Position numbers and translations under genes: made by a program | Shown here: piece after piece, positions 1 to 33,000 of the stretch | Position numbering within the stretch: the first letter of the stretch is position 1 | Layout: every line of letters begins with the position of its first letter | The notes under the pieces: generated by a model | Databases searched by the model: none | What the model was told of the DNA's origin: nothing | Seen by the model: the letters and a program-made list of their open reading frames with translations, nothing else | Assembly (NCBI GenBank): GCA_051294905.1 | Contig: CM119379.1 | Coordinates: 20,181,001 to 20,214,000, forward strand | Length of the DNA stretch: 33,000 nt | DNA from: Botryllus schlosseri | Lineage: Eukaryota | Direction of reading: 5' to 3'

Positions 1-3000
1 TTCTGTTGGAGAAAAGTATTATTTGCCATTTATGGAAAACGGAAATAGCATGCAGATCACCTAGTCCATAGCATTGTTTTTGATTCAAAACATCGCCACT
101 GTCTGCACTTGCAGCAATTCTGTCATATTCCGAGGAAATTTGCCTGCAGATTAAAATATCAGATTATGCTTCATACAAAAGAACACATAGTTACATAATA
201 TTAAAATCATAGTCAAATTGACAAATCGAACCTGATATTCATAGCGTCTTGTTCAGCATTTTGACTGGAATTGAGCTTTTCAGGGAACAAGGATCCTTGA
301 GGCAAGCACTTGGAATTATTCCACATGGATTCCAGGCATTCTGTCGGGTGTGGACCGTAGTACGCCTCACAACCACCAGGATACACTACAATAAACAGAT
401 GTATTTAACTGTTGTAAAAACATAAATGGATTTCTTGCCTATTCCAAAGCATTCCTCTTGCTCGGTGGCATTGCCATTATCAGCCATGTCGAACGTCGTC
501 TCATACAAGGCAATAATATCTCTGAAAATAGCAACATATGGAACGATGTACAAACTACATTCCTACTACTATACTGTAGCACTCACCTAAGGTTCATAGA
601 GTCTAAATTTGTGTGTTCAATCATAGTAAGATTGTAGGGATATTTGTAGCCTGCGCGTAAACACTTTGCACCAAGCCACATTGTCACGAGACATTCGGTG
701 GAGTGTGGACCATAATAGTTGGTGCAATTAGCAGGATACACTGTCATAAATAAAATACGTTAACTGAAATTTTTTTCAAAATGTCAATGTATCTTACCAA
801 GACCGTAACATTGCTTTTGACTGGAAATATCCCCATTGTCTGCGTCTGATGCAGTTCGATTATAAAGAGATGATATTTTTCTACAAATACAAAAAAGATT
901 CATATCTGCAATTTATGGCAATTATGGCAATACAAAATTACATATCAATATCAAACCATCATATATTTCACATCATGGCATCACAGTGCCATTAATTATT
1001 CATTTTATTGAAGTCAAGAATAATTACTGAATGCGGCCAAATTACGGCTTCGATATTTGAATATTAGCATTGATGGATTCCGAATTCAGTAAAAAAGTTC
1101 AAAAAAATTATTATCGGTATCTGTGAATATACAAAACTTCACTAATTGATATCTGACCTGACATTCATTGCATCAAGTTCAGCATTCTGACTTATATTCA
1201 ATTTCTCCGGGTACAGATCCCCTTCAGGTAGACAGTGGGATTCATTCCACATTGACTCGAGACAATTTGTGGATTTAGGACCATAGTATGAGTCGCAACC
1301 GTCCGGATAAACTGGAGACGCAAGACAAATTTAATATATGAACAGCAACAACCCAAAAGATAAATATAAGACGCACCAAGTCCTAAGCATTCCAACTGTT
1401 TGCTTGTATTTCCATTTTCAGCTAAACGGAACGTCTCATTGAACAGCGAAATTATGCCTCTGAAAACAGGCAAGTGGATGAAAAGATTGATTGGAAAAGG
1501 AGCACCTACCATATACCAACCTCAAGTTCACAGTGTCTAAATACAGCAGCTCACTAGTGGTCAAATTGAGAGGATATTTCGTTCCCTTCGACAAACATTT
1601 GGCAGCAAGCCAAATGGTTGAAAGACAGTCCGTTGAATGCGGACCGTAATACTTCGTGCAGTCAGCAGGATATTCTGTCACAAGCCAAATGTTATATAGC
1701 TATAAAAAAGTAACATGCAACATCTCACCGAGTCCGTAGCATTCTTTTTGTTTCGACACATCGCCACCGTCTGCTTCCCCTGCAATCTCATTGAATAACG
1801 ATGAAACTTGACTAAAAACACAAAAAATGGATTGGCTTAACAACTGAAATAACACCAAAACTGGACAGATTCAGAAAGGATTCTGATTTGAAGGCTTAGG
1901 CGTACCTTTACATGCATAATTTGGGAGCCTATGATTTGTTGTTGAAAATATTATCAATTTCAAGTGAGAGCACTTTTAAATGGATCAATTAGTTCACAGA
2001 AACAGCTCCACAAGGAACTTCGAGTGTTAAATTACAGTGAAGTGCATTCCAAATCGTATGATATCAGATGGATCAAATAGTCAATAGGGTGAATTGTACA
2101 CGACTGATGAAATCCTACTAAAATTCCGTTTTTATTTCTTATCCATTGCACAATGTTTAAATATTTAACTCTTTATCAGCCGGTTACTACCACAAAAATC
2201 AAATTTTTCAGCCAGTTTTGTAATGAAAAATGATTGTTAACCGCTAATCATATAAACTTCTGCGAGACAGTTCCATAAAACTGATGCTAACGGGCTGAAT
2301 CTGGCCCCCGAACAAACATAGGTCATAATAAGTGAAATCTCACGATATGTCCGTTATGTCCAATTCAGCACGCTGACTTGCACTCAACTTATCCGGATGC
2401 AAGTCTCCTCGAGGCAAGCATTTTGAGCTATTCCAAATGGTTTCAAGACAATCACTTGATATAGGGCCATAGAAGGATGCACACCCCGATGGGTAATCTA
2501 GAAAGAGATAATTTTTAGCGTGAAGTGTACCATATCACATCTATTCCATACTTATTCCAAAGCATTGCCCTTGCATTGTAGAATTGCCTCCGTCAGCCAA
2601 ACGGAATGTCTCATTATAAAACAACTCCACGTCCCTGTTCAGGGTAAGCATAGCACAGATTCAAAATAGCAAACCTTACTCACAATCGCAAATACCTCAA
2701 GTTCATCACATCCAAATCCAGACGGTCACTTGTAGTAAGGTTGTAAGGATAGTTATATCCTGTTTGGATACACCTTGCAGCAAGCCATAATGTGACCAGA
2801 CAATCGGTCGAATGCGGACCATGATATCGCGTGCAATTAGCAGGATAAACTATGCAAAAATTATAAATTCAGAATCATTAAATTCAATATAAGTAGAGGC
2901 TTACCAATTCCATAGCATTCTTTCTGGCTTGAGACGTCGCCACTGTCTGCCTCTGTTGATAGTTCTTCATAAATTGAAGTGACTTCTCTGAATATAACAT

Positions 3001-6000
3001 AACAGATAGTATAATTACTCTGTTAACCGAATGGCATCGGCTGCAATTTTCGAAAAATTTGACTTCAATTTTCAAAATCGAATAACTGTACCTTAATGGG
3101 ATTGGAGCACGGTAAACAAGGTAGCGTTCGATTCAGAATTTCAACGCGGATCCGATTGCGCCACTCAAATCATTTCGAGCTCTGTATCTGGCCACTTATA
3201 TCAAGAGCAAGCCGAGAAAACGTTGGTTGGGAACAGGCATGCTAAATTGCGTACTTTATGAACCTTAGTATAGGTATTCGACGACGATACAGTCTGGTGT
3301 ATTGTATAGGCTTAGAATTCATCGTTCTAGAGAGCCCTGAGTCGACGGTCTACGTCTAGCAGGCGCTAATTTCTAATCAAAACAATGCCGACCGTTTTAG
3401 TCAGCTCGCGGCAGACCGCTGAGAGAGTGAGTCATGGCTCGTGACGCGCGCGCGTATGGTAAGTTCTAAGGCTTATAACTCAAACTGTTGTGACCCTATA
3501 TTAGTTATTTTAGTGTTCGTAGACGGATATTTACAGTCCTTACCATAATGATTTACTGCAAATGCTTATCATTACTACAACGTAAGATATATATCGATGT
3601 ACGACAGCTCTTTGTATACCCAGACGCACGCTTTTGCGTAGGTATAATCGCTGAGTAATATTGTATGTATTCCGAATTATACTGTACCATTAGCCGTTAT
3701 TTAGAATCATATAGGCTACAACAATTCACAGACACAATCTATGAATGTTTATGGCTATCAGAACACGATATATTTCACGGTATGTGACGGGTATTCAGCC
3801 ATGTGCTTGAAGCTGGTACGGTAGTCTGGCGGAATTCGCTTCCCGGTTTTCAAATGAAACCTTGAGCGGTATAGAACTAACTAGTATAGTAGCTTTAGCA
3901 AAATATAAACAGAAACTGACAATCGCTATTCATAGCAACAAACTACAGCTGGTTATGACGAATAAAACCAACCAAACGACAGTGTATACGGCGGGTATGA
4001 GGAACGCGCGTGTCTGCGAAATGATGCGTCGGCGGATATTTTTGTCACGCGGCCTATCACATAGCTTTTGATCAGCTTAGGTGTAACTAATATCAGATAT
4101 GAAGATACGTGTGGACTTGTATGGACACTAGCTATTCACATAATGAAACAACTATGCCCGAAGACGGCTAGAACGAAACATACAGAACGTTATATGAGAG
4201 TGGTCAATGACGCGCAAATTGCCGACACAGTGTATTTTGCAACATATTTATCTACGGCGTTTGATATACGATTTTGACGTCTTCGATATAATAAATATCA
4301 AATTACAAGGTATCAATGAACTTGTACGATCAATATCTATTCACAGAAATGAACAGCAACGACCTAGCACGATTAATATGTAATATATCGTGGTTTCAAT
4401 TACGGTACTCTTCTCTCGTACCGGCATGTCGAAAAATAGACACGCCGGTGCGAAACGGTTAAATAAGGTGTGAAGTCTATCCAGATCTTAATTTTATCTA
4501 TATCGTCTGCTATCGGCTCAACGAAGTACAAATTGATATATTCCATTATTCTCAGGCCATCAGTGTGCATTTCTTCAGGGATTTGATGAATCCTTTATCT
4601 ATCTACTGATGATGAGGAAAATGATGTTATGCAACTGCTTGTATTCCAATTCATATTAAGCTATGGTGGCAGGTTAGCAGGCACATAACCGGAGGGATTA
4701 CTCAAATTACGGTGCCTCCTTTTGCAAATGTGAACAATAAAATAAGAGCTCACACTCTGCTATTAACGTATTAAATGGGCTCACGATAGTGAGAAACCTA
4801 CTATTTTTGGATATTGACATTTGATCGAGTGTTGTCATGCTAACCAGCGCCGTTGATTTCTCAAGGCGTCATGGAATCACCAAAGTTGTAACACTGTTTC
4901 ATTATGCAGCAGTTCATTTTATATATATAATGCCATGTAACATTTCATCAGATATGTTAGGATTCAGATCTAATGGTGTACGGCAAATCTTGTTCGAATA
5001 GATATAGAATGGTTTTAAACTGTATTGATATCGCGGCACCCTCAGAAAGGGAAAAATAGTTTGCCGCACCCTAGCACTACCAGCACCCTGAGTGTAACAT
5101 TTGGGAAGCTGATGACAACAACCTTATATGCTGATGGCGGTGTGAAGGTTATCACTTTCAACCTCATTGCCGGTAACAACCTTTTTTCTAGTCGTAGGCT
5201 TCCCCAATGCTACTCATAATTTGGATGTCTTTCATGCTTTATTATATGTTGCTGACAAATCTCTTCACTTCATTTTTCGTGGCACCCCTGATCAGACTAA
5301 ACGGCATCACAGAGTGCCACTGGCCCCCTGATGCAGCCTATACCGAAAGGAGGTTGTCGTACCTCGTGCATAATTTAGTACCCAAGCTGGTTCATTGCAA
5401 TTTCCAAGTATTGATATATCAGATTCGGTCAGTTACAGCTTCGGGTAGCAATCTCAGTGCCATGAACCAACACAAAGACATAATTTGACAGGACCATCTT
5501 CTATTCATAGAGGTATACAAATTAGCTTGATTGGTGTTTGTGTTCTATCAAAGTTCTAGATGTTGTGTAAGGCCAGCTTTGAATACTTGGAGATACATCC
5601 AAAAAGTACCAATCGACGACATTTAGTAACAAGGAACCAATAAATTTATCCTCCGGAAGAATACAACCACCGGTTGTAGTTTCAGTAGAAGATATTACTC
5701 AAGACAAGGATACAGTACCATAAGCACTCCCACCTGATGTCCTTGACTTCAAGATCAGCACGTTGACTGGGTGTTAGCTTGTCCGGATACAGAAATCCTT
5801 GGTGGACACATTTTGAATTGTTCCAAATCGACTCAAGACAATCTGTCGTATGCGGGCCGTGGTACGTCCGACAATTTTCAGGATACACTAAAAAGAGTGA
5901 ACGATTTGCAAAATGACGACCGCTAAAACAAAGTGACCAACCTACCAAGACCGAAGCATTCTTCCTGTTTGGCATTGTCGCCATCGTTAGCCAAGCGAAA

Positions 6001-9000
6001 GATCTTATTGTGCAATAAAATTATTTCTCTGCAAAAAAACAGTGTGTGAATATAATAGAAAATATAATACAAAAATGACATACCTTATGTTCATGGCTGC
6101 CTGATTTGCACGCTCAGTTACGGTGAGATTGTAGGGATACTTATATCCTTTCTTCAAGCACTCTGACCCAAGCCATATCGAGGACAGGCATTTTGTTGAG
6201 TGTGGACCATAATATTGCGTACAATTTCCCGGGTACACTGGCAATAATTTCAGTTTGAATATTTTGAGAAATACAAATTATCATTCAGTTTGCAAGTTAT
6301 AATGTGGATCAGCAAACTATGCTGAGTTTGATAGATAAACATTGAAGAAAAGCAGTGCATCAGCTATACCACTGCGTATGTGCAGTTACTCCGCATCTTA
6401 CCAAGTCCGTAACATTTTTTCTGGCTTGACTTAATCCCTTCGTCAGCTTCCTTGGCAGTTTTATTATACATGGTGGAAATCGTTCTGAAAGTGCACATGT
6501 GCTTTTATAGCAGATAAACCTATTCAGTACCATAAATTAACGACAATGTTCATAAAATCTGCATGTAAATGATAAATTACAGGTTGAAAACATATTACGG
6601 TAAATAATATTATTTATATTCTAAGATTTTGCAACCAACAATGTTGCAAAAAGCACCAAAGAATACTCTATTACCAGGAGGAATGATGAACACATATACA
6701 AAAAAAGTCACTTTCTTCAGTCAGTGACACCTAATGTCTTCATCCAAATTGATGGGAAAATGGAGGTAACATTTCAGGTTAGGATGAACTGGACTTTTCC
6801 AGCAGAAAAATGAGATTTTTTTTTTAATAAAGTTCTTTTCATATTTTAAAACCAGAGTCTAAGTGCATACCTATCATCTACAACAGATTACCAATTTCTG
6901 AAAATATGTTGCACCTTTATAGGGTGGATTAATTATATCCTTAAAAAAGCACAAACATGTTCATGGGTTCAGTTTTTCTCCCAACCCCTAATGGAAATCG
7001 GAACTGATACATAGAATATCCCATGTAAAATTCAAATTTATAGCCGGGTTTTCAATTTCTAATAGAACATGGAATGTAGTGAATAGAACAACAAAAAGAA
7101 TAATATTAAATATAATGTAACATATATATGATATTCATACTTGATGTTCATGGCATCAAGTTCGTCCTTCTGAGTTGAATTCAGATTTTTGACATGCAGA
7201 TCCCCTTGAGGCGAACACTTGGATTCGTTCAACATTGATTCAAGACAGCCGGTAGTGTGTGGACCGTAGAAGTGATCACAGCCATACGAAAATACTAGAA
7301 AGGCGAATGAAGACCAACTACGATGAAAGCAAATTCAGTAAGAACTCTCACTTATTCCAAAACATTCCCGTTGCTTGGTTACATTTCCCTTGTTAGCGAG
7401 ATTATATGTTTCATTAAATCGCGCCATAACATCCCTATGAGGAAGCGCATTAGAAAGGAAGAATCATACGTAGACAGTAAGAATAACAAACCTGAAGTTT
7501 AGAGTATCTAACACTGCATGTTCACTCGTAGTTATATCATAAGGATATTTTGATCCTTCCCGTGTGCAACTCACACTTAGCCACATTGATGAGAGGCACT
7601 CGGTTGAATGAGGGCCGTAGTATTCCGTGCAATTAGTAGGGAATTCTAAAAGAGAATAGTGAAATAAATAATTGAACAATTTAAGCCCAAAAGGAACAAT
7701 ATCACTACACAATACTAACCCATTCCAAAGCACTTCAATTGATCTCTCACTCTACCTTTACTAGCAGCAATTGCTGAGTTATTGAAGAGAGTTGCGAGCG
7801 GTCTATAAAAAAAGCGGTTGGCGATTTTCACAAGTGCAAGTTGACATAAATTCCAGTGTGAATAAGTCCATCAGCTAATCCTTGACAGTAGATCATAAAA
7901 TCCCAGGAAATATTTGAAAGCAGAGACATATCATACCTCAAGCCCATTCCTGTAAAGGAACTGACGTCACTGGACGATAGCTTGGAGGGGAATGCATATC
8001 CTTCTGAAAGACATCTGACATTCTCCCATACAACACTGAGACAAGCCACCGAGTATGGTCCGTAATACGTAGCGCAACCGCTAGGGTATTCTGAGAAAAA
8101 GCCCAAATTACACCCAAAATCATTTTGTTCACTTAGCTCTAATATTACCCATTCCGAAACAACGAAGTAGGCTTGTTACGTTGCCTGCGTCAGCAGACGA
8201 TTTCGTTCCATTGAAGTCGCGAATAATATCCCTTATAAGAAACTGCATTTAGATATCCAATGCGCACAACGACATGTATATTAGATTAGGGCTTTTCAAA
8301 CTTTTTTCTCTAAGACCCCATTGTGAAAGAAAAACGTATACGGGAATCGAAGATGGAAAATTTAACCTGTGTACTGTAACTGCCATTTGTTCGACAGAAG
8401 TCCTTTGAATGCAATATCAAGTGACAAGTTTGTGAACAACCAATGCATTCCGTGAAACGAATAACAACATAAAATTATAAAACGATAAAGACCGTCTAAT
8501 GTGACAGTGTATGAAACAGAATTTGTGAGGTCATATTTGCTTTTACAACGCCAATGGCATAGCAGATAACAACAGCAAAACTATCGTACGAAATGGAATA
8601 TCAACTTCAGCAATGAAATTACTCACACTTAATTCTACCCATGACAATAATTAATATTTATATAACGGTGTCTGTTACTGTGGGCATTTCATGTTAATTT
8701 TAGGGGTGCAATAATTTATGTGCCATACTTGTATTCGCTAGATGGCGTATGCTTGACGACACTTCCTGGTCTGGTCTAACGGAATATTCTGGATATAGCT
8801 GTGATAGGGTTCGGTTTGTCAATAATAATTGGCCCACCGGACGTTCCCCCACTGTATCTACCGATCTTGTTGGGAGAATATCTTATTCGTGCTACTACTG
8901 TGACGTATTATAATTTGGATATGAGGAAATTCGATAAATTGGAACTTCAAGTAATATACTGTTTCTACCATACTTAAAGATCGCGTATATTTACATCGGA

Positions 9001-12000
9001 AACCTTATAGGACTTTGCGGCGCTGTAAGTTGAAGGGAAGACAGCTTACACAGAATCACATGGGCAGTTCAGCGACAGCAACAGTGTCACGACTCACAGT
9101 TTGTGAAGCCCTGTATTTGATTACCTCAAGTTCATAGAGTCATAGCGCAAGAGCTCCCCGCTTCCTAATTTAGATGGATAAGCTTCTCCCTCGGGTAGAC
9201 AGTGACTATATTCCCATAAAGTCTGAAGACAATCCAAATCATGCGGACCATAGTACTTTGAGCAGCCAGTTGGATATTCTGTGCGAAGGCATTAGTAGGT
9301 TAATAAAGATACAATTGAGGTTCATAAACACCAGGCCAAAGTATTAAATTTGAGAGAAATACGGAGACGCAAAATTGCCACAATGGACATTGTACATGTA
9401 CAAGTACACGGATACCAGCAGTTTTTTGGTACTTGTTACTTATTATTCATGTGTGATATATACATGTAGGAATGATCATAGTAATATCCAGGCGGAGCCA
9501 TTAATCAGCAAATTACTTTTGTTTCAAACAATTATTGAGATTATGAAATCTAAGCGTAAGGCAGTAGAATTGGACCAATGACAACAAAGTTTATCAAATA
9601 GCAACCTATACCAAGCATTCTATATTCAGATGTGCAAATTGATTAAGATTACACCAACATTGTTTCCATACATGACTATGCAATAATCTTACCCATTCCG
9701 AAGCAATAAGTTTGATTGACAAGATTGCCGCTTTCAGCCGAATCAAAGGTGGCGATAAAGAAAAATGATAGTTCTCTGCAAAATTATGACAGATACTTAA
9801 TGTCATAATGATACACGATACCATTGATGGATTACCTTATGTTCATCGAATCAAGCTCGCTTAACCTTGTACTAGTCAATTTTGTTGGATACTTGTACCC
9901 ATGAGGTGAACAACGCGCTGTAGTCCACAGCGTGACCAAACATTCAACAGAGTGAGGGCCATGGTAAGTGGTACAATCGTCCGGATAAACTGAAATAAAT
10001 GAAAAGCAGTATTGTTGCTGTGCAGACTCAATGAAAAAGGAGTCATCGAAGGCTACCAAAACCAAAGCAGTCTCGTTGACTTTTCGCATCCCCCCCGTCG
10101 GACAAAATTCTGGTCAAATTTGTCTCAGTCATGTATTGCCTGGTTAGGAATGACCTCAATATAAATATCAACGACAAAATTGTTCTTAATACGATGATGT
10201 CACCTTAAATTAAGAGCGTCGATGCGAGTATGTTCAGCTGCAGACAATTTGGCAGGATACCGTGTCCCGCTGTCAAGACAACCAACGCCAAGCCAAATTG
10301 TGTTTAGGCACAAAGTTGAGTGAGGTCCTAAAAACTTTTTGCACTCATCCGGAGGAACTAAACGAAGAACGAAGAAAAAATAACAACATTGTCATACAAT
10401 CGCATCTCGAATGTTACCAATACAGACCCATTCCATAGCATTTCATCTCTTGTGCCTGGTTCTCGTTATTGGCGGAGATGGCCGTGTCATTAAAAGATGA
10501 TATCACATTTCTAGAAATCAAATAGATATTCGCAAGTTACGACTGAGATCAAGCATTAGGAATAGTTGAAGATGTCATGTAGCCTTCAGCGATGTAAAGC
10601 CTTGATTGATAAAAAGTGGAAGCCAGTTAGCATGTGGTGGATAATCGCGATGTTAAGGAGTATCTTCAATGAGTAAAAATGATCAATTTATTAAAATATT
10701 ATACCATCGCCATAGTATATCATCCACTGCTCCTCCAACCACAATTACAGTGGTTCTTAACCTGTAATAACCTGGTGAACTCTTATGCAAATCTGCAAGC
10801 CTTCGGGGAGCCCTAAATATTTGAGTCACAAATACAAAAATACACATCTACTACACATCTATTACATTACTATAGATTACTTGCGCAAAGAATCAACTGT
10901 GCATCAGAGTGTTAGAAGGAAAAAACATTAAAATACGATTTTCACACAAAACGAAAACAGTATAAGGAATATATTCTGCAAATCAGTGCATAGCAGCACA
11001 GACTGCGTGTTTATGGTGAAACGGTCTATAGTGTTTTGATAGTATCGATCGAGTTAATGGAGCAAAAGTGGTCCCTCATGGCTTGTTTGAAAGAAGAGAT
11101 CTCTGTCGCCGTGAATAGCACGTACTTATTCGTACTAGGTATGTGTTGTGGACTCCTTAAGGAAGTAACCAAAACTTGTATTTGTTTACAACAAGGTAAT
11201 CTCGTCTTATTGATTATATATACGCTCGGTTTCATTGCTCTCGTCTAGCTTCGTGGCCTAGTTTGTTAGGCGTTCAAATTCCTAATCAAACGGTACATCA
11301 CTTATTCGTTTCGCATTGGTCGTATTTTTCTGTTTTAAAAAGTGAAGTAAAATTTTCCAGAAAAAGCAGCCGGTGCCAAATCGGTTGAGAGACACTGAGC
11401 CAATAGAAACACACATACCACCTCTACTTTCAATACGTTTTTTAACATTTTAAAAGATCAGTAAGTATCAAAGTGAATGTTTGCACTTGAGAGCTACGGT
11501 TACCATATTTTGCGATTTAATGGTAAGCCGAAAAATGATGTCAGCATGTCTGGTATTGGCACGGACCACCAAACTATTTTCCGAATAATGCAAGCTTCGA
11601 TAATATTTCACACCTTAAACCGAGTCCAGTGTAAGAACCGATGACTGTAGATGAGAGTTTATCAGGCGAACCCGTTCCTTCTGGAAAGCATTTCACAGAA
11701 GACCATATCGAGGTTAGGCAGGCGACTGAGTATGGTCCGTAATATGTTTCGCAACCCGCAGGATACTCTGTCAAATTGAAGATATTAGAAATTTTGATGT
11801 TGAGGTTTTGGCGATCTTCGGATGAGTCTCACCCAGACCAAAGCAACGAAGCTGATCAGTTTGATTCCCAGAATCTGCAGACGATTTTGTCCCGTTGTAT
11901 TCGTTCATGATCTCTCTACAAAGTGAACACTTGTGGCATGTGAATTCGATACATGTCATCAACACCATACCTCAGGTTTTGCGAATTATGCCTTGAAAGC

Positions 12001-15000
12001 TCGCTAATTGATAGCTTTGTTGGGTGAGCGATGCCTTGAGGTAAGCAGAGAGAATCGTCCCACATAGTCACAAGACACGGCATGCGATGCGGCCCGTAAT
12101 ATTGCGTACAGTGTTTGGGAAAAACTAAAATCGAAATGCACTGGCCTCGTTGGTATGAAAATTGCTACATGATATTACCCAAGCCGTAACAATGCTTCCG
12201 TCCTTCAACATCACCGCCATTTGCCAAATCGGCAGTTATTTGTAAGTAATCCTTTAGTTCTCTGAAATGTTAGCATTACAATTAGTTCAAAGCCGGAAAT
12301 AAGTAAACAATTAGACTGGGCTGGTATAAATCCAAGGTTGTAATCACTCGAGTCATGAATCAACTCGAGTCGCGATTTTTTGGTGACTTGACTTGCCTCA
12401 AGGCATTTTGCATGACTCGAATAAAGTCATATGACTCGAGACTGGGACAGCCAAGACAGACATTTCATTGTAACGTCGAAGAATAGTTAAGTTACCACAT
12501 TATTAATATTATGTCTATTGGCAGTACTGAATACTGATACTTGGAAAATAGGACCAGAAACTGTTAAGACTGAGGAAAATTGCAATATTATGAAAGCGAG
12601 CCATTCTATATCACTCGAACAGAATTAAAAACGTGGGTTCAGCCGGATTGAACTGAAAACTGAAGAGTGAACAAAATGACTTGGGTTAGGACTCAAGTCA
12701 AAAGACTAGGACTCAGACTCGATCTTCGACTAAATGACTTGGACTCGGACTTGACTCGGTGGTGAATTGAAAATGATTCGACTTGACACAAGTTGAAACT
12801 ATAAAAGTGAGATTGACTTTCGACTCCAAACATTGTGACTTGGTTTTAACCCTAATATAATCTATATTGAGATGGCTCAACTAAAATTGACATAACTGGC
12901 AACATAAACTCATGTGATGGGTAACAGTGACTATATGCCGGACTTGACATAACTATGATTGGAGTAAAGATTCTTCTGATAAGATATAACTATTTTCATC
13001 ATATATTCCTATCACAAATAGTGAACCTAACTAATTTGACACTGAACTCTACGAAATCCCTATACCGATCAAGACTGCTGGTACTGAGTGATAACGACAC
13101 CTACTTGAGATTCCATCGATTTAATAGCGACAATGCTGCAGGCGTCTGCTTCGGTGGATACTTGGTCCCTTGCGAAACACATTTTACACTTTTCCATATA
13201 GACACCAGGCAGTCAATCGGGTGCGGGCCCGTGAAAAACGTACAGTTCTCCGGAAATACTACAAAGAAAAATCAGAAACGTGAACACATGACGAAATAAT
13301 GCATAACACGTAACAATAACTTAGCCTAATAATGTCAAGTTATTCACTAAAAGCTTTCTGACTCATCAGTAGAGACCGTCAGTAATATGGCAAATCAAAT
13401 TCAAACTACAGGAAATGTCGAACTGTATGACGCTATTATAGTGAAAACAAATACTTAGTATACATTGTGGTACGGCAACGACATAACACAAGAAATGTTA
13501 CTGATGAGGGTCAGAGGTGAAGGTTTTATGGAATAAATTAACAATATGAAGTTGCCCTGAATGGCCTAAATAATGTGTTGATCCACACTCACCATAACCC
13601 GTACAAGCAAGCGCACTCTCTCTATCCCCACTTAGCGATAATTCCGTGGTTTCGTTGATTACTTGCCTAAAAAGGAATAAGCCATACTATTGAATACGAA
13701 CTATAAAGCATAATGAATGACTCACCTGAGAGTTAGTCCATTAACACGAGCCCGCTCGGCAGGCGAATGCTTAGGAGGGTAGGAAGTTCCTTCCTTTGAG
13801 CACATATATTCCCAAATAAATATCAAACATTCTTCAGAATGTGGACCATAGAAGTTACTACAATTGTACGGGTATCCTAAAGGTATACAACATGTCATTA
13901 ATACTAAATTTGCTAAATGATCATTTGAATTTGAATCATTTGTCAACTGTTCATTGCCACAATGAAATTATACTACTATATACAATAGACCAGGGGTTCT
14001 CAACCCGCGGCCCGCAGACGTTTATTTTGCGGCCCGCGACATCTTTCATTATAAACGCAATTGCCACTGGCACGATGTTACATATTAATTTAGCTACTTA
14101 GCTCTCTTAGCGCACCGTCTATGTCTCGTTTAATTACTCATTCTATGTGTTCTGGTTTCTTGATATATGCTCGATTGTAGATTGTTATTGTTTTGAATCG
14201 GTATTCGGCTGGACTCTAGTTCAAGAGAATTCCGTAATGTAGTACACTCTTAAAGGGTGTTTACCTCAGATACAAAAACAAGGAACGGCGGGAACTGGGT
14301 TTGTAACTCTGTTTGGAGCAATCAATTTGCTTTCTCAGATATAAATGGAAAACCGATGTGACATATTTGTCGAATAACAGTTTTCCTAACGACGCGTAGA
14401 AGATTAAAATTATACCACGACACTTTCTTTTGAAGTTATACATATCGCCTGATGTTAGAAAAAACATTGCTAGCTAGGTGTCATGCCCCCCAATCTATAT
14501 TTCGAGGCATTGTTAAAATTGTCGACCATGTTACAGACACATGGTTTAAAATTGCGTGGAATATCGCTAAACCCATGAAATTGGTCAGAGAAGGTGTGAT
14601 TTCAATAAAACGAGTATTCGCTGCTTCTGATACTAACAGCAAGGACAACATCACCTGACAAATTTCGAAGTTACAGTTGTCTGATTCAACCGTGACCAGA
14701 AGAGTAACAGCAATTTCAGTCGATCTTTCATCGTATGTTTTGAAATACGTTGACGCGTAGACTACTTTAGCCTAGCATCGGACGAATCCTCTGACTCCAC
14801 AGACATTACAGAGCTAATTAATTACCTGGTTTATTTTTATCTGAGTGGAAATGCTGGCAGGGCAAACGCGGGTAGGGACCAGCGAAAGACATCAACTTAA
14901 CAAAGATGAATTCTATCTGTATTGGTGCAGGGCTCCATCCATGAAAAGAAAAGGAGTAGGGTTGATTGGTTTGTTCAGAAATACCCGGATTCCAAACTTC

Positions 15001-18000
15001 TTCTCATATCACTGAGAGCTCAAAGCTCTGTAGCGAAAAAGTTACCGTGATTTTATACTTGCTCGCTCACGCATTCAAACAGAGACTTCGGTTCTCTGGC
15101 GGAAGGGTTTGAAGGTGCAGCATATACCGACTGGGCCACTAATGCAATGCACGCTCAATGACGGGATATGCTTGCGCCGCTGGAAGATAATATTCTCACA
15201 AATAAACTGCAATCTTGTGAACTCTGTCTATTAATTCTTTAGAATCAATAAAAATATACATAACGCCCGAATATGACTGGTAAATAGGCTATAGTAGCCT
15301 AAATTTAATAATAGCCCACTAATAAATGGAAATAATGTTCTGCGGCCCGCAGCGTCTTTCGCTGTTAAAATGCGGCCCGTTATACGAGGGAAGTTGAGAA
15401 CCCCTGCAATAGACGAAATGAAGGAAGGAAGAACGTAGTTTATTTTTTGTCCTTGATGTTTTTGCGGCATATACACCGACTCATGATACGCATACACACG
15501 ATCTGCGCATATCCATACCATGAGTGCATGATGTGCATATGCCGCTGGACAAGGAAGTGCAGATATAGCCTTTACGGCTTTTTAAGTCATGCACCACCCC
15601 TCCATGCTATCCCAGTAATGCATGAGCGCGAAGTAGGGAAGCCATGGATACCAGTGTTACTAATCAGGTCTTTGGTCTGACCCGGCCGGGAATTGAACCT
15701 ACGACCTACCGATCAAGAAGCCGGACGCTTAACCATTACGATATCTTGTCGGTCGGTCGGTCAATAATATTTCACATTTATGCAACCCACCGATACTTAC
15801 TTAAGCCATAGCACTTGATCCTATCAGAGACACTGCCCGCATCAGCAGAATCTTTTATGTCCTTGAAACTCGAGGCCACACGTCTGAAAACAAAGATGTA
15901 GCAGAGAATACGGTGTAACATTCTAATTGTACTAAATTTGAACGTAGAAATCCTATCATATTTATGCTGCACTAATCCAGCAACGAAAGTTCAAGGTATG
16001 AAGGTAAATTATCATCATTCCTGTGGGTACTGAGTACAATTGTACATGCGTCACTCACTCTCCTTTTCACAGCTTTCTATCTCTGGCGATAAGCGTCAGA
16101 GTCTGCAACAGATATCTCAGCCATAGAGCAACAAACCTCAATCCCATTCCGGTAAAGGCCTCAAGTTCTGCAGCAGTTAACCTAGGAGGGTGTTCTGAGC
16201 CTTCGCTCACGCATTCTGCATCGTACCATAGTGTGTTGAGACATTCGACTGAGTAAGGCCCATAGTAAGTCGTGCATCCCACAGGATATTCTGCCCAATA
16301 ACATAATTCAATATACAATAAAGTGTTACATGGCATTGATCATACGCATCCCGAAGCAGCGCTCTTGATCAGGAATATTTCCTCGGTCAGCCGATGCTTT
16401 CAATGCATTAAATTCAGCTATCACGTTCCTTAAGTATATTGGTTAAGGTTATATATATATAATGCTAAACATTGGAATTGATTGCACCTGAGATTCATCC
16501 CGTCAAGCCTGTTGCGATCGGCTGTTGATCTCAAGCTGGGGTGGAAAGTCCCTTCAGGCGTACAAAGTGCTTCATAAAACATAGTCTCCAAACACCCCAC
16601 TGTATGCGGACCTCGGTAAGTAAGGCATTTTGACGGAAACACTGTAACAGAAGATGTGAAAAATTGATTTGCGTTCCATTGACATTGGAAGTTTACACAC
16701 TCATTCCATAACAATAAGTCTGACTCGCCAGATCACCGTCCTCGGCGTGAGCGTTTATTGACCGAAAATGGTCTTTTAGTTTTCTGAAAAACAGATTTCG
16801 TCAAGAAAACGTTGCATACCAACAAGCAGGTTCCAACCTGATATCCCAAGTGTCATACTCCCTTAAACGTTCTGTAGACAGTCTTGTGGGATGATGGTCG
16901 CCTTTCGTCAGACAAGATGCGGAGTACCAAATTGTCACCAAACAATCAATAGGGTGAGGGCCGTAATACTTTGTGCAGTACCCCGGCAGAGCTAAACCAA
17001 AGTGATAGCATGGACCAGCAAAGAAGCAAACAGATTGACCCGAACATCACAGGCTTTTACTCCAAACCGAGGTTTACTACAAGCAATATATCTTTAAATG
17101 AGATGACAGTATCATGCACATATAATTCACTGATTCAGCAGAATAAATAGATATGCAAATTGAATTTAATCTTCACAGGATTATCAAGTCCTCCATTATG
17201 AAGATTTAATTGTTCATATCAATCAAGAGTATTTATTATTCAGGCAGTTTGAGCCTAAAAAATTTATATCGGGAATGCATGATCCACGACTGCAAGCTGC
17301 AAAATGTAGGTAAATGTTGCCTACTAAAATCTCTTTCAGACAGCTGCAGAAAGTATGTGAAAATATTGGAACACACGCTTGACAATACTCATGAAATAAA
17401 TTTAGAGAATTTTATGGGATAACGCAAACCCATTCAAACATGACAATCACAACTGATCAATTATAAATGAAGAATTCAAATTTCCGTGTAAATTAAATGT
17501 GCATAGATTATATGTATATCATTCTCCTTCTCACTTATCAGTAGGGCGAAGAAGATTTTGACCTAGCAAATCAAAATTTTGACTTTTTTTACCCAAAAAA
17601 ACTTTAATTTTGACCAAATTTTGACCTCATGTATGTAAATTAGTTTTTTTCGCACAAAATGTTAAAATTGTACTACTTATCTTCATTTCTGATTGGAACT
17701 GTCTGTCATTACAAAGTAGTTTGGCCTGAAAAAACATTTTGGACTTCAAAACTGACAAATTTTTGCATGAAAAACTAGTATTTGTACGAAATCTGGCCCT
17801 ATGAAAAATTCCAGTAGTTACATCACATATCATGGTGGAAATAATTAAAATTTGTTGTAGTAGACCGAAATATACTACATTCTCGGGTAGAAAGTGTCTG
17901 TCTTTATTAAGTAGCTTGCCAAGAATGGAGAAAGAACGTTCAACAGCAGCAGTGGTTGGCTGACAACACTGAAGTTGTGCGTACACTGCTGGTGACACAC

Positions 18001-21000
18001 CGTGTTGCTTCATTCTGACAATGTTGTCGACATCACAATTTTTCATCACGCTCTTCTTGATATAAGAACCATGCAATGCCCAAGCGGTCTTGCATCAGTT
18101 AGGATATTGTGGTACGTTGACCATAACACCATGTCAATTTGTTTCATTTGACCGTTTATGATTCAAAATGGGCCGTCTACAACGGTAGGTCTATAAAGTA
18201 GGCTACAAGCTGTAAAATATCAAATGATAAGTTCACCGAAAGTGCAAAATCTACGATAAAAACAAAATGCGGAGGTCAAAGAAATTTTGACTTTGTAAAC
18301 AATTTTGACAAATTTTGACCTAGCGCTACAATTTTGACAAAATTTTGACTTATTTTGACATGTCAAAAAAAAATCGCCTTAGTTATCAGTAATTTGAATT
18401 AATTTTGTTTACTATTTAAGTGAACAAGTCTTATTACCAAGACCGAAGCAATCCATTTGCCTTCCAGCATTTCCACTGTCAGCATCTTCCTTAAAGGTTT
18501 TGAACTCCGCCAACACTTGTCTGCAAAATCATCAAGAACTATTAACCAAACCGATAGACGAGATACATATGGATTCAAGAAACGGCAACTGACTTCACGC
18601 TACGAGCCATGTAACGATTAAAATCCGTTGTGCTCAACTTGGATGGATGCAGTTGACCTTCATCCAAACACAAGGCATCAGACCAAATTGAATTCATGCA
18701 ATCCATGGAATGGGGTCCAAAACGAACTTTGCAACCTTTCGGAAGCACTACAACAGACTATGCTTGAAGAAAATATTTTAAAAACTCAATCAGTAAAACA
18801 TACCTTCTCCGTAACAACACAGTTGTCCCTTTGGTTCTCCGTCCAGAGCGTCATATAATAATGATGTGACGTATTCACTCGCTTGACTAAAAACGAAACC
18901 AAAATTGACAGAAAATTTAAGGTTGAGATACGGTAACGAACTAAAATAAATATAGTTCAACGAAATTTCCTCATTTCTAGTAACCAATGGTGTTTCAGTT
19001 TTTATGTTTTCCGACCCGGCAAGATAAGTGAATATCAGAAGCGACGAGTAACAGAGTATCAACTACGTAAACTCAATACGAAAGTACTCCTGGCTTTCCT
19101 TTTTCTATTTGTCATAAACACTGAGAGATATAGCAGAGCCAAATGAAAGAAATTTTGAAAATACATACCGGTATCATCGATTGCACAGGCTAAACTACAA
19201 TACTCACAACAAATTAGTCCACATGAGTTCACAATATTTTTCAGGATAATTTGCCTTTAGGTGATTAAGACCTTCAACCGCGCAAGCACCGTCCCTCCAC
19301 ACTGCCTCCAAACATCCTGCTGAGTGAACGCCATGGAATGTGTCGCAACTGCTTGGAAAGCCTTGCAAAAATAATCATAAAATTTACATATATTGGCCGT
19401 TAAAGAAACAACCGCGGCAGATTACCATAGCCCCAGCATGCTTGACGACCCCTACCACCAGCATATGCCGCATTAGCAAAATTGCGAAAAGTGTCGATAA
19501 TTTGCCTGTGTGAAAAATAGATTGTGAAATATCTGTGATGTTAAGATCTCAAGATCACGATTACAAAATTATCAGATTCCACGCTGTTTAACTGTATGGA
19601 AATTTTGAGTCGTGTGAGCGTTTTGGCATAAACACAACTCATCAGCCCTACTTCCAACACAGGCTCATACTCTGACGCATCGTAATGCAAGAATTGAAGA
19701 GGATACATATAAGGAATGTATGCTAAGAATGTAAATGAATCTAACTCTTTCATAAAGCTCAAATATTCAGTGAATCAGAACAACTCACTGGTGAGTAAGC
19801 CACTTCAAATATGTGCCGGAACTGGTATGATATATCTTTTGAGGAGCTGCTGCACCGACGAGTTCACACCCGCTATTAACCCACGCTATATGCAAGCAAT
19901 TCAATCGACGAGGTGTACTACCAGAGCATTCTGGTGGCAGAGCTGTTAAGAAATCAATTGGCTGGGATTATCAACTGAACAACACCTGGAAATGGCTGAA
20001 ATATTCATAATATGAAATGTAGTATGGTCAAAGCAGCCACAACACCAAGTCAATCGATACTATTTTGTTGCAGTTGTGACAAGTAATGGAAATAGGGTCA
20101 CTCGAAATATCATTGCAGACCCAATTCATATAATACTATCTAGTTGATATAATCGAACAAGCAGGCATTTCTGGCTTTGAAACTGAAACCTACAATCAAA
20201 GTCACAAAGGTAGTGCAAAAAGTGCCAATAAATGTGCTCGGTAAAGCACTCTGACACTGACCATCTATTCAGCAGGTGTTATACGGAATTCATATATCCA
20301 AAAACATACATAGGCATTCTGGAAATGGGGCGCTCCATCCAACATTCCCAAAACAATCGGTTACTTTACAAGTCGCAGTGTCTCTCCGGTATTTAAGTAT
20401 TGTATCGGAGGGGCAAGTAATAGTGCATACGGAGTTGAGGTTATTTGCTGATGTACACGTCAGACTAGCGCCCGGGAGCAGTGGAGCTAGGTGATCGTCT
20501 GAACATTTTAATCCTGCCCAAAAGAAACATCGATTCAAAATCAACCGAGTTTTAACTGACTTGGATACTTGCCTGGATCTACCACGCAAGTCGGAATCCC
20601 AGGGAACCACTCTCCCTTCCGACCCCCACTAATGTCGATACAATCAATTGTGCCAGCCCCATCAATAGACAGTTTATATCCAGTAGCACAGGAAAATTCA
20701 CACCGCGGCTTCCCAGTGTCGTTAGAGATTCCACAATGAAATGAGGTTTGAGGCGAGAGTGTCTCTACAGGAATCCTTGGACACTCAATATCAGCTAAGA
20801 ATGAGAACGGTGAAATAAAAATAGGATTACAGGTGGTCAAAATAGTCATTGTTGGTACTCAAGTAGTAAAAGCAGAAGAAATGTTCCAAGTTTCTACTCA
20901 AGTACGAGTAGAAGTGTCAATTTCCAAGTTAGTAAAATGTAAGTATTTTCTAGGGCTACTTTTGCCTAAAACTGGTTATGTAGCAGTAGAAAGTAGTACA

Positions 21001-24000
21001 AAATTATTACACTCAAGTAAGTAATACATGTAGGAAAAACCTAATTGGGAGCTCCGAAAAGCAGGACTTAGTTACAGACCACCTCTGGATAAGATGTAGA
21101 TATATATATAGAGAGAGAATTTGCACAAGTTGATAGAAACATAGCGATTCCGCAGAAATATATTCCCTTGCTCTGTCATGGATTGAATACTCACCAATTT
21201 CGCAAATGAAAGGTAGTTTACGATCGCATTTAAAATCATTCCACATCCCATCAGAATTAACAATGCCACCACAATCTTCAATGCCTAGCATGTCGTTTGG
21301 TTCCTGCTCTGCACTGCCACTCGATCGCCATCTCTCAAATGGTTTGTCGGCAACTATAAACGCATAACCAATAAGCATTCGATAAATTGTCTAAACATGA
21401 AATAAACGAATGATGTCAGTCAGGTCGAGAGATTATCACTGTGTTAAACTTCTTCGTCAACAGCTTCCAAATCAGGACACTCGGGATAATTTTTAAGCAT
21501 TACTCCTGGTCTGGGCTATATAGTGTATAACTTTCAAGAGTTTACCATTCCGACAAAAAAGGTTGACAAGCACTTGTCTAATGTACCGGTACATGGAATG
21601 ATGAAGGACACATTCCAGGAGACTCTGAACTAGAAACGTACTTTCGCAAATTAGCGGTAGTTTTAGGTCGCAGAGGCTGTCGGTCCACTTTCCCTCCTTA
21701 TTCAAAGTAACACACCGTTCTCCATTGTCATACCCGTTAGGCTCTGTGTCGGCTCGTTCCCAATTTTCATAATCTATTGTAAAATACAGCTTGAGGGCCC
21801 TCGACACAAAGTTTATAGAAAATGCTCATACTGGCATGACCCAATCTCTTTACAGATGACTCGCCATTGGCAGAATACCACGACGAATACATGTAAAGCC
21901 TCATTAAATCGCCTCGGACGAAATCCGCTTTACTGATCGCTTGAACATCCATGTAGAATTTGTCGTGATGATACGGTTTATTCAAGTAATAATTGTTTTT
22001 TTCATAATCGTCGATCATCTCCTATTTAGAGAGGTAGAATATGTATGATGGGATAAAATTCGAAAATTGATGCCGTAAACCATTAGATACCAGAAATTTT
22101 TATCAAATCACAACACATACCATTATGTTCAGAGGTCGAAAATAAAATAACCACTTTTGGTCATTTGAAGATCTGGGCAAATCAATAATTTGGCTTCAAG
22201 CAGGGTTGTAACCAAGTTAAAAGGCTACGAGTCTCAAGTCAATCTCACTTTTATAGTTTTGACTCGAGTCAATTCGTGTCATTTTCAATTCACTACAGAG
22301 TCCAAATCAGTGAGCAGCGGGTCGAGTCCAGTTCATGGTAATATGACTCGAGTCTGAGTCCAAGTCATCGTGTTCACTGCTCAGTTTCCAGTTAAAGTCT
22401 TGTTAAACCCACCTTTTATAACTCTGTTTGGAGGTATCCAATAGTTCGCATTTATAATATACTAATTGTCCTCCCCTTTTAGCAGTTTCTGGTCGCATTT
22501 TCAAGTACCAGTACCAATAGACGAAATCCCAATAGTGTGGTTACTTTACTATTCGGAATTACAATGAAATGTCGGTCTTGGCCGTCTGAGTCTCGATTCA
22601 TATGACTTGGTTCTAGTCATGCGCAACGACTCGAGTCCAAGTCGAGTCAGTACACAGATTGACTCAAGTCGAGTTAAGTCATTTTCTCAAATATCAAGTC
22701 AGGTGGAATCATCAGAAAATCGTGACTCGAGTCGAGTCATGACAACCCTGTCTTCAGGTTGAATCGAGTATCACTCACTGTGACGTCATAACAGTACGAT
22801 GATGTAGAAAGTGCAAATGTGTACCTTGTATATGATCATAAACAAAATAATGCTAGTTTTAGTTCTAGTTCGGTACTTTTTCAAAAACACCCATTTGATT
22901 GCACTTTGTGGCAATGTGTCTTCTACTAGGCAACTCGAATCATTGTGTCCAGCCCTAGTGACTGGTCATTAATATAGTAGGTTTCTCTGATTGTATGGTT
23001 ACTATTAGAAGCAATTTTATGAGTGAAATCCTCACAACCACAAATGTATTGATACACTGCATAACCATCACTACTTGTATTGTGTACCCTCAAGTCCTTT
23101 TAAAAGTTACTCAGGCCTATCCAGATATACTTCCAACATGTAATTTTCTTCTTCTACTTGAAGTCCTTATTTTGATCGAATAGATGTAATTTAATTTGCG
23201 AAGAATAGGATCCGGCCCTGAAAGAAGCACATACCTTAGTCTTGTTTGTTAATAGATCATTGATTTCCTTGGATTCAACACGCGGCAGTGTACCAGACAT
23301 CGCATTACAATGAGCCTTACATTCCAGGTATGTGCAGAATTCCGTGTAGGCCCATAGAAGATAGTTCTTCCGTTGATAAGTTATGTTGTAGGAGTACATT
23401 CTGAGTTTACCCCCAATTGTAAAATCTAGGTGAGGATAATTATAGACGTCTACCGAGCTGGAAGAAAATAAAATTCTCAATTTTCAACACTAACTGATGG
23501 AAAATGGTTTGTTAACTAATGTTGAATCCACGAATTCCCAACGACCCTCAGTTCCACTGTCATTCATTCCAATCCAAGTACCTGATACAAGACGTACAAA
23601 GAGGAGAGATATGCAATGTCATTGGTATGTAGCTTCTATACCTTGCGCAGAATTGAGATCAGACATAACTGTTGACATTTTGCTGACAAGCCATTCATGA
23701 ATCGCTGAGGATTTAGGCATTGCCAATGTCCCATAAATGACTGTAAGATGAAATATATGAAATATTTGGAGCTGGACTAAAAGTTACTATGGTGTTACCC
23801 CGTCATAGCCTCAAGCATACTCATATTCCCACGGTTGTAACCAAGTCACAAGGCTATGAGTCACAAGTCAATCTGACTTTTATGGTTTTGACTCGAGTCA
23901 AGTTAAGTCACTTTTAATTCACCACCGAGTCAAGTCGGAGTCCAAGTCAGCAATCAGAGGGTCGAGTCCAAGTCATGGTATTATGACTATGAGTCCGAGT

Positions 24001-27000
24001 CCAAGTCATTGTGTTCACTGCTCAGTTTCCAGTTAAAGTCTTGCTAAACCCACTTTTTATAACTGTTTAGTGATATCGAGTGGTTAGCATTTATAATATA
24101 CAAATTTTCCTCACTTTTAGCAGTTTCTGGTCGCATATTCAAGTAGTAGTAACAATAGTGTGGTTACTTTACTATTCTTCGAAATTACAATGAGATGTCG
24201 GTACTGGCCGTCTGAGTCTCGAGTCATATGAATTGGTTCGAGTCATGTGCAATGACTTGAGTCCAAGTCGAGTCAATACGCAGAATGACTCGAGTCGAGT
24301 CATTTCCGTATTTTGAGAAAATGACTCGATTCAAGACAAATCATCATAAAATCAGGACTAGAGTCGGACTTGAGTCGAGTCCTGACTCGAGTCATTACAA
24401 CCCTGCATATTACTAACTATCAGTAAAAATTTTTCACAGAATGAATTAAATCTCTGACCTTCACAATATTCTTCAGCCTGTCCCCATGTCAAAAGATCCT
24501 TGAAAATCAGATATGTTTTATCCAGATGTACGTCACGGAGGATGGCACTCCTTGTTGTATATGGAGCAGGAACTTTGGCTGTATTAATCAGCTGATTACA
24601 TTGTGGAATCCCAAAAGATATGGAAATCTTCACCCGTAATGCAATTAGGCATAGATCCACTCCATGCCGTACTCATTTTAGTGCCCGTGCAAGTAATATA
24701 ATGTGTGTCATCATCAACTTCGTATCCACCGTCACATGTTACATGACATCTGTGACGAAATCTACTTCCTTCACATCTTGCTGTCCTTATTTTTGAAGTC
24801 GGCAATCGAAATAAAGGACAAGATAGTACTAAATGGAAGAAGGGAACCTGTAAGGTTGTGATGCTCGAGGGAATGATATAACAACTTCAACCCACTAGCA
24901 CATTCATCTTTTACGAGTGACCACCGACCACCAAAGCTCGAATTACTCGGGCTGTATATACATAGCAACATTATATCCCTTCTGCCGAAATAACCAGAGG
25001 GACAATCAAATGCACAAAGGCTGCCAATTCCGTCATCAAAATCACTACCGCTGCAGGCATCCTTCACCCCATGCTTGAATGATTCCAGACTGGGACATTT
25101 CGCGGCTGTATGAAAGTAAGCGACTTCAACTATAGGCCTATAGTAAATTGCTGCTTTTCACAGCATTTTTGCATGACAAAACAGGCTTCGTAATATGTCC
25201 ATTGTCATATACAATGCACGAATACGAATCTACCATTCTACTATGCCGCAAACTTCATAGATGTACTATCCTATGCAACTTTAAATCAGGCTAACAACAT
25301 AGAATGGTTTCTGAAGATACCATAATTATCAGTAAATGGTGAACAAGGTAGCCAACTCACGGACGCATGTTCCAACAGTGTCGTCTTTATAGAAGTTAGC
25401 ATTGTCACGCCACACAAATTTCCCGCCATTTTCACTGCATGTTAGATTACGCGGTCCGTGAACAGTATAACCAGAGGAGCAGGAAACTGCGAGCACAGAT
25501 CCCACATAGTTCAAATTTGAATATATGTACTGTGTCTTTCCAGAACTTTTGTGGAAGTCACATGTACCTATGCCAGCTGCAATGAAATTTTAGTTCATGA
25601 TGATCATGATCATGAAAAATGGTACAGACAATTTCATAAGTTGCAGTCTTGACAGAAACTATAATGTAGGAACGTATTTCTTTTGGTAATTAGATGGCAT
25701 TGACAACCCAATACTATGATATAGTCATGGACTAAGCATCTACGAAAGTACTGGAGCCAGAGAGTGGTAGTCGCAGTAGTGATGTGGAATCTGGCAAGAG
25801 TTGGAAGTGGAGTCGCACAGAAAAATTTTTGATTCCCCACACCTCGTAACTTTGATGTTATTCAGTAAAATCATATAGTAATTCATGCAGAACTCAGGCA
25901 GTTACTGATGAGGCTGTAGAATATCAGTTGATATCAATTGATATTCTATAAAAAGCTTAATCAGCAGCTGCCTGGCTGATTTATGTCCATGTCTATATGA
26001 ATCATAGACCTACCATAGAAAGTTCAAATGTCATGCACAACATGAGCAATGTGCACATACACTTGCTAAGATTTCCATGAGAATAATTGAACGTTAATAT
26101 CTGCAACATATACTTACAAATTAAAATTAAAATTATCAATGTAAAAGATGCTCTTTTTAACACAAAAGGCAAAATGACACTTACATACACATGCAATGAT
26201 TGGGGGGGACCAGTCAGCAGCTCCGTCATATTGATATGAACACATGATCAATTCCGATGCAAGTCTCTTAAAACCACTGTTGCAGGTAACTTCGCAGTAC
26301 GAACCAATGTTATATTCATCGGTGCAAGAAAAGGTTGCATGGGGATCGATGAAATTAGGATCCGGGCAAGGAGAAGCTGAAAATTGAGTAGATCAAGCAA
26401 CACGAGATGGCATTTAACCCTTACGAAGTGGGTGTATCATATATATGATATGGCATGTCTCCGACACCAATCTCTCCATGTTGACACGCCATAGACATCA
26501 GGTACTACGTTTTTTGAAAAGCTGAGACTTTTCCGATACATTTGGTACCTTACGCAAAAATTTTGGTTTGTAAACATAAAAAAAATAAAAAAATTATATG
26601 AAAATATGGTTTTCACCTAAAATTTCCAGATATTTTCAGAGTGGGGAATATTGTTGGAATATCTGCCAGAACATCAGAAGTCGACATGTACCGCATTCTG
26701 TGTAAATGTTCACAGTTCACAACATCAAAACAATTTCTGAAGAGTTTTCGGAAGGAGATTTGTTCATTTTGGTCATGCTTCAGTGATTTTTAAGATCTAG
26801 GTCAAGTTCAAGTGCAAATTCAGACGGCATATGAGTCAAAAACAAGTTTACTATGCCTGCAAATGGTTGGATATGACGAAAGAAAGCATATCGCGTTGTT
26901 TTATGCCATAAACCGAACGGTTGGGGTCCGATGGAGTCTTGATCATAAACTTGACCTTGATGACCCCTCATTAACCACGCCCATTTCTAAATTCTATATG

Positions 27001-28805
27001 TATTTTCCATTTTTCGATATCTGGCGAACCGCGCGGTTTACAACCATGGTTGACGGTTTGTTTGAAACCTGGCAACAGTGGCTCGCACTGAAGCATCATA
27101 TTTCTCTCTCTGGCGCCATCCTAAGGGTCAGCTCTGAAAATTGGGAAAGAGAGAGATTTTTAGGGGGAAAAGTTTGTTTATTTAAACTTATTCAAAACCC
27201 TTAGACAGGTCATGGGATGCCGATCAAGGGTGGAATCGGTAGAGGTTTATAATCCGCCCACTTTTAAACTGGAACGGCCCAGATTCAAGTCTTGGTGGGG
27301 TCACGGTGATAATTTCAAAAGTGAAGGTCGATTCTGCAAAATATGGCCCCACCTCGTTAGGGTTAAAGGATTAGCCTGCACATTATCAGTGAATAGACAT
27401 TGACACTATCGTACCCAAATGCTTGTAATGAAGGCCTTTTCTACAGATTTAGATTACTACATTAGGAGTGCTCAGTCTACAACCAAATGTGGCTCTATTT
27501 TTATTTGCGATTGATCAACACGCTAATGGTGCATTTATTTTTGAATTAACAAAAGAAATGGTAAAATGAGGAATAACTCCCCACCCTCTCTTACGTCACA
27601 ACAATTCCAGTCGCATATTACAGAGAAAATAAAAAAAATTAACAAAATGAAAATACAAATCAACAAAACATCTTACGAAAACAATTCTTGGCTGTAGAAA
27701 CCCATGTCGCCCTTTCTCCCAAAATAGGATCGCTTTCATAACCGCCTGACCAGGTACACTTGAATTCGTTGCTTATCCCGCGGTTAAATGGACATGGGGC
27801 TGCGCAGACTGTACTAATTGGGTAGCCTACTTCATTGCCAAATCGATTTTTTGACGGCCTTCTATCACATGTTGATGTAGTTGATGACAGACCGGTTATT
27901 TCCCAGCATGATAAAGCTGGAATTCAAAGATGATATAATGATATGCCATATTGTAAGTTATTGATTTTGTTGAACTTACGAGTGCAATAACCGTCAATGC
28001 CATACCAGACGGCATCGGCGACCTTGTCTGATTCCAAGTCAAACACTGCATGACATTCCTTATATGCATCTGCATTAGCGTTATACGAACCCACACCACA
28101 AAAATAACTACAACGAGAGGCAAGGGATGTTTTTCTGTCACAATTGTACCGCCCACCGGCATGCCGATCATTACCACTCGGAATCCCTGAACATGTGGCA
28201 ATATAACTGAACATAGCGCCATCACCTGAAATGGTCAATAGGAGGTAAAAGATATGCTTATAACATATTAGCCTAAATGTGTGAAATATCTTTTAAAAGG
28301 ATATTTTATCAGTCAATACTGAACATTCATTGAATAAGTGTATATAACGGTCTATGGCAGTGGTTCTCAACCTGGTGGGCATGAAAGCATCTGAAGGGGG
28401 CGCGAAGAAGCGATCAACTGAAATTTTTTCGCGCTATGCTCAATTTACCTCCAATTCATGCGTGTTTCTCTGTATATAGACCAAATTTCATATTTTTGAA
28501 TTCTCTAATCAACAGTCATAACCTTCCATGCCATCAAACAATCTCTTGTGGTTGCTAGCATCCCGGTTGGATTTTGTGATATGATGATAAGGGGGGCGCG
28601 AGATTTTTCACTATCATAAAGGGGGCCGTGTCTAAATAAAGGTTGAGAACCACTGGTATATAGTGTTCACGGTTTTGAACTGAAACCATTGAGTTGATAA
28701 CACCCTGCAATGTCAAACCATAATCTACTACCAGTACTCACTTGAATAAAATCGGCATGCAAGCATGCATAACATGAAAAAGTCATGGTAGGTTTGTCTT
28801 GGCAT
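1..28805 (-). CDS. Large multi-exon secreted/extracellular protein: signal peptide + 6 sushi + interleaved double C-type lectin + 2 sushi + >=24 novel 79-aa Cys repeats (3' end outside window)
   Basis: 64 exons join in one frame with compatible phases and GT/GC-AG sites, with no in-frame stops. An acceptor (CTTTTCTCCAACAG on -) at 3-16 opens a 65th exon at the window edge. Confidence 0.88.
61..385 (-). CDS. Cys repeat 24 (exons 232-385, 61-143)
   Basis: YPGGCEAYYGPHPTECLESMWNNSKCLPQGSLFPEKL... + QISSEYDRIAASADSGDVLNQKQCYGL. Confidence 0.9.
439..740 (-). CDS. Cys repeat 23 (exons 587-740, 439-521)
   Basis: YPANCTNYYGPHSTECLVTMWLGAKCLRAGYKYPYNLT... + DIIALYETTFDMADNGNATEQEECFGI; the second exon ends in a GC donor. 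Confidence 0.88.
798..1311 (-). CDS. Cys repeat 22 (exons 1158-1311, 798-880)
   Basis: YPDGCDSYYGPKSTNCLESMWNESHCLPEGDLYPEKL... + KISSLYNRTASDADNGDISSQKQCYGL. Confidence 0.9.
1377..1674 (-). CDS. Cys repeat 21 (exons 1521-1674, 1377-1459)
   Basis: YPADCTKYYGPHSTDCLSTIWLAAKCLSKGTKYPLNLT... + GIISLFNETFRLAENGNTSKQLECLGL. Confidence 0.9.
1729..2497 (-). CDS. Cys repeat 20 (exons 2344-2497, 1729-1811)
   Basis: YPSGCASFYGPISSDCLETIWNSSKCLPRGDLHPDKL... + QVSSLFNEIAGEADGGDVSKQKECYGL. Confidence 0.9.
2552..2849 (-). CDS. Cys repeat 19 (exons 2696-2849, 2552-2634)
   Basis: YPANCTRYHGPHSTDCLVTLWLAARCIQTGYNYPYNLT... + DVELFYNETFRLADGGNSTMQGQCFGI. Confidence 0.9.
2905..5887 (-). CDS. Cys repeat 18 (exons 5734-5887, 2905-2987; 2.7-kb intron)
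   Basis: YPENCRTYHGPHTTDCLESIWNNSKCVHQGFLYPDKL... + EVTSIYEELSTEADSGDVSSQKECYGI. Confidence 0.88.
3027..4458. mobile_element. Putative non-autonomous piggyBac-like element
   Basis: TTAA on both sides (3023-3026, 4459-4462). Imperfect TIRs: CCGAATGGCATCGGC versus rc CCGTTTCGCACCGGC. No transposase ORF seen. Confidence 0.5.
5946..6237 (-). CDS. Cys repeat 17 (exons 6084-6237, 5946-6028)
   Basis: YPGNCTQYYGPHSTKCLSSIWLGSECLKKGYKYPYNLT... + EIILLHNKIFRLANDGDNAKQEECFGL. Confidence 0.9.
6402..7294 (-). CDS. Cys repeat 16 (exons 7141-7294, 6402-6484)
   Basis: FSYGCDHFYGPHTTGCLESMLNESKCSPQGDLH... + TISTMYNKTAKEADEGIKSSQKKCYGL. Confidence 0.9.
7352..7645 (-). CDS. Cys repeat 15 (exons 7492-7645, 7352-7434)
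   Basis: FPTNCTEYYGPHSTECLSSMWLSVSCTREGSKYPY... + DVMARFNETYNLANKGNVTKQRECFGI. Confidence 0.9.
7720..8090 (-). CDS. Cys repeat 14 (exons 7937-8090, 7720-7802)
   Basis: YPSGCATYYGPYSVACLSVVWENVRCLSEG...FTGMGL + PLATLFNNSAIAASKGRVRDQLKCFGM. Confidence 0.9.
8149..9278 (-). CDS. Cys repeat 13 (exons 9125-9278, 8149-8231)
   Basis: YPTGCSKYYGPHDLDCLQTLWEYSHCLPEGEAYP... + DIIRDFNGTKSSADAGNVTSLLRCFGM. Confidence 0.9.
9693..9989 (-). CDS. Cys repeat 12 (exons 9836-9989, 9693-9775)
   Basis: YPDDCTTYHGPHSVECLVTLWTTARCSPHGYKYP... + ELSFFFIATFDSAESGNLVNQTYCFGM. Confidence 0.9.
10057..10357 (-). CDS. Cys repeat 11 (exons 10204-10357, 10057-10139)
   Basis: PPDECKKFLGPHSTLCLNTIWLGVGCLDSGTRYP... + QYMTETNLTRILSDGGDAKSQRDCFGF. 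Confidence 0.9.
10428..11767 (-). CDS. Cys repeat 10 (exons 11614-11767, 10428-10510)
   Basis: YPAGCETYYGPYSVACLTSIWSSVKCFPEG...YTGLGL + NVISSFNDTAISANNENQAQEMKCYGM. Confidence 0.9.
11833..12124 (-). CDS. Cys repeat 9 (exons 11971-12124, 11833-11915)
   Basis: FPKHCTQYYGPHRMPCLVTMWDDSLCLPQGIAHP... + EIMNEYNGTKSSADSGNQTDQLRCFGL. Confidence 0.9.
12179..13258 (-). CDS. Cys repeat 8 (exons 13105-13258, 12179-12261)
   Basis: FPENCTFFTGPHPIDCLVSIWKSVKCVSQGTKYP... + ELKDYLQITADLANGGDVEGRKHCYGL. Confidence 0.9.
12333..12854 (-). mobile_element. hAT-type MITE, GACTCGAGTC-rich family (inverted copy)
   Basis: Reverse complement of the elements at 22201 and 23830. Degenerate CAGGGTTGTAA TIRs; TSD poorly preserved. 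Confidence 0.75.
13593..13876 (-). CDS. Cys repeat 7 (exons 13726-13876, 13593-13666; 4 aa shorter)
   Basis: YPYNCSNFYGPHSEECLIFIWEYMCSKEGTSYP... + QVINETTELSLSGDRESALACTGY; exons are 151 and 74 nt and keep the frame. Confidence 0.85.
13991..15406 (+). mobile_element. hAT (Charlie/SPIN-like) deletion derivative with decayed transposase
   Basis: TIR CAGGGGTTCTCAAC/GTTGAGAACCCCTG; perfect 8-bp TSD CAATAGAC; subterminal GCGGCCCGC repeats; broken peptides QLSDSTVTRRV, YFSLASDESSDSTD and GAPSMKRKGVGLIGL. Confidence 0.9.
15420..15755 (-). mobile_element. tRNA-derived SINE
   Basis: On -: A-box-like TCGTAATGGTTAAGCG and B box GGTTCAATTCC (15689-15699), then the body GGGTCAGACCAAAG...ACTGGTATCCATGG and an A-rich tail. 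Boundaries approximate. Confidence 0.8.
15801..16290 (-). CDS. Cys repeat 6 (exons 16137-16290, 15801-15883)
   Basis: YPVGCTTYYGPYSVECLNTLWYDAECVSEG...FTGMGL + RVASSFKDIKDSADAGSVSDRIKCYGL. Confidence 0.9.
16346..16641 (-). CDS. Cys repeat 5 (exons 16488-16641, 16346-16428)
   Basis: FPSKCLTYRGPHTVGCLETMFYEALCTPEGTFHP... + NVIAEFNALKASADRGNIPDQERCFGM. Confidence 0.9.
16701..16991 (-). CDS. Cys repeat 4 (exons 16838-16991, 16701-16783)
   Basis: LPGYCTKYYGPHPIDCLVTIWYSASCLTKGDHHP... + KLKDHFRSINAHAEDGDLASQTYCYGM. Confidence 0.9.
17542..18381 (-). mobile_element. Non-autonomous hAT element retaining the transposase C-terminal dimerization fragment
   Basis: TIR TA(G/A)GGCGA; TSD CTTATCAG/GTTATCAG; TTTTGAC subterminal repeats; PTTAAVERSFSILGKLL motif in ORF 17627-18076. 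Confidence 0.85.
18438..18747 (-). CDS. Cys repeat 3 (exons 18594-18747, 18438-18520)
   Basis: LPKGCKVRFGPHSMDCMNSIWSDALCLDEGQLHP... + QVLAEFKTFKEDADSGNAGRQMDCFGL. Confidence 0.88.
18804..19361 (-). CDS. Cys repeat 2 (exons 19208-19361, 18804-18886)
   Basis: FPSSCDTFHGVHSAGCLEAVWRDGACAVEG...KYCELMWTNL + QASEYVTSLLYDALDGEPKGQLCCYGE. Confidence 0.84.
19426..19942 (-). CDS. Cys repeat 1 (exons 19789-19942, 19426-19505)
   Basis: LPPECSGSTPRRLNCLHIAWVNSGCELVGAAAPQK... + QIIDTFRNFANAAYAGGRGRQACWGY; the most divergent copy. Confidence 0.78.
20310..20513 (-). CDS. Sushi/CCP domain 8 exon (7 Cys)
   Basis: 204 nt, phase 1-1; LKCSDDHLAPLLPGASLTCTSANNLNSVCTITCPSD...ATCKVTDCFGNVGWSAPFPECL. Confidence 0.9.
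20573..20794 (-). CDS. Sushi/CCP domain 7 exon (6 Cys)
   Basis: Phase 1-1; DIECPRIP...FHCG...RCEFSCATGYKL...IDC...GEWFPGIPTCVVDP. Probable GC donor CAG|GCAAGT; the alternative is a GT donor at 20560. Confidence 0.88.
21195..21353 (-). CDS. C-type lectin C-half 2 (EPN/WND)
   Basis: 159 nt, phase 1-1; ADKPFERWRSSGSAEQEPNDMLGIEDCGGIVNSDGMWNDFKCDRKLPFICEI. Confidence 0.93.
21642..21773 (-). CDS. C-type lectin C-half 1 (EPN)
   Basis: 132 nt, phase 1-1; YENWERADTEPNGYDNGERCVTLNKEGKWTDSLCDLKLPLICE. Confidence 0.92.
21832..22021 (-). CDS. C-type lectin N-half 2, exon b
   Basis: 190 nt, phase 0-1; EMIDDYE...DKFYMDVQ...SSWYSANGESSV (divergent equivalents of the WIG and WxWxDG motifs). The donor could alternatively be at 21840. 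Confidence 0.72.
22201..22750 (+). mobile_element. hAT-type MITE, GACTCGAGTC-rich family
   Basis: TIR CAGGGTTGT/ACAACCCTG; TSD GCTTCAAG/TCTTCAGG (6/8); collinear with the copy at 23830. Confidence 0.85.
23235..23425 (-). CDS. C-type lectin N-half 2, exon a (5' boundary 23425 or 23449)
   Basis: Phase 1-0; ...YLLWAYTEFCTYLECKAHCNAMSGTLPRVESKEINDLLTNKTK; donor AAG|GTATGT. The acceptor choice is ambiguous. Confidence 0.8.
23495..23581 (-). CDS. C-type lectin N-half 1, exon c
   Basis: 87 nt, phase 1-1; TWIGMNDSGTEGRWEFVDSTLVNKPFSI (WIG motif); donor GTTAGT. Confidence 0.87.
23642..23740 (-). CDS. C-type lectin N-half 1, exon b
   Basis: 99 nt, phase 1-1; IYGTLAMPKSSAIHEWLVSKM... (the GxLA helix motif). 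Confidence 0.85.
23830..24405 (+). mobile_element. hAT-type MITE, GACTCGAGTC-rich family
   Basis: TIR CACGGTTGTAA/TTACAACCCTG; TSD CATATTCC/CATATTAC (7/8). Confidence 0.87.
24459..24578 (-). CDS. C-type lectin N-half 1, exon a
   Basis: 120 nt, phase 1-1; ...KTYLIFKDLLTWGQAEEYCE (the CTLD TWxxAxxxC motif). Confidence 0.87.
24634..24828 (-). CDS. Sushi/CCP domain 6 exon (6 Cys)
   Basis: 195 nt, phase 1-1; LSCPLFRLPTSKIRTARCEGSRFRHRCHVTCDGGYEV...ITCTG...AWSGSMPNCIT. Confidence 0.88.
24896..25105 (-). CDS. Sushi/CCP domain 5 exon (6 Cys)
   Basis: 210 nt, phase 1-1; AKCPSLESFKHGVKDACSG...IGSLCAFDCPSGY...LCIY...RWSLVKDECA. Confidence 0.9.
25361..25576 (-). CDS. Sushi/CCP domain 4 exon (4 Cys)
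   Basis: 216 nt, phase 1-1; GTCDFH...VGSVLAVSCSSGYTVHGPRNLTCSENGGKFVW...GTCV; donor GTGAGT. Confidence 0.9.
26185..26376 (-). CDS. Sushi/CCP domain 3 exon (6 Cys)
   Basis: 192 nt, phase 1-1; SPCPDPNFIDPHATFSCTDEYNIGSYCEVTCNSGFKRLASELIMCSYQYDGAADWSPPIIACV. Confidence 0.92.
26418..27362. mobile_element. piggyBac-like MITE
   Basis: TTAA TSDs (26414-26417, 27363-27366); TIR CCCTTACGAAGTGGG versus rc CCCTAACGAGGTGGG (13/15). Confidence 0.82.
27677..27916 (-). CDS. Sushi/CCP domain 2 exon (6 Cys)
   Basis: 240 nt, phase 1-1; LSCWEITGLSSTTSTCDRR...STVCAAPCPF...FKCTW...TWVSTAKNCF; donor GTAAGA. Not in the supplied ORF track. Confidence 0.85.
27980..28225 (-). CDS. Sushi/CCP domain 1 exon (6 Cys)
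   Basis: 246 nt, phase 1-1; DGAMFSYIATCSGIP...YNCDRK...RCSYFCGVG...ECHAV...VWYGIDGYCT; donor GTAAGT. Confidence 0.85.
28358..28655. mobile_element. hAT-type MITE (CAGTGGTTCTCAACC family)
   Basis: TIR CAGTGGTTCTCAACC/GGTTGAGAACCACTG; TSD GTCTATGG/GTATATAG (6/8); homologous to 30558-30866. Confidence 0.85.
28742..28805 (-). CDS. First coding exon, putative signal peptide
   Basis: TTTTATCAG|ATG, MPRQTYHDFFMLCMLACRFYS, phase-1 donor GTGAGT that fits the next exon. Hydrophobic core is short. Confidence 0.62.
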
Positions 28806-29361
28806 CTGATAAAACAAACGTTTGGTTCTCTTCCCACTTATAAATACTGAACTGTACATAATATATACTTACTTTTCGCAGTTTGAATCTAATAACTCAT
28901 TCCTTTTGCTCACAGTATAATGTTTGAGGCAATACTATCGATAAATCAATACTACATAACAATGTAACATAGTTTCATTCAATCAATCATTCAGTCATTA
29001 ACATTTTTATCAGTTCAAAACACCACAAGATCACAGTATAGTGAAAGGTCATAATGAGTTGAAATCACTTTGCCAACACACGAGTCCTAAAGTAAGATAT
29101 TGTTTTAAATAACGAAAAATAAAACAATGAATTTGCAACTTGATTGCAATTAGATGACAGAAAATAAAAGAATGATGGGTAATTCAATAGCCCATATTTT
29201 GCCTGGGTACCGTAGAATCATGGATACCTGTACCGTACTACAGATCTCTAACCTGACGGGACCATACCGTATGTAGTGAATCCACAGGGAATTGGTACTG
29301 TGTGATATTTGGTACAGTACGACTGGATTTGGCCAAGAAGTATTATACAAAATTATGGTAC

Positions 29362-29470
29362 TCCCGGCTGGGTCAGACCAAAACTGGTATCCGTGGATTC
29401 CGCGCTAAGCGCCAAGCATTTTGGGATAGACTGTAGGAGAAAATAAAGGGTGGTGACTGCTGACTTGATA
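29362..29470 (+). mobile_element. Truncated SINE fragment, same family as 15420-15755
   Basis: TCCCGGCTGGGTCAGACCAAAACTGGTATCCGTGG...GCATTTTGGGATAG matches the body of the SINE. Confidence 0.65.
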
Positions 29471-29777
29471 ACCTTATCTAAAGGTTCTATCACATCTTTA
29501 TTATCAAATCACTTCAATGGTGCAGATCTGAATAACTGATCTCTCTCCTCATACTGTAGATTTGGGAACCAAGCTGCGTTGCTACTGCCATGCCGGTAGT
29601 CTTAAAAATGCTATTGCAGTGAATAAAACATGAGATTTTTCATCTCACTCCAGGTTTCCAATGTCACATATGGTCACTCAGTAGCAATGGATCTGTGTCA
29701 TCACAGTTCGCCCCTAACAAATTTACATCCACCCTAGTTATAGTCCTGTACCTTACTGACTGTGGCAAGGTATAAAG

Positions 29778-31153
29778 CAGACCTGAGCAAAGTGCGGCCC
29801 GCGGGCCAAATGCGGCCCGCGAAGCTATTCTGTGCGGCCCGCGAAAGGTTGCTTGGAATTCAAAACATAAAACTTGCATCTTGAATGAATAAAACAATAG
29901 TCTGTATCAAATGAACAGGGAATTCATTTACTTTGAAGCCTGTTCATTAATATGCCACGATTACGCTGCCTACTTAACTCGCATGCGTAATCCAGATTCA
30001 AAATGAAGGCAATGTGGCAAAGTATGAGTAGCAATTGAAGTCACAAGAAATCACTATTTCCATATAATTTAGTTCAAACTTCCTTCGTTGTCATTATCAC
30101 TGTGACAATGTCACATTGCGCATTATACGGCATGTTTTTCAAATTGTTACGTGATACGTTTCGAAATCCCTAATTCGTAAAACAACTCAATCAGTGCTCG
30201 CGATTACTATAAGACTTATCATATCTATCACCCACAAAGGATTAACGGACATGCCAAAAAAGAAGGCCAGAAACTGAAATTCAAAGAAGGTTCACGTTTA
30301 GACTAGAGCACTAAATATTTATGTACTGGAGTCAGGGGTAAACCCGTCCTTTTAGTTTTTGCCAAGCATGTCGCCGAGATTAAGGATATTAGGTAAAGTC
30401 GGTCTTATGACAAAAACACGAAACACTCGGTCAAGAGAGAGCGAAGATCAGGAAAACTGAAAGCTTCGCTCAACATGAAGGCTGTTTAAGCTGCACACTG
30501 CTCGGAAGGTAGCGACCAAGAAAACAAGCTTTGTCCTATTGTTTGTATATTTCAGTGCAGTGGTTCTCGAACTGGGGGACAGTAAAGCATGAGAAGATTG
30601 GCGCGAAGCCGAAGTTTATTGAAAATTTTTTCGCGCTTCGCGCCATTTATCCACTGCATTTTGTTTTTGCTCTTAGTATTCTCCGACTTTTATATTACAG
30701 AATTCTCTCATCAACGGCCAGAACCTTCCATGCCATCGAACTATCCGTTGAGATTGCTAGCATTCTGGTTAAATTTTTAAAATATTTTATACTATCATGA
30801 TAAGGGGGCGCGAAATTTTTCACTATAATAAAGGACGGCGTGCCTAAAAAAGCCCGAGAACCACCGTTTTAGAGTCTTAATAGAAGAGCGTGGATAGGGG
30901 TTTAAAGAGAGTTAATGATGTATCATGTTTAATATTGTTTCCAATCATGACGGCAAATAGATATTTTTAATTAACCGTCAATTTCTCATTACCTATAATA
31001 TCAACATATTCACTGAGCAGCATTTACTAACAGTGTAATTTAGAAATAAAATTAAAATAAGCTGGAGAATATAGCTAAAAATTTTTACTCGGCCCGCCAA
31101 CGTATTTTCGACTTCTCATTTGGCCCGCGGAGGAAAATAATTGCCCACCCCTG
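29778..31153 (+). mobile_element. Non-autonomous hAT (Charlie-like) element containing a nested MITE
   Basis: Ends CAGACCTGAGCAA / TTGCCCACCCCTG; perfect 8-bp TSD GTATAAAG; subterminal GGCCCGC repeats. Orientation is tentative. Confidence 0.85.
30558..30866. mobile_element. hAT-type MITE (CAGTGGTTCTC family), nested
   Basis: Ends CAGTGGTTCTCG / CGAGAACCACCG; TSD TTTCAGTG/TTTTAGAG (6/8); homologous to 28358-28655. Confidence 0.8.
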
Positions 31154-32203
31154 GTATAAAGGAAAGACATTGGGGGAACGTACGCATCATAAGTGATCTC
31201 GGTCCACCCCAAGGTGTATTGCATGGTAGCCTACAATAAAGGTACAAAATTATGGTGCAATCATTTCACCAGGGCTTTATCAGATCTTTCATAATACCGA
31301 ACTATAGTGTGTAATAAATAACTTTGTGGTAAGAATGCTAAAAATCACACTGCCCTACCACCGTACCGTACCGCACTGTACCAATTTCCTGGCGATCCAT
31401 AGTGTTCGGACCAGATTTTTATTTATATTTTCGGAGTCAGTGCGAAATTAGCTTCCGATTGGAGACAAGCTTAGTAAATTTTGCGCGCTGGTCGCCAGCA
31501 ATAAGATTACCCATATCTTGATAATCATGAACGGCATGAACTACCGTAGCTACCGGTATCTAATTCAGACTGCTATTTCGAATTATCTTGGCTCTGTGTT
31601 TTCCAAAGATAAAGTAACAGGCGCCTATGTTGACTTATCGGACTGCCGATACACCTCATACATGTTGTATATGTAGGCTATTCTTCCCAAAGAATGTACA
31701 GCGTTCACGTACACGTACAGGTCATATCTTGAGCCTACCGCCCATCAATTCCACTTGCTAAGATCGACGTCGACGTACGACTAGTGACCGAGACGTGTGA
31801 CGTCACAATGATGATTTCTATTAGATTCTCAGCCCAGCTCAGCTAATGCCATCTGTTATGCATGCAAATGCATACTATAGGCCTACAGCACTAATACACG
31901 CGATTGCCGTGCGTGTAGTAAGCCCACGGCGCCGTTCTGCTTCTGAAATTAGAAAATTTAGTGCGCAGCAATTTCACAAGATGACAGTGATGGCACAGAA
32001 CACCACAAGGGCTGTCCGCCGTGCGAAGTCTATCCCCCCTCCACCCAGTACCGAATTTTAACATATATATTTGGCTTCCCTATAGGATGGGGCACCCACT
32101 ACGACTGTCCGTACGGATGTGAATAGCAAAAAGTTTGAGCCATAGTGTCCTATATGGTGTGGGCACAACGAGACTGAACGGCTCACTGCATTTGGGTTAG
32201 GAC

Positions 32204-32720
32204 TAGGGCTGGGCACAATGATTCGAGTACTCGAATCTGAATCGAGTATTAATTTTAATGATTCGAGTCGAGTAGTAAAAGTCGATTTTTTCGAGTACCG
32301 AAATTATACTCTCCACGCCACTGAAAGCTAATTTATCAACCAGAATTATAGTTTCGATACTAATTTTCGCTGTTGGAGCCTTGGAGCCTTGATTGGCAGT
32401 ATCGTAGCATACCAAACATATAGTACAAAGCTACGAACGTTACTAGAAATAACACATTTCCGAAGTCATGATTATTCCACAACATTGTCACCAAGTGCAA
32501 TGAAATCGGCATGGTCGAAAAAATACCGAAGTATTTTTAATGTGATGGATAACAGGAATTATAGTCTTTGTGGTCGCATAAAAGGTTCATATTTGAAATT
32601 CGACATATTAGATTATGTTGTGACGTCATAATGTATGATACTCGATTACTCGACTCGACTCGAAGCATTTCACATGATTCAGAATCGAATCACATAGGTA
32701 CTCGATTTTGCCCAGCCCTA
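32204..32720. mobile_element. hAT-type MITE with TACTCGA/TCGAAT subterminal repeats
   Basis: TIR TAGGGCTGGGCA/TGCCCAGCCCTA; perfect 8-bp TSD GTTAGGAC. Confidence 0.9.
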
Positions 32721-33000
32721 GTTAGGACATACTTTCCATTTGACCAAAGGCAAGTTTACGGCCATTTTTGATCAGCTTACCGAGTGATAAATTCGATAAA
32801 ACTGGTATCAATGGAAAGCCGCTGCTCTACTGATTAGGGAAACATAAATTTTGTTCTGCTCGTGGACCTGGAACCCCCAAAATCAACCTTGAAATTTGGA
32901 TTGTGATCGAGTTTGGCCTTGTGACGCAACAGTGCTGTGTGGGTCTTTCTTTTTATAGCTTCACTCTCGTTTTGCCAGACAGGGTTATCAGCAGGGCTTT

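Follow-up and report, generated by a model that had tools for sequence, protein, structure and literature searches.

A tandem array of an unnamed four-cysteine domain in a putative giant ascidian gene, with relatives in giant viruses

What domain is encoded by the exon pairs repeated along this stretch of Botryllus schlosseri DNA, how far does their array extend, and what could the resulting protein do? An earlier note on the window (the whole 33,000-nt stretch analysed here) had described a four-cysteine repeat built from tandem pairs of 154-nt and 83-nt exons, which was confirmed on the minus strand by an exon scan and by HMMs. On this strand A exons alternate with B exons, and one of each encodes a repeat unit of about 79 aa. 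Motif regular expressions gave 18 and 11 matches on the minus strand versus none on the plus strand, which served as the chance control. The scan for 154-nt segments open in frame 2 and 83-nt segments open in frame 1, both flanked by AG and GT, recovered the repeat units; HMMs then built from them matched individual A exons at E-values between 1e-10 and 1e-28 and individual B exons between 1e-10 and 1e-15. The exon lengths previously counted were found again: 23 of the 24 A exons in the window measure 154 nt and one 151 nt (13726-13876), and canonical borders are shared by 22 B exons with a length of 83 nt and a further one, at 13587-13666, with 80 nt; the first unit, however, is left without a clean B exon. 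Splice borders of almost all array exons are AG/GT or AG/GC. The intron phases 1-2-1 are set by the lengths of the A and B exons and were borne out by the splicing of 66 consecutive exons into a stop-free frame of 2,606 codons. As the A+B pair starts and ends in phase 1, duplication of the unit is possible without breaking the frame. The introns had been described as dissimilar, and among the 75 compared by blastn no pair was similar at E<1e-5. The stretch itself is present in independent DNA runs from 4 studies.

Read 5' to 3' on the minus strand, the array opens with a degenerate A-type exon of 154 nt (19789..19942), open, flanked by AG/GT and recognised by the A-HMM with an i-E of 0.0027; a B-like peptide lies near 19440-19532, and no B exon with canonical in-phase splice borders was found for this unit. 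A second degenerate unit follows (18804..19361; A 19208-19361 of 154 nt, B 18804-18886 of 83 nt), with an A-HMM value of 1e-10 and a B exon that has AG/GT borders and a CCYG motif. Numbering of the units from 1 to 21 excludes these two and a short variant. Units 1 to 4 are found at 18438..18747 (A 18594-18747, B 18438-18520), 16701..16991 (A 16838-16991, B 16701-16783), 16346..16641 (A 16488-16641, B 16346-16428) and 15801..16290 (A 16137-16290, B 15801-15883). The short variant (13587..13876), which combines the 151-nt A exon with the 80-nt B exon, encodes 77 aa and keeps the phase. It is followed by unit 5 at 12179..13258 (A 13105-13258, B 12179-12261), unit 6 at 11833..12124 (A 11971-12124, B 11833-11915), unit 7 at 10428..11767 (A 11614-11767, B 10428-10510), unit 8 at 10057..10357 (A 10204-10357, B 10057-10139), unit 9 at 9693..9989 (A 9836-9989, B 9693-9775), unit 10 at 8149..9278 (A 9125-9278, B 8149-8231) and unit 11 at 7720..8090 (A 7937-8090, B 7720-7802). 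The remaining units are each assigned to one of two alternating types, discussed below. Those of type 2 are unit 12 at 7352..7645 (A 7492-7645, B 7352-7434), unit 14 at 5946..6237 (A 6084-6237, B 5946-6028), unit 16 at 2552..2849 (A 2696-2849, B 2552-2634), unit 18 at 1377..1674 (A 1521-1674, B 1377-1459) and unit 20 at 439..740 (A 587-740, B 439-521, with a GC donor). Those of type 1 are unit 13 at 6402..7294 (A 7141-7294, B 6402-6484), unit 15 at 2905..5887 (A 5734-5887, B 2905-2987, with a 2,746-nt intron between them), unit 17 at 1729..2497 (A 2344-2497, B 1729-1811), unit 19 at 798..1311 (A 1158-1311, B 798-880) and unit 21 at 61..385 (A 232-385, B 61-143).

The array does not end at position 61: the first two bases of the A exon of unit 22 occupy 1..2 and the array runs on for 11.7 kb past the window start, ending at G000:C9:20169329. 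Some 24 further units lie outside the window, and the total of about 48 A-type exons corresponds to about 48 units, of which the window holds the 5' half. The former count of at least 24 copies thus stands for the A exons of the window and covers half of the array. All 131 copies scored genome-wide (131/131) fall within one 165-kb cluster. Nor are the units equivalent: they alternate between two diverged types, with an identity of 0.65 at even lags versus 0.44 at odd lags, and the duplicated unit is the pair of both types, a super-repeat of 158 aa. This alternation is common to the Botryllus array and to the Styela clava protein XP_077971250, and type-1 units of both species form one clade with a support of 100/99. 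Synonymous sites are saturated among units (mean pS 0.81 versus pN 0.38), and the 13 unsaturated unit pairs gave a median dN/dS of 0.30; these values fit the old duplications under purifying selection that had been suspected.

The unit has a strictly conserved framework. The residues C5, C16, C26 and C75 are retained without exception in the 41 clean units that the gene contains (41/41), in a pattern C-x10-C-x9-C-x48-C. The A-exon alignment shows invariant G10, G30 and first three cysteines, together with P2, P11, L17, W21 and P34 in at least 90%. Conservation extends to the motifs YP-x2-C, YYGPH-x3-CL-x3-W-x4-C-x3-G-x3-P, AD-x-G[DN] and C[FY]G, and N-glycosylation sequons (2.4 per unit) recur at the same positions. 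The small, largely helical module that had been envisaged agrees with AlphaFold2, which predicted four helices per unit very confidently (pLDDT 94.5-96.5), both in one Botryllus unit (pLDDT 94.5, pTM 0.82) and in three Styela units (pLDDT 96.5, pTM 0.84), the latter model pointing to a fixed geometry between units. Since there are four invariant cysteines, each unit probably contains two disulfides. It may constitute an autonomous four-helix fold. That no known module could be recognised was upheld by the searches: no Pfam family rose above threshold whether single exons, complete units, windows of three units or entire homologous proteins were scanned, a PDB sequence profile search with the unit found no match, and Foldseek against the PDB gave nothing at E<=0.001 for the one- and three-unit models. 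VIA-align against 48,161 chains reached best Z values of 4.2-4.4, always for a single unit and with no multi-unit solenoid match, in a range that, by the tool's own notes, may reflect a mere common arrangement (Z below 8, with the limit near 13 where helical bundles and repeats are compared). The domain is real but unnamed, without a match to a known family or solved fold.

Comparison with described domains helps to delimit it. EGF, Sushi, TSP1, LDLa, kringle, WSC, ShK, TIL, saposin and mucin CysD gave no profile match, and their cysteine spacings are not those of the unit. The Rusticalin-type ascidian repeat (33-34 aa, Cx6Cx6-7Cx8Cx7CC; PMC6339383) differs from the 79-aa four-cysteine unit in both spacing and length. 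The best neighbours among solved structures, the AAA+ lid and Lon protease alpha sub-domains, superpose on the four helices of the unit model over about 60 residues with an rmsd of 2.7-3.0 A, but they are cytosolic, lack cysteines and are only 5-8% identical; their Z is far below the shared-fold level for helical models, and the likeness was set aside as generic helical similarity. A further analogy is one of building plan. Modules on symmetric phase-1 exons such as sushi/CCP, EGF, mucin CysD and SEA also make giant extracellular proteins from small disulfide units in long, N-glycosylated tandem arrays within lectin mosaics, whereas the present unit is unrelated to them in sequence, all-helical instead of beta-rich, and split over two exons by an internal phase-2 intron.

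The surroundings of the array are those of a mosaic protein, with sushi and C-type lectin exons flanking it on both sides on the same strand. Just 5' of it, sushi/CCP-type exons at 20293..20858 (minus strand; a weak Pfam Sushi match, E 0.008, and a tblastn match, E 3e-12, to the sushi part of the Styela protein XP_039272239) probably belong to the same gene. They are preceded on the minus strand by two C-type lectin domain exons at 21016..21825 (21016-21390 and 21496-21825; Pfam Lectin_C, E 6e-5 and 2e-6) and by further sushi exons at 25332..26392 (25332-25589 and 26117-26392; Pfam Sushi, E 2e-5 and 2e-7). A look at the adjacent sequence, proposed earlier in search of a C-terminal domain, found downstream exons collinear with the last 4,284 residues of the Styela protein XP_077971250. 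This protein has 46 units followed by a CTLD/sushi-type C-terminal region as at the Botryllus locus, and its domains include CTLD, CysR/ricin and F5/8-C as well as many sushi copies; its hydrophobic stretches, one around residue 7191 and others at the C-terminus, are possibly membrane-spanning. Its isoform XP_039270628, from the same gene, has Sushi, Lectin_C, CysR_MRC2_N and F5_F8_type_C; these Styela gene models are automatic predictions that start inside a unit.

A search of tunicate proteomes had been proposed, and ascidian proteins were indeed matched, but the family has members in giant viruses and in one more eukaryote as well. The ascidian homologues are XP_077971250/XP_039270628 (LOC120345301), XP_039272237, XP_039272249 and XP_039272239 of S. 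clava, XP_078487526 and XP_026695343 of Ciona intestinalis, and CAB3262894 of Phallusia mammillata. They share with the Botryllus array the unit of 78-79 aa, its four cysteines and its motifs, and their tandem copies number from 3 to 46, with a mean identity to Botryllus units of about 42% and at most 62%. No name, domain annotation or publication was found for these "uncharacterized proteins", and in seven ascidian proteins the repeat region matched no Pfam family, with Sushi and Lectin_C found elsewhere in them. Some ascidian proteins consist of units alone, for instance Ciona XP_078487526 (5 in 422 aa) and Styela XP_039272237 (25 copies). In the top 150 out of 541 database matches, all named multi-unit cellular proteins are ascidian.

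In viruses the domain is found twice in tandem within membrane-anchored proteins encoded on Nucleocytoviricota contigs from metagenomes (proteins P0107 and P0156-P0168; loci L011-L014, L016, L022, L026 and L029), beside genes for major capsid protein, VLTF3, A32, dNK and DUF7197. Alignment of the viral (A5) and ascidian (A2) profiles by hhalign gave a probability of 99.0% and an E of 2.7e-18 over 130 columns, and 14 viral-type proteins were matched in both of their units, at 1e-12 to 1e-22, by an HMM made from Botryllus units only. With a DNA pattern describing the core, 4/4 true relatives were retrieved from IMG/VR and 20/21 from metagenomes. Structure searches with the unit model agreed: the top 8 matches among AFDB clusters were viral-type proteins (TM 0.61-0.78), and the ESM Atlas returned a Nucleocytoviricota cluster at TM 0.65 (rmsd 2.2 A over 65 residues). 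The four cysteines and the core GPH-x3-CL-x3-W-x4-C-x3-G-x3-P that define the proposed ascidian/giant-virus family were found on both sides; across 46 ascidian and viral units C16, C26, G30 and P34 never vary, and conservation of C5, G10, P11, W21 and C75 reaches at least 90%. The viral proteins thus have the same cysteine positions and core motif, in tandem units of about equal period, but only two copies without introns, a WWN motif where Botryllus units have the LD-x-MN[LI]R segment, and a few additional residues ahead of the last cysteine. In their architecture an N-terminal hydrophobic anchor and a PSI-like Cys-rich region precede the two units, which are followed by PA14 or Xlink; this is an extracellular-type context, with partners different from the CTLD and sushi of Botryllus. 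The domain also occurs in an intron-bearing non-ascidian eukaryote contig (L017). In the unit tree an ascidian side separates from a side with the viral and L017 units (98/96), neither nested in the other, and the distribution of the domain, judged from sequence, extends beyond tunicates.

Two readings would deprive the array of its novelty or of its function. That the domain is a divergent member of a named family, either a Sel1/TPR-like hairpin or a known cysteine-rich module, is most improbable. It was suggested by the predicted helical unit with its AD-x-G turn between helices 3 and 4, reminiscent of the helix-turn-helix elements and small turn residues of Sel1-like and TPR repeats, and by a stray TPR_8 match on a viral protein (E 0.035, 14.7 bits versus a cut-off of 25.7). 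This was the sole TPR match, however, Pfam Sel1 found none at E up to 10 in exons, unit, three-unit windows or homologues, and the three-unit model reached a Foldseek TM of at most 0.15, with about 0.14 for Sel1 and TPR structures and 0.13-0.14 for the Sel1 repeat protein 6onw, so the earlier Sel1-like hint is not supported; instead of a continuous solenoid, the models suggest discrete four-helix, disulfide-containing beads. Very unlikely as well is a decaying or silent exon array, that is, a pseudogene or unexpressed duplicate outside any working gene. Such a state would account for the degenerate units at both ends of the array and for the RNA-seq result in four runs, each sampled at 6-13%, with no exon-junction reads over window:1-6000 and no reads on exons of window:1-3000; but this sampling is shallow, with tissues of origin unspecified, and decay is hard to reconcile with the stop-free frame, the canonical splice sites at nearly all of the about 90 exons, the low dN/dS and the conservation of unit types and terminal units with Styela.

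The reading preferred here, and held with moderate confidence, is that a giant ascidian gene on the minus strand, with an extracellular array of about 48 copies as a stalk, has its 5' half in the window. The central region of the gene would supply the head-to-tail copies of the unnamed domain, and the array, judged by its architecture, may form a stiff, heavily N-glycosylated stalk resembling beads on a string, which would set lectin-type domains far off the cell surface or, alternatively, build a layer of mucus or extracellular matrix. Giant viruses use a tandem pair of this domain in membrane-anchored proteins of surface type. A tentative alternative is that the units themselves bind, in a highly multivalent array of helical domains that would recognise glycans or polysaccharides, such as the cellulose of the tunic, further matrix sugars or the surfaces of microbes, and would not act as a passive spacer. 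The domain always stands beside carbohydrate- or ligand-binding modules in ascidians (CTLD, ricin/CysR, F5/8-C) and beside PA14, Xlink or PAN in viruses, the units-only ascidian proteins suggest an activity of its own, and ascidians have surface motifs such as YYGPH and AD-x-G[DN] conserved among them; yet the searches run here found no structural or sequence likeness to a known carbohydrate-binding module, and it is spacers that more typically combine heavy N-glycosylation with a strict unit length. Rather unlikely is a history of horizontal transfer, in which ascidians owe the family to a gene captured from a giant virus, or else the virus took it up from its host, an animal or a protist, the transferred module being later expanded in ascidians. 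The homology with the viral pair, the viral gene neighbourhood and the ascidian monopoly on named multi-unit cellular proteins among those best matches speak for it, but without nesting in the tree its direction is unreadable, and a wider, poorly sampled eukaryotic spread is just as likely, because the intron-bearing L017 contig groups with the viral type.

Altogether, the most likely role is that of a rigid, N-glycosylated extracellular stalk or a multivalent binding array. A bolder proposal, which we regard as doubtful, is that of a new fold and family which horizontal transfer, in either direction, would have brought to both ascidians and giant viruses, and which a later amplification, more than 130-fold and within a single ascidian gene cluster, would have turned into multivalent polysaccharide- or surface-binding rods of tunic or mucus biology. 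The cellulose synthase transfer is a known contribution of viral or microbial type to the extracellular biology of tunicates; if the proposal were true, this domain would be a second such contribution to tunicate-specific extracellular biology.

The repeat is carried on the minus strand, where the two motif patterns matched 18 and 11 times in the window, against none on the plus strand. A scan for segments bounded by AG and GT, either 154 nt long and open in frame 2 or 83 nt long and open in frame 1, retrieved alternating A and B exons on this strand, and HMMs built from them scored A exons at 1e-10 to 1e-28 and B exons at 1e-10 to 1e-15. There are 24 A exons in the window, 23 of 154 nt and one of 151 nt, together with 23 B exons, all 83 nt long except one of 80 nt (13587-13666); for the degenerate unit that opens the array, a B-like peptide alone is seen, without clean splice sites. 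Nearly all exon borders are AG/GT or AG/GC. When the 66 consecutive exons of units 6-38 were spliced they gave 2,606 codons and no stop, which verified the 1-2-1 phases; the tandem exon pairs that the earlier note had described from the sequence alone are confirmed. The other features claimed there also held under closer analysis: the four cysteines are invariant in 41 of 41 clean units, no resemblance was found among the 75 introns compared, and purifying selection is indicated by a median dN/dS of 0.30 over 13 unsaturated unit pairs, synonymous sites being saturated between units (pS 0.81 vs. pN 0.38). Moreover, the presence of the stretch in DNA runs of four studies excludes an assembly artefact.

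The count of at least 24 copies is correct for the window, and the whole array runs past the window start. After adding 60 kb beyond window position 1 to the analysis, another 24 A-type exons extended it to a total of ~48, with an end near window coordinate -11,700. Close to this 3′ end sits a unit lacking the internal phase-2 intron, with A and B fused into a single 237-nt exon (L004:79-315, which corresponds to G000:C9:20171079-20171315, minus strand), and it was taken as the contiguous reference for one unit of the Botryllus schlosseri genome. The window itself corresponds to G000:C9:20181001-20214000. The A-exon profile, run against the whole 495.5-Mb genome, gave 131 matches, all of them on C9 within a 165-kb cluster (20.035-20.200 Mb). 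A second, even larger A-type array on the same minus strand, ~95 kb downstream (G000:C9:20034752-20086729, ~75 scored profile matches), probably belongs to at least one additional giant gene of this family, and two short arrays, each with 3-4 units, occur on the plus strand inside the cluster (G000:C9:20103380-20104491 and 20128791-20129805).

Sushi and C-type lectin exons precede the array on the same strand and additional C-type lectin exons follow it, the downstream exons being collinear over at least 20 kb with the last 4,284 residues of the Styela clava protein XP_077971250. This protein of 7,864 aa starts with 46 units and has hydrophobic stretches around residue 7191 and at the C-terminal end, and XP_039270628, an isoform of the same Styela gene, contains Lectin_C, CysR_MRC2_N/ricin, many Sushi and F5/8-C domains. 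The collinearity, the 46-unit start and this domain content indicate that the window gene encodes an orthologue-like giant mosaic protein, with an identity to Styela of about 60% or less (58-60% at most in local tblastn alignments), a divergence too large for the window to come from S. clava itself. Of what had been sought in the adjacent DNA, the ~24 further units and the C-type lectin exons were found.

Within the array two types of unit alternate, one with the motif ...CLE[ST]MWNNSKCLPQG.L.P.KLN.SQ... and the other with ...CLVTIWLGAKCL..G.KYP.NLT..EH..., so that units 12-35 share an identity of 0.64-0.66 at even lags and of 0.44 at odd lags. The same two types alternate in the Styela orthologue with an equivalent periodicity (0.657 vs. 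0.448), a maximum-likelihood tree joins the type-1 units of Botryllus and Styela in a single clade (support 100/99), and the terminal units correspond by position between the two genes. Altogether, these observations show that the duplicated block was two units long (158 aa), and the common alternation and the type-1 clade place the origin of both types before the Botryllus-Styela split.

Expression was examined in four RNA-seq runs with the same species label, sampling 6-13% of each run over window positions 1-6000. At this sampling none of the four runs gave exon reads over 1-3000 or splice junctions; a few reads near 5600-6000 were present in one of them, and the reads in 3000-4600 came from a repeat inside a 2.7-kb intron, not from array exons. 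This result neither supports nor refutes expression, since tissue and depth were limiting, and the intact 2,606-codon frame with a dN/dS of ~0.3 argues against a dead gene. In the intron concerned (2988-5733, from the A exon 5734-5887 to the B exon 2905-2987), RNA-seq reads aligned at 95-99% identity on both strands, mostly with a partial fit, and this sequence is most probably not part of the array gene but a transposon or a dispersed repeat that is transcribed. Other introns hold peptides of the form SQSHFY.FDSSQV.S...HHRV.SESKS (window 22169-22760 and 23860-24330, and G000:C9:20162701-20163102); such open-frame peptides occur on both strands and in no fewer than three places, which points to a short dispersed repeat element.

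As for the identity of the unit, no real Pfam family was matched by exon peptides, the contiguous unit, three-unit windows or whole homologues, and a PDB sequence profile gave nothing below E 0.66, in line with the earlier failure to recognise any module. Pfam matches with 0 stretches (Chromo_2, TRI12 and others) were rejected as summed-noise artefacts of repeats. From modest alignments of ascidian units, AlphaFold2 produced confident models of three Styela units (pLDDT 96.5, pTM 0.84) and of one B. schlosseri unit (pLDDT 94.5, pTM 0.82), with four predicted helices per unit (residues 14-23, 39-46, 50-65 and 69-76), as would be expected of the largely helical domain initially envisaged. Foldseek searches with the two models found no meaningful match in the PDB, and none was found in BFVD. 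A wide VIA-align comparison of two models with 48,161 chains reached at best a Z of 4.2-4.4 over ~60 residues of one unit, the best neighbours being AAA-lid/Lon alpha sub-domains, at a level where (Z below 8, or below ~13 for helical models) a match may mean a common arrangement only. An ESM Atlas feature search with three queries gave no usable match. The loose Sel1-like/TPR resemblance that had been noted fails both the Pfam sequence test and the structure searches. No name, model, structure or paper on the domain was found in the literature, where the LOC identifiers go unmentioned; the unit is unrelated to Rusticalin repeats and Epi-1, and a 2026 tunicate HGT survey has no bearing on it. 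The unit appears to be an undescribed domain family without a recognisable solved fold, whose sequences are already in databases as 'uncharacterized' predictions; giant extracellular mosaic proteins built up from many copies of a small module with disulfides are of a known kind.

When 1.84 billion representative proteins were searched with the profile, 541 matched, and among the best 150 of them, on which this description rests, the named multi-unit proteins are all ascidian 'uncharacterized proteins' (S. clava, Ciona intestinalis and Phallusia mammillata). The same 150 include P0107, a giant-virus-type protein in which a hydrophobic anchor at the N-terminus is combined with two units and a PA14 domain. 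Its 5-kb contig is AT-rich, and the DUF7197, dNK/thymidylate kinase and rhodanese genes on it lack introns. Starting from P0107, a homologous-protein search returned only P0107 itself, and a related-locus search with a viral unit pair yielded no confirmed locus. In AlphaFold-DB clusters the top eight structural matches (TM 0.61-0.78, probability 0.98-1.0) are uncharacterised entries with the prefix A0A6C0, one named with a major capsid protein N-terminal domain and others with Link or TSP1 domains, and in the ESM Atlas the row with the highest TM-score is a cluster from Nucleocytoviricota that carries PAN domains (TM 0.65, rmsd 2.2 Å).

The core motif was also written by hand as a degenerate DNA pattern, for which a rough estimate gives ~0.2 chance matches in IMG/VR; it hit four contigs there, and 4 of 4 encode P0107-like two-unit proteins, one with an Xlink domain. 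Genes for ribonucleotide reductase, YqaJ and Ulp1 are among the neighbours. In metagenomes the pattern marked 21 loci, 20 of them true: six viral-type ORFs, 13 ascidian-like loci, in which the ORF ends at the A-exon end (GC 0.39-0.42), and one intron-bearing locus, L017. The JGI metagenome contigs L018, L020, L021, L023, L025, L027, L028, L030-L033 and L035 carry A-type exons at a GC of ~0.39-0.42, and such ascidian-like contigs are probably ascidian host DNA from holobiont metagenomes. On the 98.8-kb contig behind L029, genes for the major capsid protein (Capsid_NCLDV + Capsid_N), VLTF3 and an A32-like ATPase lie within ~9 kb of the viral gene, neighbours that assign the source genome to the Nucleocytoviricota, and dNK and DUF7197 genes are also close by, a few kb away at most. 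In L010 and L029, two independent giant-virus contigs, the domain gene adjoins DUF7197 near a deoxynucleoside kinase gene, in what looks like a conserved core-gene neighbourhood.

Relatedness of the viral and ascidian versions was seen at the level of profiles, since all of the 13 further viral-type homologues retrieved were matched by an HMM made from Botryllus units only (1e-12 to 1e-22), and the viral pair aligned with ascidian three-unit windows over 130 columns (probability 99.0%, E 2.7e-18). L017 (Ga0308005_10036389, 1292 bp, minus strand) is of eukaryotic source and has three tandem units, each in one exon, separated by introns of ~250-300 nt; they share the WWN motif by which the viral version is typically marked. 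A 98/96 branch of the unit tree separates the ascidian units from the viral units and L017, which group together (100/98 for the pair). As neither the ascidian nor the viral side is nested in the other, the direction of transfer cannot be read from this tree. The presence of the domain in giant viruses is unexpected.

The conserved, phase-symmetric array encodes tandem four-cysteine domains, predicted to have four helices and rich in N-glycosylation sequons (2.4 per unit, recurrently at positions 4, 22, 36/38, 58 and 68), and the gene also has sushi, CTLD and similar extracellular modules. The protein would be secreted or membrane-anchored, and the array might form a stiff, glycosylated string of beads; the three-unit model, with its high pTM, speaks for a defined predicted geometry between units. 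With beads of ~2.5-3 nm, 48 units would span an estimated ~120-150 nm, and such a string may project lectin-type domains or build matrix. As regards function, the chief alternative is that ligand is bound by the units themselves in a multivalent manner, in favour of which proteins made of units only exist in Ciona and Styela; carbohydrate-binding modules, moreover, constantly accompany the unit in ascidians and viruses alike.

Whether as stiff spacer or as binding surface, the module makes up thousands of residues in several giant ascidian proteins, yet it has neither a name nor a Pfam model, and its definition as a domain would improve the annotation of every ascidian genome. If the JGI contigs are ascidian, the family reaches further ascidian lineages. 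Being compact and predicted with confidence to fold into four helices, with putative disulfides, it would be a target for structural biology. The strict 154+83-nt pairs in phase 1-2-1 and the conserved alternation offer a clean example of array growth by duplication of an exon set, the resulting array being here then held stable across species, and the viral homologues raise a testable question, that of a common origin for an extracellular module found both in chordates and in Nucleocytoviricota.

What the first reader, a model, noticed from the sequence alone, without database searches (positions are those of the whole stretch)
1..28805. Giant modular lectin-sushi-repeat protein: candidate innate-immune, adhesive or tunic-matrix component
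Seen in sequence: signal-peptide-like exon, 8 sushi domains (mostly the 6-Cys type) sandwiching a double EPN lectin, followed by the long novel repeat stalk. Established knowledge: CTL plus 6-Cys sushi combinations occur in selectins and similar adhesion and recognition proteins, but there the lectin is N-terminal and the stalk is made of sushi domains. Inference: a recognition head displayed on a very long glycosylated spacer, in a lineage-specific gene.
Basis: partly seen in the sequence, partly recalled or inferred. Interest (0 to 1): 0.72.

Follow-up and report, generated by a model that had tools for sequence, protein, structure and literature searches.

The report
Giant ascidian lectin with novel repeat rod
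The window holds the first third of a roughly 9,000-residue sea-squirt cell-surface protein in which a sugar-binding head and a membrane-anchored lectin-rich tail are joined by 47 copies of a small four-helix domain that no domain or structure library describes.

Summary
On the minus strand, canonical AG/GT exons give one open frame of about 2,800 residues inside the window. It contains:
- a signal-like first exon (28805-28742);
- six sushi exons;
- a C-type lectin region with two EPN motifs;
- two more sushi exons;
- 24 complete copies of a two-exon (154 + 83 nt), 79-residue, 4-Cys repeat.

The gene does not end there.
- The array runs to 47 units, ending about 11.5 kb beyond window position 1.
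- A tail of about 4,300 residues follows, colinear with Styela clava LOC120345301. It carries more lectin domains, sushi modules, a discoidin domain, a transmembrane helix and two further C-terminal hydrophobic helices.
- The repeats are therefore a central rod, not a terminal stalk.

The repeat unit:
- has no Pfam or PDB match;
- folds with very high confidence (pLDDT 97) as a four-helix domain;
- occurs in Styela, Ciona and Phallusia, and in a giant-virus-like metagenomic protein.

The "double lectin" has the segment order N-half, N-half, C-half, C-half. This fits one lectin domain nested inside another.

Head and array are joined in frame, and paralogues show the same sushi-to-repeat junction. 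No read spans that junction, so a single transcript is likely but not proven. Function (glycan recognition or adhesion) is inferred.

The parts
28742..28805 (-). Exon 1: start codon and a signal-peptide-like segment (short hydrophobic core FFMLCMLAC); phase-1 donor
   Evidence: Best ATG-to-donor candidate upstream of sushi 1 with the right phase; in frame with the next 10 exons. Signal function is inferred.
27980..28225 (-). Sushi 1 (6 Cys)
   Evidence: Cys/Trp pattern and phase 1-1 AG/GT exon; no Pfam hit.
27677..27916 (-). Sushi 2 (6 Cys)
   Evidence: Cys/Trp pattern and phase 1-1 exon; no Pfam hit.
26185..26376 (-). Sushi 3 (6 Cys)
   Evidence: Pfam Sushi 32 bits, E 1.6e-7.
25361..25567 (-). 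Sushi 4 (classical 4 Cys)
   Evidence: Pfam Sushi 25.2 bits.
24896..25105 (-). Sushi 5 (6 Cys)
   Evidence: Cys/Trp pattern and phase 1-1 exon; no Pfam hit.
24634..24828 (-). Sushi 6 (6 Cys)
   Evidence: Pfam Sushi 25.2 bits.
24459..24578 (-). Outer CTLD, N-terminal exon (N1)
   Evidence: tblastn to S. clava P0155 3838-3860, 57% identity; acceptor.
23642..23740 (-). Outer CTLD, second exon (GTLAMPKS...HEWL helix region)
   Evidence: Colinear tblastn to P0155 3862-3982.
23495..23581 (-). Outer CTLD, WIGMND exon (M1)
   Evidence: Pfam Lectin_C profile positions 41-64, weak; the S. clava counterpart matches profile 3-65 at E 2.8e-7.
23235..23425 (-). Inner CTLD, N-terminal exon (N2)
   Evidence: Pfam Lectin_C profile positions 4-37, weak; colinear with P0155.
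21832..22021 (-). Inner CTLD, middle exon (M2)
   Evidence: tblastn to P0155 4021-4057. An X1 contig piece ends exactly at the predicted donor 21832. Splice sites.
21642..21773 (-). Inner CTLD, C-terminal exon (C2): EPN, but WTD instead of WND
   Evidence: Pfam Lectin_C 29.3 bits, profile 68-106; RNA joint 21642->21353.
21195..21353 (-). Outer CTLD, C-terminal exon (C'): FERW, EPN, E, WND, all invariant in six copies
   Evidence: Pfam Lectin_C 24.1 bits, profile 71-106; alignment A5; RNA joints 21642->21353 and 21195->20794.
20561..20794 (-). Sushi 7 (6 Cys)
   Evidence: Pfam Sushi 16.9 bits, below cut-off; tblastn to the S. clava sushi heads at E 4e-12. The acceptor is confirmed by an RNA joint. 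The donor at 20561 is chosen by phase only.
20310..20513 (-). Sushi 8 (7 Cys), last head exon; phase-1 donor
   Evidence: tblastn to P0154/P0151 sushi regions; local sushi HMM E 2.8e-12.
19426..19942 (-). Repeat unit 1 (degenerate): exon A 19942-19789, exon B 19505-19426
   Evidence: The junction motif ECL|SLPPEC...CLHIAW resembles the sushi-to-repeat junctions of S. clava P0151 and P0154.
18804..19361 (-). Unit 2: A 19361-19208, B 18886-18804
   Evidence: the B-exon donor 18804 is confirmed by RNA joint 18804->18747.
18438..18747 (-). Unit 3: A 18747-18594, B 18520-18438
   Evidence: the A acceptor is confirmed by an RNA joint.
16701..16991 (-). Unit 4: A 16991-16838, B 16783-16701
   Evidence: B donor 16701 is confirmed by an RNA joint.
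16346..16641 (-). Unit 5: A 16641-16488, B 16428-16346
   Evidence: A acceptor 16641 is confirmed by an RNA joint.
15801..16290 (-). Unit 6: A 16290-16137, B 15883-15801
13587..13876 (-). Unit 7: A 13876-13726 (151 nt), B 13666-13587 (80 nt)
12179..13258 (-). Unit 8: A 13258-13105, B 12261-12179
11833..12124 (-). Unit 9: A 12124-11971, B 11915-11833
10428..11767 (-). Unit 10: A 11767-11614, B 10510-10428
10057..10357 (-). Unit 11: A 10357-10204, B 10139-10057
9693..9989 (-). Unit 12: A 9989-9836, B 9775-9693
8149..9278 (-). Unit 13: A 9278-9125, B 8231-8149
7720..8090 (-). Unit 14: A 8090-7937, B 7802-7720
7352..7645 (-). Unit 15: A 7645-7492, B 7434-7352
6402..7294 (-). Unit 16: A 7294-7141, B 6484-6402
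5946..6237 (-). Unit 17: A 6237-6084, B 6028-5946
2905..5887 (-). Unit 18: A 5887-5734, B 2987-2905 (2.7-kb intron)
2552..2849 (-). Unit 19: A 2849-2696, B 2634-2552
1729..2497 (-). Unit 20: A 2497-2344, B 1811-1729
1377..1674 (-). Unit 21: A 1674-1521, B 1459-1377
798..1311 (-). Unit 22: A 1311-1158, B 880-798
439..740 (-). Unit 23: A 740-587, B 521-439 (GC donor)
61..385 (-). Unit 24: A 385-232, B 143-61
1..2 (-). First two bases of exon A of unit 25. Beyond the window the array continues for 22 more units, then comes the tail (to about 49.2 kb beyond position 1).
   Evidence: on the flanking loci L011, L012 and L014-L019.

Best explanation
One gene of about 78 kb on the minus strand encodes a protein of about 8,900 residues. 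It is a heavily N-glycosylated membrane protein, orthologous to Styela clava LOC120345301.

Domain order:
- a signal-like peptide;
- six sushi modules;
- a C-type lectin domain that carries a second complete lectin domain inserted between its N- and C-terminal halves. The outer domain keeps the full EPN/E/WND mannose-type Ca2+/sugar site. The inner domain has EPN but WTD;
- two sushi modules;
- 47 tandem copies of a 79-residue, four-helix domain with four invariant cysteines, each copy encoded by a 154-nt plus an 83-nt exon;
- a tail of about 4,300 residues, which in the S. clava orthologue holds further CTLDs, a ricin-B/CysR domain, many sushi modules and a discoidin domain;
- one transmembrane helix, a cytoplasmic stretch and two terminal hydrophobic helices.

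Likely mechanism (inferred). The repeats pack into a stiff rod. This rod holds the distal lectin/sushi head far from a second lectin-rich block near the membrane, so the protein would act as a long-reach, multivalent glycan-recognition or adhesion receptor.

What is shown: the exon structure, the open frame, splicing within the head and within the array, orthology of the array and tail, and the predicted fold of the unit.

What is inferred: head and array in one mRNA, membrane topology, rod stiffness, ligand type and biological role.
For: Gene structure:
- 617-residue and 2,038-residue spliced segments are free of stops and use canonical splice sites.
- Splice phases are consistent across the lectin exons.
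- RNA contig joints fall at four predicted borders, both in the head and in the array.

Head-to-array link:
- The phase-1 donor of sushi 8 fits the phase-1 acceptor of the first repeat exon, 367 nt downstream.
- That interval has no AATAAA/ATTAAA. By eye it also holds no phase-compatible start exon (sequence).
- The junction resembles those in the S. clava models P0151 and P0154, which join a sushi head to the repeats.
- Two plus-strand paralogues in the same genome place their last sushi exon a few hundred bases (about 180 and 440 nt) upstream of their first repeat exon.
- A Phallusia protein combines the same lectin halves with the repeats.

Orthology:
- S. clava P0155 residues 3541-7606 and 7754-7845 are colinear with the minus strand from 11.6 to 49.2 kb beyond window position 1.
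- The array has 47 units here and 45 in S. clava.

Selection:
- Pairwise divergence among the exon copies is 0.43, 0.36 and 0.64 at codon positions 1, 2 and 3. This is the pattern of purifying selection.

Fold:
- The single unit gives pLDDT 97.3 and pTM 0.85.
- The two-unit model gives pLDDT 96.9 and pTM 0.84.

Nested lectin:
- The half-domain order N1-M1-N2-M2-C2-C' recurs in the head, in the tail and in one plus-strand paralogue of this genome. A second plus-strand paralogue, cut off by the fetched region, shows M2-C2-C'. The order also recurs in S. clava (full) and in Phallusia (M2-C2-C' only).
- RNA joins C2 to C' and C' to sushi 7.
- Co-folding N1-M1 with C' scored 0.57 against a best control of 0.00 in three runs, with at least 81% shared contacts and partner pLDDT of at least 53. 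The tool rates this as weak support: the mark was reached by 51 of 78 solved complexes and 2 of 108 mismatched pairs, but at 0.60 or under by only 5 of those solved complexes.

Membrane anchor:
- A hydrophobic helix followed by KLSKSWKRR, and two C-terminal hydrophobic helices, both align to the S. clava C-terminus.
Against: - No read or contig spans the sushi 8 -> first repeat junction; depth is zero from 19401 to 20400 in all four runs.
- If sushi 8 is not spliced, its frame stops nine codons later. A shorter, head-only product is therefore possible.
- The S. clava RefSeq model of the orthologue starts inside the array, without a head. The newer S. clava annotation splits the head of a paralogue from its array.
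- Two bulk RNA-seq runs gave no reads on the exons. X1 is only guessed to be RNA, and it also contains unspliced pieces.
- The signal peptide is short and weak.
- The donor of sushi 7 implies a 47-nt intron and is chosen by phase alone.
- Rod stiffness rests on pTM alone. No coordinates or inter-domain error estimates were available.
- Nothing here measures ligand binding or localisation.
Confidence: 0.6

Rival explanations
1. There are two genes. A secreted, selectin-like 'head' protein (6 sushi, lectin, 2 sushi) ends just after sushi 8. A separate gene starts at or near the array and encodes repeats plus tail, as in the S. clava RefSeq model.
For: - The S. clava isoform X2 begins inside a repeat exon and has no head.
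- The newest S. clava annotation splits a paralogous head ('P-selectin-like') from its array.
- Unspliced read-through of sushi 8 meets a stop after nine codons.
- No RNA bridges the junction.
Against: - The first repeat exon has no start codon or signal peptide, and needs a phase-1 donor upstream.
- By eye, the 367-nt gap holds no phase-compatible start exon (sequence), and it has no poly(A) signal.
- The sushi-to-repeat junction recurs in three loci of this genome and in two older S. clava models.
- The S. clava model's start, inside a repeat exon, looks like a truncated prediction.
- The split S. clava products end in intron-like read-through peptides.
Confidence: 0.22
2. It is the same single gene, but the product works mainly as a shed or secreted structural matrix component (tunic, mucus or adhesive fibre) rather than as a cell-surface receptor. 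The repeat rods would be load-bearing or fibre-forming elements.
For: - The protein is very large and the rod-like array is heavily N-glycosylated.
- The family forms a cluster of at least 128 repeat exons in about 180 kb, as is common for secreted matrix and adhesive gene families.
- In the giant-virus-like homologue the domain sits beside a PA14 domain.
Against: - The tail carries a transmembrane helix with a basic stop-transfer stretch, and a conserved cytoplasmic/C-terminal part.
- No polymerisation modules (VWD, CK, collagen) were seen in the window or in the S. clava orthologue.
Confidence: 0.15
3. The array is decaying, non-functional repeated DNA (a pseudogene or exon-like satellite) next to a real lectin gene.
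For: Bulk RNA-seq showed no reads on the exons. Some proximal units (1-3) are degenerate.
Against: - There are no stops across 50 exons and 2,038 residues.
- The four Cys, Gly and Pro are invariant across the 52 units of alignment A2; Trp 21 is nearly invariant there and invariant in the di-unit alignment A4.
- Third-codon positions are near saturation while positions 1 and 2 are conserved.
- Spliced RNA joints exist.
- Unit number is conserved with S. clava.
Confidence: 0.02

Closest known systems
Styela clava LOC120345301 (XP_039270628.1, 4,991 aa; isoform X2 XP_077971250.1, 7,864 aa), uncharacterised RefSeq model
   Same: - 45 units there against 47 here of the same 79-residue repeat, with two alternating subtypes.
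- The tail is colinear over S. clava residues 3541-7606 and 7754-7845, including a transmembrane helix. In S. clava it carries CTLDs, a ricin-B/CysR domain, sushi modules and F5/8C.
- Exon-level identity is mostly 30-68%.
   Different: The S. clava model starts inside the array and has no sushi/lectin head. It has not been studied: no paper in the library mentions it.
Styela clava LOC120346538 and LOC120346548 (XP_039272239.1, XP_039272249.1), paralogous 'sushi head + repeats' models
   Same: A signal peptide and 6-Cys sushi modules are followed directly by 12-18 copies of the repeat, with a similar junction motif.
   Different: Pfam finds no lectin domain in the head. The models end in the array, so there is no long tail or membrane anchor. 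They are much shorter (1,635 and 1,930 aa).
Selectins (vertebrate L-, E- and P-selectin)
   Same: A Ca2+-type C-type lectin is combined with 6-Cys sushi (CCP) modules on a membrane-anchored stalk. NCBI names a fragment of an S. clava paralogue 'P-selectin-like'.
   Different: Here the lectin is not N-terminal, no EGF domain follows it, and the stalk is built from a different domain. The protein is 10-15 times larger and has further lectin blocks near the membrane.
Macrophage mannose receptor family (CysR/ricin-B, multiple CTLDs, type I membrane)
   Same: The S. clava orthologue's tail has an MRC2-like CysR/ricin-B domain and several CTLDs ahead of a transmembrane helix.
   Different: No FNII domain was seen. 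The sushi, discoidin and 79-residue repeat blocks are absent from that family. The CysR match was not tested on this genome's own tail.
Uncharacterised AlphaFold DB proteins of the A0A6C0... series, and the Logan metagenomic protein P0114 (both giant-virus-like)
   Same: - The same small four-helix fold: TM-score by query 0.67-0.76, Foldseek probability 0.98-1.00, for the eight best hits.
- P0114 was found by the sequence profile at E 1.8e-11, with the same Cys/Gly/Pro pattern in two tandem units.
   Different: - There are one or two units per protein, not long arrays.
- The partner domains differ (PA14, and by name TSP1 and Link).
- The genes are intronless. P0114 lies on a dense contig with a dNK/thymidylate-kinase gene.
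- Viral origin is an inference from context and from my memory of that accession series.

Membership tests
Sushi / CCP module (Pfam PF00084) | About 60 residues with four conserved Cys and a Trp before the last Cys; usually one phase 1-1 exon | tested here: met
   Three exons are above Pfam's cut-off and one is below it. All eight show the Cys/Trp pattern and phase 1-1 borders. Three rest on the pattern alone.
C-type lectin-like domain (Pfam PF00059) | Match to the Lectin_C profile, including the WIGL-type core and the C-terminal Cys pair | tested here: met
   The C-half exons score 29.3 and 24.1 bits against a cut-off of 22.6. The N and M exons match profile positions 4-37 and 41-64 weakly. 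The S. clava counterpart matches profile 3-65, 4-35 and 71-106, in that order.
C-type lectin-like domain (Pfam PF00059) | Mannose-type Ca2+/sugar site: EPN ... E ... WND | tested here: met
   The outer C' exon has EPN, E and WND, invariant in six copies from three ascidian species. The inner C2 exon has EPN but WTD, so the site is met for one domain only. Binding itself was not measured.
C-type lectin-like domain (Pfam PF00059) | One contiguous domain per polypeptide stretch | tested here: not met
   The half-domain order is N1-M1-N2-M2-C2-C'. This fits a nested pair. Co-folding of N1-M1 with C' gave weak support: 0.57 against a best control of 0.00.
Selectins | The lectin domain lies at the mature N-terminus | tested here: not met
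   Six sushi exons precede the lectin region.
Selectins | An EGF domain lies directly after the lectin domain | tested here: not met
   An RNA joint links the last lectin exon straight to sushi 7. Pfam found no EGF domain in the head.
Selectins | A stalk of sushi modules leading to a single transmembrane helix and a short tail | tested here: not met
   The stalk is 47 copies of a non-sushi domain followed by about 4,300 further residues.
Orthologue of S. clava LOC120345301 | Colinear array and tail, with similar unit number | tested here: met
   tblastn colinearity over S. clava residues 3541-7606 and 7754-7845; 47 units here against 45 there.
Orthologue of S. clava LOC120345301 | The same N-terminal head in the S. 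clava gene | tested here: inconclusive
   The model begins inside the array. The S. clava locus could not be fetched because the protein was too long or not on record.
Ascidian 79-residue four-helix repeat (no Pfam entry) | Pattern YPxxC-x10-CL-x3-W-x4-C-x3-G-x3-P ... AD-x-G-x4-Q-x2-C[YF]G; four invariant Cys; 154 + 83 nt exon pair | tested here: met
   Alignments A1 and A2 and the exon table. No Pfam hit, no PDB sequence hit and no PDB fold hit (best Z 4.3).
Gel-forming mucins | Pro/Thr/Ser-rich O-glycosylated tandem repeats, with VWD and cystine-knot polymerisation domains | tested here: not met
   The repeat is a folded, Cys-containing helical domain. The array composition is 7.7% Ser, 7.1% Thr and 5.4% Pro. 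Pfam finds no VWD or CK domain.

The most novel reading that the evidence does not exclude
The 79-residue four-helix domain is a genuinely new extracellular fold family, shared only between ascidians and giant viruses. This would imply gene exchange between a tunicate lineage (or its associated protists) and Nucleocytoviricota. In ascidians the domain was amplified into rigid rods of the order of 100 nm that carry a lectin-within-a-lectin head. Such a nested C-type lectin domain has not, to my knowledge, been described.
Probability: 0.2. Interest if true: 0.8.

Novelty: new variant of a known kind. Interest (0 to 1): 0.6.

Why it matters
Ascidians are the closest invertebrate relatives of vertebrates and rely on lectin- and complement-type innate recognition. 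A conserved membrane protein of about 9,000 residues, with two lectin/sushi blocks separated by a long rod, is a candidate long-reach recognition or adhesion receptor that has never been studied.

The repeat unit is a compact domain with a confidently predicted fold and no entry in Pfam or the PDB. It is easy to express and solve, so defining a new domain family is directly testable.

Its occurrence in giant-virus-like proteins raises a testable question of horizontal exchange.

The apparent lectin-inside-a-lectin topology would be a new way of building a bivalent C-type lectin.

The gene also shows how automatic annotation breaks such giant genes into pieces named 'P-selectin-like' or 'uncharacterized'.

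Tried and rejected
Searches that found nothing useful:
- Tandem Repeats Finder finds no array, because the units are diverged and split by introns.
- ESM Atlas feature searches with exon A and with a full unit gave no usable hit.
- The Atlas and BFVD fold searches gave only generic helical matches.
- Word-based protein searches with P0155 (tail region), P0114 and the di-unit profile added nothing beyond S. clava, Ciona and unnamed Logan fragments, apart from one weak Hydra match.
- Rfam found nothing in the window.
- Literature searches for the LOC identifiers and for a giant-virus PA14/cysteine-rich domain returned nothing. One ascidian single-cell paper mentions sushi and lectin genes only in general terms.

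Steps that could not be run:
- The S. clava orthologue's locus could not be fetched.

Steps dropped:
- A MAFFT alignment of exon fragments to the whole nested-lectin region misaligned badly, so that region was not folded as one chain. The second folding job went to the two-unit repeat instead.
- My dN/dS script crashed on a stop-codon path. Only the codon-position divergences from that call are used.

Readings corrected or rejected:
- I first read the start as ATG 28786. This was wrong because I had misplaced the donor by one base.
- The pseudogene reading is rejected; see the rival explanations.
Full report
WHAT IS IN THE WINDOW

The window is G000:C9:20181001-20214000 of a 495.5-Mb, 219-contig assembly. 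It has about 39% G+C and no N. Every feature of the finding lies on the minus strand. Stop-free segments on that strand show two things. Between about 28.3 and 20.3 kb there are sushi-like and C-type-lectin-like peptides. From about 19.9 kb down to position 1 there is a recurring pair of peptides, with the patterns YPxxCxxYYGPHSxxCL...W....C...G...P...L and ...FNxT...ADxGN...Q..C[YF]G.

THE REPEAT

Reading the DNA and scanning for AG/GT-bounded open exons shows a strict alternation of a 154-nt exon (A) and an 83-nt exon (B). Exon A starts in phase 1 and ends in phase 2; exon B restores phase 1. Each A+B pair encodes 79 residues with four Cys.
- The window holds 24 whole units plus the first two bases of a 25th.
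- With flanking DNA the array totals 47 units and ends about 11.5 kb beyond window position 1.
- From about 7.6 kb onward, two subtypes alternate, giving a 158-residue super-repeat.
- The units are old. Mean pairwise divergence is 0.43, 0.36 and 0.64 at codon positions 1, 2 and 3. The third position is near saturation and the second is the most conserved, which is the signature of purifying selection.
- There are about 2.2 N-glycosylation sequons per unit.
- Tandem Repeats Finder does not see the array.

THE HEAD

Splice-site and phase analysis gives 16 exons:
- E1, 28805-28742. It has a short hydrophobic core.
- Six sushi exons.
- Seven lectin exons.
- Two sushi exons.

E1 through the fourth lectin exon splices to 617 residues without a stop. 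Sushi 7 through unit 24 (50 exons) gives 2,038 residues without a stop. The exons in between keep compatible phases. Pfam places three sushi exons and both lectin C-half exons above its cut-offs. The remaining sushi exons rest on the 6-Cys/Trp pattern, on phase 1-1 borders and, for sushi 7 and 8, on similarity to S. clava sushi heads.

RNA EVIDENCE

Contigs of run X1 carry GT..AG (minus-strand) joints at four predicted borders:
- two in the array, 16641|16701 and 18747|18804;
- two in the head, 21642|21353 and 21195|20794.

Limits of this evidence:
- X1 is only guessed to be RNA, and it also holds unspliced pieces.
- Two bulk RNA-seq runs, sampled at 6-13%, had no reads on the exons. They had reads only on an intronic transposon remnant and on a 30-nt repeat.
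- Nothing covers 19401-20400, so the head-to-array junction is not observed directly.

THE LECTIN REGION IS NOT A TANDEM PAIR

The exon order is:
1. outer N-terminal part, in three exons (N1 24578-24459, 23740-23642 and M1 23581-23495);
2. inner N-terminal part (N2);
3. inner middle part (M2);
4. inner C-half (C2: EPN, WTD);
5. a second C-half (C': FERW, EPN, E, WND).

RNA joins C2 directly to C', and C' to sushi 7.

The same order recurs in several places:
- in this gene's own tail and in one plus-strand paralogue of this genome (full order);
- in a second plus-strand paralogue, cut off by the fetched region, and in Phallusia P0012 residues 1-160 (M2-C2-C' only);
- in S. clava P0155 residues 3835-4200, where the Pfam Lectin_C profile coordinates run 3-65, then 4-35, then 71-106.

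Two N-halves followed by two C-halves can form two complete domains most simply if the inner domain is inserted into the outer one. Co-folding the outer N-part with C' (S. clava sequences) scored 0.57 against a best control of 0.00 in three runs. The runs shared at least 81% of contacts and the partner's pLDDT was at least 53. The tool calls this weak support: the mark was reached by 51 of 78 solved complexes and 2 of 108 mismatched pairs, but at 0.60 or under by only 5 of those solved complexes. A pass also cannot say which C-half is the true partner. The nested topology therefore remains an inference.

RELATIVES

A profile of exon A against 1.84 billion representative proteins found 538 hits. 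Every hit of about 180 residues or more, bar one, is ascidian or an unnamed Logan fragment of ascidian type:
- S. clava LOC120346536, 25 units.
- S. clava LOC120346548 and LOC120346538, a sushi head plus 18 or 12 units.
- S. clava LOC120345301, 4,991 aa. Its isoform X2 has 7,864 aa: 45 units, then CTLDs, an EGF-like match, ricin-B/CysR, sushi modules (at least 10-16 Pfam stretches), F5/8C and C-terminal hydrophobic helices.
- A Ciona intestinalis protein.
- A Phallusia mammillata protein, with lectin halves, a CTLD and three units.

The tail of LOC120345301 (residues 3541-7606 and 7754-7845) is colinear with the minus strand from 11.6 to 49.2 kb beyond window position 1. It includes a hydrophobic helix followed by a basic stretch, and a last exon with two more hydrophobic helices. 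The window gene is therefore the orthologue of LOC120345301. It spans about 78 kb and encodes about 8,900 residues: about 920 in the head, about 3,700 in the array and about 4,300 in the tail.

All 128 exon-A matches in this genome lie on contig C9 between 20.03 and 20.20 Mb.

ARE HEAD AND ARRAY ONE GENE?

For:
- The phases are compatible and the open frame is continuous.
- The intron is 367 nt and has no poly(A) hexamer. By eye it holds no phase-compatible start exon (sequence).
- The first repeat exon has no start codon.
- The junction motif (ECL | SLPPEC...CLHIAW) resembles the sushi-to-repeat junctions of the two S. clava head-plus-repeat models.
- Both plus-strand paralogues here place their last sushi exon about 180 and 440 nt upstream of their first repeat exon.

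Against:
- No bridging read exists.
- The S. clava orthologue model starts inside the array.
- The newest S. clava annotation splits a paralogous head from its array.
- Unspliced sushi 8 would terminate after nine codons.

I put a single transcript at about 0.75.

THE FOLD OF THE UNIT

- AlphaFold2 on a 52-unit alignment gives pLDDT 97.3 and pTM 0.85, with four helices.
- A two-unit model gives pLDDT 96.9 and pTM 0.84. This suggests a fixed inter-unit orientation, but no coordinates or error maps were available.
- Pfam has no match.
- The PDB has no match by sequence or by fold. Foldseek finds nothing at E <= 0.001, and the exhaustive aligner's best Z is 4.3, to generic AAA-lid-like helices.
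- In AlphaFold DB clusters the best eight hits are uncharacterised A0A6C0... proteins (TM by query 0.67-0.76, probability 0.98-1.00). Among them are entries named for a major capsid N-terminal domain, TSP1 and DUF7495; a further A0A6C0 entry named for Link scores lower (TM 0.53).
- The one clearly non-ascidian sequence hit is P0114 (E 1.8e-11). It has two units next to a PA14 domain. It lies on a 5-kb contig of densely packed intronless genes, including a dNK/thymidylate kinase and a DUF7197 protein. That context looks like a giant virus; this is my inference.

HOW IT MOST LIKELY WORKS (INFERRED)

The protein would be a membrane-anchored, heavily glycosylated protein. The central array would form a stiff rod. 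If each unit adds about 2-3 nm, the rod would be of the order of 100 nm; this was not measured. The rod would separate a distal sushi/lectin head from a second lectin/sushi/discoidin block near the membrane. The head's outer lectin domain has an intact mannose-type Ca2+ site. The result would be multivalent, long-reach glycan recognition or adhesion. Whether this serves immunity, cell-matrix contact or tunic biology is open.

COMPARISON WITH KNOWN FAMILIES

The protein works somewhat like a selectin or a mannose-receptor-type lectin, but it fails the defining selectin features:
- the lectin is not N-terminal;
- no EGF domain follows it;
- the stalk is not made of sushi modules.

It is not a mucin either. 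It is best filed as a new variant of the giant modular lectin/CCP surface proteins, built around an undescribed repeat domain.

OPERATORS' NOTES

The one read-laying run used exactly 6,000 letters. No N was present or filled.

Noticed in passing
window 17575-18400: A remnant of a hAT-type transposon lies in the intron between repeat units 3 and 4. A 155-residue open segment at 17630-18094 (minus strand) has a weak match to the hAT dimerisation domain (E 0.002). The element is very high-copy and transcribed: depth is in the thousands in X1 and X2, there are reads in both bulk RNA runs, and many internal-deletion joints are seen.
   Followed up: partly
window 20837-20866: A 30-nt stretch just upstream of the sushi 7 acceptor is matched by RNA-seq reads of all four runs. 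These reads run on into unrelated sequence on both sides. The same short sequence therefore sits in some abundant transcript or repeat elsewhere.
   Followed up: no
window 22201-22674 and 23830-24300: A direct repeat of about 475 nt (77-95% identity, spacing about 1,630) lies in two lectin introns, in each case the intron after an N-terminal lectin exon. It is far more similar than the flanking exons are to each other. It is probably a mobile element or intronic gene conversion, not a trace of the old domain duplication.
   Followed up: partly
window 28465-28575 and 30667-30777: A second interspersed repeat (111 nt, 76% identity). One copy is in intron 1 of the gene and the other is upstream of it.
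   Followed up: no
G000:C9:20035821-20087000 (minus strand); 20103368-20104494 and 20128782-20129805 (plus strand): All 128 exon-A matches in the genome sit in about 180 kb of one contig. One cluster of over 70 copies (one or more further giant genes) lies 94-145 kb beyond the window. Two plus-strand paralogues have the order lectin, sushi, then a few repeats. One of them runs convergently towards this gene's 3' end.
   Followed up: partly
P0155 residues 3541-3665 and 4196-4290; P0012 residues about 165-245: Single, degenerate copies of the 79-residue unit sit between lectin domains in the S. clava tail and in the Phallusia protein. The domain is therefore also used singly as a spacer next to CTLDs, not only in arrays.
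   Followed up: no
L020 (Logan contig, 5,022 nt), gene 1401-3509: A 702-residue, Asn-rich protein has an N-terminal hydrophobic helix, a CGWC-containing Cys-rich stretch, two units of the ascidian repeat and a PA14 domain. Its neighbours are DUF7197, rhodanese-like and dNK/thymidylate-kinase genes. This gene context looks like a giant virus.
   Followed up: partly
window 27899-28234 (minus strand, alternative frame of the sushi 1 exon): A second frame of the sushi 1 exon is open for 112 residues and is hydrophobic. It is probably chance, but it is unusual for an exon of this length.
   Followed up: no
L016 3591-3719 (plus-strand paralogue): In this paralogue the inner lectin C-half carries QPN instead of EPN, which is the galactose-type motif in classical CTLDs. 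The paralogues may therefore differ in sugar specificity.
   Followed up: no

Follow-up and report, generated by a model that had tools for sequence, protein, structure and literature searches.

A seven-exon module of Botryllus schlosseri likely to encode one C-type lectin-like domain nested within another

Exon structure and transcription of the module

The window (the whole 33,000-nucleotide stretch of Botryllus schlosseri contig CM119379.1 analyzed here) carries on its minus strand seven exons, E1 to E7, that encode the halves of two C-type lectin-like domains (CTLDs), a putative outer and a putative inner one. E1 (24459..24578) covers strand beta1 and helix alpha1 of the outer CTLD as far as its first conserved Cys (…TWGQAEEYCE); it lies between AG and GT in phase 1-1 and is delimited by the RNA joints 24578/24634 and 23740/24459. 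E2 (23642..23740), which is also defined by RNA joints and is kept in the paralogues, encodes the helix alpha2 region (GTLAMPKS…). E3 (23495..23581) contains the WIGMND and WEFVD strands, has a weak Lectin_C match (profile 42-64) and ends where the long loop would start; its RNA joint 23425/23495 omits 69 nt. These 69 nt (23426..23494, minus strand) form a phase-1 intron with two in-frame stops, which separates the outer N-half from the domain inserted after it and is removed in the contigs of both X8 and X10; the paralogue introns at this place measure 56-60 nt. The sequence-only reading had let E4 begin at 23449; the start is corrected here to 23425, and the residues read from 23449-23426 are intronic.

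E4 (23235..23425) encodes, for the inner CTLD, an N-terminal extension that carries a conserved N-x-T sequon, followed by beta1, the Cys-bearing alpha1 and alpha2, on the basis of profile matches to CTLD N-halves in the PDB, coverage of 0.88-1.0 in many RNA runs and the E4-E5 joint of X8 record 13. E5 (21832..22021), defined by X8 record 13, X10 record 1 and the paralogues, adds a family-specific insert, beta2 and the W-Y-S-x-N-G strands; its counterpart in the homologue model described below consists of helices and strands (pLDDT 58-86). E6 (21642..21773; joints 21773/21832 and 21353/21642) supplies the inner C-half (EPN…ERC…WTD…LICE; Lectin_C E 7e-7, profile 68-106), in which the Ca2+ site is degenerate family-wide. 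E7 (21195..21353; joints 21353/21642 and 20794/21195) supplies the outer C-half (PFERW…EPN…EDC…WND…FICE; Lectin_C E 1e-5, profile 71-106), carries the full Ca2+ site-2 ligand set and is the best-conserved segment. We refer to E1-E3 as N1, to E4-E6 as N2 plus C1, and to E7 as C2, so that the exon order reads N1-N2-C1-C2. All motifs on which this order had been proposed from the letters of the DNA are present in the minus-strand reading.

The module is flanked by sushi/CCP exons, namely one immediately upstream (24634..24828, minus strand; Sushi E 2.7e-5, with RNA joints), a further one upstream of it (24896-25105) and a sushi/CCP-like exon downstream (20572..20794, minus strand), whose weak Sushi match (E 0.005) is below the cut-off; the next downstream exon is 20310-20512. 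All splice sites are AG/GT, and the introns are in phase 1 (including the E3 donor, E4 acceptor, E6 donor and E7 acceptor) but for E4/E5, which is in phase 0. The spliced E1-E7 frame is open over 325 codons.

Each of the junctions E1>E2, E2>E3, E3>E4, E4>E5, E5>E6 and E6>E7 is present with GT..AG ends in RNA contigs from two independent studies. X10 record 3 comprises CCPs and E1-E4, X8 record 13 comprises E2-E6, and X10 record 1 comprises E5-E7 and CCPs, running from E7 into 20572..20794 and 20310-20512. Depth in the intron bins is zero in the RNA contig data, and the expressing runs cover E4 at 0.88 and the full 3.4 kb at 0.31-0.34 only, as expected of RNA. The bulk RNA-seq run X13 has zero reads on the exons of this gene. 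The assumption that all seven exons share one mRNA is supported in the form of overlapping assembled contigs from the two studies, no one read or contig covering all seven in this gene. The best explanation is that E1-E7 form a continuous part of a single mRNA, which encodes a large extracellular protein of ascidians built of sushi/CCP and lectin modules.

Domain identity and conservation of the N-N-C-C order

When single exons were searched with Pfam, Lectin_C was found in E6 and E7 and weakly in E3, E4 and E5 being too diverged. The top PDB matches of a profile built from E4 of four paralogues are CTLD N-halves (bitiscetin and CLEC-2; E 0.04-0.14) in the correct register. Moreover, N1 and N2 align with each other across helices alpha1-alpha2 (hhalign E 1e-3), as do C1 and C2 (hhalign E 2e-11). 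The split or nested profile matches expected from the sequence-only reading were recovered in a full-length homologue, P0005, where Pfam reports Lectin_C as four partial matches that run N, N, C, C. Its outer match is split into N1 (profile 2-68, E 7e-8) and C2 (profile 69-106), the latter with an E of 0.005, below the Pfam cut-off, compared with 1e-5 for E7 of the window; its inner domain (residues 604-778) matches in two stretches with an E of 1.6e-8. Both domains thereby match the C-type lectin-like domain profile (PF00059). The four Cys that pair in CTLDs as alpha1 Cys to beta5 Cys and second to third are all present in the outer domain and are conserved in 7/7 aligned modules, the sequence being compatible with either C-half as the partner of the N1 Cys. 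Each of 20 canonical CTLDs aligns to N1+C2 and leaves N2+C1 as one gap. E4-E6 encode one contiguous and complete C-type lectin-like domain (N2+C1), which resembles the NK-receptor/LOX-1 type.

The same order occurs at four more loci of this genome (L008, L009, L010 and L012) in a 180-kb cluster, and the spliced frames modelled for the window, L008 and L009 are all open (3/3). As the earlier reading had suggested looking for, other tunicates share it, namely Styela clava (XP_039270628 and LOC120346535) and Ciona intestinalis; it is also present in an intronless 908-aa ORF of a 2937-nt transcript contig. Word-based homologue searches extended the family by only one full-length member. Purifying selection acts on all four segments (pN 0.09-0.40 versus pS 0.6-1.0). 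N1 and C2 evolve slowly, with mean identities of 46% and 51%, compared with 28% and 37% in the faster-evolving N2 and C1.

These data bear on an alternative in which the main functional product omits E4-E6 and is an ordinary CTLD, the seven-exon form being a minor or tissue-specific isoform. Joining E3 to E7 would be in frame, the four boundaries all being phase 1, and assembled contigs may conceal rarer isoforms. However, the joints listed for the two expressing runs include E3>E4 and E6>E7 but no E3>E7 joint that skips the middle. Furthermore, E4-E6 are under purifying selection and are retained in every family member, the intronless transcript ORF and the RefSeq models of two other species among them. 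A relative without the insert (N1 straight to C2) was not found in this genome, the one extra C2-like match belonging to the fifth nested module. We therefore regard such an isoform arrangement as improbable.

Predicted fold and pairing of the half-domains

AlphaFold2 was applied to the homologue P0005, which is approximately 37% identical to the window product. With four full-length family rows only, the model was unusable (pLDDT 40). Deeper MAFFT alignments built from exon pieces and canonical half-domains were not used, because they placed E6 pieces on C2 and E4 on N1 and split the C-halves. Rows of full canonical CTLDs were also left out of the folded alignment, since they tie N1 to C2 and would bias the fold. 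In the alignment finally folded (A4), the added rows covered N1 only, and N1 was tied to a C-half by 4-6 family rows alone. The many N1 rows may have steered AlphaFold to the more canonical C2. The A4 model contains two CTLDs (pLDDT 70.3, pTM 0.51), with pLDDT < 50 in both linkers and across the long loop of the outer domain with its EPN stretch.

The pairing of the halves was deduced from the first and last aligned residues and the aligned lengths of structural matches. CL-K1 matches the model (VIA-align) with a Z of 16.6 over 121 residues within 11..328, and MBP-C, DC-SIGN and dectin-1 match in the same way; a span of 11..328 with only about 115 residues aligned corresponds to N1+C2. CLEC9A matches with a Z of 14.9 over 119 residues within 104..273, and LOX-1 and NKR-P1 match within 90..274, which corresponds to N2+C1. 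Both domains have the CTLD fold in the predicted model, the outer with Z up to 16.6 and the inner with Z 14.6-14.9 (CLEC9A, LOX-1 and NKR-P1). These spans point to a nested rather than a swapped layout. Taken together with the single mRNA and the domain assignments above, we consider it quite likely that an outer CTLD (N1+C2) encloses the whole of an inner CTLD (N2+C1). It is known that the termini of a CTLD are adjacent, that its long loop connects beta2 to beta3, and that EPN/WND form Ca2+ site 2 (PMC6468738). The inner domain would emerge where the long loop of the outer domain starts, and its termini would lie side by side, as is general to CTLDs.

The sequence-only reading had also offered an intramolecular swapped pair, in which N1 packs with C1 and N2 with C2 to give two intertwined CTLDs. 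The chain is broken where the long loop begins, and it is this loop that is exchanged between subunits in snake-venom CTL-related proteins (PMC6468738); moreover, C1 and C2 are homologous, so either might complete N1. Nevertheless, the model has no CTLD over ~11..270 or ~100..329, the crossed spans that a swap would give, and N2+C1 is contiguous and makes a full CTLD alone. Only about five residues separate the end of C1 from PFERW of C2, which fits a return from an inserted domain; in a swapped pair this short link would need to bridge the bottom of one domain and the top of the other. The evolutionary rates, which pair N1 with C2 and N2 with C1, also count against swapped pairing. Of the two folds, the predicted model favors nesting, and a swap appears very unlikely.

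The probability is close to nil that an ordinary tandem N-C-N-C gene is disguised by a local misassembly, by duplicate exons in decay or by an overlooked C-half exon: the E1/E2 and E4/E5 introns each contain a ~550-bp copy of one repeat, an assembly-error-prone place, but the repeats are direct and therefore allow one order only, the E3-E4 gap is 69 nt and is spliced exactly there in RNA of two studies, five loci here and three other species agree on the order, and all frames are open and constrained, by which each of these artefacts is ruled out.

Comparison with known lectins, origin and proposed function

The outer domain of the predicted model superposes on canonical CRDs (CL-K1 4yli, MBP-C 1kza, DC-SIGN 1k9i and SRCL 2ox9) with Z 15-16.6 and an rmsd of 2.0-2.3 Å over 110-121 aligned residues, and shares with them WIGMND, the alpha1 Cys, the C-terminal Cys and EPN…E…WND. 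Unlike in these CRDs, the chain here would exit after the W-x-F-x-D strand, form a whole further CTLD of ~170 residues and only then complete the outer domain with its long loop and strands beta3-beta5. The inner domain superposes on Group V/NK-receptor-like CTLDs (LOX-1 1ypq/7xmp, CLEC9A 3vpp and NKR-P1 5mgs; Z 14.6-14.9, 119-131 residues aligned over model 90..274) and, like them, has no conserved Ca2+/sugar site. Group V CTLDs are free-standing receptor heads, whereas the inner domain would be an insert with the extra E5 segment and the N-x-T sequon.

Tandem multi-CTLD proteins, such as the mannose-receptor family, the insect dual-CTLD immulectins and the multi-CTLD proteins matched in the homologue search, also have several CTLDs per chain, often with sushi or other modules, and are shuffled on phase-1 exons as here. 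However, they are strictly N-C-N-C and the present module is N-N-C-C; tandem proteins of AlphaFold DB and ESM Atlas reach a TM of only 0.24-0.45 against it, those of AlphaFold DB with an rmsd of 9-29 Å. Snaclecs share the hinge at which the chain leaves the core, namely where the long loop begins after beta2 and ahead of beta3 (PMC6468738). They exchange the loop between two chains, whereas the present module would carry a whole domain within a single chain and its outer long loop is predicted to pack onto the core to which it belongs; the match spans of the model would fit a nested and not a crossed arrangement.

The C-type lectin fold is a heavily surveyed extracellular module, and same-fold nested insertion is uncommon. 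The known multi-domain CTLD forms are, to our knowledge, beads on a string. No whole-module match was found in the PDB or, by shape, in AlphaFold DB clusters or ESM Atlas, a search of ESM Atlas by features gave generic lectin clusters only, and nothing relevant on nested, inserted or split CTLDs was found in the literature. Within these sources, the impression that the architecture was undescribed holds, with no described or modelled equivalent. The module would be a natural case of same-fold nested insertion that is conserved and expressed, and it suggests that the CTLD fold tolerates insertion of a whole domain in the very part that gives its sugar site its shape. Moreover, domain annotators see only fragments (split Lectin_C matches) in these giant ascidian proteins.

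It seems that, before the main lineages of ascidians diverged, a whole CTLD cassette with phase-1 intron borders entered another CTLD. In the ordinary CTLDs adjoining in L010, the last intron lies ~17 residues earlier, which makes insertion into a pre-existing intron a conjecture.

From its ligand residues, Ca2+-dependent lectin activity of the mannose/GlcNAc/fucose type is predicted for the outer domain. E7 of the window has EPN, EDC and WND. Of the seven aligned family modules, six retain the full site-2 set of EPN, the Glu that precedes the Cys, and WND; the Ciona module has QPD/WKD. The sequence-only reading had assigned an EPN/WND sugar site to both C-halves; this holds for C2 and fails for C1, where the window has EPN…E…WTD, with WTD for WND. 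The inner domain probably provides a second, non-sugar surface beside the sugar site. Tentatively, and with considerable doubt on our part, the nested pair could be a two-in-one recognition unit, with the fast-evolving, NK-receptor-like inner CTLD on the rim of the outer Ca2+-sugar site as a co-receptor or lid, so that binding would need both a glycan and an adjoining protein surface; under the same doubtful proposal, it would be an ascidian invention expanded as a gene cluster for self/non-self or microbe recognition. The nested layout itself suggests an arrangement open to testing, with a sugar site and another binding surface kept in rigid contact. Its practical value is modest for now. Most family members have lost the site-2 set in the inner domain, with QPN/K/WED or WVD in its place in paralogues and DPxG…H…WID in orthologues, and the inner domain of L009 is also devoid of the C2-C3 Cys pair.

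Exon structure and transcription of the lectin module

The sequence-only reading had proposed two interleaved C-type lectin domains (CTLDs), with two N-halves followed by two C-halves (N1-N2-C1-C2), and the motifs it quoted are present in seven open exon-sized frames on the minus strand at 24578-21195. With splice sites set from RNA joints and paralogue comparison, the module exons are E1 (24578-24459, 120 nt), E2 (23740-23642, 99 nt), E3 (23581-23495, 87 nt), E4 (23425-23235, 191 nt), E5 (22021-21832, 190 nt), E6 (21773-21642, 132 nt) and E7 (21353-21195, 159 nt), all on the minus strand. E4 thus starts at 23425 rather than at 23449 as first read, and the 69-nt gap between E3 and E4 (23426-23494) is intronic and contains two in-frame stops. 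AG/GT is present at all boundaries, the E4/E5 intron is in phase 0 and all other module introns are in phase 1, and the spliced frame is open over 325 codons.

N1 (E1-E3) contains beta1, alpha1 with its Cys, alpha2, WIGMND and the WEFVD strand, N2 (E4-E5) is a second, diverged set of the same types of elements, and E6 and E7 are the two C-halves (C1 and C2). When single exons were compared with Pfam, E6 (E 7e-7, profile positions 68-106), E7 (1e-5, 71-106) and, weakly, E3 (42-64) were matched, and E4 and E5 were not recognised. The top PDB matches of a profile built from four E4 paralogues included bitiscetin, CLEC-2, conglutinin and KLRF2, in the correct register, and profile-profile alignment matched N1 to N2 across alpha1-alpha2 (E 1e-3); therefore, E4 is a CTLD N-half despite the lack of a Pfam match. 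The corresponding alignment of C1 with C2 gave E 2e-11.

Many small public runs contain 0.88-1.0 of the E4 words and only ~0.3 of those of the whole 3.4-kb stretch, the exon fraction, so these runs are cDNA. RNA contig sets of two different studies (X8 and X10), mapped onto 20200-25200 of the window, have zero depth in intron bins and remove each intron at GT..AG; the joints listed skip 55, 718, 60, 69, 58, 288 and 400 nt. Two upstream sushi exons are joined to E1 through E4 in X10 record 3, E2-E3-E4-E5-E6 in X8 record 13, and E5-E6-E7 to two downstream exons in X10 record 1. E1-E7 are thereby chained by overlap of assembled contigs, no single one of which spans all seven. No joint from E3 to E7 is among those listed, beside which there are 45 weaker ones, and a raw bulk RNA-seq run (X13) has zero reads on the lectin gene.

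Introns of 55-69 nt lie at 20513-20571, 21774-21831, 23426-23494, 23582-23641 and 24579-24633. Longer introns of the gene, of several hundred to 1200 nt, carry a MITE-like repeat element of ~550 bp that has short inverted repeats at its termini (CAGGGTTGTAA…TTACAACCCTG); two copies, in the same orientation and 77-95% identical in blocks, lie at 22201-22745 (E4/E5 intron) and 23830-24400 (E1/E2 intron). RNA contig depth on this element is in the thousands, so it is abundant and transcribed genome-wide.

Conservation and origin of the nested layout

Three further loci of this contig carry relatives of E4 and E5, and a search with E7 led to a fifth locus. These five loci occupy ~180 kb (20.03-20.21 Mb; L010, L009, L008, L012 and the window locus, on both strands), and all have the exon order N1a, N1b, N1c, N2a, N2b, C1, C2 and flanking sushi exons. 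The spliced frames of L008 (322 codons) and L009 (330 codons) are open with canonical splice sites. A profile search with E4 of 1.84 billion proteins gave 31 matches, mostly ordinary multi-CTLD proteins, and the few that cover the whole exon are tunicate proteins: Styela clava XP_039270628 (module 965-1323), Styela LOC120346535 (5200-5516), Ciona intestinalis entries, and P0005, a 908-aa ORF on an intronless 2937-nt transcript contig, with a signal peptide, sushi repeats, the module (518-832) and one more sushi. Segment HMMs gave the order N1, N2, C1, C2 in every family member and N, C, N, C in ordinary multi-CTLD proteins. Two Ciona entries (P0019 and P0021, one labelled isoform X3) end directly after the N2a-equivalent exon; they may represent incomplete gene models or else short isoforms stopping inside the nested module.

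L010 is the orthologue of XP_039270628 (C2 80% identical) and L012 that of Styela LOC120346535; therefore, the family was duplicated before these lineages split, and the cluster is old. Ciona, which belongs to the other main branch of the ascidians, also has the nested layout. In paralogue pairs, each of the four segments has pN of 0.09-0.40 versus saturated pS of 0.6-1.0, which rules out decaying duplicates and identifies N2 and C1 as constrained coding sequence. Three alternatives raised at the outset are disposed of by these data: a local misassembly, a missed C-half exon, and transcripts lacking some of the halves.

The E4-E6 cassette is flanked by phase-1 introns, and skipping it would leave the frame intact, which is consistent with exon shuffling having placed one entire CTLD inside another. 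In the L010 gene, the nested module lies between ordinary CTLDs of three exons each (L010 2050-3000 and 6400-7400, minus strand). Their last intron precedes the W-x-W strand, ~17 residues upstream of the nested E3/E4 break, so the data do not show that the cassette entered an existing intron. A search of this genome gave no un-inserted relative.

Pairing of the halves and predicted binding sites

Topology favours nesting, with an outer CTLD (N1+C2) around an inner one (N2+C1), because N2+C1 is contiguous and makes a complete CTLD, the two termini of a CTLD are adjacent (PMC6468738), and only ~5 residues link C1 to C2. Rates agree, with mean identities over 21 pairs of 46% (N1) and 51% (C2) versus 28% (N2) and 37% (C1). 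Moreover, in MAFFT alignment all 20 canonical CTLDs fell on N1+C2 and left the entire N2+C1 as a single gap.

AlphaFold2 with four family rows only reached pLDDT 40. A second alignment was extended by 45 canonical N-halves and by ten pieces of N1 exons from this genome; the added rows were checked to be confined to N1, and only family rows tie N1 to a C-half. The resulting model of P0005, a ~37% identical homologue folded in place of the window product, has pTM 0.51 and mean pLDDT 70.3 (by segment, N1 75-96, N2 58-86, C1 51-84, C2 strands 60-85, and <50 in the outer long loop and both linkers). Structural alignment with the PDB gave two classes of match. The N1+C2 class (CL-K1, with Z 16.6, 121 aligned and rmsd 2.2; SRCL, dectin-1, MBP-C, DC-SIGN and many others) spans model residues 11..325-329 with only 105-125 aligned; the N2+C1 class comprises CLEC9A (Z 14.9, 119 aligned, span 104..273), LOX-1 and NKR-P1 (127-131 aligned, span 89/90..274). 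Of the two folds first considered, the swapped one (N1+C1 and N2+C2) is not supported by the model, since its expected spans, ~11..270 and ~100..329, are absent from these matches. The case for the modelled nested pairing, read from alignment spans and lengths, is good but not conclusive; the extra N1 row depth may favour the more canonical partner.

EPN, the Glu before Cys, and WND of the outer C-half are kept in six of seven aligned family modules (QPD/WKD in Ciona); mannose-type lectins are known to use these residues as Ca2+ site-2 and sugar ligands (PMC6468738). In the inner C-half this set is not retained (WTD in the window; QPN/K/WED, WVD or DPxG/H/WID elsewhere), and the inner domain resembles NK-type CTLDs, a non-sugar class. 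In the L009 C1 exon (6814-6951), both cysteines of the inner-domain C2-C3 disulfide are lost together and the C-terminal Cys is kept, a pattern typical of genuine, folded proteins. All members conserve an N-x-T sequon where the inner domain starts. In one subfamily (the window module, L008, L009 and P0005), alpha1 of the inner domain has an additional Cys pair (F-C-x5-C-x3-C, in E4); the Styela, Ciona and L010 forms lack it as a pair and instead have one additional Cys in their outer long loop (…AWCDEHC…). Because the insertion point is the long-loop base, the inner domain is predicted to adjoin the outer sugar site, and a combined or modulated binding surface would be plausible.

None of 710 chains of solved structures aligned over more than 131 of the 329 model residues, AlphaFold DB cluster representatives gave only tandem-CTLD matches (TM 0.24-0.36, rmsd 9-29 Å), and the best TM among ESM Atlas representatives was 0.45. 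No description of a nested or split CTLD was found in the literature covered, which includes a genome survey of CTLDs, a review of their structures and few subscription papers. The initial impression that the architecture had not been described thus held across these sources: the fold is known, and the domain-in-domain arrangement has so far been seen only in ascidians. The chemistry of the module is probably of an already known type.

Neighbouring repeat exons

At least 15 minus-strand exons at ~200-18750 of the window (for example 18578-18748, 16070-16336, 11577-11774, 9835-10089 and 1439-1681) encode a repeated Cys unit (…YP-x-x-C-x-x-YYGPHS-x-x-CL…W…C…), and exons of another type (…GN-x-[ST]…C-x-GLG) alternate with them. 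Comparison with Pfam gave no matching family. The Cys unit appears to be an ascidian extracellular repeat that has not been described; Styela clava LOC120345301 and LOC120346535 contain at least 40 copies, and it also occurs in a Ciona protein.
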